From Haliotis rubra (lineage: Eukaryota), in the NCBI RefSeq assembly GCF_003918875.1, contig NW_025766988.1, positions 1,054,001 to 1,118,000 of the forward strand: a stretch of 64,000 nt of DNA, given 5' to 3'. The notes beneath the pieces were generated by a model. It was not told the origin of the DNA. It ran no database searches and saw only the letters and a program-made list of their open reading frames with translations. Numbering within the stretch: the stretch's first letter is position 1; every line of letters begins with the position of its first letter. This document shows positions 1-64,000 of the stretch, piece by piece. Made by a program: the position numbers and the translations under genes.

Positions 1-1354
1 TCAAGAATGAATTTTATTTGCCCAAACCACTCTTTGAGATAAATATTAATTTATAATCACCAAAACCCAAATACAGTAATGATCACTATGAAACTTGATG
101 GGTAGAGAACCAGGAGGAAGTGAAGGGCTGTTTGAAGACAATAAAGTACAAGAGTTAACTCCCTTCCCATGTGATCTTCTTTGAAACTGATTATATCATG
201 AGAAGAATTAAAAACTGTTCATAATACTTTTAACCAAGAATATAAGAGCATCGGCAAGACATATTTTCATTTGTTTATACAAAGAAATTATATCTGTTAT
301 TCAACACATACTAAAGTGCAATCTATGTTTGATAACATATATATTGTTTAAGTCTTATTTTGGTACATTCATAGGCATATGGTCAACAAACATGAATGGT
401 TAAGAACAACCATTATTACAATTATTATAATTATAACCAGCGTTACATTGTTATTACAACAAGACCAAGACACAGAGACAGTCTAAAACATTAATATAAC
501 ATTATAACTAGATCATGTATGATGGGCATATATTCATGATTCTTGTAGAATTGTCATAACACATGTATAAAGAAACAACCACCTGTTGAATCTTCTACCC
601 TGACACCTCTGGGGGTAATGGGAAAATCTCTATAAAACACAGCTATAAGCAACAAGCATGAACAAAATCATTCCCACAATAAACTTATAAATAAAGAGTA
701 TTTGATAATATGAGCAAAGCTACAATGAACCAGCTAGAAACAAAACAATGGTAAATATTCACAACAAAAAAGCTTGCATTAAAAGAAATAGTTACACCAT
801 TAATCACAAAATCACTGATGACATGATAGACTCACATTCAGTGGAAGGTGACAACAGAGGCTAAAGCATGGGCAACTGACATGAGATTGTTCGACTCCAT
901 AGGCAACAAGGGTGAGACAGCAAATTTTTACATATACTGATAAATAGAATACCAAAATTATTTCCTTTTCTTCTGTGAAAAATAGTAACACTTTATTCTG
1001 ATATACATAATGAGCAACAACAAGCATGGAAACATGATTTTCTCAAAATTATAATGCAAACTGTACAAAAAACATCATTTGAATTGTAAATGAAATTTTA
1101 TAAAGGATGTTTCGAAGGCAATAATTATTCTTTAGGACCTTTAAACTCTGATTTGGGCAATGGACTGACACAACAATTGTGTATGAAGTGTAATGTAACA
1201 ACTGTAAATGTAATGTTGGAACTTGTGGACAAAGTGCTCAATACAGAACAGCAAGGATGAAAAAAGGAAAGGTGTAACGGACTTGTGAATGCACACAAAG
1301 ACTACCCAGGAAGTGATTATAACGCTAAGATGAGTGTAACTTTAACAGAGTTAA

Positions 1355-1797
1355 AGGCACGATGTCACATCTCATTTCTCTAAATATACATAATGCATTT
1401 CTCTCAATAATACTATCAGCCCTCAGGGAAGCTACAATATAATTAAAAAAAAAACGTACATAGATTACAATATTAAATTAAAAAGTTCATATGAACTAAT
1501 GCAACGCTGCATTAAATCAACTCTCGTGCCCTCTGCCGGACGAACATTATTTCAAGCTAACCCCATAGAGTTATGTCCCTTAGAGCGCTATTTATGACTA
1601 TCAAATGCACAACTTGTGATTGAAACCAGTTCGGCAAACACCGACAACACCGCGTGCGACAGTTTTGATGTACGACGGCAAGTTGTAAGGGATAATAAGT
1701 CTTTTATTGCATCAATAGGAAGCTAAAGTGAGGGCATATGACCCCATTATATAAAATATAGGCCAAAATATTGTCAAAAAAGCGTGACATTGTGCCT
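1355..1797. mobile_element. Kolobok-like MITE
   Basis: TIR AGGCAC(G/A)ATGTCAC with TTAA on both sides (1351-54, 1798-1801). Confidence 0.8.
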
Positions 1798-1963
1798 TTA
1801 ACACTATCATATCACTATCACTATGGATAATTGCACAGTACAGTGCAATACCATTGCTATTAAAACAGTAACAGTCCAATGTCAATGCTGTTGAAACCCT
1901 GAGTCTGGACTGATCAGAGTAATAGCATCAACTGATACATCTCTCTCTTTCCATTGGAGGATA

Positions 1964-2439
1964 CAGTGGAAACCTGATAAGTTAAATTTCAAGGGACTTG
2001 CCAAAATTGTTTAGTTATCAGGTATTTTACTTATCCAAACTTATAAAAACCTGCAAATGGCAACCATATGCATGTATATGTATGCATATGTAACAATGAA
2101 CAACTTATCAGGGCTGGCCTCCAGTTGTCAGTGTATTGTCAACTGCATGACGCCAGCGAGCTGTAAGTAGGATGTTTGTTTAGCTGGAGACTGACAGGTG
2201 CCTCTCCTGTCAGATTATGTGGTAATCACCAATTTAGTAATCCGGTCTCTTTTGTCAAGTAATTTACTTCCAGGGACAGTGAGAAGACGTTTAGTTAAGC
2301 GGTATTGTTTACTTATCCGAGTTTAGTTAACCAAACTCTAATAGTGATAATTAATGAAGAAATTTGCCAGGACCAAAGAAAAGTGTTTACTTATCCGGTC
2401 TGTTTAGTTAAGCGGTCTTTACTCGGGTGGTTTCCATTG
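1964..2439. mobile_element. pogo/Tigger-like MITE
   Basis: TA|CAGTGGAAACC ... GGTTTCCATTG|TA termini and subterminal acttatcc repeats. Confidence 0.7.
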
Positions 2440-4472
2440 TATATGCAATTTGTTGATCCAAAAGGATCTGTGTGTATCCCTTACTGGCAGTAATCAAACA
2501 CTACTTCATGACTAATTTATGATAATGACTAGTAGTAGGATATATGTAAAAAATGTCAAAGATCAAGAATATTTTGAAGGATACTTTCATGAAATTGTAA
2601 GCTAAATCTTCACTACAAAGAGATATCACAAAAATATTCATATCCATTTTTTGTTCAGTATGTATGACTCATACAGATGGGCAGTTATCGGGTTTGTCTT
2701 CAACACAATCTGATCACATCGATAAAAATCTTTTTCTAATTCTTATTACAGTTCACTGCTTCATAGATGTTCTTCTGACTGCTAAAATCTTAATGGATCT
2801 TACCCTGCCATTACTAAGACTAGAAAAGACGAGATGACTAAAACACAACCTTGACCATTGTATGTGACATAGGGGATAATTGCCCATACCTTTTAAACAG
2901 TGAGGTTCAATACAAAGTGGACAGGACTAGAAAGCAAATACATCCTTGACTTCAATCTGGATTCACGTACAACAGAAAAGCATTACACATATTTCTCACA
3001 TACCGGTTTACTAACATATTTGAGTCCCTACGTTGCATGTAGCGTTTTGGCTTAAAACATATGTTTTAATTTTTCTAACATTGGTAATTAATGAAGAAAT
3101 GAATTTCTATTGATCTTATCCAGACATACATTTTATGAGGATAATCTTTTCACAGATTGTTAGAAATTCGAGAATATTCCATATTAAAATTCTCCATTAT
3201 TATACATGTTTTCATTACGGTACATATTTATTTTCAGTGCATTATTGTGGAACAAATACTCAGTCGTAAAAGGTGAAAACATCCCTTTTTAGGCCCTGGG
3301 CTTATAAACATGTGTTCTAGGTACCGTTCCTGATTATGATACACATTTTTATTGCCAGCACAAAACACCAACAGGCATCAATAAGTATATTCCATGTCCT
3401 CTGCACCAGAATCTTCTCTGTGTCAAATGTTGTCAGATGGGACAAGCACCATATCTTAAAGATGGACTACACTCCACTTATGGTTCCCATTTTCAGTAGT
3501 ACTTGTTGAAATTAGAGTAAACATTGTATATTATTTATTAGGGTAATCAAGAACCTTATGATTAAGATTAATTAAGATCAATAAAAATAATGAAAATGCT
3601 TACAAATATTATTGAGGATGATTCTAATCAGAGGGGGAGACATGAAACATATGGTTGGAAGTTAAAGCTTCAACTTGATATGACATTTCCAGTAAAGCAG
3701 TTGCACCAAATATTGCTGCACCCACAAACCAGGTAGAACACAACACAAATCTTCAGCTATAACGCAAATGTGTCTAACATAGGCACATTTCAAAAGAAAA
3801 CTGCAAGTGAACTTTAAAAAGTTTTTTTCTGTTTGAGCTATGTTGGTATGGGGAAAAACATTCTGTTATAAATGAGGTTATTGATCTGAGAAGAAATTCA
3901 AATCGTGATAGCTAACTAAATATAGAATCCTCAGAACTGATTGTGGCATTTTGACAAGAATCACGGCATTACATAGTATGAATATGCTTTATGGGGAAAA
4001 CAAACCTCATTGCAATCTCACTAAAATCAGATCTTTATACCTCTGTGTGTGATGGTCTGATGTCATAAACCCTAAGTGAACTTTTGACTGCACAGTCTAT
4101 TAACAAAATAAAGCCTGCATGATTCAATCACATGTCAGATTTCTAAAATGATTCAGATTCATTTCTTTACCACCTTGATTCAGAAATTTCAATTGTAACA
4201 AAATAAAACCCACACATGTGAGGAGATCTCATCAGGTTAAAGATCAAACTGAGCTCGTTACACTTTCTGATACATTCCCTAGCTGAGTGTAGGGACATAC
4301 CCTGTATGGAGCTTGGGTGAGTCTCCACTCCATCACTGATGCACTTCAGTTAATGAGGGTGGGTATGTTTTCAATTAAACATTCATATCATAACATTTTT
4401 TATATCCTCAACAAATATTATGTTACCTGTGAAGATAAATCATTTACATACTGACAATCTTTTCAAACATGT

Positions 4473-5085
4473 CAGTCTAAGTAAACTTAAGCTCAGTATT
4501 ATTCGTTACACTGCTATAGTGAGTCTAACAAAACCTAGTAGAAGGTCGCGTCAGCTAACCTATGAGCGACCTATGACCGTCCAATCAAATGCGAGATAGC
4601 TGAACGGATTTAACCAATCAGACAACTGCTACTTGTTAGGGTTTGGCGGGACTTACAAAACGGTTTTTGGATTTTCTCTTCCTTGGTCACTGACACTGAT
4701 CTATCAACAAACAAAAATCCGCATGAAACACAGATATTGGACCTGCAGCATATACGCTTAGGGGTTTCTAATGACATGGTTACTATTAGCTTATATCTCC
4801 GCAAAATGACATCCTTGAATATTGACAAAAACGCGATTGTTTACTCATTGCTTCCTCCATGTGTATCACTCGGAAGCGATCGTGCAGAAAATAGCATTCG
4901 GGAATCTTTCGAGTTTTTTAGGTAAAGGTTCAAACGGTATGTGCGAATGTGAACTTTCGTGATTTGGTAAGCTGTGTTCTGATTGGTCAGTTCAAAAGGT
5001 TAGCTGACGCGACCTTCTACTAGGTTTTGTTAGACTCACTATAGTAGTGTAACGAATAATACTGAGCCTAAGTTTACTTAGACTG
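4473..5085. mobile_element. Long-TIR (about 90 bp) MITE with 9-bp TSD (Mutator-like)
   Basis: Near-perfect TIRs; exact TSD CAAACATGT at 4464-4472 and 5086-5094; related fragment at about 58315-58460. Confidence 0.9.
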
Positions 5086-5597
5086 CAAACATGTATGAAA
5101 CAAATAAGAGGAACAGTCCAAATCTGAATTTGCACATTACGACTAGTTAAACTGTAGAAACATCCATCCAAGTAATCGAAGGATCAATGTACTACCTAAT
5201 ACTGCATTGTTTCAACATGAAGGTAATCTGACTAGCACTGGAGGGAAAGCAATGTGACGGTGACTGATTTGTAAATTCACGCTTGGAATTGAGCGTTACA
5301 CATTAAAAGATCATTGAGGCAGTAAATGATGAGTTGCCATGGTGATTATATATTCTCTTCACTAGAGGGGAACGTAGCATGTTTTTTAAAAAAAAGAAAA
5401 TTTCATGATGTCAAACACTTTCATCAACTCACTTGTTACTGTTAGCTTGTTTTCTCATTAATGAGTTGATCTGTGTGTTGGAAGAGATATTAAGAGCTAT
5501 TGCATATTCTCACCTAATAACCCAAATAAAGCTTTTGTACCATAAGAAAGAAACTGGCTTTTGATGAAAGTGTTTTTGTGACATCTTATTGAAAATA

Positions 5598-5979
5598 TAC
5601 TACAAACAAAAAATAAGGGAACACCCTAAAATTTCAACAACATGTTGGAACATGCAGTGAAGCAACTGATTCAATATTCGTTGAGTTTGAGTGAAATGAA
5701 CCATTGTTAAAAACAGCGAAAAACAAGGGTGCTGAAACACACCAGCACCAGGTTTGATTCACACGCCCAAACACAACAGCCTAGTGCATGTGGAAGACAG
5801 ACTCAAACTCAACCAATATTGAATCAGTTGCTTCACTGCATGTTCCAACATGTCGTTTAAAGTGCCCACTAAGCACACAAAAAGTTGCATTTACCTTAGA
5901 GTATAAATGACCTCACCACGTTTCAGTTTATATACGACTATCAAATTTTAGGGTGTTCCCTTATTTTTTGTTTGTAGTA
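5598..5979. mobile_element. Tc1/mariner-type MITE
   Basis: TIR of about 37 bp (TACTACAAACAAAAAATAAGGGAACACCCTAAAATTT), TA flanks, plus an inner inverted repeat of about 52 bp. Confidence 0.88.
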
Positions 5980-6933
5980 TATTACTGCAATATTTCATTG
6001 ATACTAATAGCATTAATAAACATTTCATAACATGTCACAAAAATATGATATTTGATATGATACAGCATCATTTCATCTAAAATAACATTAACAGTAAATT
6101 TACACAAATGACCTTTTTCAAAAATTGCACAGTTCTCCTGTACACTACGTCAAAACAAAGCTGAAATTCTTTAATTCAAACCCATGAGGAACATACCATT
6201 TGTCAGTCTATAATACTGACATGTTATTGAATGTTATTGAATAAGAAACTACCGACATCCACTTATAAGGAACACTGACATAAGCAAAGCAATGATCTAT
6301 AAAAATGTTTTGGACATTGAGATTATGATCTGATGAAGTCTTGTGGTAATATGACCATCTTACATACTCATATATTTAAGTAAACTGAGCATGATTTTTG
6401 TATGATGTATTAAATCAGTAATCTGTTCCAGGTTTGTGTATTTCCCAAATTAATACCATTTCAACTACATTGCGATTGTTATTATTGAGCATGTTGAGTC
6501 CAATGCAAAACTTGACACAATCACGTTCACATCCATCACCATGGCAACAGATGAATTTCCTTATTTGTATTTGACAAATACCATCCTCTTCCTACTTTCA
6601 AAAATATTTTCTACGAGCACCATTAAAATCAGGAACAAAAGCCATAGCAACATATTCTAGTTGAAACAATTCACAACATAGCAATACTGGGGCTATTTGA
6701 TTACATCTATATACATGTATGTCTAACCACATGCGTTAGGATACACACTATACCAGCAGGAATGTTGAAGACACTCTCTGATTCCACTGAAGGAAGGTGT
6801 AAATAACACCACAGACAATACTGACATTGTTTGCTAATCATCTCAAACTGAATATCCAATGAGCCCTACATTGGGTGTATCTTACCATTGCCTGAGTCAT
6901 AGCCTTACGTTATTGCTAAATTGTCCTCACTAA

Positions 6934-7264
6934 GGGACCGTTCATGATTTATGGCTAGGGGTGGTGGGTGATCAGTGGTGGGGTGGGGTTGATGATATTT
7001 TATTGGGGGAAAGGGCACCCACTTTGTTCTGGGGAGGTGGGGGTGCATCAATTTTGTAGACATGAACTTGGGGGGAAAGCAATTTAGTACATAAGAATAT
7101 TTACAAATATTATGGGAGGGGAGGGGGTCACTGATTTGTACATCATATGGGGGGGCACTTACTTTGTACGTAAATTTTAGGGGGGGGGGGCTTTCAAATT
7201 GTACATGCTGCTGTATAAAAATGATCATCACCCCTCCCCCTAGCCATAAATTATGAACTGTCTC
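6934..7264. mobile_element. PIF/Harbinger-like MITE
   Basis: TIR GGGACCGTTCATGATTTATGGCTAGGGG with TAA on both sides; half copy at about 37410-37449. Confidence 0.78.
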
Positions 7265-7955
7265 TAATATCATCTTTTTTCATCATATTTACAACAACAC
7301 AATCAAACAGCATTGAGGCAATACATGGAGCAGATGACTGCAAGGCTAGGTCATAAGTGTTGGACAAACTGAAAAGAACTTAACCGTTTGTGAGGTGTAA
7401 CTGAAACCTCATTGGCTGGACACTTGCTAGCATTCTTCACACTGGAACCTTGCCTGGCTGTAAAACCATGACTACACAATGAATAAGAAATGTCACGGGT
7501 GATGGATGATGTGTCAACAAGACCATGAAGTATGGACGACACACGTGGACATGAGTATTGCAGCAGGGTGTGGCAAACATTGATTGCGTAGTAAGAATAT
7601 CATGGCAGTTCTCAACAACTCAAGCTTCAAAGTAAGACCCTTAATCTCATAGGCAGCCTCACCCCTTACTGTATCTTTGTCTTCTCAGGAAACATATTCA
7701 CAGCATCAATAATGCTTAAACATCAGCAAAAAGATTGGTATCCATCTGCTTGACAAGAATCATGGCTAAATGTTGTCATTTATGAATTTACCACAACATA
7801 TTCTGTACTATCATCAGTCTATGCATATCTAACAGTCTGTATCACAATATGCATCACACATTTTTCAAAATTAACATTGCAATGAGCATATGCCATTAAT
7901 TTAATACATTTTAAAAAGAACTTTTATACATGGTTTCTCCAATAATACATGCCAG

Positions 7956-8062
7956 GGCCCTGTTCCTCAAAGCGATCGTAGCGCTACGACTGTCGTAAGT
8001 CGATGTTAAAGTATGGGAGTTACGATCACCTTAGCGCTACGATCGCTTTGAGGAACGGGACC
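7956..8062. mobile_element. Small Harbinger-like MITE
   Basis: TIR of about 30 bp (GTTCCTCAAAGCGATCGTAGCGCTA core), CAG TSD. Confidence 0.78.
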
Positions 8063-9041
8063 CAGATCCTAATCGATAAATTAATAAATTAGACATACAA
8101 TGTAAAAAATCATGAAATCATAAATGCATTCTTCGTGTGATTGACAATACCAATATTCGGAATAATACAAATGTTTTAATTACATATGTTTAATGGCTGT
8201 ATCGGCTAAATGATTTGGACAACCTGTTCATATCAATAGATTAATCAGAGTGAGTCATGCATACATCTTACAAACATCTCAACAGATCCTCTGTTAGCAG
8301 ACAGTAACAAAAAGCCTTAGCCTTCAACACATGCAACATCAATGAAGCATACTGTGGTTATATAACACTTTATGATTTGAATATATTTGATTCACAAACA
8401 TGACACAATAGTTTGTAGAATATGCCAATTGAAGCTGTTCATTTGGATAAGAATATCACTCGTGTCACACTCACTCAGACATTAACTAACTCGCTCATTC
8501 ACTCACTCACCCACACATCTGTTTACTTACGTACTCACTCACACCTAAGTCACTCACACATTTTATGTTGAGACTGAGTTCAGAATAGGTGCTTCTTTGT
8601 ATCCTCTGATTTTGGTATTTGAGAACCAACCATTACATATTCCAGAATAGACCTGGGATTTCATATGGAAACTAGTTAAATATTCAGCTATAGCTGCAAA
8701 ACCAGAGGGTTTATGAATTAAAATTTTGAGCCTCAACATTTCTTTTTTTCAAAACAACATTGGGTATTTTTCTTGTAGCAGACTATATTTTTCAACAGTT
8801 TGAAGCCTAATTAGTTTTTCACAGCATTTCTGGGACAGATTTCCTTTTTCAATATGATCCCAGTCCCCTGCCATACATAATATCAAATGGACATTACCAC
8901 CGTGAACCTTGACATTTCATATTAATTCTTTCCAGTATGAACAGAGGACATGCTGCTGATTGACGCATTGTACACTAACATTAAACGGTAGTGGTAAAGG
9001 TATGTTCCTTGTACTGACTTCACCTGTCCGCAGGTTATGGT

Positions 9042-10916
9042 TTAATTGTCAAGGTAGTCATAAACTTGCACATTTCCTCGACAGACCACCCATAGTTTGT
9101 CTCCAGGTCCAGTGGAAACTAGGCGTGGCCACTTAATGCCGTCAGACTCCCCCATGAGGAAGCGGAGGAAGTCACCTTGGGCAGACAGAAGATGTAGTTT
9201 GTTGTTACAGCCGTCAGCAACGATGATGCGACCGAACTTGTCACAGCAGATACCTCGAGGGCAGAATGAGCTACGAAGCTTGAGACTCTCTGGTGGGATG
9301 TAGCGAGCCTTGACCTGGAAGTTCCTATTCAGGATGACTACACAGCTGGCTCCTTTGTCAGACACGCAGATGTCACCATTGATGTTGACTGCGATGTACC
9401 TGGGGGCCATGAAGATCTTCTTGCCATCCTCCTCAATGACCTTCTGCAGCAGGTCGCCCCGCTCTGAGAACACCAGAAGGGCATTGTCAGAGTCTCCGTT
9501 GGATTCTGATGTACAGAGGACAATTTGGTTCTCCTGTGTAAGGACCATACCTCTGGGTGGCAGGCCAACATCTGCAAACTCCTGCAGAGGTTCCGCTTTA
9601 CCTTTGTAGATGTACAGCTTTCTCTCCTGTTTTGATGTCATCAGAAACTCCCGGCCGAGCTTAACAACTCGAGTATTTCCATCAGGCTTGAGGGCAATAT
9701 CTTCCTTTTTCTCCCCATTGAAGTCATACTTTACGAGTGCACTTCCTTCAGAGGTGTAATAGGACACCCATGCTTGTGTTGAAGACACAGGAATAAGGCT
9801 GAACTCTACAAAGTGGTCAGTTTCAAAATGGAAGGCTGGTCTAAGCTTCAAGGGTTCAAAGCCAAACATACCACAAAAGTTGCTAAGAATCTGAGTCCCA
9901 TATATTCCTGTTGCAAAAATGGTCTGTTTCTCATCCAACTCTTTAGCCTGAAGTTTAGCATATCTCTCGAGGACATCACTGATATCTTTAGCAACACGGA
10001 CAATTTGTACTGCAGCGCTGAGTCGAAGAACTTCTTCTGACTCCTGAATGGATCTCAGGAGGAGGTCATGGTCTTCTTTGATGTCTTCATACTCTGCCTG
10101 AATGGCCTTTTTCTCTGCGTCCATCTTCTCCTGGACAAACTTGATTCCGTCGTCACACATCTGCTCCACCATCCTCTTCACCTCTTCCCTTCGCGTTTCG
10201 ACCGCACCGACCACCACCTCCCCATTCACCTTCATCCTGTCACGTGCCTCATCAGCCTTCTCTTTGGCAGCCTTGAACTTTATCACCAGCATCTTCAGCT
10301 CCTCCACCATGTCAGTCAGCCTCTCCCTGTCTAAGTCTGCAGCTTTAGCTATGTCGATAGCCTCATGACCATAGTGTACTGTCTGACGGCAATCTGTGCA
10401 GACGGGCACCTTGCACTCGGTGCAGTAGAACTTGAGTTCCTGACTTGGATGCTTTTCACACATCTCCATAGTTTCAACAGTTTTCCTCCCATCCCCCATG
10501 ACCAGGATGTGGTGGTTCTGAGTGTTCTCATCACTCTTGTGCAGCTCCTTGCAGGACATACACAGGTTCTTCCGACACTCAATACAGAACCCGACAGCAG
10601 AGTCCACACTCCCACACACTCCACATGTCATATCGCCTGACTCAATCTCCGACATTGCACAGTTCGCCATCACAAAATAGCTGCTGGGGAAACCGTTGAC
10701 GCCATTGTGAGGAACAGGAACGGATCGTCGGCACTGGGGGCAGTGGATGACCTCTTTCCCCTGGTCTGTGACAGTGTTGTTCGAGTGCTTGATGTGCTTC
10801 TCAAGACAGTCCCTGCAGAAGGTGTGGAAGCAGGGCAGCTGCTTCGACTGCTTCACCTTGTCCAGACAGATCCCGCAGGTGAGACCCTGGACAGCGGCCT
10901 GAGGTTGCTCTGCCAT
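9042..10916 (-). CDS. TRIM-NHL family E3 ubiquitin ligase (RING, B-box1, B-box2, coiled coil, NHL/beta-propeller), about 624 aa, single coding exon
   Basis: C3HC4 RING (CGIC...LPCFHTFCRDC...CPQC), B-box1 (CGVC...CIEC...CMSC...H), B-box2 (CEKH...YCTECKVPVCTDC...HYGH), helical K/E/A-rich region and NHL-like repeats (PRGMVL, PRYIAVNINGDICVSD, PRGICCDKFGRIIVAD). A splice acceptor (ttttccttccgcag, AG at 10927-10926) lies just upstream of ATG 10916 (MAEQPQ), so the 42 extra N-terminal residues of the 666-aa ORF come from intron and 5' UTR. No filamin domain is seen and the orthologue is not assignable. Confidence 0.93.
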   Translation of the reverse strand: MAEQPQAAVQGLTCGICLDKVKQSKQLPCFHTFCRDCLEKHIKHSNNTVTDQGKEVIHCPQCRRSVPVPHNGVNGFPSSYFVMANCAMSEIESGDMTCGVCGSVDSAVGFCIECRKNLCMSCKELHKSDENTQNHHILVMGDGRKTVETMEMCEKHPSQELKFYCTECKVPVCTDCRQTVHYGHEAIDIAKAADLDRERLTDMVEELKMLVIKFKAAKEKADEARDRMKVNGEVVVGAVETRREEVKRMVEQMCDDGIKFVQEKMDAEKKAIQAEYEDIKEDHDLLLRSIQESEEVLRLSAAVQIVRVAKDISDVLERYAKLQAKELDEKQTIFATGIYGTQILSNFCGMFGFEPLKLRPAFHFETDHFVEFSLIPVSSTQAWVSYYTSEGSALVKYDFNGEKKEDIALKPDGNTRVVKLGREFLMTSKQERKLYIYKGKAEPLQEFADVGLPPRGMVLTQENQIVLCTSESNGDSDNALLVFSERGDLLQKVIEEDGKKIFMAPRYIAVNINGDICVSDKGASCVVILNRNFQVKARYIPPESLKLRSSFCPRGICCDKFGRIIVADGCNNKLHLLSAQGDFLRFLMGESDGIKWPRLVSTGPGDKLWVVCRGNVQVYDYLDN

Positions 10917-13871
10917 ATTGTAGCACTGCGGAAGGAAAACATCATGCTTAGAAGTAGTACAAGAGTGGTAACAAGTGTGGGTTAGAAGTGTGCAAAATTG
11001 GTAAAAACATGAATCTTTGTTCATGAACAAACCTAACATCACATTTAAAAGTAGGGTATACTTTTTTCCTTGGTTAAAAGATATATTTTCAGTACATCAG
11101 TCTTGACAGTTGTGTGCATGATTTATAATGGAATTTTGGTAACTAACTCAACAGGAAAATTTTTGGACTGTTCCAGTAAGACAACTATAATGTTATTTGG
11201 AAGACATACTGATACATGTGATTTGGGGGTACCGGTATGTTTGAAAACTAAGGCTTTGCATTATCTGTTTCACAGGTTTTGGATTTACATAGTTCATTCA
11301 TAAAAGAACCTGGTTGGGAAGTGAAAAATAATTCATTTAAAAAAAATTACATTCCACTTTTCATGTTTGGCAGAATGCATTAACCAATGATTAAGAAAAA
11401 GATTCATGCAGAGGACACTAGTAGGTTCCAACCTTGTCTGAAGAGGGATTCAAAAGTGGGGATTCAAAAGTGGGTTACCATAACTTTTCTTCAACAAAAG
11501 ATTTTGCTGTTATACAGGACTTCAAGAACCTGAACCTGAAGCCAAATCAGTGACTAATCATTGAACAGGGATACAATCAGTTGAGATCATTCCCAGGAAT
11601 CAATGCTGGTACTACTTATCTATACTGCTGCTATGCATTATTCACATGGAGCCACCACACCATGACCAGATTGTCAATAAGGTATTCTCCAGAACAGCAC
11701 ATGTACAACACATGTACAGCCAAATCAATACACAATAACACAGAGTATTACACTTAAAGCCAGGACGATTCTCAATACCAGGAAACATCCCATGCTAGCA
11801 CAGAGCTTCACATTCAGGGGAATATTCCTCATTGTGTAAGGCTCCAGTGTGGATGTAAGTGAAGGACCAGATATGAGTAATATAGGACAATAGGACAAGG
11901 TGACCCATACATTGCATGTGGGTGGGTGAGTGGGTGCGTGCAATGAGTGAGTGGATGAGTGAGTGGATGAGTGAGTGAGCAAGTAATGGAAATAGAAAAA
12001 GAAAAGAGGTTCTACAAATATGTAAAATGTTTGGCTTGCTTGAAATATAACAAGAAACACTACTTTTTCGATTCATGTTAATTTTATTGGGCATTAAGTT
12101 TTTCAGGTTTACTAAATAAATAAAATTGACCATAAATTTATGTAGCTCAATATTTATTTGTATTTCACGTCCAGATTATGTTAATTTGGGTTGGAAATTC
12201 AGGCCACTTTTCAGTTTCACTTGTTAAACAATAGTTATGGAGTCATGAATTTCCAATCAGGGTCCGATTAAGAATTTGATTTATAACAAGTATCTGTGCA
12301 AACTATTTCAGAAAAATGCAAACTAATATTTATGACTACATACACCAAGCATGTGGCAAGTGCATGTCAAGATATTTCAAACCTGTGTCTGACTAACCCT
12401 TACATATCCGGACAACACTTACTCATCTCTGAACACACTGAACAACTCTGTGCTTTATAGACCATACTACTGTGTTATGTATAAACTGTACGTGTCCTTG
12501 TATTGTTGATTATCAGACATTTAAGAAACATTCACTATTATTTTTCTAGTCACGTGAAGAATTTTAAAATATCTCAGTAATTAATAAAATATAACGCTAA
12601 CCTAAACACGAGCTATTATTAAATAATTGGCAATGTCTGTGTGATGCCAAAACCACTGCTACAGCTGGAGTAAGCCAGTGTTTCCACTGGCATTTTTTAC
12701 AGCTGGACATTATGACCGGCTAGCCTTTTAAATACGGGTCATTTATAAATTTTACCGTCAATGATCACGCTTTTCATTGTGCTGCGAGACCTTGCACCTT
12801 AACTATCAATCAGAAATGTAGAGGGTATCGCAATGCATCAATGCCGCTTTTTCTAGCCTGGGATTTTCCAAAACTGCTAATTTTTATTTGACAACACCTC
12901 GATGTCATTGTGAAAACATAATTTTTTCGAGGAGAAATATACTAGTAATTGACAGAGGCAAAGAGAAAATTGATTTTAGAATTTGCCAGACACGATGACC
13001 GACAGCCTTTGAAATTACCGGTCAAAGTCCGGTACATAACGGATAGCGGAAACACTGGTAAGCACTGCCATTCAAAAAACATACTACCTGGGATAGCCAA
13101 GTGGTTAAAGCGTTCGCTCGTCACACTGAAGATCCGGGTTCAATTGCCCACATTAATACAACGCTGGAAGCCATTTCCATATTGCTTAAAAAGCCATAAA
13201 ACCACACTCACTCACTAACTTTTCATGTCTGGTGTCGAGTTAAATCAAGTTCCTTAAATCGAGCCATGACAATTGATCAACAACATAAACAACACCACCA
13301 ATATATATTCAGTCAGTCATCATTTCTCTATCAAGTATCTTGGAAGCCCTGACTGATGCTGTGTAAGTGACCACATTATCACACCATTGTTACAATGTCA
13401 GTGTAACTTCCTGAACATGACATAATGTTAAAGTGAGTGAGTGGGTTTGTTTTACACCACTTTTAGCAATATTCCAACAATATCATGGCGGAGGACACCA
13501 GAAATGGGCCTCACACATTGTACCCATGTGGGTAATCGAACCCAGGTCTTCAGCTGACGAGCAAACGGTTTAACCACTAGGCTACCCCACCGCCAATAAA
13601 ATGTTAAGAGAGGCGAAGCCAGATGATCTGGGGTCAGTTTCCTGCACAGGTTGAGATAATGCAGTGAAACTAAGGTACTGTCTGTGGGTAATTAGCCTGA
13701 TTGGCGGGGAGATTACTGGATGGGGATCTTTACTTCCCTGATCACATACTGAACAAAAAATATTGATCCTTACTGAAATACTTTATTCGTGTTAATATCT
13801 GTCCTTACCTCAATTGAAAACTTAATATTTTAATCAAATGTGTGATAATTAACACTGCCAACTGTAAGTTG

Positions 13872-14164
13872 TAGAGGTGTGACGATACAGACATTTCATG
13901 ATACGATACGTATCGCGATATCTTGGAACGATACGATTCAATACGATACATATCACGATATGCTATCTTTAGTTATTTTCTTTAAAAAGGTGTATTTTGG
14001 TAACAAGTCACTGTAAATTTTGACATAACCGTCAATTTCTAGTGAAAATTCACAATTTTAAGGTCAATGATACACATATCACGATACGAAAAAAAGTATG
14101 GATATATTTATTGTCAGAAAAAGTATCACGATTATCGATACTACGATATATCGTCACAGCTCTA
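13872..14164. mobile_element. hAT-like MITE
   Basis: TIR TAGAG(G/C)TGTGACGATA, 8-bp TSD GTAAG(T/C)TG, internal CGATA repeats. Confidence 0.8.
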
Positions 14165-14203
14165 GTAAGCTGTCAATGTATCAGATGTTTGGCCATGATA
14201 TTC

Positions 14204-14525
14204 TATGGGGTGAAACGGTATGCTTTTAACATGGTAGCGTACATACTCAGTCAGTCAGTCAGTACAAGGCCATGATGTTAGGTTTGATCCGCGGTACATA
14301 TTGCGGGGACTTGGTATGATGATCATAATGCAGAAAAGAAAAGAAAAGCAAATAAATGCATAGATTTTGACAAAATGATTCGATTTCTAGACATTTTACA
14401 AAATGTTTAAAAAGGTTAATAAAATGATGGTACGAAAACCGAAAAAATGGATTTCATTACGGTATACCGAACCGAAGGCAAAATACTGCAGATCTACTAT
14501 ACCACTGTATACCGTTTCACCCCTA
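14204..14525. mobile_element. hAT-like MITE
   Basis: TIR GGGGTGAAACGGTAT; degenerate TSD. Confidence 0.65.
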
Positions 14526-15476
14526 ATGATGTCATGAAATGAGTGAGTGAGGTTTTACGCAGCTTTTAGCAACATTCCAGCAACATCATGGTGGGGGACA
14601 CCCGAGAAGCGCTTCACACTTTGGGGAATCAAACCATGGTCTTCGGAGATACAAGTGAACTCTTTAACCACTAGCCTACCACACTGCCATCTCATCATGA
14701 AAAAGATACAGTCCAGCACCATTGTTTCGATATTCATGGGACCAGGAAAAAATATTGAGTTATCCGAACTTCGAGACATCCGACCAGGGCATATCATCAC
14801 ATATCACTATGAAAGAAAACAAAACGCTTCTCAGTATGTTTAGATTCGAAACTATAATCCGTTATCAGTAGTGTTTAGTCGTAACAGTGAGTACTTCCTG
14901 ATTAAATCTTTCTTTAATTAATCCTAATTAAATAACAAACAAGTGACACCTTCAACTCAATTAGCCCTAATTAGTTTACACAACCACATCCCTTTGATTC
15001 ATGTAACCGTGTGGAAACAACCTCAGTTCAGATTTCTGACGAACAGTCTAAATTTACAGCTTTCCAGTCCGATGGTCTGGTAATTTCTTTAGTAAATTTG
15101 AGTAAATTCAACATATCTTGGTGTTTGGTCTGGTTAAATCCATTTTGGGCTGGTAACATTTTGATTACCAGCTCTGATGTCTGGATAGGTTTCTGGCTTA
15201 TTTCATACACTGGCAACAAACTGATAAATGTACTATGAAACACATGGTTTCAGTCGTTCTAGTTAGTTTATAATTATATTTCATTACATTTTAGTAGACC
15301 AACTTTCTGTCCTTATCCGTGTCAAAGAGTGATCAGTTTGTAACAATTGGATGACAAGCAAGACTCTGTTCGACAAACATTACTATCACTTCCTGGTATA
15401 TTTGTCTTGTGTCTTGCTGTATAAACCAGTTAAACACTTAAGCTCCCATTCCTTTCCCACCTGGTGTTCAGACGAT

Positions 15477-16070
15477 CTATTTATTACAGTAGACATAGTA
15501 GATGTGATGAACATGTGTAAAAAGTCTATTTAGATAATATTATTTCAATGAAGCTAATACTAACATCATGGCCATTGTCATATATCAATTAAAAGCAGAC
15601 TCTACCTCCCAGTTGGCTGGCACATGCTGAAATAATGTTCTGGATGTTTATCTATTACAGTAAAACTGATGAACATGTGTACAACACCTATTTTGCTAAT
15701 AATAGTAATATGATTTCCACAAAGCTAATACAACCACCACAGCCATTGTCATTTTATCAATTAAAAGCAGACTCTACCTTTCAGTTGACTGACACATGCT
15801 GAAATAATGTTCTGGATGTTTATCTATTACAGCAGAACTGATGAACATATGTACAAACATCAATTTTGCTTTTGTTATTTCAACGAAATTAATACAACCA
15901 TTGCAGCCATTGTCATTTATCAATTAATAGCAGGCTCTACCTTTCACTACAGTTTCAGTGACTGACACATACACATGATGAAATTATGTTCCGGGTGTTT
16001 ATCTATTGCCATGATTACAGCACATGTGATGAACATGTGTACAACATCATTTTTGTTTATATTGTTTTAA
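15477..16070. repeat. Diverged tandem repeat, about 3.3 units of 170-190 bp
   Basis: Recurring gatgaacatgtgtac...gccattgtcat...atcaattaaaagcagactctacct...cacatgctgaaataatgttctggatgtttatctatt. Confidence 0.85.
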
Positions 16071-18401
16071 TGAGTTTGAATTTGACCCCTAACCTTATTG
16101 TTATGATTATACTGACTGACTGACTGAGTTTGGTTTTACGCCGCTTTTAGCAATATTCCAGCAACATAACGGCAAGGACACCAGAAATGGGCTTCACACA
16201 TTGTACCCATGTGGGGATTCGAACCCAGGTCTTCTGCGGTTATGATTATACAATGCAATAACACAATAAATAGATTAACAGGTGTATATTGATATTTTAA
16301 TGTATGGTATAAAAAAAGAATGTAGGAAGTATTTTTCTGTCTTATATAGAAGAAGACTGACAATAACAATGTTTACTGGTGAATGACAATCCATTTCACA
16401 GTGCCATGTAAGTGCTGAACATGTTTTAATTAGCAATATCACATTTCGATCACTGAATTTGTCTGGAGTATCTGTGCACGAGTCAGCCAACTGGAAGGTA
16501 GGGAGAGTCAGCTTTGTTTGAATTTAACTTCGTTAAACACACATAACAAATAAAAGAAATGTTTTACACACGTTCATCACATTTACTGTAGTAAATAAAC
16601 ATCCGGAAGACCACAGGGATACTTGCGATTTAAAGGAATGACAAACGAAAAGTAGGTACATATACAAACTGAAACAAAGATTGTCAGTTCGTTGTAAAGA
16701 AACCAATACGGAGAAGTTTGTGGGGAAAAAAGCGCTTTCGTTCTCTGCCTTTGTATTGACACGGCTGGTAAACGCATCAGTTAAGCACTATGACTATATA
16801 CAAAGTGTAGAAAAGTGTGAATACACTACCTTTTTGAGTCAGATATTGCTGGAATGTATTGTTATTACATCAGCGAATGCCTAATGAAAACACGGAAGTG
16901 TCGTTGAAGGGGGAGATAAGTCTCAAGATCGGCCCGTTACTGCATACCACGTAACAATTCTTGGGGCTAAGATTTGATACTGCGTCAATGTTAAAATACT
17001 TTTGTGCGATATATTGCAAGCTGATTGTGTTTGAACAGGATACAGAATATTAAGTACTCATTATTTAATTTTTCCTCTTTAGAACATCAAGGAGATATCA
17101 ACTGATTACCAAACAAGTAACAGACGTATTGTAGGAGTAATTTTACAAACGTGTGTACATGTACGTAGGCGTAACATAGGCGGATCCAGAGGATACTTTT
17201 GTCCTGAAAGTTTATTAAATGACCATCAAATCTCTCGTGAAAACGGGTGAAAATGAACTCTTCATCTCCCCCACCCCCAACACCATCTAAAATAGAGAGA
17301 GCATGTGTGCGTGAGTGAGTGAAGGAGAAGAGAAGTGAAGGAGACCGAGAATGGGATGTATGTGAATATATGTGCATTCTGATACACATAGAATTCCATA
17401 ATGTTGCTATATACAGTATATATTTCATGCAGGGATAAATCATGTGAGCGTACTGTTGACACGGGGCTGTACTGTAAAGCTTCAAATACACAGAAAAAAC
17501 CCCCAAACATTTATAGCTGAAATTGATACATGTTATGTATTCGCTGGTCTACTGATTTGGACTTCAGTAGTTTGAGATTGAGAAACATGTCGACCAGTGA
17601 AAGTCTCCGTCAATGCCTTACAATATATACTGGTGACAGTCACTGTCGTTACCACAGCGCAAGGATACATGTGCATGATCAGGACTATTCTTATTATGAC
17701 TGGTAACGTTATTCCTGAAAACTTTCGGATTACTTTTGTGGAAAAACAGGAAGTCAAATAATAAATCATATCAAATAAAGACTTGGTTCAAATTTAGCCC
17801 ATGGTATCTAACTGAATAATATTCCATGATCATCTATTATGTTGGGTGTAAATATCCGTCAGATAAATGATACAGCTATATTAGTACGTTCAAGTGACTT
17901 TGCTACACTTATATGAAGAGGGTGGAGGTTGTGTTTGTGTGTATCTTTCGTATGGGGCTACAAGCTTTTTTGAAGCATACTGATCATGTGCACTACCGGG
18001 TAATGAACGAACATAAGCTTGTTTAATGGTGGCAAATGGTGAAACAATATGAACTGGTTCTTTGAAATGGTGATGTATTTAATACGGGTGTCATGAATGT
18101 GTTCCGGCCCTGACGTTAGCAGTGTATCGACCACTGTTTTCTGAGTATTACAGTTTTGGTAATGTTTGTAATTGTTTTGTAAAATCCAGTATTCCAGTGA
18201 ATACTTATCTCTGCCCGACCGTTGCTGTAAAATAAGCCCAGATTTGAATGGACACTGTTCATGCATGGATGTTCTGGGTACTAAACATGCCTGTTGTGAA
18301 AATAATAGAGTTAAAAGGCATGAAAGAATATTGCATTTGTATCAGCACTTTGAATTTCTGAGTTCGATTGGCATTGATCGGTGGTGAGTGTGGATCATTG
18401 C

Positions 18402-18546
18402 NNNNNNNNNNNNNNNNNNNNNNNNNNNNNNNNNNNNNNNNNNNNNNNNNNNNNNNNNNNNNNNNNNNNNNNNNNNNNNNNNNNNNNNNNNNNNNNNNNN
18501 NNNNNNNNNNNNNNNNNNNNNNNNNNNNNNNNNNNNNNNNNNNNNN
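18402..18546. other. Assembly gap
   Basis: Run of N. Confidence 1.
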
Positions 18547-19687
18547 CATTTCCCCCTAACCTTTAGATTTTATGAAATATGTGCAGCCTCACTTCTCCAA
18601 AATCCTGGATCCTCCTCTGGCGGTAGAAGGGTTTTGACTCTTCCCAGACTAAGGCGATTTCGTGTTTACCTCCTTTTGTTCGTCGCATAACGCTGCACTC
18701 GGAAATGTTCCAATCTGTAGTCTAGGTCAGACTATCAAGTGGTTGATATAACAGCTGTCTAAGATGATATGCAAATCAGCCAAACAGCTTTACTACCCGA
18801 TTAATTAAGTGACTTCTTGTGCCAGTAAAGGTGTCGCGGGACTAATTCTCCGAATCCGTATCACATTAAACATTTGACAAAAATAGCAATAGGATAAATA
18901 ATTAGTCGTTTAGACAAAGGAAACAAAGTTTAACATGATTTTACTGCGTCCACATCGTTCCTGAATTCCATGAAAGAACGAACTTCACTGAATGTTTCCT
19001 GTCACTTGGTTGCACTCGCTGTGGGCGACTTAACTCAACTGTAACAGCGTCTCTCCTGGTGACAATACCTGTAGTTTCATGTTTGTTCCTGTACTCAAAT
19101 GAAACCTTTTTGGATAACAGACTCAAAGTCATTTGTGACTATTTATTCACCTCGTGTGATATACACATAATAAATGCACAACTTGAAAAGAAAAACGAAT
19201 ATTTGTTCGATAGACAGTAACAATCATGTGCTGGATCATGACGTCTAACACCGTTCTCTTAAGGAACACGCATGGAGGTCACGGAACTTGAATATCCATC
19301 ATTTATATATAATTATATACTGACGTACATGGATATGCATAGTTTACGACATTCAAGTACTTGGATCATGCCTTGCTAATATGATTGTGTCGACGTCCTG
19401 GATCATGCATCGTTAACATTTGTCGACGTCCCGGTGCAAAACATCCCAAGCACAGAAGATACACTTTACATATATAGTATATAATAATGTATTATTTCAA
19501 TATATGAAAAAAAGACCGTGAAATGATACACATCACAGGCATATGATAACACATGCTAAAAGTACAGGGTTCCATGTACAGAGATACATGTCATACATGC
19601 TTTTAACTGTCGAGTACATATCTATAAATATGACTCATTGTCAGTGAAGCAGTAGATGATGATGGTTGGACGGTCATTTGAAGAGAG

Positions 19688-20945
19688 TTATGACGTCACA
19701 AAGGTGACGGAGTGGCACAGTAGTTGAAGTTTCATGAGATCTTCGTTGATTGGCGGAGTGGAAGATTTCAGTTTGTCCAACCTTGCGCGCGTTTCCAAAA
19801 TATTGTTTTCTGTCTTTGATAAGTGCGTTGTGTTGCTGCACCGGATTAACTTCTCTTGTCGGAGGAGCTGAGAGACGCTTCTCTTTGCCTGCAATCAAGG
19901 AAACATTTTCGAAAACTATTCCATAGGATAAAAAACCACGGCAAACAACTCATAACATTTTTCCTGGTGTTCATTTTTCAAATGTCCACGTTGTCGACAG
20001 GAAAATTGTTGTATTCGAATTTCCAATAGTCAACGCTTTGGCACGGGTATAATACCTTATACATTTGAGACAAAGTGAATGCATGTAGTTTTTCGCTACA
20101 GTAAGGACTATTCCAATCTTATCACAACATATATACAATTCATAATTGGGAAAGTCAAACCGAAGGTCGATAACATGAACAACATTCCACTCTGTCGGAG
20201 TAAGATGACACATATTTTCAGTGTAGTCAGCTCTCAGACTCAGTAAACAAGCACCTGCAGTTCCACCTTATTGTATGCCGAGAAGTATACAGACGCCTGG
20301 CATTTGGTCGGCGGGAGTTCCCAGGAAGTGAAAGAATGCCATTTGCACTAAAAATTCACTATACATGCTGGGCGGTGGGGTAGCCTAGTGGTTAAAGCGT
20401 TGGCTCGTCACGCCGAAGACCCGGGTTCGATTCCCCACATGGGTACAATGTGTGAAGCCCATTTCTGGTGTCCCCCGCCGTGATATTGCTGGAATATTGC
20501 TAAAAGCGGCGTAAGACTAAACTCAGTCAGTCAGTCAGTCACTATACATGCTGATGTGCTATTCATCAAAAGTCTGCTAGGGATCACCAGTATAATATCT
20601 CAGTCAAACCTTGAGTGGTCTATTGGGATGTGCGCAAAGACATGCAGATAGGACGGTACAAGGTCAACCACATTTATTAGTATGTGTGTGAACATGTCCT
20701 GACTAAACCCTTTTATTGTGACAACCCACTGATATATCAAACCGTATATTAACCTAGGTACCCTACTCACACACAGTATACGGACCCCCAGACTCCTTCT
20801 TTTATCCCCTTAACGCAGATGGCCAGGCAGGGTAACAAGTACTACATTGTAACACAGCCGGGGATCGAACAGCGACCTTCCTCAGGGCTGAGACTATACT
20901 TACTGGGGAGTTCCAGGGGTTTCTGCTGTGGTTCCACTTTCCCAT
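19688..20945 (-). CDS. Candidate small spliced gene (about 80 aa): coding exons 20945-20904 and 19888-19688
   Basis: Acceptor tcttctacag at 20960, ATG 20945, donor CCA|gtaagt (phase 0), acceptor ccttgattgcag at 19889 in frame with ORF 19688..19894. Upstream non-coding exon ends AAG|gtaagg at 21541. No recognisable domain. Confidence 0.4.
20371..20538 (+). mobile_element. tRNA-derived SINE family A, full-length copy
   Basis: A box TAGCCTAGTGG, B box GGTTCGATTCC, (TCAG/TCAC)n tail, 15-bp TSD TCACTATACATGCTG (20356-20370, 20539-20553). Other copies at about 13090-13216(+), 13432-13594(-), 14541-14688(-), 16111-16238(-), 23850-23985(+), 27340-27466(+), 46220-46342(+), 60558-60642(+), 61279-61440(+). 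Confidence 0.92.
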
Positions 20946-21607
20946 GATACTCCTGTTATCTGTAGAAGACGATACAGTGATTGTAGATCAATTTGTATCT
21001 CAAACCTCCCAATACAACACTACTGACGGGCACGAATAATTTAAAACACTCCTTCGGAAACGGTAAGCTTATATCCTAGATAAGACATTTTGACACTTTT
21101 GATAGTCCTCAAACAATACAATATTTTTTCTGATAACCACTAGAACAATTTTAATTTGCAATATCTTATTACTCCTTACACGCCTAAGGTTGAGTTGGGT
21201 TGGACTTTACGTCACATCGGCATTATTATAGGATATTTTATTCCAGCCTAACATGCCTTAGGTATTGAATTATCAATCTAGGCCGTATTGTATTGAAATT
21301 CGTTTAGTCTTCATATTTACTAGTTATACTTAAAATCAGTTTGGGAAACACATATGTACATGTCAGTTCCAATAATAAAAATATCCACTAGGCGAAAATG
21401 CAGCGCAATCTCTCCCTTCAATATCAATCTCATCCCCCGCTATGAATACAAAGATTCAGTATATATTTATATTAAGAGCGAATATATATTAACCGATAGC
21501 TTAATGAAAACGAAGGACATTAACAGATTCAGCTCCTTACCTTGTGTCTTGTAAGAGTTCTTCAGTAGAGAAATATGGCTACCTGTGACAACACGGCATG
21601 ACGCGAC

Positions 21608-21709
21608 TATTTATATACATTGACAACGGTTAACCGCCTTGCTGTAGTCAACGCGTAAACCCGGAAGTGATCTGTCGCCATATCGGACACCGTGTTGGGT
21701 ATATAAATA
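21608..21709. promoter_or_regulatory. Putative bidirectional core promoter
   Basis: Identical GTATATAAATA on minus (21618-21608) and plus (21699-21709), flanking an ETS-type CCGGAAGTG (21661-21669). Confidence 0.45.
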
Positions 21710-22373
21710 ACCTACTCACTGCTGCGGTTAAACTCGATATGGTTAGATACGCGTGTAAAGTGTTCTGCAGTTAAAACTGAACTATACCTATACTCATAAT
21801 TATTTTTATTCCATAGATATGTGCGAGTTAGTTTATGAGTGTCTGTAATCAAAAGCATAGGAAAATTATATTTATATCCTCCCAAATCCCTTGACTGCAC
21901 AACTGAATACTACATGTATTTGAGTCCTTGATAACCAAGAAGAACGACCAGTCTCTCTTGACTCATGCATTCACTATGGAGTTAAACACTGTTATAAATA
22001 AAGGGAACGCTATAGTTAATCTACGGTAAATCTCTATCAGCGCCCGATCAAGAGTTACAAGCCGCTTTCTGACGCTGCAGTGAAAGAAAACACTCTGTCG
22101 CCTGATCGATCATTTACAGGTTGCTGTGATATATATGGAATATTGCAGGGCGTTGAACGACATGTAAACAGATCTTCGGTCGGGACACATCAGAAAAGGA
22201 CGAAAAGATTTACTGTATTAGGACATTGTTGAGAAGTCCAATGACAATAACAGTCGTTTACTGTGACACACACACACAGCAGATTGCTTCAGCCGATTCT
22301 CCTAACAGAAACGTACGACCCGAGAAGATCCGGGATAGAACATGCTTTCAGCAACTAACGCTTGACTAACGGA

Positions 22374-22375
<2 letters not shown>

Positions 22376-22436
<61 letters not shown>
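22376..22436. repeat. (TG)n microsatellite
   Basis: About 30 perfect TG units inside a family B copy. Confidence 0.97.
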
Positions 22437-22437
<1 letters not shown>

Positions 22438-24186
22438 CTCCATGGCTTTTTATGCATGTCGTATTCAAATTGCGTTGGTCAGTGCTCATGATATCAATCA
22501 CTTGGTTGTCTGGTCCAGACTCGATTATTTACAGACCGCCGTCATATACTTGGAATACAGCCGAATGAGCGTCAAGCAACATACAACAACAGAAGAGTAC
22601 AACCAGTATCATGATTGGCTAAATTTAATTCATAAGGTTGAAAACATAGGTATGTGCGAAAGTAGGTATGAACGTGATTAATAAATTGCGAAACAGAAAA
22701 CAGTAACCCATTCCGGTTTGTTGCAATCGAAGACAAACAAATTACAATATTAGGAAGAAACACAGAGGTAACATTTTCCTTTTCCTTGTATATTGAAACC
22801 ATACTGAACAACATTACTAAACTTGGGAATAATTTTAAGTAACAAATAGTGAAATTAAGTCCGAATTTGGGAACTGCTATAAATGAATTGTGTTTGAGCA
22901 GAATTTTACTCTGTATTCTGCTCTCACCAATACATGGCGTCTCTGCAGTCAATGCGAGACCTTTAAACACATTCAACAACTTTAAAACATTCAAAGAACT
23001 TGCAACGTACACAACAAACTGTTTCAATATGAACAGAAATGAAGGAACACCTTATAGACTTCATTAGACACTGAATTCTACAATAAAGGGCAAATGGAAT
23101 TATACAAATGCAGGGCAAAGGAAGTAAACACCCGAAGCTTTGATTTGAAATAATAATTACAAACGTAACAGTAGTGTTGGGAATTGGTTGAAATCTCACA
23201 ATTGATGATTGCTTCATTACCAACGAACAATCATCGAAAAAAATTGGTTAGCGTCATTTTTCAGATTTTCCTATCCAGGTTGTTACTGCAGAAAAGTATA
23301 ACATGTTGCTACTTGCTACATTAAAGTGATGACTAATATATCATGAACATAAACTTCCTGGAGTCTTAGAGAAATATTTAGTCATGACTTTTCAGTTAGT
23401 GGAGTGAGTTTTCTAAGAAATAAACATGTTTTCAGGCCCTGACAACTTCTAAGATATGTTCCATTGTCAAGTATTTCAAAGACTAAAACAGTAGTTCCAA
23501 AATCGTTTATGTTCGATTATGAGAAAATGTGATCGATTGCTTGGTCGTTTGGTCACTGCGACCAATCTTCGATTATTTCAATTAGTCGGACCACCACTAC
23601 GTAACAGTACCCGAAAAACAACAAACCAAAGGTAAAAAACTCAGCTATAATAGAAGCATCAATTACATAATCTTTGAATTACCCTATCATGTTTGTGTAA
23701 TGAAGCAACCAATAAACATGCAAGTATGCTTTCTTTGCACGGTATTGCTTTTTTTCACACAAATGAAACTATTTCCTAGCGCTAACATCAACATGTAGCT
23801 GGAAGACTGGGATAACACTGCTTTGAATAGTTATCAATTATTATATCACGGGTGGTTACTTGAAATTGGTGTTGGTGTGTTGGAGCACCACATAGGTACG
23901 ATACGTGAAGTCCATTGCTGGCATGCCGCACCGTGACGTTACTGGAACATTCCTACAAGCTGCGAATAAAACACCTCACTCACACACTGTTTTGAAGTAA
24001 ATCAATGCGGGGTTCTGTGCCGACCTAGGATCAATGTCGGGACTTTAAACCAAAGTTTAGGAAGTCAAACCGATAATCATCAGTTGCGTGAAAGTACACG
24101 TACAGCCGCCTTTGGCTGCTGTGCCACCGTGCCTCCTGAAGTAGTCTAGACACCATGCGTACCATGGACATCCTGTACTGCACCAA

Positions 24187-26421
24187 CTAGGGCCCTGCCG
24201 GACGTTCTATCTTCACAAGGGCTGTGTCCTTCACGTTTACATGATGGGCTTCGACCCTCCCCGAAGTTTGTTCTCGCCTTGTGTAGCACCTACTATAGCT
24301 ATAAGATTTGAAAAGGTGTTGATGAGATCTCCAGTGTTCGATGTTATCAAACATAGGCCATGATTCTCTTTGCACATAGGGCCTCTTCCTGTACTGCGTC
24401 GGAGGACTACAGGACTCTGACCTTTGATCACAAACGACAATTCTAGTGTCACAACGAGAGTTCCTTCCTTCTGGACACTTGGTGGTACAGTCTAAAGCAG
24501 TGTTGCCCCAAAATTCTTTAACAGGTTTTGTGTCATCAACGGCAATGGGCAAATTCGTGGCGTGATGTTTTCTAGGAAGCGTACCTGGAGATACTCTCTC
24601 ATCAGTGGAACTGGACTGAGTTGTACCATCGGTAGAACCTTCTGGTCTACTGTTTGTCACTGAGCAACTGTTGATAGAATGTGATAAATCCGAAGATTCT
24701 GACATAAAAGTTCCGTTCTTCTCTACAAATGAATGGGGAATCTGTGACATCATTGGCACAGATTGAGTTCTGAGTGAATCTGTTGCTGATGCTTTGGTTG
24801 GATGCTGATACCGAACCGGACTCATTGACACCCATTGTGTTGATATGGGAGGTGTTGACTCTGGATTGCCTTCTTTGTTTTCAGGACTAGCTGGAACAGA
24901 AGCATCATCTTCCTCTGGACGATGTTTCGAATCAGATCTAAAAACCTCGTTCTTGTAATCATGTTCCATCTTCAAGGGAGCCATTGGACTCTCTGGCAAG
25001 TTTTCATAGGCGTCTTTTGACGTGTCTGGTGAATATGTACATTGCTGTTCATCTATGATGAGTTTCATCGCGTCTTCTGAATCAGCCAAAATATCAGGAA
25101 TCCATTCTTGGTTATCTTCTTCAGTGAAAGGGATACCCAGTGAGGAATATTCTTTGTGTGATATTTCTTCTTTACATATTGATTCCAACTCATTCTTTTC
25201 TTCAGTTGGAATGACGGGAATGGGTGTTGACGTGTTCAGTATGATATCAGTCAAATGATATTCTTCTCCAGAAACTTCAAAAGACCCCTGACCTGGTGCT
25301 GGTGACATAGTGGTGTCCATGTATCTCGTGGATGTCTTGCTCTTTAGTACCGTTACTTTAGAAGATTTGGTTACTCTAGTCTCCTCAGCTGATGGCACAT
25401 GTAGGATTTTCTTGAGGGAAGATAAAGCCTTGACTCTTTCTACTCCAGGGCATTCCCCTGTCTCTGATGTTTTCTTCTCCAAATGTTCACTGGGCGCCTT
25501 CTTCACGTCTGCTTCTGGTATGTAATATATTTTCTTGTTAAGTAAAACGGAACATGACTTCGTCTTTGTGGTGTGTTCTTTTGTGCCAAGAGCTGCCGGA
25601 GCATTGGTTAAATGCTTTGTGGATTTAGTCTGAAGTGCTTTAGAGAGCAGGTTCGCAGCAGTTGTTTTAGGTTTCTTGTGGTTCATTTGACATGTTCCTT
25701 TGAGTGATGCTAATTTTCCCCCTTCAGACTCAACTTTATGGACGTCTGATTCAAAAACTGTCATTTTGTCTCTTTCGCTTACATCATCATTTTTCTTTTT
25801 CAAAAGGTTTCCACTGCCCAAGAACTTCTTGCTTCTACCTTGACTAGCTCCAGTGAGATTGCTGTGTGATTGCTGCGGAGATTCACTCCTCTTCTTCTTT
25901 ACTTGTCTAGGATCAACTCCAATGAAACAACTATGAGTTGGAGAGCCACTACTCTTGTGAGGCACAACATCCCCCATCTCTATATGGCAATCTTTGTCAG
26001 CAGTTGTGATCATGCCTGTGATTCCATGTGTTGACACGATGGCAGTAGGTACAGCTGCAGCTCCTCCACCATCCTCGGTGTACCTTTTAGGGTAGGAATA
26101 TTTGGGTTTTTCTCCCTGTAACTTGGTGATACACCTGAAGTACGACTTCCCATTACAATTGTGCTCATGTACGTCCGAGTCGATCCAGGACACAGTCAAA
26201 TGCTTCATTTTCTTCTTCGGAAGATTTCTGAGGAACTTGCCTATTTCCTGACGTATTCTCCCTGGCATGAGCCTTTTCAAGTGTCGACGGATGTTGAGTG
26301 ATTTTCCTATGTAGATTGTCTTGTGTTTGTAGGCGATCTTAAACACACCCCTCATTGGGTGTTTGTTTGGCAGCTCATAGTACGGCATATGGCTTGTTTG
26401 GAGGAGCTCACACGGTGGTAC
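24187..26421 (-). CDS. ZnF-GIY-YIG family copy 1, coding exon 2 (GIY-YIG-like domain plus about 630-aa low-complexity tail); joined protein about 892 aa
   Basis: Phase-0 acceptor ttctcctcag|GTA at 26421, in frame with the 733-aa ORF. Motif GVFKIAYKHKTIYIGKSLNIRRHL...HEHNC...SYFRCITKLQGEKPKY. Confidence 0.88.
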   Translation of the reverse strand, partial: VPPCELLQTSHMPYYELPNKHPMRGVFKIAYKHKTIYIGKSLNIRRHLKRLMPGRIRQEIGKFLRNLPKKKMKHLTVSWIDSDVHEHNCNGKSYFRCITKLQGEKPKYSYPKRYTEDGGGAAAVPTAIVSTHGITGMITTADKDCHIEMGDVVPHKSSGSPTHSCFIGVDPRQVKKKRSESPQQSHSNLTGASQGRSKKFLGSGNLLKKKNDDVSERDKMTVFESDVHKVESEGGKLASLKGTCQMNHKKPKTTAANLLSKALQTKSTKHLTNAPAALGTKEHTTKTKSCSVLLNKKIYYIPEADVKKAPSEHLEKKTSETGECPGVERVKALSSLKKILHVPSAEETRVTKSSKVTVLKSKTSTRYMDTTMSPAPGQGSFEVSGEEYHLTDIILNTSTPIPVIPTEEKNELESICKEEISHKEYSSLGIPFTEEDNQEWIPDILADSEDAMKLIIDEQQCTYSPDTSKDAYENLPESPMAPLKMEHDYKNEVFRSDSKHRPEEDDASVPASPENKEGNPESTPPISTQWVSMSPVRYQHPTKASATDSLRTQSVPMMSQIPHSFVEKNGTFMSESSDLSHSINSCSVTNSRPEGSTDGTTQSSSTDERVSPGTLPRKHHATNLPIAVDDTKPVKEFWGNTALDCTTKCPEGRNSRCDTRIVVCDQRSESCSPPTQYRKRPYVQRESWPMFDNIEHWRSHQHLFKSYSYSRCYTRREQTSGRVEAHHVNVKDTALVKIERPAGP

Positions 26422-26654
26422 CTGAGGAGAAGGTATTTATAATATATTCACTTTGTGAACTGCCAGACAAAACAATTTTCATCAACAGAAGTTTGCAATT
26501 GAATACTTAACTGATTATCACTGATACCTGTTCCGCAGAATACGTTGCTGCTCTCAATCTGACATTTGTATTTACAGTGAAGTTGTGACTTGTCATTGTT
26601 TTTTACGTAAACAGAAGCATTATTAAACAAATACTAAACTTTTCCATACATTAC

Positions 26655-27098
26655 CTTCTTAAGCGTATCTGAATTTTGATATTGTGGGGTAATGAAAGAT
26701 CCAGGTACTTGGCTATCATGGGCCAGACTCACACCAGGTATTTTGTTTGTTTTGACTGACCCCAAACCACTGTGTGTCTTTGTACCACTGAGTCTGGCTG
26801 TTTCCTGTTCAGATGTCCAGTCCTTGGCATCTGATCTGTCCGGAAGATATTTTGATTTTCTAGGTCTACCTGGCCCATATATGACAGGTAGTTCATCTTC
26901 TGAGGCAATTTCTGTTTTAGTTCCAAAAATTGGAAAGGACTCTTGTAGATTTGACGTCTTCCTGAGGTCTTCATGCTTCACTGGCAGACAGCCACAATAG
27001 CCGCATGCATGTCCCTCAGGTTGTGGTACATATTGGGCACACTGTCCACATGCGCAGCTTCCCCGGGGAACACCTCGCTTGTCTTCAACGTAGGACAT
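26655..27098 (-). CDS. ZnF-GIY-YIG family copy 1, coding exon 1 (Cys6-His module plus linker)
   Basis: Acceptor cgcag|G at 27116, ATG 27098 (MSYVEDKRGVPRGSCACGQCAQYVPQPEGHACGYCGCLPVKH), phase-0 donor AAG|gtaatg after 26655. Confidence 0.85.
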
Positions 27099-27808
27099 CA
27101 GGAAGTATCCAGCAACCTGCGTTAATGCAGAGAAGTTAGGCAGATGACTAGTTATCATATTTGCTCCATGCCATCTTAATTGTTATCATTTCAACCCTGT
27201 TTTAATAAATTTAACATGCATCACCATTTTCTTTAAATTTATTTCACGATGGTCAAACATTGGTACTCTTAAACTACAAATGTCCTGACATATATCTAAT
27301 ACATCCCAGCACCTAACCATGTACCCTGTAATTGTTTGGGATGGTCGGGTAGCCTACTAGTTTGATTCCCCTCATGGGTGAAATGTGTGAAGCCCATTTT
27401 TGGTGTCCGCCACTGTGATATTGCTGGAATATTGCTAAAAGCGGCGTAAAACTCACTCACTACTCATAACAGTTAAAATATATAAACGTGGCTCCATGCA
27501 AATATGCTACAAATATGGAATCCATGAAGATCCAGGTTAGAATTTGTTTTCAGCAATCCTTATGAAGCAGATAATTTTAATAGGATCATGCAGTCAGGCC
27601 TGCTGACTTCACTGATTCATCTCATATATCATCATCTCCCATTCCATAGATCGATCCTCATGACGTCACTCACAGGTATTTCTAGTTCAGAGTGCCATAA
27701 TATAGCTGGAGCAGCTGAGCGCTTTATAAAGCATCAAACAAGCATAATTAGGCTAGTCATAGGATGTATCAGATAAACTCATCTCCATCCAGTGTTCCAG
27801 ACCTGATC

Positions 27809-28058
27809 ACCCGTGAAGGTCCGGGTTAGAATATTGATCTTCAGTAACCCATGCTTGTCGTAAGAGGCGACTAACGGGATCGGGTGGTCAGGCTCGCTAA
27901 CCTGGCAGACACATGTCATCGTATCCCAGTTGCATAGATCGATGCTCATGCTGTTGATCACTGGTTTGTCTGGTCCAGATTCGTATAATTACAGACCGAC
28001 GCCATATAGCTGGAATATTGCTGAGTGCGGCGTAAACCTTAACTCACTCACTCACTCA
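27809..28058 (+). mobile_element. SINE-like family B (about 250 bp), representative copy
   Basis: acccgtgaag...cgtaagaggcgactaacgggatcgggtggtcaggctcg...gctggaatattgctgagtgcggcgtaaa(ctca)n; 3' tail shared with family A. Other copies at about 22318-22590, 27520-27720, 31334-31655(-), 33047-33328, 34328-34541(-), 38518-38761(-), 39500-39710, 43210-43457, 47660-47830(-), 48490-48598(-), 55712-55812, 61810-61885(-), 63195-63375. Confidence 0.9.
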
Positions 28059-30600
28059 CAGGTTTATCTGGTTCTGACTCAGTTATTTACAGACTGCCAT
28101 AATATAGCTGGAATATTGCTGAGCGCTTTATATTATATTGTAAAGCACCAAACAAGCATAATTAGGCTAGTCATAGGATGTATCAGATAAACTCATCTCC
28201 ATCCAGTGTTCCAGACCTGATCATTTTCTAGAATTCTTGATTGTCCTCCATGTCTGAGAGAAATTTAAAAATTTAGTTACATCGTTGAAAAATGCCCTAT
28301 CTAATTGTACACCTGAAAATGTCAATTTAGTCCCCAGAAAAAGTAATGACTGTTCATCTGTTTCCAGAACGAAGGACTTTTCCTGGATTCCAAACTCAGT
28401 GCCCTTGACTGGCAAATTGGGTAAATTGTTTTTTGTTAATAACTGAGACTTATAAAAGTTATTATAATAAATTTTAACATCGCAAGGAATTCAATAGTAT
28501 AAAAGTGAGCATGAAAAACTCTTCCCCTTCCAGAACAGAACAGAATTTATTCACTATTTTGGCTGTATGGCCTAAAGTACAATTGTAATTAAAATTTGTT
28601 GTTTTTAACTTCATGTCCCTAGTAAAGTCACCTACCTCTACAAATCCATGACTGTATTGGAAATTATATTTATAATATAAACTTTGTATATTTTCACTCC
28701 ACTGTTGGAATTCAAACTGATATTTCTTGCAGATTTGGGGCTGAATACATGCCTCTGTGCATGTCTAGATGCATACTGGCACACACTTACCATTTTGAAA
28801 GGTTTTGTTATTTTTAGCTTGATGTTAAATTACAATAACTTCCATGTTGTCCTCTTCACACATCTAACCATTTCACTACCAAAAGAGGCTACAGTGTAGA
28901 AATGACACCTCCTGATTGACCTAAAATGAGATTCTGTGTGGATGATATGTATGACCAAGATTCTTTATCACCATACCTAATGATGTGGAAGGTCATTAGT
29001 ATCTACTGGCTACTTCTTAACTTTCACATTGCAGATTGCTAGGATACAGTAAGACAAAGAGACCCATTCACTGCACAAAAATGTTTTTGTGTCCAAAGAA
29101 ATTTGACATTTTTACCTAGGATGAGCCTTAGAGGTTTGTGCATTTAAATTGTTACATGTGATAAATTTTGTTTTAGTGCGTAATAGTTTTTTCTACTTTA
29201 CTTGTAAAATATGCATGGATTTTAAAGTAATATAACAGCAAAATAACAAAAATGAATCTTTGTAAGAGCATCTTATTTGTTTTAGTAATAAGTAACAATG
29301 CATAATTATATCCCTATTTAATGTATTTTGTTCAATCATTATTAACTTCTACACATATATATTTTAGTAATTCGACTTAATAATATCACAAAGGGTATTT
29401 ATGATTGTTTATATCACATATTAGAGAAATAGGAAGAGTTGCATCCCCTAAGCTTGTCTGCGATGTCACATATCACGTATGATGTACGCCTATTGACGAT
29501 TTATAAAATGAGAACATGACATTAAAATGACACCAGAACAGTCAGTAGCCTTGGTGGACCGCTGGTCTTTGTTTCATCACAGTTTGTCCCGGAGTTTGGT
29601 CAACATATCCTATGGGCTTGCACATTACGGACGAATGACGCTTTGTTGATTGTCATTTCCTTGAGCCGTAAGTACTGAAACACGTTACATGAATGGAAAA
29701 GGACTTTGCCAGTTTTTAAAACAACACTTTTACTGTTACCTTAAATGTGATGTTAACAGCCTGCTAAAACGTATTGATCAATCACCAACATGTGCTTTCC
29801 GTCTCTGCCAAATTACTCACGGTGAAGGTCAGCTACAGGTAAGGGCAGGTAACTCCGAGTGGCTAGGGAGAGGTTACTGCTGAGTTCTGTTTGTTGTTGT
29901 TAAGATTAATATCATGCGAATTACGGTTGCACTTTTTTACACACTTTATGAATTAGTAACTGAATGTGTGTTTAAGCCCCACGTAGCACTGTTCAAAGCT
30001 ATTGAGGATCAAGGCAGGAGCGGATACATCTTTTTTAGGATGTGTGTGTGTGTGCGTGCGTGTGTGTGCGCGCGCAGTCCATTTTCACCCGCTTTCACGA
30101 GTTTCAATAGTCATTTAATACACATTCAGGACAAGGGGGTTGAGGGGGGTGGCGAGAGTTCCGCCTATGCAAAGGGAATTATAACAGTGTTTTTGCTAGC
30201 TACATGATTTCCCGGCAGGATTTACGATATCCCGCTGGCTATCAGTAGCAATGGTGTAAGCTATGCTAGCCATATAAATTCTTGAACAGGGTATCTTAGA
30301 CATCTTCTATTTGAAATATGGGTGATATGGTTTAATTTCTTAACCAAGTCTTTATTGATACAAAGATTATATTTGTACTCAGAATTACCCAGCCCAAGAT
30401 GACCTTTTCAGTACTGAATTAATAGACGTAATCACCTTTAACAATATTTATTTCAGTTTACAGATGCATAAAAAAACACCGATACACATGTATTTTTACA
30501 TGCTTCTCACTCGCTCACATTATGTGTTTCGCATCCGGTCCTCGGCACAGTCACAGAATTACATATATCTACAGTAGCGTAATAAACCAAATAATCTACA

Positions 30601-30758
30601 NNNNNNNNNNNNNNNNNNNNNNNNNNNNNNNNNNNNNNNNNNNNNNNNNNNNNNNNNNNNNNNNNNNNNNNNNNNNNNNNNNNNNNNNNNNNNNNNNNNN
30701 NNNNNNNNNNNNNNNNNNNNNNNNNNNNNNNNNNNNNNNNNNNNNNNNNNNNNNNNNN
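30601..30758. other. Assembly gap
   Basis: Run of N. Confidence 1.
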
Positions 30759-31406
30759 TTTACTTTTCTACCTTTACTTACTTTTTATTCACAGTTTGAA
30801 ACAAAATCATAAACACTACAACAATAAACACAATAGCTAGACATGAGCACTTGATCACGTGAGTATCAGGTTGCGACCATTGATATTCTTGGGTGGGGAG
30901 GGAGGGTGGTGCTTGGTGCTTGATGTCAATTTCAGCTGCAGCGGCAAAACCAGGCATTTTACTTCGAGTTAAACGCTTTCTTAACACATCTACAAACAAT
31001 ATATATTTTGTGGTAAAATATTTGTTTCTTCAGTCCGAAGCATGATGATGTTGCTTTCAAGAATTTTGATGACAACATTCCAGGGCGCCGTTCCACTAAC
31101 CGATCTTATCTAAGATCAATCTTAGCAAGTTACGCCAATTTTACAATCGTCTTAGCTAAAAGTTACACCCGTTCCACTAACCGATCTTAGGCCGATCGTA
31201 GCCGGTCCCGATCTTACGATCTGATCCAAGCTTAGATCGAGACTCTTTCGTGCGAGAGACAGAGGAATGCGAGGCACGAGTTATCTCCCTTTGCATAATC
31301 TAGCAAATGATGGAAGTAGTTTACGAACCAACTGAGTGAGTGAGTGAGTTTAGTTACGCCGCACTCAGCAATAGTCCAGCTATATGGCGGCGGTCTGTAA
31401 ATAATC

Positions 31407-31472
31407 TAGCTAAGATGCATAGCGTTCACTAACATGAGCATTCATGTTAGTGAACGCTATGTATCTTAGCTA
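31407..31472. repeat. 66-bp near-perfect palindrome inserted in a family B copy
   Basis: tagctaagatgcatagcgttcactaacatga-gcat-tcatgttagtgaacgctatgtatcttagcta. Confidence 0.9.
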
Positions 31473-32590
31473 TTATTAATCGATCTGGACCAGACAATCC
31501 AGTGATATACAGCATGAGGATCGATCTGCGCAGTTGGGAACCGATGACATGTGTCAACCAAGTCAGCAAGCCTGACCAACCGATCCCGTTAGTGGCCTCT
31601 TACGACAAGCATGGGTTATTGAAGTTCAGTATTCTAATCTGGGCCTTCATGGGTATTTTTCGGACCAAGTGTAAACGTGGAGAAAAAACCTAGAGCAAAA
31701 TATTAGGGTAGTGAGCACCTTGGTTTCAGGTGCAAGTGCGTGAGAACGCTGGGTATCAAGCATAATATAATAATAATAAATGCATATTTATAGTGCGCCT
31801 ATTCCACATCCTTGGGCATGCTCAAAGCGCTGTGTACAGATAATTTACACGAGAATATTTACAGCCAAGATTATAAGTAATATACTGAGAACAGGTTTTA
31901 AGTCTGGACTTAAAAAATGTGAATTGTGTCAGAGCTTTTATTATGTGTCTGAACCTTGTCAATCAGAATAAACAAGGCGTGACGAGGCATCCTCTATAAC
32001 GTATCTAGAATCTGTCAGTGGTCTTGAATAACACGCGGCCTGCCTTTAGAATCCCCCACCAAATAAGCGCACGTGAAATCAAACATATTTGTATCTTTTT
32101 TGTTTCAGAACATTGTTCACTTCAGGGCTGTCCCATTCTTAACCATGACGTTGCAATATTGTTGTACAAATGTCTTACAAATGCTCGGTTGTGTTCCCAT
32201 GACGACAGTGGTCAGACTGGCCTGACATTTGTAAGGCTTCAGTGCAGTGTTTGTTTACATCACAGAAACATACAAATTCATTTCATGGGGGATTTTAGTG
32301 GACGCTCACGGTGAAATGCTCGCTCTTATTTTTCACATAGAATAGGAAAGCCACCATTTTGGTTTCTCTACGATTGATTTAAGCTATCCTAAGTTGGTCA
32401 TGAGCAACTTAGACTTTGAATCTTAACATTACGATTGTCTTGGGTAAGATTGGTTAGTGGAACGGTATGCCGATCGTAACGTCACGATAAAGGCTTGATT
32501 CAGTTATGGGTATCTTAGATGATCATTCTCGTCGATGTAAGATATTTGGTTTATGAATTATATAACTGATATTGGTAGTTTTACTGGATG

Positions 32591-32977
32591 TTACACCACC
32601 ATTTGGAAGTAGGTTTTTTTGGTAAGTGGTAGATTGAACTTGGGTCTAGTGCCCTGCAAGTCTTCAATACACTTCATATAACTTTTCTTTGCGCAGTTGT
32701 GGACGTACTTTGTTTCGTCCAGATAATACACTGTCACCTTCTCCAGGTCTCGCTGACTCAGGCGTTTAATAAAGTCGAACAGATCTGACCGGCCGTGACC
32801 GCTGAAGTGACTCTTCAGTGTAGGTTTGATCTTACAGGACATCGGGCCCACGTAGATTGTCTGCCAGTTGTAGGCGATCTTGTACACTCCTTTGACATTA
32901 TATGGGATTTGTTCCATCTCGGTGAAGGGGATGTGGCCTGTCTGCAGAACATTGCATGGCTTCATCTTCAGCAAACC
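32591..32977 (-). CDS. ZnF-GIY-YIG family copy 2, GIY-YIG-like exon (no long tail)
   Basis: Acceptor tttatcctag|G at 32977 (phase 0). GVYKIAYNWQTIYVG...LKSHFSG...VHNC...SYMKCIEDLQGTRPKFN is clearly homologous to copies 1 and 3. Phase does not match the upstream donor. Confidence 0.8.
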   Translation of the reverse strand, partial: GLLKMKPCNVLQTGHIPFTEMEQIPYNVKGVYKIAYNWQTIYVGPMSCKIKPTLKSHFSGHGRSDLFDFIKRLSQRDLEKVTVYYLDETKYVHNCAKKSYMKCIEDLQGTRPKFNLPLTKKTYFQMVV

Positions 32978-33808
32978 CTAGGATAAATGGACAGACAATG
33001 AAAGCAATGTTTAACGCCGCACTCAGCAAGCAATATCACAGCTATATGGGTTAGAACTGATCATGCTCTTCAGTAAGCCATGCTTGCCGTAAGAGGCGAC
33101 TCGAGTAACGGGATCGGGTGGTCAAACTCGCTTACGTGATGAAGGATAACAATATATGGATGAACTTCTTTATTGCTGTGAGAGCGGGTGGTTGACACAT
33201 GTTATCGTATCCCAATTACGTAAATCGATGCTCATGATGTTGATCATTGGATTGTCTGGTCTAGAGTCGATTATATACACACCGCCGCCATATAGCTGTA
33301 ATATTGCTTACACTCACTCACTCACTCAGTACTTGATTCCTATCGCTTCTTTTGTATTGGTTCTTGAGCTGCGTATTTGTGACCTTTCGTCAAAGAAAGT
33401 GCATGTTTCACATTAGAAGCTGGGCTAATGGACTGGTCAGTCATTACAGGGGCGAGTGAGATTACACGATTATTGGCAGGGGGTGTTGGTGGAATGACAT
33501 GAAAAAATGACAGCGAAAGAGGATATGAGTGTGGTGGAGCCGTGTCTTTAAAAAAAGTGAAACGTGAAGATTTCTGTGGCACTTGTGTGTGTTGTAGGGG
33601 GTAATGGTGGATGAAAACACCGTTCATTCGTATTTTGGGATGGGAGTGGGTCCTCTTCTTCCGTAAATAATTTACCAGTCGGTTAGACGGTGCATTTAGT
33701 GCACGTATAACGCCGAGGCGATGGTCAAGTTGTAAGTGACAACATGCCAGTTTGTTCTGCTTTCATGGAATTTGTTACTGAGAAGGTTGATGGTTTTATA
33801 GAACATAC

Positions 33809-34215
33809 CTCAATCCCACGAACAACCGTGTCTGTTTTGGTCCAGTCGTAGTACCCTTCGGCTTCTTTTTGGATGGTTCTCCACTGAGATCATCCAAAGC
33901 ACGTTTCTTGTTCTTGGTCGTCTTCAACAGGCTAGCAAAGTCCACAGTTACGTTTGGGTCCGTGAGCGACCACGACTTTGTATCCGACAGAGGGGCTGAT
34001 GTTGTGCCAGACATATTCTCAGAATATGGCACTAATGAATCACACGAGGTGTCAGAGACGTCATCATCTTCATCCTCATCGGGGCTGACCCTCATCACGA
34101 CGGTATGGTCACTTGGCGCACATCCACACGTGGTGCAGTTGACACCGTCGTCCGGAGCGTTATAGCTGTAGCAGCTACGACATTTGCAACCGAAGTTGAA
34201 TTCTGCTGGTTCCAT
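33809..34215 (-). CDS. ZnF-GIY-YIG family copy 2, coding exon 1 (Cys6-His module, acidic patch, bipartite NLS-like segment)
   Basis: Acceptor cctttcag|C at 34224, ATG 34215, CKCRSCYSYNAPDDGVNCTTCGCAPSDH, strong donor AG|gtatgt after 33809 (phase 2). Confidence 0.78.
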
Positions 34216-35194
34216 CGCACCGTGCTGAAAGGATAGGGCATATATTCACCATGTTAACATTTGAATCGTTTGTATTTCATTGTGAACGTCGCAATCAGTC
34301 GGGGAACAGTGTCACATAAAAGAATGGGTGAGTTTAGCATTACGCCGCACTCAGCTATATTGCGGCGGTCTGTAAATAATCGAGTCTCGACCAGACAATC
34401 CAGTGATCAACAGCATGAGCATCGATCTACGCAACTGCATTTGTCAACCACGTCAGCGAGCCTGATCCCCGATCCCTTTAGTTGCCTTTTACAACAAGCA
34501 TGGGTTAATGAACACCAATTCTAACCCGGATCTTCACGGGTTGACAAACAATTAATAGCCATTGAAATCACAAGATCGTCAACTTAGACTCCTGTTGTAG
34601 TTATCGAATCCCATGAAACGCTATGTGTTATAAGGTCCACAGCAACTGGACCTCGAGTAACAGTTGATCCCAGAAACGTATGATGCACTTTTGTAATGCA
34701 TAATGTACACACCCACGTACGCACACTAGCACGAGAGCACGCACTCACACGCACAACGCACACACACATAGGGATTTTCTGAAATGTGGATTGAAAGTTT
34801 CTAATATGTATGCTTTACACACGTTTTTGTGGAACGTCTGGTTATTTTCATTCTTTATTGACCGTCTCATTCATCACCGAAGTTGTCAGGACATTCCGGG
34901 GTTATCAACGCGTCATACTTAACCCGTGTTGATATGTTCTATATTCCACGGGTGTTAGACTAAAGTAATGAGTCACTGTACTGTCCGAGGTATACGTCAC
35001 AGGGTTAACATTGTCATGCCGTTATGTAGACTACACTATATGTGTTTCCGGCAACAGTGCGAACCTTTCCTATGCCACTGTTCGACATGGTAGCAGTGTT
35101 CGTCCACACACATACAGGCAAACACAGAGAAACAGACACACACAGGGACAGACAAAAATAAAACTCAATGGGAAAAATCTCCCCCTCCCTCCTT

Positions 35195-35500
35195 AAAAAA
35201 ACAACAAACAACAAACAAACAAAATAAACAACCAACCCTACCCCACCCCAAACAAACAAACAAACAACAACAACAAAAAACACACCATAACACAAAAAAC
35301 CCCAACCCAACTCACACAACAAAATGCCAACAAATACAAAAACCACAAAGAAACAACTCCAAACAAACATAAAACCCAAACACCACAATAAAAACAACAA
35401 ACAAAAGCATTCAATTTTTTTTTTCAAATAACAAAAACAACAACCCCGAAGCAACAACAACACAAACACAACACAATTCCCTCCAGCAAAAAAACAAAAC
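35195..35500. repeat. A/C-rich low-complexity tract
   Basis: Almost only A and C; abuts the Tc1 left end. Confidence 0.9.
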
Positions 35501-35721
35501 CGAAAGACATGCCGCTATATATAGAATGACCAGAAATTATTGAGAATTTTAGGAATATGTTTAATTGGATTTCTAGTATTTATATAAACAACCTTGACCA
35601 GCTATCAAGTGCTTAGTTTCATTCAAGAGAGACAACCCTGTTAATCCTTTTTCATTAGTTTGTGAAGAGTTATCCCCATTTGTTTACTTGATAGCAGACG
35701 ACATTTTCAGTGATCCTCAGA

Positions 35722-37236
35722 ATGGCTGATTTAGAGAAGAGGAAGTTGATTTTAGAGTATAACAAGGACATCAGATCAGCTAAAGTGATTTCAAGTAGAA
35801 CAGGCATCCCTTTGTCCACTGTTTATCGTCTTTTGAAAAATATTGCAGATGGACATGGCATTGAGCACCATGGAGGCGCAGGTAGGCCCAGAAAATTGAC
35901 AGTCGGTGACAGGAGGAGGCTTGGTATTCTTGTTTCTAAAAACAAACGAAGGAGTTTAGAAAACTTAAGGCTGGATATGATTGATAGAGGACCTGTGGCT
36001 GTCTGTAAGGAGACAATTAGAACTGAGCTCCATGCAATGGGTTGGCAGAAAAGTAGAGGAATTCCATCACCGATCATGAAACCTGAACAAAAGGAGCGAA
36101 GGTTGAACTGGTGCTTACAGCATAGAAATTTTAACTGGGACAATGTGATTATCTCAGATGAAAGTTCTGTGTGGCTGTTTCCTAATACACTGAAATTCTG
36201 GACCAAACAAACTAAAAAACATTTGTATCAGCGCCCAAAGTACAGTCCGAAATTTAACGTGTGGGGTGGCATATGTGTGTTAGGGGCAACGCCCCTCTGT
36301 GTATTTGAAGGGAATATGAACAGGTCTGTCACACATTGATGTGTACACCCAAGCAGGTCTGTCACACGTTGACCTGTACACTCAAGCAGGTCTGTCACAC
36401 ATTGACCTGTACATCCAAGCAGGTCTGTCACACATTGACATGTACACCCAAGCAGGTCTGTCACACATTGACCTGTACACCCAAGCAGGTCTTTCACACA
36501 TTGACGTATACACCCAAGCAGGTCTGTCACACATTGACATGTACACCCAAGCAGGTCTGTCACACATTGACATGTACACCCAAGCAGGTCTGTCACACAT
36601 TGACCTGTACACCCAAGCAGGTCTGTCACACACTGACTTGTACACCCAAGCAGGTCTGTCACACACTGACCTGTACACCCAAGCAGGTCTGTCACACATT
36701 TATGTGTACACCCAAGCAGGCCTGTCACACATTGATGTGTACACCCAAGCAGGTCTGTCACACATTGACATGTATACCCAAGCAGGTCTGTCACACATTG
36801 TCCTGTATACCCAAGCAGGTCTGTCACACATTGATGTGTACACCCAAGCAGGTCTGTCACACAGCGGTACACAGATATTGTCGAGGGACATTTACTTCCA
36901 TCTGCTCACGTGTTCTATGGAAATGTTTGGATTTTCCAGCAGGACAACGACCCAAAACATCGTTCAAAGCATTCACAGGCCTGGTTTCGGACCCAAAATA
37001 TGACATTATTAGATTGGCCAAGCTATAGCCCTGACCTAAATCCAATAGAAACTGTTTGGGGACTTATGAAGGAAAGTGTCAATAAGAAAAATCTGACAAA
37101 TATTGCTGAAATGAAAGAAGAGGTGGTCCGATATTGGGACAGCATGGACCACGACTTTCTAACTTCTTTGATCAGTAGTATGCCCCGCCGCATTGAAGCC
37201 TGCATTGCTGCCCATGGTGACTTGACAAAATACTAA
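35722..37236 (+). pseudogene. Tc1 transposase, disrupted
   Basis: HTH region, GRPRK linker, ISDES (D1), FQQDNDPKH (D2), WPSYSPDLNPIE (E), with 34 residues between D2 and E. Split by the 33-bp array, which has TGA in the transposase frame. Confidence 0.92.
36321..36863. repeat. 33-bp minisatellite, 16 full units plus a partial unit
   Basis: Unit CAGGTCTGTCACACATTGACATGTACACCCAAG; first and last CAGGTCTGTC lie 528 bp (16 x 33) apart. Confidence 0.97.
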
Positions 37237-38925
37237 CTGTTCACCTGTCTTTGAATCTGGAGTTATGTTCTGCTAATATTCACATTTAATACGTGAGTAA
37301 TGAGTGAAAAATATATATAAATTTGCAATCTTTAAATTCTCAGTAATTTCTGGTTGTACTGTACATGCACTGATCTTCGTTCACATTGTACATGCTGCAC
37401 CATACATATCATCATCACCCCTACTTGCCATAAATTGTGAACAGTCCCTAACACCACAGGCCTTGTAAAACTTGTGTTAAAGCTGAGTCATATGATTTAC
37501 ATGCTGTGGTGTACCCTGATCAGAACTTTTTTGGTGTGAGCGTGTCACTATGTTCTTCCTGTAAACATGTCAATGTCACTAAGTAAACAATGCATATGGA
37601 GCACTACTGATAAACGTGACGCATACACAAGACCAGCGAATGATTGTAATCAAAAGGCCTTCCTGGAACTAAGATAGGTGATTCGGAGCAGTCTGGTTGT
37701 GTTGAAGTAGATTATATAGTGTTAAAATGTGAGAGTTAACAATTAGTCTGTCAGTGAAAGACATGTCTAATTGTTCTACCCGTACAACGTTTAGCCATTT
37801 CAACCGTGAGCTGTGTTATATGTGTGTGTGCGCGTGCGTGCGTGCGTGCGTGTGTGTGTGTATGCATGTGTGAGCGTGTGTGTGTAAACCCTGAATGTAT
37901 ACAGTGTGAGGATAGACATAACTATACAACGCGTACTTGTGTGTGTGTCTGTTATAGACTATCAGCTACATAGTGCATCATTGTTAACCTAGTGGCAGGT
38001 CACTGCGACACTGCACACGTAGAATTTACATAAATGGTGACGTGTACAGTTTTTAACCAATAGTAAGTATACTCATGCCAATAATGGTTGTCACCCCCTC
38101 CCCAACCCACCCCACACCTCCACACCCCTCTCAAATTAAAACAATTGAAGGGGGTGACAACCATTATTGGCATGAGTATATAATACTGCCCAATCCCGTA
38201 AGGTCCTTGCAACTTAAATTTGTTTTTGCGTTTCATCAAACCATATGAAAATTTGTAAATTAGTATAAACAGAAGTCACATTTCTCCACCGACATAACAA
38301 AATGAAATTACATTCAATAAGAAATTGGGTCATATTACCTGCCACCGATGAAGTAATATGTCTGCTGCAGGTGATATCCCGCAGGTAGCTTGCTATCAGA
38401 AACGAAAACACCGGTGTCGAGGCAGTTTTGTTACACCTTGCGGAACATCCATATCAACAAAACATGCCTCATTGGTACACCGATGTTATAACGAACCTGT
38501 TATAGCGAACCGGAATATGAGTGAGTGAGTTTAGTTTTACGCCGCACTCAGCAATATTCCAGCTATACGGGGGCGGTCTGTAAATAATCGTGTCTTGACC
38601 AGACAATGCAGTGATCAACAGCATGAGCATCGATATACGCAATTGGCATACCATGACATGTGTCAACCAAGTCAGCGAGCCCGACCACCCGATCCCGTTA
38701 GTCGCCTCTTACGACAAGCATGGGTTACTGCAGATCAATTCTAACCCGGGCCTCCACGGGTCCCAGAATAGGACACCCCATGCCATCAGTGATAACATGC
38801 TAAACACAAATACCTTAATCTTGGCTGATCAGCTGTACTGTAATATCCTTTAAGCCTTTGTCCCTAGAATAACACGAACTGCAGGGCAGAAGAAAGTACA
38901 CACTTGAAAATTGCATCTGAACATA

Positions 38926-39358
38926 TACTTCTCATCAAACGTTTAGACTCACTAATGTAAATATAGCCACGTACTTCAGGTAACTGTTCCAAACTAGATT
39001 TGGCAAAATATTCCATACTGATTAAAGGTACTGTTTACACATGAACTGATGTATGGTAAACCAAATTCGTAACGTTGAAAATGTTATTGTGATGAGTTCA
39101 ATAAATGATGAAACTCAGTGAAACTTGGCGAATTCTTAACAAAACTTTACACCAAAACGCAACTGTTCACATTGCACGGTATTTGAACATGCTTTTCAGC
39201 AATTTGATGTGTGATCCTCGTTAATTCAGCTGCATAAAGTTTGCAGTTGGTTCCCCCAAGCTAGTGGAAAAATCAATCTTCGATGTAACCATATATATAT
39301 ATATATACATAACATATAGTGAGTGTTGAAGGTGAGTCTAAACTTTTGAAGAGAAGTA
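38926..39358. mobile_element. Tc1/mariner-type MITE, copy A
   Basis: TIR TACTTCTCATCAAACGTTTAGACTCAC, TA flanks; colinear with 45804-46214. Confidence 0.8.
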
Positions 39359-40432
39359 TATATTAGAAATAGTATCAAAACGCTCCAAGGATATAAGCAG
39401 TCACCAAAACACTGCACGTGTACTATATTTTACATCTGCTATCTGTTTGCAAATTAAACCTGCCTACAATATATAAATGTACCTGTCAAAAAGGTATACT
39501 ACCCGTGAAGATGCGGGTTGGAATTGGTCTTCAGTAATCCATGGTTCTCGTGACTTTCGGGTTCAGGTGGTAAGGTTCGCTGACTTGGTTGATGCATGTC
39601 ACTGTATCTCAATTGCTTAGATCGATGCTCATATTGTCAGTCACTGGATTGTGTTGTTCAGACTCAATCATTTACAGACATATAGCTGCGTTTAACATCA
39701 AACAATCAACTTAAGGGTACACAATCACACACCCACACACACGCACGCACGCACGCACGCACACACACAAAGACATCTTAGGATAATTAAACAAATCTTC
39801 CATCGATAAATCGTTTATTAAAGTAAAAAGTGTCTGAGTTGAAATAGGCAAGCATCAATTTAACACAGTGTGGAAGGTTACATGTTTGTGGCAAAACGTG
39901 TTAGTATGGTAATTACTCACTCCATATAGGTACAGTAGAGTATATCCGAGTAATTTTAGCTGTGAGTCAAAACAGCAAATCAAAACGATGCAACAAAAAC
40001 TCCAATGATGGCTGGGCGACCAACCTCAACAGTGGTACAGCTAACAATAATCTGGGATATCACTAGTTTGTCCGAAAGAATAAATGCTAACTGTCATTAA
40101 ATATACATGTATCTGTTATAATTATTTGCATAAAACAAAGTTTTGCCTTCCACGCCCGGTGGAATTAATGCGTGCGCATGGTCCAAAGAACCGGGCAAAG
40201 GAAGTATACATTTAAAACTGACTTGACCAAATTTTACAAACTTTAGCTAAACACAATAAAGCTGAAACAAATCATGTTCAAAGGAGTGATCAGGTCAATT
40301 TTATTTTAGCGTTTCCATGGTTACTGACCATCGTTTGAAGCAAATGGGTTCATCATAGTAAACACTTTCGAACCAATGGTCTTGATCACTGAGAATACCC
40401 CAGGTCCTTGCGTTGTATCAGTGTCTTTCTTC

Positions 40433-41456
40433 GGCCTCCCAGATGCTATGTTTGGAACTTTTGTCTGTGGGCGTGCCTCTCCAGAAGCTTTGTTTGGAAC
40501 TTTTGGCTGTGGGCGTGTCTCTCCAGAAGCTATGTTTGGAACTTTTGTCTTTGTCTGAGCTTTGGGAACGTTTCTCTCAGAACGGAAGCTATGTTTGGAA
40601 CTTTTTGTCCGAAGGCCGTGTCTCTCTCTCCAGAAGCTATGTTCGGAACGTTTGTCTGTGTACGTGGCCGCCCAGAAGCTATGTTTGGAACGTTTGTCTG
40701 TGAACGGGGCTCTCCAGATGCTTTGTTTGGAACGTTTGTCTGTGAACGGGGCTCTCCAGATGCTTTATTTGGAACGTTTGTCTGCGAACGTTGCTCTCCA
40801 GATGCTTTGCGTGAAACGTTTGTCTGTAAACGTTGCTCTCCAGATGCTTTGCGTGAAACGTTTGTCTGTAAACGTTGCTCTCCAGATGCTTTGCGTGGAA
40901 CGTTTGTCTGTGAACGTTGCTCTCCAGATGCTTTATTTGGAACGTTTGTCTGTAAACGTTGCTCTCCAGATGCTTTGCGTGGAACGTTTGTCTGTAAACG
41001 TTGCTCTCCAGATGCTTTGCGTGAAACGTTTGTCTGTAAACGTTGCTCTCCAGATGCTTTGCGTGGAACGTTTGTCTGTGAACGTTGCTCTCCAGATGCT
41101 TTATTTGGAACGTTTGTCTGCGAACGTTGCTCTCCAGATGCTTTGCGTGGAACGTTTGTCTGTGAACGTTGCTCCCCAGATGCTTTATTTGGAACGTTTC
41201 TCTGTGAACGGGGCTCTCCAGATGCTTTCCGTGGAACGTTTGTCTGTAAACGTTGCTCTCCAGATGCTTTATTTGTAACTTTTGTCTGTGAACGTGGCTC
41301 CCCAGAAGCTATGTTTGGAACTTTTGTCTGTGAACGTAGCTCTCCAGAAGCTATGTTTGGAACTTTTGTCTGCGAACGTTGCTCTCCAGATGCTTTGCGT
41401 GGAACGTTTGTCTGTAAACGTTGCTCTCCAGATGCTTTGCATGGAACTTTTGTCTG
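40433..41456 (-). repeat. 42-bp coding tandem repeat (14 aa, QTNVPRKASGEQRS), about 24 units including degenerate ones
   Basis: Visible in DNA and protein; continues past the ORF stop at 40530 in a shifted frame. Confidence 0.95.
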
Positions 41457-43166
41457 AGAGCTCTGATTTGAAGGACATGTCTGAGTACTGGAGACAATGG
41501 GCTCACAAACCAGCATCCCTACAGAATTGGCACCTGGGCTTTTGTACGGCAAAGATGTTGTCTCATTCTTTGTTACGAGGTTCCTACTTCCACTAGGCTT
41601 TATACTCCAACCAACAGAGCCCGGTTTGGCGGGTGCAGCTTTTAACATTATCTCCAACAGTTTGGAGATATCTCTTGTAGGTACACCTGTACGTGACCTT
41701 GTGGTATCTGGTTCTGGTTCAGATACAGCATGGGACGTGAGCACAGAAAGTGTTTCTGCGAGACCTGAAGGTGATGTCGAAGAAACAGGAGGTATGTTCC
41801 TTTCGGGATCATTTCCTCCACGAGCACATGTTGTTGATTCCTTGTGTTTTTCATCTGAGTGTTCATTTGTTCCTGGATCTTTCTCTGGGGACCTTAACGC
41901 CCGCCTGGGTTGTATTGCTGTATGTAGAGACTGCGTAGAACTGACGGTGTGTGTCTGTTCATTTCTTTCAGAGGATGCTTGGAAACTGGGGTTTGTTTTC
42001 TGTGAATGTTCCTGGGGAGCTGTTAAGTAATGTCGAAATGTTTCTTCACTGGGCGATTCACATTTATCTCCGGCTGGCTGTAGTTGTAGCTTCTTTTGGA
42101 AATTCTTATCTACCTGTAGTGTGGTAGGACAGGCAGGTGGGTTCTCTTTAGAGACAGTTGAAATTGGGATATTGTCATTTTTATCCTTTCTAATGTTTGT
42201 GCGTCCAGCCATGCATCCAACTGTATCATGTTGGATTCTCTCTTCAAATTCAGGTGATCGGGGGGAAATACAGAACTGTTGAGGCAACTCACGGGTTGTA
42301 AGATTTTCATGGTTCGAGGACATATCAACAGAAGCTCCTCGTATTGACTGAGATCTTTGTTTGTATGATGACTTGGTCATGACTGGGCTTCTTGGGATGT
42401 TGCTCAGCGACATCTCTGGTGTGTCTATGTTCTGCATCTTTAAGTTCATGTTTGTACTGGGCACCGTGGTTGAAAAGTATAAGTTTGCTGTTTCACTTCG
42501 GCAGATAGGAGTGTCCTTGGGACTCTTTGTCAGACAATGATGCATTGAATGTTCTACATGTTGATCAGTCTTCATTTTCTTTGAATCGGTATGGAACTGC
42601 GATTTCTCTCGATCCTCTTCCGCGGGTCTCTTCCTCGACATCAAACTGAAATCAGGTGCAGTATGTTTATCTAACGAGCTCAATCTCCTTCGAAAAACCT
42701 TTTTTCGCTCTTCTGTACCGTTGCTAGGTCGGACAGATACATCCTGTGATTGTCCATTTTCATGTGTGAAGGTTTTGGAATCAGCATTGACAACTGCCAC
42801 ACTGGCAGTCGACATGGAGCAGAGAATCGGTTGTATGTCGTTAAACTTTGGTTTCTTTCCCTGTAGGTATGTGATACATTCCAGGTAGGACTTACCACAG
42901 TTGTGGACATGTATGGTCTTATCCAGCCAGTACACTGATACCATCTCAAGTTCCTCCTCGGGGAGATTCAGCAAGAATTCTATTAAGTCCTGCTTGCCAT
43001 TACCACTGAACTGCTTCCGAAGATCCTTGATGATATTGCTTGATGAACCGACATAGATGGTCTCCCACCTGTAGGCAACCTTGTACACTCCACTAGGCCT
43101 TAACTTTGTCCGAACGATGACTGGGTATGGAACATGACCTCTGTGCAACAGCTTGCATGGTTTCAT
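40530..43166 (-). CDS. ZnF-GIY-YIG family copy 3, GIY-YIG-like exon with long disordered tail and 14-aa tandem repeats (878 aa; probably extends to 40321 across a 1-nt frameshift)
   Basis: Acceptor tttatttccag|ATG at 43166. GVYKVAYRWETIYVGSSSNIIKDL...HVHNC...SYLECITYLQGKKPKFN, followed by about 2.3 kb of open frame. Confidence 0.87.
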   Translation of the reverse strand: MKPCKLLHRGHVPYPVIVRTKLRPSGVYKVAYRWETIYVGSSSNIIKDLRKQFSGNGKQDLIEFLLNLPEEELEMVSVYWLDKTIHVHNCGKSYLECITYLQGKKPKFNDIQPILCSMSTASVAVVNADSKTFTHENGQSQDVSVRPSNGTEERKKVFRRRLSSLDKHTAPDFSLMSRKRPAEEDREKSQFHTDSKKMKTDQHVEHSMHHCLTKSPKDTPICRSETANLYFSTTVPSTNMNLKMQNIDTPEMSLSNIPRSPVMTKSSYKQRSQSIRGASVDMSSNHENLTTRELPQQFCISPRSPEFEERIQHDTVGCMAGRTNIRKDKNDNIPISTVSKENPPACPTTLQVDKNFQKKLQLQPAGDKCESPSEETFRHYLTAPQEHSQKTNPSFQASSERNEQTHTVSSTQSLHTAIQPRRALRSPEKDPGTNEHSDEKHKESTTCARGGNDPERNIPPVSSTSPSGLAETLSVLTSHAVSEPEPDTTRSRTGVPTRDISKLLEIMLKAAPAKPGSVGWSIKPSGSRNLVTKNETTSLPYKSPGANSVGMLVCEPIVSSTQTCPSNQSSQTKVPCKASGEQRLQTNVPRKASGEQRSQTKVPNIASGELRSQTKVPNIASGEPRSQTKVTNKASGEQRLQTNVPRKASGEPRSQRNVPNKASGEQRSQTNVPRKASGEQRSQTNVPNKASGEQRSQTNVPRKASGEQRLQTNVSRKASGEQRLQTNVPRKASGEQRLQTNVPNKASGEQRSQTNVPRKASGEQRLQTNVSRKASGEQRLQTNVSRKASGEQRSQTNVPNKASGEPRSQTNVPNKASGEPRSQTNVPNIASGRPRTQTNVPNIASGERDTAFGQKVPNIASVLRETFPKLRQRQKFQT

Positions 43167-44826
43167 CTGGAAATAAATGCAGTATTTTATCTATCATTAC
43201 TCATATCATAAGACCCGGCTTAGAATTGATGTTCAGTAACAAATGCGTATCGTAAGAGGTGATTGATGGGATCGGGTGGTCAGGCTCGATGACTTAGTTG
43301 ACATATGTCATCGTAACCCAATTGCGTAGATCGATGCTCATGCTGTTGATCACTTGATTGTCTGGTCCAGATTCCATTATTTACAGACCGCCGCCGTATA
43401 GCTGGAATATTGCTGAGTGCGGAGTAAAACAACCAACCAACCAACCAACCAACCAACATGACAGGTGTTATTGGTGAGCCCCGTTTGGGCCCAACTTCCA
43501 TACAAGTCATCAAGCCAGCCTTTAAAACATCATGAGCGAGTGAGTTGTGATTTAATATTGAATGCCAGTGTGAAAGAATCACCGGTCTTGACAATCATCA
43601 GAAACAAATTCCGTTTGGTGTAAAGGGAAAATAGTTCTGAAATTATATAACTAGATCACTGAAAATCACTGATGACACCAGGTGTTCGCGAAGAGGGTGC
43701 GCATGTCCTGCCCTATCGGTAGCTTTGAACACAGCTTTAAATACTGTCCGTTTCTTCACTTTCACGCGAAAGCAAAGCCAGAAATAATGTAGGTTTCTGG
43801 GTATTTTACGAAATTTGTGAAAAGGACAAGCATGCTGATTACAATCCTGAAACCACGATCATGGGTTTCTGGCACGCTTAACACTGTGCGAACTGTGCCT
43901 GGGACGACTCGGCGTCCCCGCTCCATCCCTGCCTGACGTTTGATTTTACGCCAGGTGGTTCCACTTTCAAACTTTACCAAAAGAGGGTCTAACAATACAT
44001 AGTATTCGATGAACATTCTCATGTTTGTAATTCACATAATTTTAGCAGTTGTCAAGCATTTAGCACAAAGTATGAAATGTGTTTTAAACTATACCAACTA
44101 AATATTTATGCTGAACTAGTGACGCTTTTGTCAAAGGTGGTCACGAATGAGTCTAAAAGTTGCCATAGCTTTAGTACAGTGCATAAATGAACATTTAAGA
44201 TATATTGAACATTTTCCGCGTAGAAAAGGTAACTTATGTGTTTATGATCAGTTAACAACGAAATGAAGTCATTAATTGGCTATTGACCAATATAGTTTTG
44301 GAAGCATTCCTGTTACTTGGGGACGGTGTGGTTCGATGCTCGATCACACGTATTGGTACAATATGTGCAACCCGTCCCCCTTTATGTCACCGGGATATGT
44401 CTGAAGGCGCCGTTAAACAACATTCTCTCTCATTTGTATTACTTACGTCAATCAAGGGTAAATGGTTTGTTTTTGCCATCGTAGTTGGTTTGTCTTGTTT
44501 TCTATTCAACAACAATCCTGTCTCCGCAGATAACACTGTATCTATATCATGTCCTGCATCAATGCATGGTTTTTGGAGCTCTCTCAAGCGTTGGGACTCT
44601 TTTTGGGGGGTTATTCCAGGTTCCGACCAAGCGAGCAATGGTTATCAGTTAGGCATTTAGTCATCGATACAAACAAAATACGCTTTAAATAACGCTGCTT
44701 TCTGCTTGGATGTTATAAAGCAACGCTGTTGGAACCGTCATTACAAGCACGTGTTATCAGTCTCGATGTTGTTGGTTCTAACAAAAACCATTCCTCATTT
44801 ACTACAGGAGACGGACTGTCAACCCA

Positions 44827-44961
44827 TCAGTGTGATCTATTGGCTTTGATTGAGTCTTTTCTGGTGGAACTGGGTCATTTCGAACACATGTATAACATGT
44901 TTGTGGGTTTGAACCTTGCACACGTTCACTGAGCCTGGCACTGTTCCTGTTCACCCAACAT
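44827..44961 (-). pseudogene. Decayed Cys6-His exon of family copy 3
   Basis: Manual translation from ATG 44961 gives MLGEQEQCQAQ*TCARFKPTNMLYMCSK*PSSTRKD. It keeps the C-x2-aromatic-x8-C spacing, with TGA, AGT and GAC at the C, C and H positions. Acceptor ttttctgtttcag|CAC at 45093 resembles the copy 2 acceptor (cctttcag|CAC). Confidence 0.6.
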
Positions 44962-45803
44962 CACATTGCTGTCAGTGTTAGTCGGTGATGGATGTGATAT
45001 GACCTGGAGCTGGGGGTCCAGCAGGGAGGGTGCACCCGTGGATTTCTAGAATAAATAGTCCTCGGTACTTCGCCACAGTTATACAAAGATGTGCTGAAAC
45101 AGAAAAGGTACATAGACGTATTTTGTGAGTGGGTGGGAGAGTTTGGTTTAACTTGGTTTTATGCGGTACGTCCGTTTATGCACGATGTGTTATCTGTACG
45201 AGCAGGAGGAAAGCCGAAGTGATTCGGGTCCTCAAACTTAACCACTTTGGTGAAACCAACGGAATTCTAACACACGATCATATTTTCCTGCGCCCTAAAC
45301 GTACACAACTCTGCACAGAGAATTGGACCAACATTTCAATTGATGCACCATTACTTCATGGCCATAATAGGTCACTGTCTCGACTGCTGTTGTTGTATAT
45401 GACTTGATGCGCTGACATAGCACCAATGAATGGAGTTCCGTATTCCCGGTTCACTGGTAAGCATACAACTTAAGCTGCCTCTGAGACGTTCGAAGGTCAA
45501 TATCTCACCTTACAGAAGCACATTTCAAACAGTCATTTACGTGAGAAGTCACGACGTGTGCTACCCGTGCTTCAGTGAAGGGCACGGTGCCGTTGCACAA
45601 AGCAACGTCCCTCTACGAATGTCCGTAGTCTATGTTAAGGTATGGGTGAGTGAGCTTTAACCACTAGGCTATCCCACCGCCCTGTTAAGGTACTGGAGCT
45701 ACGATCATTTCAGCGCTAAGATTCACCTTGTAAAACGGCACCCAGGACAGAAGTCCTATAAGCCCTCTGGAGACTCTCGAACGTTGTCACCCATACAGTT
45801 ACA

Positions 45804-46214
45804 TACTCCCCATCAAACGTTTAGATTCACTAGTGTAAATGTAGCCATTTACTTAAGTCAACTGTTCTAAAGTAAATTTTGCAAAACTTTCCATACTGTT
45901 TAAAGGTACATGAACTGGCGTATTGTAAAACATATTTGTAACGTTGAAAAGATTATTGTGATGAGTTCAATAAATGATGAAAATTGACGAATTCGTAACA
46001 AAACTTTACACCAAAATGCAGCTGTTCACATGCATGCTATTTGCACATGCTTTTCATGAATTTTTATGCATGATCCTCCTGCAATTCATCTGCATAAGGT
46101 TTTCAGTTGGTTCCCCAAGTTAGTGAAGAAAAAATCATCTTCGATGTAACCATACATATATACATAACATATAGTGAGTGCTTTTAAGTGAGTCTAAACA
46201 TTTGATGGGTAGTA
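45804..46214. mobile_element. Tc1/mariner-type MITE, copy B
   Basis: Same TIRs and internal sequence as 38926-39358. Confidence 0.8.
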
Positions 46215-46548
46215 TATAAGGGCATTGGGGGTAGCCTAGTGGTTAAAGTGTTCGCTCGTCACGCCGAAGACACGGGTTCGATTCCCCACATGGGTGAAGC
46301 CCATTTCTGGTGTCCCCCGCCGGAAAAATCACCCATTCACTCAATTATACAAAATACATATTAACTCCTAATAAACAGGGAAACATTGTTACTGAAAGTT
46401 GTAGTGAGTGAGTTAAGATTTTGGCAGAAGTTAAGCCATATCATGGCTGAAACAAGTTATAGAGTCCTAATATATAAAGTCAAATTTTAAACCCTGTCAA
46501 CGAAGGACAGTAAACAAACTAGAAGATCACAGATAGCCATATGGGAAG

Positions 46549-47061
46549 CATCCTCGATAATCTCCAGGGTATACGTTACGATCACTCTCCACTAGACCCT
46601 GGATGCATCCACGGCTTGGCCCGATGATTTTATTACCACCCTTGGCTGGCTTTTTATCTAATCAGGTGTCTACGCTGGGAAGTTGAGCGAACCAATCACA
46701 ACTCACTTTCGCTTCTTAAATTATCTAAATGTTTAAACTTGGCAACACAACTGATGCAGAGGTACTCTGAAAGAGGTAGAAGGAGTTCTTTTATATATTT
46801 TTGGAAAGTTTTAGATCTGTCAATTTGTCTGTATTATTTCCTCAAAAATCTGAGTGGCACTGCGAACAAACCTTCGCGACTGCGACCGCTATCTTTGTTG
46901 ACGCTGGCAAGCTCGGATGTAACGTCAGCTTAGCTGATTGGCTACTGTGAGAATGCAGAGCCAGCAAAGGGAGGCAATATAATCATCGGGCCAAGCCGTG
47001 GATGCATCCAGGGTATAGTGGAGAGTGATCAACACGTATACCCTGGAGATTATCGAGGATG
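46549..47061. mobile_element. Long-TIR (about 85 bp) MITE with 9-bp TSD (Mutator-like)
   Basis: TIR CATCCTCGATAATCTCCAGGGTATACG...; exact TSD TATGGGAAG at 46540-46548 and 47062-47070. Confidence 0.9.
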
Positions 47062-48175
47062 TATGGGAAGGAGGACACAGGGAAGTGTTTTCCTGGAAGT
47101 CCCTAGGGAGGTTACACCTTTGGTGAACGTTGATTGGCTGTTTCCGAAAATAAAATAGCCAATCAACGCGTAGGGATATGCGGATTCCCCCACGCCGCGG
47201 GTTTCCTATATGAGAACGCTGTTTTCATTTTAGCGATTTTTAGATCGAAAACTGATCTGGGTAATAAAAACAATAACCAACTCGTGACGGGGAATAACAT
47301 ACTATCTTCCCCCTATTATAGTAATTATGTAATTCTCTCGCCATGGCTCGAGAATTACGCAATTAATATAACTCGGGAAACATAATCTGTCATTCCCCGT
47401 CACTTGTTAGTTATTGCCTAAATATCCACTGGAATCCCATCCTCCACCGAGGCGCAACCCACGGCAAACAGGAGTGCTGACGACCTACGCCTGAAAGTTA
47501 CTAGCCCACAAAATAATTCACTATCCCGAAATTTGAATGTAGAACTGTACATATAATACGTTATTTGGCTCATTGTTTACAAATATTCTACTTAACTACC
47601 CACCTTTATAATTGCATTTAACCAGTGTAGTCGTTATCGGTCAGGCTGATCAATTGTATGCTTTGTTTGGTAGTTCTAAACATTTCAGTGTTATGGTGGC
47701 AGTCTGCATATAGTCGAGTCTGGGTCGTTGATTGACATCACAAGCATCAATCAACGCAATATGGATACGATAACGTGCATTACCAACCGAGCCTGACCTT
47801 TCAATCCCGTTAGTGGCCTCGAACGACGAGCATAGATTTAACCAGTGCAGTGGCTATCAGTCAGGCATTTAGTCATGATACAAACAAAATACGCTTTAAC
47901 GATTTCTGTTTGGATTTTATAAAGCAACGCTGTTTAAAACAACATCAATAAACAGTTACTTACAACTACGGCCACTATCGTCCATGTCAGCGCTCCTCTC
48001 AAACAGCAATGTGAATAAGTTTCCCAACTCGTGACCAACATTTATTTGAGTCGGTGAGGAGGTATGTTGCTCCTTATAAAATTTAGCCTCTCCGTGTATA
48101 AATTGTATTGATTTTATTTGGCTGTTCTTTAGTGACGCAAATATTTCAGTTATACAAATGTACAAATTGAGTCTG

Positions 48176-48456
48176 GCCCCGGGATCATGAAAGTCCTCTG
48201 AATATGTAGTCTATTTCTCTTAGAACGAATCCTACGAATGAGGCGAATCACTTCAGCCATTTTTAATGCTACAAATATTGTGTTAAGTCTACTCAGGGGC
48301 AGTCTTAGGACTTAAGATCAAATTTGGTCTTAGACTGTAGATTTTCTCAAAGATCGAGCTTCGTGATCCCAAATTTTAGACTAAATTTTGTCTTAAGTCA
48401 AAATTTTAAGACTGAAGACAAAATATGGACTTAAGACATTTTCATGATCCCGGGGC
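48176..48456. mobile_element. Harbinger-like MITE
   Basis: TIR GCCCCGGGATCATGAAA, CTG TSD. Confidence 0.75.
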
Positions 48457-49825
48457 CTGGACGAGACAAACGTCACAAGCATCTACACAAATGACAAGTG
48501 TCAACCAAGCCAGCGAGCCTGACCACCCGATCCCGTTAGTCGCCTCTTACGACAAGCACGGGTTACTGAAGACCAATTCTAACCTGGATGTTCATGGTGA
48601 TGAATAGTTTGAGAACTTTACAAAATATGAAGTATATCCATTTCAGACTTTGTTATGAATTATTTCAAGCCGTTAAAAGTGCAAGATTGAGAAGTGAGAT
48701 GAAGGACAATAAAAACTTTTCTACATGCCAGTTTGATGGTTCTGTCATGGACTGTATTCAACCATTCACGGAAGTGGAAGTGTTCAAACTGATTAAGGAT
48801 AGTAAGCCAACGACATGTGTCTTGGATCCTATGACGACCAACGTTCTGTTAGAATTCACTTATGATCTTATTGTTCCTATAACTAAACTGGTAAATTTGA
48901 GTTTAACTTCAGGCGCGGTTCCTACACCCCAAAGGAGGCGGTCATCAGACCATTAATAAAAAAAAGCGGGATCTGATCAAAATGACTTGAAAAATATCCG
49001 TCCTGTCTCCAACTTACCCTTTCTATCCAAACTTGTTAAAACGGCTGTGAAAGTGAGACTCAACTCCCATCTTACAGTGCACGGACTTATGGAAATGTTC
49101 CAGTCTGCTTATAGCCCACGTCATAGTACGGAAACGGCACTCATTCGTGTTATGAATGATTTATTTTGCTCGGTTGACAGCGGAAAGATTGCCCTACTTG
49201 TACTTCTTGACCTATCAGCAGCTTTTGACACTCTTGATAACCATACACTTCTGAGACAACTTGAGACTTCATTTGGAATAGCCGGAATGGCACTATCACG
49301 GTTTGTTTCAAGTCTCAGCGATTGACAGCTGTGAGTTATCATAAATAATCATGCATCTAAAAAAAGCCCTTTATCCTGTGGAGTACGGCAAGGATCGGTT
49401 CTAGGGCCTGTGTTGCTTACGCCTTACGCCAGAGATCTTGGCGATGTAATCAGTACACATGATGTGAGCCACCATTTTTACGCAGATGACACCCAGTTGT
49501 CCGATTCCCGCAATCCCAGTACTGCAGAGCAAATGTGTGAGCGACTGTACAAGTGGACGTAGAAACATGGATGACACATTTGCTGAACTGAATGAGTCGA
49601 AGACCGAGGCGTTGTTTGCCGGCAAGAATCTTCATCAAGTGATGACTAACTCATTCACAGTTTGCAGCACTGTCATTCCATTTTCGAAAGCCGTAAAAAA
49701 TCTTGGACTTCATGTGGACTGTGATCTCTCTTTAAAAGCTCATATTGACACAGTCTGCACAACCTGTTACTTCCATTAGCACCATCAGAAGCTCTCTTAC
49801 TACAGCGACAGCTCATGCTCTAGTG

Positions 49826-50382
49826 AGGTGAGAGGTGAAATTGGGTTTAACGTCGTGCTTGAGAATATTTCGCTCATATGACGACGTGCATGCGTGTGTA
49901 TGTGTATGTGTACGTGTCTGTGCGGCTGCTTGTACTAGCCCAGATAGTCTGTCTCACAGTACCTGAACCACACTAATTTCCCTACTGCCAAGCCCTCTCT
50001 GCAGTGCTAAAACCCTAAATAAAGCAAGTCTAGAATCTCTGGTCTCCCTAGGGCTCCTTTTCAATATAAATGGGCTTGCTTGTTACTATCAAAATTATAT
50101 ATATTCAGAGACTAAGCCTTAGTCTACAGCCCAGACTGAAGCTGGTTTTATAGTGCTAGCCCACTGAGATACCATGCCGCAGTGAAGCATGAATACCTCA
50201 CTCAGACACATTATACTGACTCCGAGCCGACCAGTCCTTCTTGTACCCATTAATGCCGAGCGCCAGGTAGGGACCAACAAGTACCATATTTTAACGTCTT
50301 TTGGTATGACGCGGTCGGGGATCGAACCCGCGACCTTCCGCTCTCCGGGCGGATGCTCTAACCACTACACCGCGGAGGCGGT
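49826..50382 (-). mobile_element. tRNA-derived SINE (family C) inserted in the LINE
   Basis: tRNA-like head with A box (GTGTAGTGG) and B box (GGTTCGATCCC); exact 13-bp TSD TCATGCTCTAGTG at 49813-49825 and 50383-50395. Confidence 0.88.
49945..50126 (+). mobile_element. Short non-autonomous element with 3' hairpin (second copy about 59480-59676; 3' end only at about 62816-62840)
   Basis: Shared tagtctgtctcacagt...aagcaagtctaga...ttcagagactaagc(c/g)ttagtcta. The terminal stem-loop suggests Helitron/Helentron type (inference). Confidence 0.6.
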
Positions 50383-52136
50383 TCATGCTCTAGTGCCATC
50401 TCTGGTTCTGTCAAAGATTGACAACTGTAATAGCATCTTCTACAGGCTTTCCGGAAAAACGTCTATCAAAACTCCAGAAAGAACAAAACTCTGCAGCTCG
50501 ACTTGTCAGCAATGTTCCCTCAAGGATCCACATAACGCCAGTTCTTGAGACTCTGCAATGACTACCAATCAGAGCCAGAATTCAAGGTCCTGAGTCTTTC
50601 CTACCAGTGTTACCATCATACGGCTCCAGACTACCTTGTTGAGCTAGTCACCAAGCCCAATCCTTCCAGAATGAAATGCATGTGCTGCCTACAGGAAGAA
50701 GTGGTCATCTCAAAGATATTTTATACTTTTTCATGTGTGTTTTATATGTCTCATCTGTTGATTAACATCTTACGTGTCTTTCTTTCATAAAGTTTATGTT
50801 GAGATATGTAAAACAGTATGATACCCATAGAAAAACTTAAATCAGCCATCGTATTGAATGGCTCAAAATATTATAGGTGGCATGACCACCCGAAGATCGA
50901 CAGGACTGGATATTATTTGTAAATTGTTATGACATGCCGTTTGCTTCCCCAGTTTCTTATCTCAGCTGATATCTCTATTCCCCGGGCCGCCCCCAACCAC
51001 CGTCTGCGACACCCGTCCTGATTTTGCTTTTGAGACCCTTCCTACCTGTTTCTTTTTATAATGGCAGTGAGACTCCATGGTAGCTGCATCTTTAATAGTT
51101 TCAGTATTAAAGTCGTTATTTTTTACGTCAGCTATCTTTTATAATGAAGTTTAATTTCAAAATGGGCATTTAAAAAGTGTCCTTTGTAATGCAATATCAT
51201 CGCACACTATTTGCATAAAGCCATGGTTTGTTCCAAATAAGTCACTTTAGACTCCGAAAAAACCCGCATTACTAATTTCTGCACTAATTTCATCTCAGTA
51301 AAGTCCTCTTTCTACGTTACCTACCTCCCTGCTACTGAGCCTGTAGTTAAGACGAACTTAGTTTAACAGATATTTCACACTTTCAAATATAACTACATAA
51401 ATTGTAGATATAAATGCGAAAAGAAAACAGATTTTGTTTTCTATTTCCGACAGTACTTTAGGATCTGTTCCTTTCGGCCCCCGCCAGATGCTGTGACAGT
51501 CTATGTTAGTTGAAATGCATATAACGAGCTACGGTTAAGTCGTACTACGGTTAACACGAACTAACTTTAGCGGTCCCTGTGCGTTCGTTATAACCATCGT
51601 TTGCCTATGGTTTCATTTTGTATTGAGTATTGTCAGTAACTCTGAATGTGAGATAACCCTCGTCACGTCATTGGGATGGTTACCGCCGCCAAATAGCTGG
51701 AATAGTGCTGAGTGCGGCGTACAACTAAATTCACTCACTCATGCCCTCATCAACCATGACATCTCTATATTATCACTGTTCACTCATCCTCCCTCAACAT
51801 GCACATTTACCCTATTGCGTTGTCGTATGATTGTAAGTGCAAAAAGAAATCTATGACGAATATACGTCCTTCCTGTAACGTAACATACATAGAGGATAGC
51901 TGTCGCTCGGGAAATACCAACATTTAGGCACTCGTGTCGTAAACATAGTAAGACATTGGCACTCATATAATATTCTATTTATTACCGAAGTCGTCAAATA
52001 GAGGAAAATAAACCCAAATCTACTTTCAAACACGGGCTGGCTACCCGCCGTCGCCGCATGTGGAACGCAACGTCATAGAAGAAATGTGACGTCATAGCAT
52101 TATTCATGACGTCACGTCACCATGACAAAGTGATAT

Positions 52137-53625
52137 ATAGAGAATACTACACGAGGTCTCATTACATACGAATTATACGAAACGAGTGTCCTTCCTATGG
52201 TATCTGACCGAGCAAAAGCGAGGTCAGATAACATAGGAAGGTCACGAGTTTCGTATAATTCGTATGTAATGAGACCGAGTGTGGTATTTTATTTATTACC
52301 CACGTCTTACATGCATTAAATTGACAAAATAGCGTATTCTTGTTAATATTTTGGTTTCAAACCGAAACCGGTTTCATACAGAGGTTGCGGAAGAGTTTTG
52401 CATTGTAGTACAACATTTGCATGACGTCACTGTAATGACGTCACTGCCTTGGTAACCGACGTCACGATGCGTGTCAGTTGTCATCGCCTCGTACAGCCTC
52501 CAACAGTAAACTACTCCGTAGCACCCCGTTTCTTGGTTTGCAGTTGCTTCATTCGGCTAACATCACTTGTGGAAACATTGCGTTTACGTTTTTCGACGGG
52601 TATAATGTCTCAGTTCGGCTCACAATTAAACAGCGACACGGCAACGTTCGCGATGTTTACATTCCCACAATGCATTTAAGTTGTAGAATGAATGGATTCA
52701 CGTGTTTGTTATGAATGAAAAAATAGTTACGTCAGAATGTGACCTAATTGAGAGGTCATCGGTTATCCAATCAAATCGTTAGAATCTCAGGTCAAGTCGT
52801 TACGACACAGGTCAACGCGATACGACACTCGTGTGACGTACGAGATTAGTATGCAACTACCCATACGTTGACCACGTGGGTAATAAATAGTGAATACTAC
52901 ACGAGGTCTCATTACATACGAATTATACTAAACGAGTGTCCTTCCTATGGTTTCTGACCTCGCTTTCGCTCGGTCAGATACCTCGGTCACGAGTTTTGTA
53001 TAATTCGTATTTTATGAGACCGAGTGTGGTATTTTATTTATTACCCACGTCTTACATGCTGTAAATTGACAAAATAGCGTATTTTTGTTATTTTTATGGT
53101 TTCAAACCGAAACCGGTTTCATAAACAGGTTGCGGAAGAATGTTGTTCTGTAGTACACTTTTGCCTGACGTCACAGTTTAATGACGTCACTACGCCTTGC
53201 TCGTCTGCCCCCTTGGTAAGCGACGTCACGATGCATGTCAGTTGTCATCGCCTCGTACAGCCTCCTACATTATACTACTCCGAAGCACTCTGTTTCTTGG
53301 TTTGCAGTTGCTTCACTCGGCTATCATCACTGGTGGAAACTTTGCGTCTATGTTTTTCGACGCATATAATGTCTCAGTTCGACTCACAATTAGACAGCGA
53401 TACGGCAACGTTCTCAATGTTTACATTCCCACAATGCATCTAAGTTGTAGAATGAATGAATTCACGTGTTTGTTATGAATGAACAAGTAGTTCTAATTGA
53501 GAGGTCATCGGTTATCCAATCAAATCTCAGGTCAAGTCGTTACGACACAGGTCAACGCGATACGACACTCGTGTGACGTACGAGATTAGTATGCAACTAC
53601 CCATACGTTGACCACGTGGGTAATA
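52137..53625. repeat. Tandem duplication of an element of about 750 bp, each unit starting with a hairpin of about 147 bp
   Basis: Units at about 52137-52887 and 52888-53625 are colinear; each has ttattacccacg / cgtgggtaataa inverted ends downstream of the hairpin. Confidence 0.9.
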
Positions 53626-54402
53626 ATTTGCCCTACGGCATCGTATGAAAAATATGAACCCCCCTATTTTCGCTCTCGTAGGTAATAAAATTAGATTTTA
53701 CTTTTAAATGAACATAAATGCCTATATAATCCAACGTTTGTTACTAAACGCTTCTTATAAATATGTAATAAAATTATTTGCATTTGCAGTGTCCTGAAAA
53801 CGGAAAACACTGCAGCCATTGTTTGACAGGACTTTAGGTTACGGTTGTATACATTTGATAACTTCTATGGAGCAAATAAATATGTTTTCAGGTCGCATAA
53901 CTCCTTGACGTTGTCTTTAAGTATAGAAATGCCAGTATTAGTCTTTCAATATTATATTAGATGAACTAGAGATTCTATTTGGAAATTCTTGTTTGAAGTC
54001 AATATAACGACCATATTCTATGTAACATCTGATTACTCTTTTGATTTATTTGTGTTGAAAATAACTTTAGTTTGTTAAAGGATTTCAGCAAACAATGCAA
54101 TTAAAACAAGTTAAACTATAGTTTTATATATATCTAACATTAAATCATTTTGTGTGACGTAAAATACATCAGAGAATACTCCCACTGCCGTTTATTAATA
54201 AACCGTAACATTATATCCTAGTATTCTGTACATAAGTCAAGTAAATAATACTTGTTGTCATATCGAAGAAATTGTGTTCAGATACAATTTTTTTTCCAAT
54301 TTCCATGATCACAAATGTGCACGCTGACTGAGAATAATCGAGTGTGTTACGGCGATTGAGGGCTGATAGGGTTGGCTTCCCGCGAATGCAAGAGTAGACA
54401 AA

Positions 54403-54760
54403 CAGAACACTGACGTCTGTATGTAGGTCAGAGGCCCTGTCGTACAGTCGGGAGCGGTAGGCGTGGTGACCAGGTCACCCAAGCAATAGATTCCTTCACA
54501 GGTAAGACATGTTTATTTAATGTAACACAGACTATACGTGACAGGCTTGATATCCTAACAAACACTAGAACAACTGCGTTCAAATGTGAAAGCTGAATTT
54601 ATAAACAAAACAAAAAGCTTCATAGAAACTGTGAACTTCACCGACACTGGCTTCGAGAATACAGGGGAGGCAACTCTGTTCTGGTCTTGGTTTCCTCAAA
54701 TCAATACCCGAAAATATCCGGGTTAGAATTGCTCTTCAGCAAGCTTTGTTAGAGACGTCT
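54403..54760 (+). promoter_or_regulatory. Probable non-coding first exon and start of intron 1 of copy 4
   Basis: GC-richer segment ending in strong donor CAG|gtaaga (exon end 54501), 1.7 kb upstream of the copy 4 acceptor; paralogous to 62888-63240. Confidence 0.55.
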
Positions 54761-56208
54761 AATGCAGGCGCGTAGCAAGCCATTTGTCCAAAGGTTGCAA
54801 ATCTTTATATTTAGCTAGTATTGTGGGCTTTACCCAACTTTCACAGCAAAAATCATGTGTAAGCCCGGGCGATTATGGTAGCTACGCCCTTGTAATTGGA
54901 TCGGATGGTCAGGCTCCGTGAGCAGGTTCACAGATAAAATGTATCGAAAATACGGTTGCGCACCATAGAGAAAATGACCAGTCTTCCCACTCGTTTCGCT
55001 CGCGTGTAGTAAGACAGGTCATTTTCTATGTGCTGCGCAACGCGATTTGCGCTACAGTTTGCCTGTGGTTGGTTGATACATGTCGTATATAGTGATCGAG
55101 GATCATGATATTAATCGACTCGTGAAGATACGGGCTAGAATTGAACTTTTGAACTTCCGTAACCCTTGTGACCTTGCACAATGTGGCGTAATGTCCCCAT
55201 CTATATAACCTGTCTGACGTGATCAGGCAGGGAGACGAGGCGAGGAGACGGACTCAAATCATCGACAGAAGCGGACGGATTGTGTGGCTAGTCGGGGCGT
55301 CGGCCATGGCCGCCGCCTCACCAACGACTACGTCGACGATGAAGAATCGCCGTCTGGCTACTGCCTGTGCGTCTATTAAAGTGACAGAGCGGGTCCCCGC
55401 GTCGGGGGCATTGGCCACTCGGTCCCGGTGTGCGATCTGTCACGTGATCACCATCAACTTGTACCATTTGGACCATTTGTTCCCCAACCATAATAAACAT
55501 AGGGGTCTCTGTCTTCATGTCTTCAACTTTATCGCTGACTTTTGTCTTCCGTATGTTGTATACCATCCGAGAGCATCCCGACGAACGCTCTTGGTCAATA
55601 TCATTATACTGTCTATTCCAGCCCTTGTCAGGGTTGTTTCCTTTTCCTTTTTATTGCTTTTAGGGAACGTTCATAATTTATGGCAGTGTTCGAGGATCAT
55701 GATTTTAATCAACCCGTGAAGATGCGGGTTAGAATTGGTCTTCAGTAACCAATGCTTGTCGTGAGAGGCGACTAACGGGATCGGGTGGTCAGGCTCGGGT
55801 GGTCAGGCTCGCCGTCTCGCTGTCGATGTTATTCATCCAAGCACTGCACGCATATCAATGTAAATATATTATATATGCAATTAAACATCAAAAACATGCG
55901 TGTTGGTGTTTGGTGAAAACTGAAATAAAAAATGTAATAACTGTTAATTTTCAGAACTCGTTTACACCAAAACAACAGTTTCAAGATCAACCAAAACGTT
56001 TTAGTGTCGAAAGTTACAAAATGTTTGACTGATCATTTGACTCCCGAGATCCCCCCAATTCCGAATATTATTTGATGCGCCTCAACGATACATTCAGTAA
56101 TGACTTGCTTTTATGGTGGCGACAGGGTTTTAACTCTTTTTCACCGTTACCGTTCCAGATCTCGCAAACAGCCGAACTTACTGTATACATTTTGTTCTAC
56201 TCCTAGAC

Positions 56209-56570
56209 ATGGCAGTGTTCACGGACATCAACAGAGATAAGTACGGGGTTGTTCGGGGTCGGTGTAAGGACTGCCCCGAGGAGTGTCCACAGTATTCCCA
56301 GCCTGTCCTCAGACACAACTGTACGTATTGCGGGTGTCCGGCAGGTCAACATGAGAGGGTGGAACCTCGACCGGAACTCATCATCAAGACAGAACCTGGG
56401 GAGGAGGAGGCACGATCTCCGGGACGGAGAGATGGCAGACCAACACCGGGTCCATCCAGAAGACCAGATGGCTGGACCACGGTCCCACCCCAGCCTGGTC
56501 CCTCCAGGCGAAATGAGTCGCCTCACCGGGATGAATCGCGAACAGTAATCCAGGTACAATTTCAGGTTAG
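56209..56570 (+). CDS. ZnF-GIY-YIG family copy 4, coding exon 1 (Cys6-His module plus P/R/G-rich linker)
   Basis: Acceptor ttctactcctag|AC at 56207, ATG 56209, DKYGVVRGRCKDCPEECPQYSQPVLRHNCTYCGCPAGQH. Candidate donors after 56553 and 56565 (phase 0) or 56570 (phase 2, ag|gtaaaa). Confidence 0.82.
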
Positions 56571-57247
56571 GTAAAAATTTTAGCTTTTAGAAAGTGTTAT
56601 TTTGTCATCTTGATTGTCAACGTTTTACCTTAACTGATAGTTTATCCTGCGTAATCAACAGTGATCCAGGGTTGTTTTTCCCTCGAGGAGCATTTCCCCA
56701 TAACCTGCACACAAGGGATGTCACGATACATATAAGTTTCATAAGTATCACGATACCTTTTTCGCGGCGTTATTGCGTAAATTGAGTTACATTTTGAACA
56801 TTAATATTTCATATTTTATAATTGTCCATGAAAAGATCAACATTTTGTATTCTCAGAGATTAAAAAGTTCTCATTTTCCATCTTTGTGCATGAAAAAATA
56901 ATCATTTATAACTCTCATAACATAAAATTAAACATGATACAATTGCAAAATGTAAACGATATATAAACATATGTCCTGCATCCGCTCCTGCACCATAAAC
57001 CCGGCGATTGGTCTCTTAGGCGCTGGGTATTTTAATCTTTTATTTTGCCAGTTGGGGTACAATCTGAGCTTACCATTTGTAAACCTGTAATCACGGAAAC
57101 TACATGTACCTGACTGCCACTGCCAGCATAATGTGTCTTGCATAGAACATTAATAGGGCAAAGTAAAACTATCATTGTGACACATACTTGATTATTATAT
57201 AGAAATAATTAATACAGTTCATGGTCACTGAACCATTATAGAATCCA

Positions 57248-57926
57248 TACTCAACAATAAAAGTCCTTGTGACACATTCAAAGATATAGAAGAAAAAATC
57301 TGAAACCAAATGCAATACAAATACATGTAATGTACAGAACAGACACCTGACTTGTGAATGTTGACCATTATCTTGGATTAGACACGTTTGTAAACGGTAA
57401 GATGGCCATGTGAATGTTGTCATGCTAAAATCACAGTTCACAGTCTAATACCGGGTAAGACCCCCAGTGCTGGTCAGCCACTGCGGGGACGGTCTCTGAC
57501 GTGAGTGATTTGCTGATGTTATTACCACAAGTTCCATACAGTGTTCCATTAAACCGACGAGCAACTTCCCGTTGCGCGGTTCCGGCTTTGAGCATTCCAA
57601 GTGCCCGCCACCGTTCATTTTCAGAAAGCCTTGACATCAAAAGAGTTTACTTGTGGTTCGAAATTCAATGTTTTTTCAGGCAACACTCATTGAACGTGTA
57701 TTTATCCACAATGAAAAAGATCTATCCGCAACTCATGTTTAAATACCCACAGACTGACTCGTTTTTCACGAAATTGCACGTGCAAAGTCAATTTCACCTG
57801 GTTTTCAAACAGTCACTTAAAAGTTGCTCTGTTATCGTATTATGGACGTGTTTTAATGGTTTGGGTTAAACTTGATCAAATTTATAAAAGAAATGTATGT
57901 GTCACAAGAACTTTTGTTGTTGAGTA
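57248..57926 (-). mobile_element. Internally deleted Tc1-like element in the copy 4 intron
   Basis: TIR TACTCAACAA(T/C)AAAAGT(C/T)CTTGTGACACAT; transposase N-terminal HTH remnant MSRLSENERWRALGMLKAGTAQREVARRFN. Confidence 0.82.
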
Positions 57927-58529
57927 TATTTACTAGAACACAGGATTACACCTGCCTATAAATATGAGATATTGTTTTGATATAAACAATTCATTCAAAC
58001 AAACTTGCAATTGCATACCTGTAATTAGGAAAACTACATGGTGAGGGCTGCCACTGCCAGCATGTTGTGTGCCAGGCAAAGGGCAGCATTTATATCACCT
58101 GAGTGCACAGACTGCAGGAGCCGTCAGAGCCCAGGATGTACCTGCTGGCAGCTAGCTGATCAGTATGGCAAGCTGTGAAGGACACAAATTGTGAATTTGT
58201 AAAATGTGCCAGGGGTGCTATGCTATATATACAAATAAATTTGTAAAACCCTAAGCGAGCCACCTGTAAAATTCAGATATTCGTCGCCAATTTGAACCCT
58301 AATTTGTAGCCGTTTTCTGATTGGTGAATTCCGTTCGTCCGTCTCGCGTTTGATTGGACGGTCATAGGTCGCTCAAAGGACAGCTGGCGCGACCTTCTAC
58401 TGGGGTTTGTTGGACTCAGTATAACAGTGTAACGAATAATACTGAGCCTAAGTTACTTAGTTTGTTGTGACATAAAGATTGATTTTAATTGATTTAACAA
58501 ATTTCTGAGCTTACCTTTGTTGGTTTCAG

Positions 58530-58932
58530 AAAGGTTGTAAGACGTTATTTGAGAATGAGGGTGTCGAGTATTCTCAAGTTAAGAGACACCTCAGCAGAAC
58601 AGAAGCGTGGCGTGTTCACAATCCTGTGGAAGGGGAAAATAATTTATGTTGGAGATCCAAAGAAGACGCCCATATTAACTTGTCTTCGAAGCATATTTAA
58701 TGGTGGAAGCAATCAAGACATCAGCAAATGTTTGAAAAACTTACGCAACGATTTGAAAAGAGCTCACGTCAGAATCGCCTGGCTGAAACACAAAGATGAT
58801 GACCCGCACCTCAAGACGTGTAGAGAAGGCAAGAAAGGGTTGTCATATCGACAATGTCTGTCAAATCTGCAGGGGGAGAAGCCAAGGGATGTGCTTAAAG
58901 GTTTAATGAGAGAGGAAACCATCAATCTGTAG
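58530..58932 (+). CDS. ZnF-GIY-YIG family copy 4, GIY-YIG-like exon; joined protein about 254 aa
   Basis: Acceptor ctttgttggtttcag|A at 58530 (phase 2, matches donor 56570; AAG|G at 58534 would match the phase-0 donors). GVFTILWKGKIIYVG...IFNGGSNQDISKCLKNL...SYRQCLSNLQGEKP. Confidence 0.8.
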
Positions 58933-60903
58933 AATATAATTGTTTTAACTGACACAAAAGTGTAAAGGAGTTACGTGTCAATGATGTCTTGCAAAATTGG
59001 GATGAAACGAATCTCAACGTATCTTCTTAACAGAACACTCACATTGCTTAGCAAAATAAGAATTACTGTTTCTTTGATATATTTAAAAATATTCTTCTCA
59101 ATAAGCAGTCCATTAAATATTAACACACTCAAAATATTTGAAGAAAAATGTTTTCAAATATTCAAATTTTATTATGTCAGATTAATAGGTACTGTTTTTT
59201 ACACTTACTAATTTACTGTAAGTGCGGTTATGCGTTTACCCAGGAATAGATGCTTGTAAGTTTATTAAGTAACTGTCTGGAATTGTCTGGTTGGCGTACT
59301 TACCACTGAGAAACTGTGCGGATAGTTGGATGTATTTCACCCTTCAGTAACATGGGCCATCATGAGAAAAAACTATCAACATCTTCTTTTGGTTAGAAAC
59401 GTCGTAATCCATACGGCTCGTGTTGTATCCTGAAGGTTGCTTACATCTTGAGAAAAAACTATCAACATCTACTTTTGGTTAGTCTGTCTCACAGTCCCTG
59501 AGCAACATTATTTTCCTGACTGCCTAGCCCTCCCTGCAATGCTAAAGCCTTAAATGAAGCAAGTCTAGATTTCCTCATTTTCAGCCTGAATCTCACAACT
59601 AACTGGGGCTTTTTCGAATTATTTGTTACTGTAAATATATATATATATATATATTCAGGGACTAAGCGTTAGTCTAACCTTTGGATAGAGGCTACTTGAT
59701 TGATAAGGGTCGTATTATATCATGAAGGTTGCTTACATCATAAAGCATTGGTTTATTTTTTCCAGATTTGTCAATTGAATATTTAGGAAATAAACATACT
59801 GTGTTGGAAAATCAGAGGTATTAAACGAGATTTTATTGGCTCTAAATTAGCGTGAGGTTTTAAATAAATAATTTAGAGCTATTATAATTTCGTTATTTAC
59901 CTCTGGTTTTTCAACACAGTATGTTTGTCTCCATTCTACCATAACCGCGTTATTAAGATTTTAAAAAGAATACATAGCTGTGTTGGAAAATCAGAGGTAT
60001 AATGTGATTATGTACCTCTGAAAGACTTTTATTAACAATTACAATCCAGTATTTACCGAAGCCATGGTGGAAGTATGATTTGTGTCGGGAATTTCCACCG
60101 GGGTTGTTTGTAAGCTTTTCGTTTTGCATTTGTCTCATTGACTGTTGGGTTGCAAGATATCAAATGAAGATAATAAACCGCATCTACTGCATTTAGGGTT
60201 TATCCGTAGACAGTTTCATTTTAGAATATATATTAATAATTTATATTTTTTATATGTTTTAGTTTAGCCTGGTCTGTGGTCATTATTCTCACATATAGTT
60301 ACATATTTTTACAAATGTTTCAAAAGACTCACTTTCTGAGCGCGGAAATGTTTTGTAGATATATTTTTCAACCTTATGCGCCAATAAAGATTAACAGATA
60401 ATTCTTTCTTTATTCCTTGGGGCATTGCTTCTAAAATGACAGTAACATGATAATTCACACCTCTACAGCGGAAATAGACAAAATGAACATAAAAATAAGG
60501 AAGAACAGTGTGTAACATATCACCCATCGTCGTACTGTCTTTTTACTGAAGGTCTTGGGCGGTGGAGTAGCTTAGTGGTTAAAGCGTTCGCTCGTCACGC
60601 TAAATACCCGGGTTCGATTGCCCACATGGTTACAATGTGTGGGTTCATTCTCAGAACGTGGACAACCTGAAATTTTGTATTCGCAGGCCGTGGACAGACG
60701 GTGTACCTTTGATGTCGTCTGTTGTTTTTGTAAAGGATTAACTGGTCGGGAAGTGTTAAAATGTGAATTAGGTTATCCGGAGTTGTTAAGGTTTCATGAC
60801 GCCTGGTCACTCTGGTAAGCATATGACTATGATAGGTGAGTGAGTTCACTCAGAAATTGTTTTCAGTGTTGATTGATTTAATAAAATAGGTTCACTCCGA
60901 TAC

Positions 60904-61201
60904 GTCAGTCATCCAAAACATATCCATTTTGAACAGAGAGCGATGTTTCTTTAAAACCTGTCGTTTCAGGCATAACTAAAGTTAAGTTTTTACTCGTTTT
61001 TTGCTTCAACCATTGAACACATGCTATTACAGATATGTTGCTAAGGGAAGGTTTATAACTGTACAAATAATTTTGGTCTTGTAGGACCCTACTTAGGCCT
61101 ATTGGCGCAACATAGCACAGATATCTGAGTTATGCCTGAAACGATAGGTTTTAAAGAAACATCGCTCTATGTTCAAGATGTATATTTTTTGAATGACTGA
61201 C
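60904..61201. mobile_element. Long-TIR (about 72 bp) MITE
   Basis: gtcagtcat...agagcgatgtttctttaaaacct...tttcaggcataact and its reverse complement. Confidence 0.8.
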
Positions 61202-62887
61202 CACAATGTCTTAGAGCAACACAACTAGCCTCTATTGTGGTATGGTGTACTTTCAACATACACCCTCTCATTTGAATAGGGCGATGGGGTAGCCTAGTGG
61301 TTAAAGCGTTAGCTCGTCACGCTGAAGACCCGGGTTCTATTCCCTACATGGGTACAATGTGTGAAGCCCATTTCTGGTGTTCCCTGCCGTGATATTGTTG
61401 AAATATTGCTAAAATCGGCGTAAAACCCTACTCACTCCCACTTGAATAGAAAGCTGGAGAAAGTAGGTCGGGCTGTCTGTGAGCGCGCGCTGTTTGAATC
61501 AGGTTACAGCCCGACTGTATTACAAGGCTTTCATGGACTAGGCTTTTGTTGTTACCTTGAATGAAAGGTTTCATTCAAAATAGCATGAACGCTTTAGATG
61601 AAACACGGGTTCATTAACCTTTCTGACCTGTGACGTCCTGCATCCAATCGCCTCTGAATGAGTTCTCCTGCATATTCATGAGAATCAACCAAAAGGGGTG
61701 TCGGCGTACCCGTTCTCTACTACTGACAACTTTACACCGCAAACAGGTAACACATTTCCCATTTTTCAAAAGTTGGTATAAAACTGAACAATTCAGCAAT
61801 CATTCTACTTTGTTGTTTAACACAGCACTCAGAAACAGCCCAGTGGTGGTCTGTAAGTAATCGAGTCTGGACCAGACAATCAAGTGAGTCCGCGCCGATT
61901 TAATAGGGCACTTCGCTTGGTGCACGATTATTCTTGTACCGTACAGCACTACAGAACCATCAACAAAATACAATTTGATATTATGCTTGTGTCCAAAATC
62001 CATGGCTCTCTTGAGACAACTCATTCTCCTCCCACAGAGGTTACTTGTCATACCTTCCTACGAACCTCTGTTCTAATACGGCCATATTTCTCGGTTTTCG
62101 TAGAATCCCATGGCGGCAAAAAAATCGCAACACGAATTATCTCCCTGCTTTCTATCCAACCAGAACACGTGTTACATCGACTTAGATCAAACTTGACTAA
62201 CGGAAGCAAATATGGGGCCACAAATATCCCTCCTCTGCCGGGGACGTGTGTTGATTGGACACACAAGCCATTTAATGGCTTGCTTGTCCGTTGTCAACGA
62301 GGGCGATGGAGACGCCATTGACCCGCCATTACATGACTGAGTTCTGTCTAGAAGAAACGTTGCGCATCGCGCAGGGGAAGAGGTTCTAGTTTTCCCGAAG
62401 CCTACGGAAATTACAGAGGCCTTGCGAATGATCACTTTTGAAACAACTTCGCTGATTTCACAACTAAATCTGATTGCAACCAATCACGAATCCTGAACAC
62501 TCGCAACAGGAAAGGGCCGTAATAGAACAGAGGTTCGTAGGAACATATGACAATTAACCTCTTTGGGAAGAGAATGGAGGCAACAGTGGCATGCTTTGTT
62601 TCCATCATGAGTTTTAACATGATCCACAATAAAATCGTCACACAAATATATATGTGTGTGCAAAACTGCGCAACAATAATCTGTCATGAAGAACCTCGAG
62701 CCACATTATTCAAAACAATCCTTCCCATTATAAATGATAAATATAAGTGATTGAAGGGAGAGTAGTTATATGCCTGTCATTATTGGGTTTATTTGTTACA
62801 ATAAAATTATGTTTGTTCAGAGACTAAGCGTTAGTCTAGTGCAGCTATGAACACTTAAGTTACAAACGAAAGTAAAAGTGGACTTCC

Positions 62888-63240
62888 CAGAATACTGACG
62901 TCACGTCTGTATGTAGGTCAGAGTCCAAGTCGTACAGCCGGAGCGGAGGGTTTGCTGTCCATATCACTCCAGCTATACATTCCTTCACAGGTAAGACATG
63001 TGTATTCAATGTAACACAGACTACGTGACACGCCTCATGTCCTAACAAACACTAGAACAACTGCGTTTTAATATGAAAGCGAATTGATCCAACCCAACAG
63101 AAACCTTCTGAGAAAACTGTGAACTTAACCGACTCCGGCGCTGACAATGCAGGGGAGGCAACTCTGTTCTGCCATTTGTTTTCCTCAAATCAAATCCGGG
63201 TTAGAATTGATCTTCAGCAAGCCTTGTAAGAGGGGTCTAA
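62888..63240 (+). promoter_or_regulatory. Paralogous copy of the copy 4 leader exon and intron start
   Basis: Colinear similarity to 54403-54760 (gtctgtatgtaggtcagag...ttccttcacag|gtaagacatg...cctaacaaacactagaacaactgcgtt...aggggaggcaactctgttct); donor conserved at 62990|62991. Confidence 0.6.
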
Positions 63241-64000
63241 CGGGATCGGAGCGGTCAATGTATATCAACGTATACAGTGTTGAAGGGCCATGATGTTAAT
63301 CATTGGATTGTCTGCTCCAGACTCGATTTATTCATATAGCTTGAGTATTAGCGTGTGTGGCCTTAACCAACAAACACAGAAGTAATCCAAACCCCGAAAT
63401 TAGTGTTAAACACCCAATGTAATATTCCCCACACCTGATTCTAACAGTGGCATACATGCAATGCAATAATTGTCATAGACTAAACCATTTCAATAAGTTT
63501 CTTTAACACTCCATATAATCAAACGACATAATTGTTTCAGTGAGTATCTAACGTTCAACAAACTTCTCTCTCCTCTGTCTGTTGTATAGTGTATTTAGTA
63601 AACATTCGGTGTAACCCCACTAATCATAACCAACCCCAGCCCCACCCCCATACCCCCATATAATTGCATCATATTTTAAACTTTTTTTAAAATGTCCTTA
63701 TAAACAAATGATGTAGGTATAAAATGGCAAAAGAAATTTTATCATGATAGCAGGAATTTAGGGTCAAAATTTTGAATTGAAGTTTAATGTTCCCCATATG
63801 GGAACATTGGCAGGATCATCGTTAAAATCAACATATTCACTTAAACTGCATTAATAGATAAGAAAAAACAGCAAATGATCTGTTCAATTCTTTTATTTTC
63901 GAATGAGATATCTTGTCCTTTTTGATAAAGCCAATGAATTTTATTTATATCATTGAATTTTCTGTTCCTTTTGTCAGCAATGTAATTGGCAAGAATAAGG

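What the first reader, a model, noticed from the sequence alone, without database searches (positions are those of the whole stretch)
24187..58932. Tandem cluster of spliced genes fusing a Cys6-His zinc-finger module to a GIY-YIG-fold domain
Seen: four ORFs (24187-26421, 32591-32977, 40530-43166, 58530-58932) share G-V-[YF]-x9-Y-[IV]-G...G-x3-[DE]-[IL]...C...SY-x2-C-[IL]-x2-LQG-x-[KR]-P. Each has an upstream exon encoding C-x1-2-C-x2-3-C-x2-Y-x8-C-x2-CGC-x4-H (decayed in copy 3). Canonical GT-AG sites join the two exons in frame in copies 1 and 4, although the ORF track lists them as unrelated. Known: the animal GIY-YIG proteins I know are SLX1, ANKLE1/LEM-3 and Penelope-like element endonucleases, and none has this architecture. 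There is no RT or TIR around these copies. Inference: an old, expanded, fast-evolving host gene family, possibly undescribed, acting on nucleic acid or chromatin, for example in genome defence or immunity.
Basis: partly seen in the sequence, partly recalled or inferred. Interest (0 to 1): 0.9.

Follow-up and report, generated by a model that had tools for sequence, protein, structure and literature searches.

The report
Abalone cluster of dead-nuclease genes
Four neighbouring abalone genes join a small zinc-binding module to a nuclease-like (GIY-YIG) domain that has lost its cutting residues; the family is real, conserved among abalones and undescribed, but nothing yet shows what it does.

Summary
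The window is Haliotis rubra (abalone) DNA. The four GIY-YIG-like domains and three Cys6-His modules are real and far beyond chance. The same four genes sit in the same order in H. asinina.

The C-terminal domain is a true GIY-YIG fold. This rests on an AlphaFold model, on solved-structure matches that are all GIY-YIG nucleases, and on a sequence chain through small molluscan GIY-YIG proteins to Pfam and UvrC. All four copies lack the catalytic arginine, and most lack other catalytic residues, so they are probably nuclease-dead. Both domains are nevertheless under purifying selection.

The zinc module belongs to a eukaryote-wide family with no Pfam model. It is closest in shape to the plant ZF-HD dimerisation finger and the Testin/LMCD1 cysteine-rich domain.

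- Copy 3 has no detectable zinc exon.
- Copies 2 and 4 each carry a one-base frame break in this assembly.
- The named members of the fusion are all Haliotis.

This is a new variant of a known kind, of moderate interest; its function is inferred only.

The parts
26655..27098 (-). Copy 1, coding exon 1 (148 codons). The zinc module is at 26973-27056, followed by a disordered linker. The donor GT is at 26654-26653.
   Evidence: Reading of the sequence; identical to residues 1-148 of NCBI product P0001; regex and profile hits.
24187..26421 (-). Copy 1, exon 2 (744 codons plus stop). The GIY-YIG-fold domain is at 26089-26421, followed by a tail of about 630 residues of low complexity.
   Evidence: AlphaFold model pLDDT 85.8. 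dN/dS is 0.10 for the domain and 0.66 for the tail.
33809..34215 (-). Copy 2, exon 1. The zinc module is at 34105-34188; it lacks the N-terminal D-x-R-G-V-x-R-G part. The A run at 33835-33838 is one base shorter than in H. asinina, which shifts the frame before the canonical donor (GT at 33808-33807).
   Evidence: The NCBI H. rubra product P0017 is a 138-aa zinc-only protein. The H. asinina orthologue P0004 (262 aa) has both domains.
32591..32977 (-). Copy 2, exon 2: the GIY-YIG-fold domain, then a stop.
   Evidence: dN/dS 0.16 against H. asinina.
44447..44479 (-). Copy 3, first coding exon as in NCBI product P0005 (11 residues). It has no zinc module.
   Evidence: The start of P0005 matches the ORF at 44387-44638(-). 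The H. asinina orthologue P0007 starts the same way.
40530..43166 (-). Copy 3, exon 2. The GIY-YIG-fold domain is at 42837-43166. A long tail follows, with a 42-base (14-residue) tandem repeat at 40626-41456.
   Evidence: dN/dS is 0.20 for the domain and 0.67 for the tail.
56209..56553 (+). Copy 4, exon 1. The zinc module is at 56263-56352. The canonical donor used by NCBI's model and implied by the paralogues is at 56553|GT; RNA contigs stop at about 56504-56512.
58530..58932 (+). Copy 4, exon 2: the GIY-YIG-fold domain. The reference has one base more at 58603-58606 than H. asinina and the RNA contigs, so the conserved N-terminal helix and the GIY motif are in different frames in the window as written.
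   Evidence: NCBI's P0178 patches the frame with an acceptor at 58534.
30601..30758 (.). Assembly gap in intergenic DNA between copy 2 and copy 1. It touches no exon of the family.
   Evidence: the flanks are colinear with H. asinina L002 11962-12294 and 12390-12512.

Best explanation
SHOWN. This is a tandem cluster of four paralogous host genes in abalone (Haliotis). In three of them a phase-0 intron joins an N-terminal zinc-binding module to a GIY-YIG-fold domain. That domain is followed either by a stop (copies 2 and 4) or by a long disordered tail (copies 1 and 3). The zinc module has six Cys and one His, and its shape class is that of the plant ZF-HD dimerisation finger and the Testin/LMCD1 cysteine-rich domain. 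The GIY-YIG domain descends from small stand-alone molluscan GIY-YIG proteins that keep the full Tyr, Tyr, Arg, His, Asn set. The fused abalone branch has lost the catalytic Arg in every member, and most members have also lost the His/Tyr, the Glu and the Asn.

INFERRED. The domain no longer cuts DNA. It serves as a binding module for nucleic acid or for a partner protein. The zinc module mediates pairing or protein contact, as its plant and vertebrate look-alikes do. The tails, which carry basic patches that look like nuclear-import signals, act as flexible scaffolds. The proteins would then be non-catalytic adaptors, most likely nuclear. Whether they serve defence, repair or chromatin is not known.
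For: - Identity and synteny.
- Fold: AlphaFold pLDDT 85.8. The top 16 solved entries by VIA-align are all GIY-YIG (Z 7.2 T4 EndoII, 6.4 UvrC, 5.7 Eco29kI), then Z drops to 2.3. AlphaFold DB and Atlas hits are all GIY-YIG.
- Sequence chain: a profile of the window copies finds small molluscan proteins at E 1e-12 to 1e-4. Of the 32 members of the family alignment (13 fused-branch, 19 small), 14 hit Pfam PF01541 (best E 1.9e-8) and 17 hit GIY_YIG_2. The family profile hits T. maritima UvrC at E 8.4e-5.
- Residue mapping onto UvrC Y19, Y29, R39, Y43 and N88: R39 becomes H, T, D, C in copies 1-4; position 43 becomes L, H, Q, I; N88 becomes S, N, N, V. The small proteins keep R, H and N invariant.
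- Selection: dN/dS against H. asinina is 0.10-0.22 for the GIY domains and 0.055-0.062 for the zinc modules of copies 1 and 4.
- Single origin of the fused branch: SH-aLRT 85.
- Zinc module shape: ZF-HD_dimer TM 0.70 (rmsd 2.0 over 39 residues), LMCD1 0.66, testin-like 0.63, generic zinc ribbons 0.44 or less.
- Expression: RNA contigs cover and bridge both exons of copy 4.
- Precedent: ANKLE2 has an inactive GIY-YIG-like domain in animals (PMC13179284).
Against: - No biochemical or expression-context data. Loss of activity is read from alignment only.
- The position of the metal-binding Glu is uncertain. By register from the P-K-[YF]-N anchor it falls on the family's conserved Cys. The small proteins have an invariant Glu six residues upstream, which copy 4 keeps.
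- Copy 1 has two Arg just before the canonical position (R-R-H), which could compensate.
- Nuclear location is guessed from basic patches.
- The zinc module's kinship to ZF-HD and LMCD1 rests on predicted shapes of a 44-residue domain. No Pfam HMM or PDB sequence match supports it.
- Copy 1 was not found in the RNA runs that hold copy 4.
Confidence: 0.6

Rival explanations
1. They are still active nucleases with a rearranged active site. A neighbouring Arg in copy 1, the retained Glu in copy 4, or the conserved Cys would take part in catalysis or metal binding. The zinc module would aim the cut.
For: The GIY and YIG tyrosines are largely kept. Copy 1 has R-R-H at the Arg site, and copy 4 keeps the C-x-E-G glutamate. 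Strong purifying selection acts on the domain. GIY-YIG enzymes are usually tethered to a DNA-binding module (PMC8557442).
Against: The Arg equivalent to UvrC R39 is H, T, D or C in the four copies and is absent in all other fused members, while it is invariant in the small paralogues. Two of the four copies also lack the Asn. The first Tyr is Phe in copies 1 and 4. Arg and Glu are described as crucial for function (PMC13179284).
Confidence: 0.15
2. They are pseudo-enzyme partners of the canonical small GIY-YIG proteins of the same genomes. They pair with the small proteins, or compete with them for the same substrate, and so target or restrain a real nuclease. Plant MIF proteins restrain ZF-HD factors in a comparable way.
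For: Abalone genomes carry both kinds. One small gene lies 3.2 Mb from the cluster on the same H. cracherodii chromosome, and H. rubra has LOC124280682. The fused branch arises once from within this molluscan family. The zinc module resembles a dimerisation finger.
Against: There is no evidence of interaction or co-expression. GIY-YIG domains are mostly monomeric catalytic units (my knowledge). Some small members have signal-peptide-like starts (P0020, P0033), which would place them in another compartment.
Confidence: 0.15
3. They are remnants of a mobile element (a Penelope-like or homing endonuclease) or decaying pseudogenes, not working host genes.
For: Copies 2 and 4 are frame-broken in this assembly. 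An RT fragment and a Tc1 remnant lie in the cluster. Some Penelope endonucleases have an upstream Cys motif.
Against: The order and orientation are the same in H. asinina. dN/dS is 0.06-0.22 on both domains. The orthologues are intact. RNA contigs nearly identical to copy 4 carry the intact frame. There are no Cys between GIY and YIG, which all canonical Penelope endonucleases have. The RT fragment is 7 kb away from copy 4 and separate from it.
Confidence: 0.05

Closest known systems
Small stand-alone molluscan GIY-YIG proteins (e.g. H. cracherodii 'uvrABC system protein C-like' XP_071088857; Tegillarca granosa and Saccostrea cucullata 'GIY-YIG domain-containing' proteins)
   Same: They have the same domain with the same extra features: an N-terminal helix with a Cys, a C-x-E-x2-Y-x2-C stretch and Q-G-x-x-P-K-[YF]-N. 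They are the nearest sequence relatives.
   Different: They are 96-166 residues long, with no zinc module and no tail. They keep the Arg, His, Glu and Asn that the window's copies have lost.
UvrC N-terminal domain, T4 endonuclease II, R.Eco29kI (solved GIY-YIG nucleases)
   Same: Same fold (Z 5.7-7.2) and the same GIY / YIG / P-K-Y-N motifs. The family profile hits UvrC at E 8.4e-5.
   Different: The catalytic Arg is absent. The Glu position is taken by Cys or is lost. The partners are eukaryotic (a zinc module and a disordered tail).
ANKLE2 uncharacterised domain 1 (an inactive GIY-YIG-like domain of animals)
   Same: An animal protein with a GIY-YIG-like fold that lacks key catalytic motifs, showed no nuclease activity and is thought to act as a scaffold (PMC13179284).
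   Different: ANKLE2 has no recognisable GIY or YIG motifs, whereas the abalone domains keep them. The architecture differs (ankyrin + LEM), and ANKLE2 is present in all animals.
Penelope-like element endonuclease
   Same: A GIY-YIG domain in invertebrate genomes, sometimes preceded by a Cys-rich linker.
   Different: No CCHH motif with two Cys between GIY and YIG; no RT in the same reading frame; R, H, E, N not conserved; single-copy syntenic genes with an intron.
SLX1 and ANKLE1
   Same: Animal proteins that combine a GIY-YIG domain with another module.
   Different: SLX1's zinc finger is C-terminal and of RING/PHD type (my knowledge). ANKLE1 has ankyrin repeats and a LEM domain. No RING, ankyrin or LEM family was hit here. 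Both are active enzymes.
Plant ZF-HD dimerisation finger (PF04770) and the Testin/LMCD1 N-terminal cysteine-rich domain
   Same: These are the best shape matches of the zinc module (TM 0.70, 0.66, 0.63; rmsd 2.0-2.4 over 39-40 residues), well above generic zinc ribbons. The spacing C-x2-C-G-C-x4-H is the same (my memory for the plant and vertebrate sequences).
   Different: No HMM match to PF04770. No homeodomain, PET or LIM neighbour. The conserved D-x-R-G-V-x-R-G lead-in appears to be particular to this family.

Membership tests
GIY-YIG superfamily | Beta-beta-alpha-(alpha)-beta-alpha core fold | tested here: met
   AlphaFold model with E26-32, E35-42, H45-52, H60-66, H70-75, E76-82, H95-103. 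The 16 best solved entries are all GIY-YIG, Z 4.1-7.2, and the next is 2.3. Also.
GIY-YIG superfamily | GIY and YIG motifs about 10 residues apart | tested here: met
   G-V-[YF]-x9-Y-[IV]-G in all four copies. The first Tyr is Phe in copies 1 and 4.
GIY-YIG superfamily | Sequence match to the family models | tested here: inconclusive
   No window copy hits PF01541 on its own. The link is indirect but consistent: 14 and 17 of the 32 members of the family alignment hit PF01541 and PF20815, and the family profile hits UvrC at E 8.4e-5.
GIY-YIG superfamily (active nucleases) | Catalytic Arg after the YIG motif (UvrC R39) | tested here: not met
   H, T, D, C in copies 1-4. It is absent in all fused members and invariant in the small paralogues.
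GIY-YIG superfamily (active nucleases) | Metal-binding Glu (UvrC E76) and the Asn of P-x-Y-N (N88) | tested here: inconclusive
   By register from the Asn anchor, the Glu position is a conserved Cys. The alternative Glu six residues upstream is absent in copies 1-3 and kept in copy 4. The Asn is S, N, N, V. No residue-level structural superposition was available.
Penelope-like element endonuclease | CCHH motif with two Cys between GIY and YIG; RT in the same ORF | tested here: not met
   There is no Cys between the motifs. The only RT fragment lies at 48987-49325, separate from every copy. The definition comes from PMC8557442.
SLX1 / ANKLE1 | C-terminal RING/PHD finger (SLX1); ankyrin repeats plus LEM domain (ANKLE1) | tested here: not met
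   A Pfam scan of all exons found none of these. The zinc module is N-terminal and of another shape class.
ZF-HD_dimer (PF04770) / Testin-LMCD1 cysteine-rich domain | Shape of the zinc-binding module | tested here: met
   TM 0.70 ZF-HD, 0.66 LMCD1, 0.63 testin-like. Mouse LMCD1 residues 20-57 at rmsd 2.3. An amphioxus family member gives the same top hits. All are predicted models of a 44-residue domain.
ZF-HD_dimer (PF04770) / Testin-LMCD1 cysteine-rich domain | Sequence match to the family model; usual neighbours (homeodomain, or PET + LIM) | tested here: not met
   None of the 93 module sequences hits PF04770. No PET, LIM or homeodomain was found in the ten long members scanned.

The most novel reading that the evidence does not exclude
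The N-terminal Cys6-His module is an uncatalogued, eukaryote-wide targeting or pairing domain, and the ancestor of both the 'plant-specific' ZF-HD finger and the Testin/LMCD1 cysteine-rich domain. It is repeatedly hooked to effector domains of innate defence: a PARP catalytic domain in protists, a very large inducible GTPase in an ostracod, and GIY-YIG in abalone. On this reading the abalone cluster encodes nuclease-derived sensors or adaptors of a genome-defence or antiviral pathway.
Probability: 0.15. Interest if true: 0.75.

Novelty: new variant of a known kind. Interest (0 to 1): 0.45.

Why it matters
Animals were thought to have very few kinds of GIY-YIG protein: SLX1, ANKLE1, Penelope endonucleases and the degenerate ANKLE2 domain. 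This finding adds two things. First, molluscs have a lineage of small canonical GIY-YIG proteins. Second, abalones have a fused, expanded, apparently nuclease-dead offshoot that has been kept under selection, which is a clean case of a nuclease turned into a binding module. It also exposes a zinc module with no family model that occurs from protists to amphioxus. That module links by shape the 'plant-specific' ZF-HD finger with the vertebrate Testin/LMCD1 domain. If the link holds at the sequence-profile level, it would revise the stated plant restriction of that finger. Practically, the H. rubra assembly has one-base indels that break two of the four genes and mislead the annotation.

Tried and rejected
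- A profile of the three close copy-1 orthologues found no shorter relatives. It was too narrow; the mixed profile A5 worked.
- A PDB sequence search with only the four window domains gave noise. The 32-sequence profile was needed.
- Foldseek of the zinc model against the PDB gave only rubredoxin and NZF noise (E above 4). A PDB sequence search with the zinc profile gave nothing usable. A Pfam scan of 93 modules gave scattered zinc-ribbon hits and no common family.
- I searched for a decayed zinc exon upstream of copy 3 by tblastn, regex and profile and in H. asinina. Only 45564-45629(-) shows a faint resemblance (E 0.66), so I rejected it as not significant.
- I considered a Penelope or other transposon origin and rejected it.
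- I considered that the RNA contigs lacking a base at 58603/58606 come from the paralogue P0173. I rejected this because P0173 differs at more than ten residues over the stretch, while contig 14 differs by two letters and one gap in 202 bases.
- The reported joint 56512->58528 has non-canonical ends (AT..TC) on the reference. It is equally explained by the canonical 56553/58530 splice in an allele lacking 56513-56551 (39 bases, in frame). The contigs cannot tell the two apart.
- Copy 1 was not found in the RNA runs that hold copy 4.
- A word search of earlier findings was blank.
- Rfam and tRNA scans of the very deeply covered stretch 55588-55881 found nothing.

Full report
WHAT THE WINDOW IS. 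The long exon of copy 1 is 100% identical to an NCBI protein of Haliotis rubra (blacklip abalone), 'uncharacterized protein LOC124283497', 892 aa. Orthologues exist in H. asinina (90% identical over the domain) and H. cracherodii (80%). So this is abalone nuclear DNA.

THE OBSERVATION.
S-Y-x2-C-[IL]-x2-L-Q-G-x-[KR]-P. They lie at 26089-26421(-), 32591-32977(-), 42837-43166(-) and about 58530-58932(+), with 18 invariant columns.
- Three upstream ORFs carry C-x1-2-C-x2-3-C-x2-Y-x8-C-x2-C-G-C-x4-H, at 26973-27056(-), 34105-34188(-) and 56263-56352(+).
- tblastn of each copy against the window finds the other three GIY domains at E 1e-8 to 1e-35 and nothing else below 0.09.
- Family profiles searched against all stop-to-stop ORFs of the window score the four GIY domains at E 1e-28 to 1e-42 (next best 1.6) and the three zinc modules at 1e-11 to 1e-17 (next best 0.17). 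The repetition is real, and the count is exactly four plus three.

SPLICING, COPY BY COPY.
- Copy 1. Exon 1 ends at 26655 with A-A-G|G-T-A-A-T-G. Exon 2 begins at 26421 after a pyrimidine tract and an AG. The phase is 0. The NCBI product reads straight across this junction, as do the orthologous models. The RNA runs that hold copy 4 do not hold copy 1.
- Copy 2. The canonical donor (exon end 33809, G-T-A-T-G-T) is in phase 2 on the reference, while the acceptor at 32977 needs phase 0. An alignment with H. asinina shows the cause: an A run at 33835-33838 has four A where H. asinina has five. The H. asinina product (P0004, 262 aa) has both domains. The H. rubra annotation instead ends as a 138-aa zinc-only protein (P0017).
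- Copy 3. The acceptor sits directly before the ATG at 43166. The NCBI products in H. rubra (P0005) and H. asinina (P0007) both begin with an 11-residue exon, at 44447-44479(-) in the window, and have no zinc module. I found no significant remnant of a zinc exon in either species.
- Copy 4, the reference. But it reads the start of exon 2 in a frame that destroys the conserved N-terminal helix with its Cys, which copies 1-3, all paralogues and H. asinina keep.
- Copy 4, the extra base. The reference has one base more at 58603-58606 than H. asinina.
- Copy 4, the RNA evidence. Contigs from four small RNA libraries of the same species label cover 56205-56512 and 58528-59050, and leave most of the intron empty. 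In two runs they bridge 56512->58528. They lack one base at 58603 or 58606. One such contig differs from the window by only two letters and that gap over 202 bases.
- Copy 4, the result. With that base left out, the zinc module and the GIY domain form one ORF of 233 residues in the ancestral frame. NCBI's own model (P0178, 247 aa) patches the extra base with a shifted acceptor at 58534.
- Copy 4, the verdict. The reference carries either an assembly error or a frameshift allele. The bridging joint has non-canonical ends on the reference. It is equally explained by the canonical 56553/58530 splice in an allele that lacks 56513-56551.

THE GAP. The N run at 30601-30758 lies between the stop of copy 2 and the start of copy 1. 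A second N run lies at 18402-18546, outside the finding. The flanks of the first gap match one colinear stretch of H. asinina intergenic DNA (coordinates only, nothing filled). It affects none of the exons.

THE C-TERMINAL DOMAIN IS A GIY-YIG FOLD.
- No window copy hits Pfam by itself.
- A language-model feature search already pointed to GIY-YIG clusters.
- A mixed profile of the window's modules, searched against 1.84 billion representative proteins, found only 169 proteins at E 1e-3 or better.
- Those that match the GIY part fall in two tiers. The first tier is abalone proteins like the window's. The second tier is small proteins of 96-166 residues from molluscs: Haliotis, Tegillarca and Saccostrea, plus unlabelled assemblies. 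One of these is named 'uvrABC system protein C-like'.
- Of the 32 aligned members, 14 hit PF01541 (best 1.9e-8) and 17 hit GIY_YIG_2.
- The family profile hits the solved UvrC N-terminal domain at E 8.4e-5 and T4 endonuclease II at 2.6e-3.
- An AlphaFold model of copy 1's domain (pLDDT 85.8, pTM 0.80) has the expected strand-strand-helix-helix-helix-strand-helix order.
- Foldseek ranks GIY-YIG nucleases first. The second-look aligner gives Z 7.2 (T4 EndoII; plant GrxS16 N-domain), 6.4 (UvrC) and 5.7 (Eco29kI). All 16 best entries are GIY-YIG, and the next is at 2.3.
- AlphaFold DB and Atlas searches return GIY-YIG proteins throughout, the best at TM 0.77 and 27% identity.

BUT PROBABLY NOT A WORKING NUCLEASE.
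- The HMMER alignment to T. maritima UvrC fixes Y19, Y29, R39, Y43 and N88. The mutant titles of the PDB entries name Y19, Y29, Y43 and N88. R39 and E76 as catalytic residues come from my knowledge of Truglio et al. 2005.
- At R39 the four copies have H, T, D, C. At position 43 they have L, H, Q, I. At N88 they have S, N, N, V. At Y19 they have F, Y, Y, F.
- The small molluscan proteins keep R, H and N without exception.
- Counting back from the P-K-[YF]-N anchor, UvrC's E76 falls on the family's conserved Cys. The small proteins also have an invariant Glu six residues upstream. That Glu is absent in copies 1-3 and kept in copy 4. I could not get a residue-level superposition to decide which is the metal ligand.
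- Either way, every fused member lacks the Arg. This agrees with an earlier first-stage note on this window (s1-335110).

YET CONSERVED. Pairwise dN/dS between H. rubra and H. asinina:

| Region | Copy 1 | Copy 2 | Copy 3 | Copy 4 |
|---|---|---|---|---|
| GIY domain | 0.10 | 0.16 | 0.20 | 0.22 |
| Zinc module | 0.055 | 0.71 | none | 0.062 |
| Linker | 0.50 | 0.34 | - | 0.67 |
| Tail | 0.66 | - | 0.67 | - |

- The tails carry species-specific tandem repeats. H. rubra copy 3 has a 42-base unit at 40626-41456, and the H. asinina orthologue has a different 22-residue unit.

THE ZINC MODULE.
- The same search found about 120 proteins that match only the module. From 93 of them the consensus is D-x-R-G-V-x-R-G-x-C-x(1-2)-C-x(2-3)-C-x2-[YF]-x(6-10)-C-x-Y-C-G-C-x-P-x2-H. 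Five Cys and the His are invariant.
- It usually sits at the very N-terminus. It occurs in bivalves (six to nine tandem copies), a wasp, amphioxus, an ostracod and protists.
- In longer proteins it is joined to a PARP catalytic domain or to a URGCP/VLIG-type large GTPase. Most partners are unknown.
- It has no Pfam family and no solved relative by sequence.
- Its AlphaFold model (pLDDT 85) finds, by shape, the plant ZF-HD dimerisation finger (TM 0.70, rmsd 2.0 over 39 residues), LMCD1 (0.66) and testin-like proteins (0.63). Generic zinc ribbons score 0.44 or less.
- Swiss-Prot models give the same picture, including mouse LMCD1 residues 20-57. So does an amphioxus member of the family.
- This supports the other first-stage note (s1-335222) at the level of shape, but not yet of sequence.
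- The ZF-HD finger is described as plant-specific and is known as a dimerisation region (PMC8004245).

RANGE AND ORIGIN.
- All named fused proteins are from Haliotis: rubra, asinina, rufescens and cracherodii. H. rufescens has at least ten loci. H. rubra has further copy-4-like genes on this scaffold (LOC124283491) and on another.
- H. asinina has the same four genes in the same order and orientation.
- In a tree of the domain core, the fused proteins form one side of a branch (SH-aLRT 85) against the small molluscan proteins. There are two subclades, copy-4-like and copy-1/2/3-like.
- A small canonical gene with introns lies 3.2 Mb from the cluster in H. cracherodii.

NOT A TRANSPOSON.
- Penelope-like endonucleases are defined by a CCHH motif with two Cys between GIY and YIG, and they keep R, H, E and N (PMC8557442). 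The window's domains have neither feature.
- The RVT_1 fragment (48987-49325) and the broken Tc1 transposase (35710-37236) are separate intergenic insertions.

HOW IT MOST LIKELY WORKS (INFERENCE).
- A canonical small nuclease gene gained an upstream exon encoding a pairing or protein-contact zinc module. It then lost its catalytic residues and was kept and multiplied as a binding module.
- ANKLE2's inactive GIY-YIG-like domain is a precedent in animals (PMC13179284).
- The tails and basic patches suggest flexible nuclear scaffolds.
- A role in defence is possible. Hints are the family expansion, a TRIM-NHL neighbour, and the module's fusion to PARP and a large GTPase elsewhere. None of this has been tested.

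LIMITS.
- There is no per-residue structural alignment.
- Only one reads call was available, and it returned assembler contigs rather than reads.
- The tissues of the runs are unknown.
- The NCBI models are predictions.

Noticed in passing
window 9042-11042 (-): An intact 666-aa ORF with RING, two B-boxes, a coiled coil and NHL repeats (TRIM-NHL type) lies 13 kb from the cluster.
   Followed up: partly
window 35710-37236 (+): A Tc1/mariner transposase remnant (HTH_Tnp_Tc3_2 and DDE_3 pieces). It is split by a 33-base tandem repeat of 16.5 copies at 36321-36863.
   Followed up: partly
window 48588-49779 (+): Broken reverse-transcriptase ORFs (RVT_1 at 48987-49325) lie between copies 3 and 4. 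This is a decayed retroelement not linked to the GIY genes.
   Followed up: partly
window 55588-55881; also about 33090-33160 and 43240-43300: A short dispersed repeat (core ...accacccgatccc...) has word depth in the thousands in RNA contigs and many copies in the H. asinina locus. It has no Rfam or tRNA match and is probably a SINE-like element.
   Followed up: partly
window 33835-33838 and 58603-58606: Two one-base indels relative to H. asinina (and, for the second, relative to RNA contigs) break copies 2 and 4 in this assembly and distort the NCBI models P0017 and P0178. Residual homopolymer or indel errors in the H. rubra assembly are a likely cause.
   Followed up: yes
proteins P0010, P0013, P0062, P0121 and about 90 others (not in the window): The Cys6-His module is a eukaryote-wide N-terminal domain without a Pfam model. 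It occurs in tandem arrays in freshwater mussels and is fused to a PARP catalytic domain (protist) and to a VLIG/URGCP GTPase (ostracod). Several members share a second C-terminal Cys motif, C-x2-C...[YF]-C.
   Followed up: partly
proteins P0020, P0033 (not in the window): Some small molluscan GIY-YIG proteins start with a hydrophobic, signal-peptide-like stretch. The small family has up to four conserved Cys, which hints at secreted, disulfide-bonded or metal-bound forms.
   Followed up: no
window 18402-18546: A second assembly gap (145 N) lies outside the finding.
   Followed up: no
protein P0170 (H. rufescens, 385 aa; not in the window): A paralogue carries two zinc modules in series before the GIY domain: a variant C-R-H-C-G-C type, then the copy-4 type. 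So module number varies within the family.
   Followed up: no

What the first reader, a model, noticed from the sequence alone, without database searches (positions are those of the whole stretch)
26090..26421. All four GIY-YIG domains lack the catalytic arginine: probable pseudo-nucleases
Known: GIY-YIG nucleases use YIG-x-[ST]-x-[ND]-L-x-x-R-x3-H, a metal-binding Glu in a later helix and a C-terminal Asn. Seen: the Arg position is H (NIRRHL), T (KIKPTL), D (NIIKDL) and C (PILTCL). The first Tyr is F in copies 1 and 4, the His survives only in copy 2, the Asn only in copies 2 and 3 (PKFN), and no Glu is conserved across copies. The hydrophobic scaffold is conserved. Inference: the fold is kept for non-catalytic binding such as structure-specific DNA/RNA sensing or a decoy role.
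Basis: partly seen in the sequence, partly recalled or inferred. Interest (0 to 1): 0.75.

Follow-up and report, generated by a model that had tools for sequence, protein, structure and literature searches.

The report
Abalone dead GIY-YIG nuclease-like domains
Four neighbouring abalone genes carry a domain with the fold of the GIY-YIG DNA-cutting enzymes; all four have lost the essential catalytic arginine, yet the domain is still conserved by selection, so it most likely binds something rather than cutting DNA.

Summary
The window is Haliotis rubra. It holds exactly four paralogous ~100-aa domains (c1-c4).

**They are GIY-YIG.** Pfam does not recognise them. A profile built from them finds small mollusc proteins that are Pfam GIY-YIG, including one from H. 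rubra itself. Profile-profile probability is 99.5%. A confident AlphaFold model (pLDDT 85) matches only GIY-YIG nucleases.

**The catalytic residues are gone.**
- 18 of 18 canonical relatives keep Arg, His, Glu and Asn.
- At the Arg column the window copies have H, T, D and C.
- Glu survives only in c4, His only in c2, Asn only in c2 and c3.
- No family member keeps both Arg and Glu.

**The domain is still under selection.** dN/dS is 0.13-0.22 in the domain and 0.55-0.77 in the tails. In c1 the most conserved stretch is the former active-site helix. "Pseudo-nuclease" is therefore well supported. What the domain binds is inference only.

**Caveats.**
- Tyr-to-Phe and loss of Asn are not diagnostic of inactivity.
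- In this assembly c2 carries two 1-nt A-run indels and c4 one 1-nt insertion relative to orthologues.

Earlier notes of this scan report another, different dead GIY-YIG family (vWA fusions) elsewhere in this genome.

The parts
26655..27098 (-). c1 exon 1: N-terminal Cys6-His module (CxCxxC...CxxCGCxxxxH) plus linker
   Evidence: The NCBI model P0001 (892 aa) equals 148 aa from this exon plus 744 aa from exon 2. The module is conserved in orthologues.
24187..26421 (-). c1 exon 2: helix a0 (PCxLLxxxHxPY), GIY-YIG-like domain, then a ~630-aa poorly conserved tail
   Evidence: ORF. The AG acceptor at 26422-26423 is read. 100% identical to P0001.
26095..26349 (-). c1 GIY-YIG-like core (GVF...YIG...NIRRHL...PKYS). 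His at 26281-26283 replaces the catalytic Arg.
   Evidence: AF2 model pLDDT 84.7. Fold matches are to GIY-YIG only.
33796..34215 (-). c2 upstream ORF with the Cys-rich module. It has a 1-nt shorter A-run near its 3' end than the orthologues.
32591..32977 (-). c2 domain exon. Core 32633-32890; Thr at 32819-32821 replaces Arg. A 1-nt longer A-run after the domain puts the orthologues' C-terminal WWC-x-x-Q end in another frame.
44447..44479 (-). c3 short first exon (11 aa, no Cys-rich module), followed by a GTAAGT donor
   Evidence: NCBI model P0004. Coordinates. The same structure is seen in H. asinina P0006.
40530..43166 (-). c3 exon 2: GIY-YIG-like domain (core 42840-43091; Asp at 43023-43025 replaces Arg) and a long tail with about 25 tandem 14-aa repeats
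56209..56553 (+). c4 exon 1: Cys-rich module
   Evidence: NCBI model P0070, LOC124283492, 247 aa. Alignment A4.
58534..58932 (+). c4 exon 2: GIY-YIG-like domain (core 58609-58893; Cys at 58681-58683 replaces Arg; Glu column kept). A 1-nt insertion relative to H. asinina (and, by their protein sequences, to paralogues), just upstream of strand 1, puts the a0 segment in another frame.

Best explanation
**Descent (shown).** The four domains are true descendants of a small, canonical GIY-YIG nuclease family that still exists intact in molluscs, including in Haliotis rubra itself.

**New architecture (shown).** In an abalone lineage a copy became fused downstream of a Cys6-His (probably zinc-binding) module. 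It then duplicated into a gene cluster with very different C-terminal parts: long disordered tails, tandem repeats, or a CaaX-like end.

**Loss of chemistry (losses shown; inactivity inferred).** All copies lost the catalytic Arg, and each lost at least one more of His, Glu or Asn. No member keeps both Arg and the metal-binding Glu. The canonical one-metal phosphodiester cleavage chemistry of GIY-YIG enzymes should therefore be gone.

**Retained function (selection shown, ligand inferred).** The fold is kept under purifying selection, and in c1 the old active-site helix is the best conserved stretch. The former substrate-binding face has probably been reused as a binding surface. I favour nucleic acid for the very basic c1 and c4 domains. 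A protein partner is about as likely for the neutral c3 domain.
For: **Homology**
- A profile of the four copies finds canonical GIY-YIG proteins down to E about 1e-10.
- 16/35 aligned members hit PF01541. H. rubra P0029 and H. cracherodii P0014 score above the gathering score.
- hhalign, dead clade against canonical clade: 99.5%, E 2.6e-23, 113 columns.
- The family profile hits the UvrC N-terminal domain 1YCZ at E 7.7e-6, T4 EndoII and I-TevI.

**Fold**
- AF2 model: pLDDT 84.7, pTM 0.79, order b-b-a-a-b-a.
- The Foldseek top 24 are all GIY-YIG.
- VIA-align: Z 8.1 to EndoII, 7.4 to 2LWF, 6.3 to UvrC.
- ESM Atlas fold hits are predominantly GIY-YIG-annotated clusters, the rest unannotated. ESM features score 0.96 to GIY-YIG clusters.

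**Residues**
- Column table: Arg, His, Glu and Asn are 18/18 in canonical relatives. In the dead clade they are 1/13, 5/13, 2/13 and 7/13.
- Seven further c4-type paralogues have N, Y or S at the Arg column.
- The substitutions are identical in orthologues from H. asinina and H. cracherodii, so they are old.

**Selection**
- dN/dS is 0.13-0.22 in the domain, against 0.55 and 0.77 in the tails.
- The c1 conservation peak (0.93) lies on strand 2 and helix 1.

**Established knowledge**
- The superfamily is defined by GIY, YIG, a central Arg and a C-terminal Glu (PMC1564403).
Against: - No biochemistry was done.
I could not check whether R45/R46/K49/R50 of c1, or the clade-specific Asp after strand 3 (W-[LIV]-D, 11/13) and His (10/13), lie near the old active site.
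- c4-type copies keep the Glu, and P0031 keeps the Arg.
- Net charge of the core varies from +16 (c1) to +1 (c3), so one common nucleic-acid ligand is not evident.
- In this assembly c2 and c4 carry 1-nt frame disturbances relative to orthologues.
Confidence: 0.75

Rival explanations
1. The domains are still nucleases with a rewired active site. Neighbouring basic residues (for example R45/R46/K49/R50 in c1) and a relocated acid (the clade-specific Asp after strand 3, or the Glu kept in c4) would replace the canonical Arg and Glu.
For: - Strong purifying selection, with its peak exactly on the old active-site helix.
- W-[LIV]-D is conserved in 11/13 and a nearby His in 10/13 of the dead clade only.
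- Tyr2 is kept in 11/13.
- c4-type copies keep the Glu.
Against: - The Arg column holds at least 10 different residues across the clade (H, T, D, C, Q, G, A, N, Y, S), with no conserved substitute nearby.
- The flanking basic residues of c1 are not shared by c3 or c4.
- No member keeps both Arg and Glu.
- Arg and Glu are listed among the defining conserved residues of the superfamily (PMC1564403).
Confidence: 0.1
2. The domain is a protein-protein interaction or scaffold module with no nucleic-acid ligand, as has been proposed for the GIY-YIG-like Unc-1 domain of ANKLE2.
For: - The c3 core is nearly neutral (+1), P0009 is -1 and P0031 is -5.
- The c2 lineage ends in a CaaX-like box, suggesting membrane tethering.
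- ANKLE2 Unc-1 has a GIY-YIG-like fold, showed no nuclease activity, and the paper's supporting-figure list states that ANKLE2 does not bind dsDNA by EMSA (PMC13179284).
Against: - c1 (+16) and c4 (+11) are as basic as the canonical nucleases of the family.
- c1 and c2 keep the family-specific basic residue two positions before the lost Arg.
Confidence: 0.3
3. The copies are decaying relics of a nuclease gene family without present function.
For: In this assembly c2 has two 1-nt A-run indels that would put the domain out of frame. c4 has a 1-nt insertion that scrambles helix a0.
Against: - Domain dN/dS is 0.13-0.22 in all four lineages across species.
- Open frames and the same architecture are found in H. 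asinina, H. cracherodii and H. rufescens.
- Order and orientation of c2 and c1 are conserved in H. cracherodii, and c4, c3 and c2 lie clustered in H. asinina.
- The c2 indels lie in homopolymers, a frequent kind of assembly error.
Confidence: 0.07

Closest known systems
Small canonical mollusc GIY-YIG proteins (H. rubra LOC124280682; H. cracherodii 'uvrABC system protein C-like' XP_071088857; Tegillarca granosa and Saccostrea cucullata proteins)
   Same: They are the closest sequence relatives: hhalign 99.5%. They share the domain length, an a0 helix with a Cys, the C-x-[E]-x-x-Y-x-x-C helix and the QG-x-x-P motif.
   Different: They are 100-170 aa stand-alone proteins that keep Tyr, Arg, His, Glu and Asn (18/18) and reach the Pfam GIY-YIG threshold. 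The window copies lack these residues. They have an N-terminal Cys6-His module (c1, c2, c4) and long or specialised C-termini. The H. cracherodii canonical gene lies about 3.2 Mb from the cluster.
UvrC / Cho N-terminal GIY-YIG domain (PDB 1YCZ)
   Same: Best solved sequence match of the family profile (E 7.7e-6). The fold match is Z 6.3 over 79 of 89 residues.
   Different: No UvrC middle, RNase H-like or HhH domains (Pfam finds nothing). R39-equivalent lost; E76-equivalent lost in c1-c3.
ANKLE2 'Unc-1' domain (PMC13179284)
   Same: A precedent for an animal GIY-YIG-like fold without the motifs. It showed no endonuclease activity, and a scaffold role was proposed.
   Different: No ankyrin or LEM domains here. 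The abalone domains still keep recognisable GIY/YIG motifs and have clear sequence homology to active family members. They are lineage-restricted and multi-copy.
Plant EFFECTOR OF TRANSCRIPTION (ET) factors (PMC6585611, abstract only) and SLX1
   Same: Eukaryotic proteins that combine a GIY-YIG domain with Cys/His zinc-binding modules.
   Different: ET proteins are reported to nick DNA, and ET repeats differ from the N-terminal Cys6-His module here (not tested). SLX1 has a C-terminal RING finger (PMC1564403), and ANKLE1 and SLX1A keep the conserved Arg and Glu (PMC13179284).

Membership tests
GIY-YIG superfamily (homology and fold) | Three-stranded sheet with flanking helices, order b1-b2-a1-a2-b3-a3 | tested here: met
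   AF2 model pLDDT 84.7. Only GIY-YIG chains match: Z 8.1, 7.4 and 6.3. Foldseek top 24. Atlas.
GIY-YIG superfamily (homology and fold) | Significant sequence or profile similarity to accepted members | tested here: met
   hhalign 99.5%, E 2.6e-23 to the canonical clade. That clade reaches PF01541 above threshold. UvrC 1YCZ at E 7.7e-6. The window copies alone give no Pfam hit at E<=10.
GIY-YIG superfamily (homology and fold) | GIY and YIG motifs | tested here: met
   GV[FY] and Y[IV]G are present in all four copies.
Catalytically competent GIY-YIG nucleases | Central Arg on helix 1 (I-TevI R27 from my own knowledge; UvrC R39) | tested here: not met
   H, T, D and C in c1-c4. 1/13 in the clade against 18/18 in canonical relatives.
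Catalytically competent GIY-YIG nucleases | Metal-binding Glu in the C-terminal helix | tested here: not met
   G, K and G in c1-c3. Only c4 keeps Glu, and it lacks Arg, His and Asn.
Catalytically competent GIY-YIG nucleases | Measured nuclease activity | not testable with these tools
   Needs biochemistry.
UvrC / Cho | Additional UvrC domains (UvrB-binding, RNase H-like endonuclease, HhH) | tested here: not met
   No Pfam family on the full exons. There is only a 27-residue weak NCBIfam match to the UvrC N-terminus, E 0.026.
Penelope-like element endonuclease | GIY-YIG domain joined to a reverse transcriptase in one ORF of a repeated element | tested here: not met
   No RT domain in the genes. 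They are spliced genes with conserved neighbours and orthologues in other Haliotis species. The RT fragments at 48588-49325 lie on the other strand and are unrelated.
SLX1 | C-terminal RING/PHD-type zinc finger after the GIY-YIG domain | tested here: not met
   The Cys-rich module is N-terminal and gives no RING/PHD Pfam hit.
Testin/LMCD1-type cysteine-rich domain (for the N-terminal module) | Sequence or profile similarity to the LMCD1/Testin Cys-rich region | not tested
Pfam, a PDB profile search and ESM features gave nothing usable for the module.

The most novel reading that the evidence does not exclude
The family could be a fast-diversifying, abalone-specific set of decoys or sensors built from a disarmed nuclease. 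The dead GIY-YIG face would still recognise the substrates or partners of the intact small mollusc GIY-YIG nucleases, or of invading GIY-YIG endonucleases such as those of Penelope-like retroelements. The Zn module, the variable tails or a lipid anchor would route the complex. This would make it a eukaryotic genome-conflict system built on a pseudo-nuclease. Together with the separate vWA plus dead GIY-YIG arrays noted elsewhere in this genome, it would point to repeated recruitment of disarmed GIY-YIG domains in molluscs.
Probability: 0.1. Interest if true: 0.75.

Novelty: new variant of a known kind. Interest (0 to 1): 0.42.

Why it matters
Few GIY-YIG pseudo-enzymes are described; I found one (ANKLE2 Unc-1, 2026). 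Here the active ancestor-like paralogue and a multi-copy dead clade coexist in one genome. The homology between them is clear, and the dead domain is under measurable purifying selection.

This gives a clean natural system for asking what a disarmed GIY-YIG fold is reused for. It also offers built-in controls: the intact paralogue, four differently substituted copies, and orthologues in several abalone species.

The family is unannotated ('uncharacterized protein') and invisible to Pfam, so the result also improves annotation of mollusc genomes. It does not open a long-standing question.

Tried and rejected
- **Direct family scans.** Pfam and NCBIfam on the four copies gave no GIY-YIG hit. The only traces were two weak NCBIfam matches to GIY-YIG-bearing models, E 0.026 and 0.2.
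- **Four-sequence profile against PDB.** Nothing.
- **AF2 with only four sequences.** pLDDT 62, and Foldseek gave noise. I replaced it with the 35-sequence alignment.
- **False positives.** Representative-search hits P0011, P0017, P0021 and P0039 are repeat proteins (LRR-like; bacterial MBG repeats) and were rejected.
- **Origin from a Penelope-like element endonuclease.** Rejected: no RT, spliced genes, synteny conserved.
- **Identity of the N-terminal Cys6-His module.** Pfam, a PDB profile search and ESM Atlas features gave nothing reliable.
- **Model coordinates.** They are not available to scripts, so I made no residue-level 3D check of the old active site.
- **Spliced gene models.** I never joined them by hand. 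Exons were searched by reference, and full-length products were used only as database proteins returned by the tools (P0001, P0004, P0008, P0070).
- **N stretches.** Those at 18402-18546 and 30601-30758 were left alone.
Full report
**What is at the coordinates.**
- On the minus strand, 26421 is the first base of exon 2 of a two-exon gene. Exon 1 is 27098-26655 and exon 2 is 26421-24187. The AAG|GTAATG donor and the ...CTCCTCAG| acceptor are read directly from the sequence.
- The product equals NCBI's 892-aa 'uncharacterized protein LOC124283497' of Haliotis rubra at 100% identity. The window is therefore blacklip abalone.
- tblastn of the domain against the window finds exactly four copies: c1 at 26044-26421(-), c2 at 32594-32974(-), c3 at 42801-43166(-) and c4 at 58549-58929(+).
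- The same search finds three upstream exons encoding a Cys-rich module, CxCxxC...CxxCGCxxxxH, for c1, c2 and c4.
- c3 instead has an 11-aa first exon. This holds both here and in H. asinina.
- The four domains are 34-43% identical to c1.

**Is it GIY-YIG at all?**
- Direct scans say nothing. Pfam finds no family at E<=10, and a four-sequence profile finds nothing in PDB.
- Weak pointers existed: two sub-threshold NCBIfam matches to GIY-YIG-bearing models, and ESM features at 0.96 to GIY-YIG and Eco29kI clusters.
- The decisive step was the profile search of 1.84 billion representatives. Besides Haliotis orthologues and paralogues, it found about 20 proteins of 96-166 aa. These carry the textbook pattern GIY...YVG-x-S-x-x-I-R-x-R-L-x-x-H ... 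C-x-E-x-x-Y-x-x-C ... P-x-x-N.
- Those with names come from molluscs:
  - H. cracherodii 'uvrABC system protein C-like'
  - H. rubra LOC124280682
  - Tegillarca granosa 'GIY-YIG domain-containing protein'
  - Saccostrea cucullata
- 16 of the 35 aligned sequences hit PF01541, best 1e-12. The two Haliotis canonical proteins exceed the gathering score.
- Profile-profile comparison of the dead clade (17 sequences) with the canonical clade (18 sequences) gives 99.5% probability, E 2.6e-23, over 113 columns.
- The joint profile reaches UvrC 1YCZ (E 7.7e-6), T4 EndoII and I-TevI.
- With the 35-sequence alignment, AlphaFold gives a confident model of c1: pLDDT 84.7, pTM 0.79, order a0-b1-b2-a1-a2-b3-a3.
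- The Foldseek top 24 are all GIY-YIG nucleases. VIA-align Z-scores are 8.1 (EndoII, 96 residues), 7.4 (plant Grx N-domain 2LWF) and 6.3 (UvrC, 79 of 89 residues). The Atlas fold search gives predominantly GIY-YIG-annotated clusters, the remainder unannotated.
- Four repeat proteins among the hits were false positives.

**The catalytic residues.** The table comes from alignment A3.

| Column | Canonical relatives | c1 | c2 | c3 | c4 | Dead clade (13 reps) |
|---|---|---|---|---|---|---|
| Arg (aligns to UvrC R39) | 18/18 | H | T | D | C | 1/13 |
| His | 18/18 | L | H | Q | I | 5/13 |
| Glu | 18/18 | G | K | G | E | 2/13 |
| Asn | 18/18 | S | N | N | V | 7/13 |
| Tyr1 | 15/18 | F | Y | Y | F | not tallied |
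| Tyr2 | 18/18 | Y | Y | Y | Y | 11/13 |

- No dead-clade member has both Arg and Glu.
- Seven more c4-type paralogues and orthologues carry N, Y or S at the Arg column.
- Orthologues in H. asinina and H. cracherodii carry the same substitutions as the window copies, so the losses predate those species splits.
- The superfamily is defined by GIY, YIG, a central Arg and a C-terminal Glu, whereas the Asn is dispensable (absent from Slx1) (PMC1564403).
Only Arg and Glu carry weight. Phe at Tyr1 also occurs in otherwise canonical relatives.

**Is the fold maintained?**
- Nei-Gojobori estimates between H. rubra and H. asinina or H. cracherodii orthologues:
  - domain dN/dS: 0.134 (c1), 0.18 (c2), 0.19 (c3), 0.22 (c4)
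  - tail dN/dS: 0.55 (c1), 0.77 (c3)
  - exons with the Cys-rich module: 0.25-0.43
- Along c1, three-species identity peaks at 0.93 on strand 2 and helix 1, the former active-site region. Further conserved islands are the Zn module, an acidic EWIPDILADSED...LIIDE motif, and the C-terminus.
- A tree puts c1, c2, c3 and relatives in one group (85/93). It separates this group from the canonical clade (89/98). c4 sits on a long branch, and a single origin of the dead clade is not excluded.
- The shared N-terminal module of c1, c2 and c4 argues for one origin of the fusion. This is inference.

**Mechanism.**
- Shown: descent from canonical GIY-YIG proteins, loss of Arg plus other catalytic residues, and purifying selection on the domain.
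- Inferred: catalytic death and reuse as a binding module.
- The c1 (+16) and c4 (+11) cores are as basic as the family's intact members. c2 is +7 and c3 +1. Nucleic-acid binding is plausible for some copies but not evidently for all.
- Clade-specific conserved residues could mark a new site: W-[LIV]-D after strand 3, an H-x-C, and the a0 motif PCxLLxxGHxPY.

**Integrity in this assembly.**
- c1 and c3 are intact.
- c2 differs from its orthologues by one base fewer in an A-run just before the exon-1 donor. It has one base more in an A7 run after the domain. In the other frame the end reads ...KWWCNIQ-stop. This matches the orthologues' WWCNVQ and WWCIIQ and the WCSIM of P0007, a CaaX-like box.
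- c4 has a 1-nt insertion relative to H. asinina (and, judging by their protein sequences, to paralogues), just before strand 1. NCBI's model (LOC124283492) therefore reads the a0 segment in another frame.

**Comparison with what is known.**
- The nearest relatives are the unstudied small canonical mollusc GIY-YIG proteins. The nearest solved structures are UvrC-N and T4 EndoII.
- The family is not UvrC/Cho, SLX1 or a Penelope-like element endonuclease, because the accessory domains are absent.
- The functional analogue is ANKLE2's Unc-1, which has a GIY-YIG-like fold and no nuclease activity (PMC13179284).
- Plant ET factors also combine zinc-binding repeats with a GIY-YIG domain, but they are reported to nick DNA (PMC6585611, abstract).
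- No paper mentioning both GIY-YIG and Haliotis concerns this family.
- Earlier notes of this scan describe a different family elsewhere in the same genome: arrays of vWA plus ET-type dead GIY-YIG domains. I did not test those.

**Verdict.**
- The 'probable pseudo-nuclease' reading is supported. The ligand and biological role remain open.
- This is a lineage-restricted new variant of a known kind: a disarmed nuclease fold reused as a module. Interest is moderate.

Noticed in passing
window 32560-32625 (-); L001:6060-6200; L002:4560-4700: The c2 lineage ends in a conserved CaaX-like box directly after the domain: WWCNVQ in H. asinina, WWCIIQ in H. cracherodii and WCSIM in P0007. In H. rubra the same end (WWCNIQ-stop) is in another frame because an A-run is one base longer. 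This suggests possible prenylation and membrane tethering.
   Followed up: partly
window 33800-33850 (-): c2 exon 1 has an A-run one base shorter than in H. asinina, just before the donor. Together with the second indel, this would put the domain out of frame. It is either an assembly error or a recent pseudogene.
   Followed up: partly
window 58534-58615 (+): c4 has a 1-nt insertion relative to H. asinina (and, by their protein sequences, to paralogues). The conserved a0 segment (GCKTLFENEGVEYSQ...) is readable only in another frame. NCBI's model LOC124283492 reads an unrelated peptide there.
   Followed up: partly
window 40560-41450 (-): The c3 tail contains about 25 tandem copies of a 14-aa unit (NVPxKASGEQRSQT). 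The H. asinina orthologue carries different repeats, so this repeat region evolves quickly.
   Followed up: no
P0013-P0038 (relatives, not in the window): The canonical small mollusc GIY-YIG proteins share four conserved Cys: the a0 Cys, C-x-E, Y-x-x-C and a C-terminal G-[DN]-S-C. Some have signal-peptide-like N-termini (P0018, P0022). They may be metal- or disulfide-stabilised, and perhaps secreted, nucleases. Nobody has studied them.
   Followed up: no
window 24400-24700 and 24950-25050 region of c1 (-), P0001 residues 579-615 and 783-892: Two conserved islands lie in the otherwise fast-evolving c1 tail. One is an acidic motif with a hydrophobic core (EWIPDILADSED..LIIDE, SIM-like). The other is a Cys/His/Arg-rich C-terminus.
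   Followed up: no
window 9042-11042 (-): A 666-aa intronless ORF with RING-, B-box- and NHL-like features (TRIM-like), typical of expanded mollusc families.
   Followed up: no
window 35710-36339 (+), 36228-37028, 48588-49325 (+): A Tc1/mariner-like transposase fragment, a minisatellite of about 10-aa units that is open in several frames, and reverse-transcriptase fragments. These are ordinary repeats lying between the paralogues.
   Followed up: no
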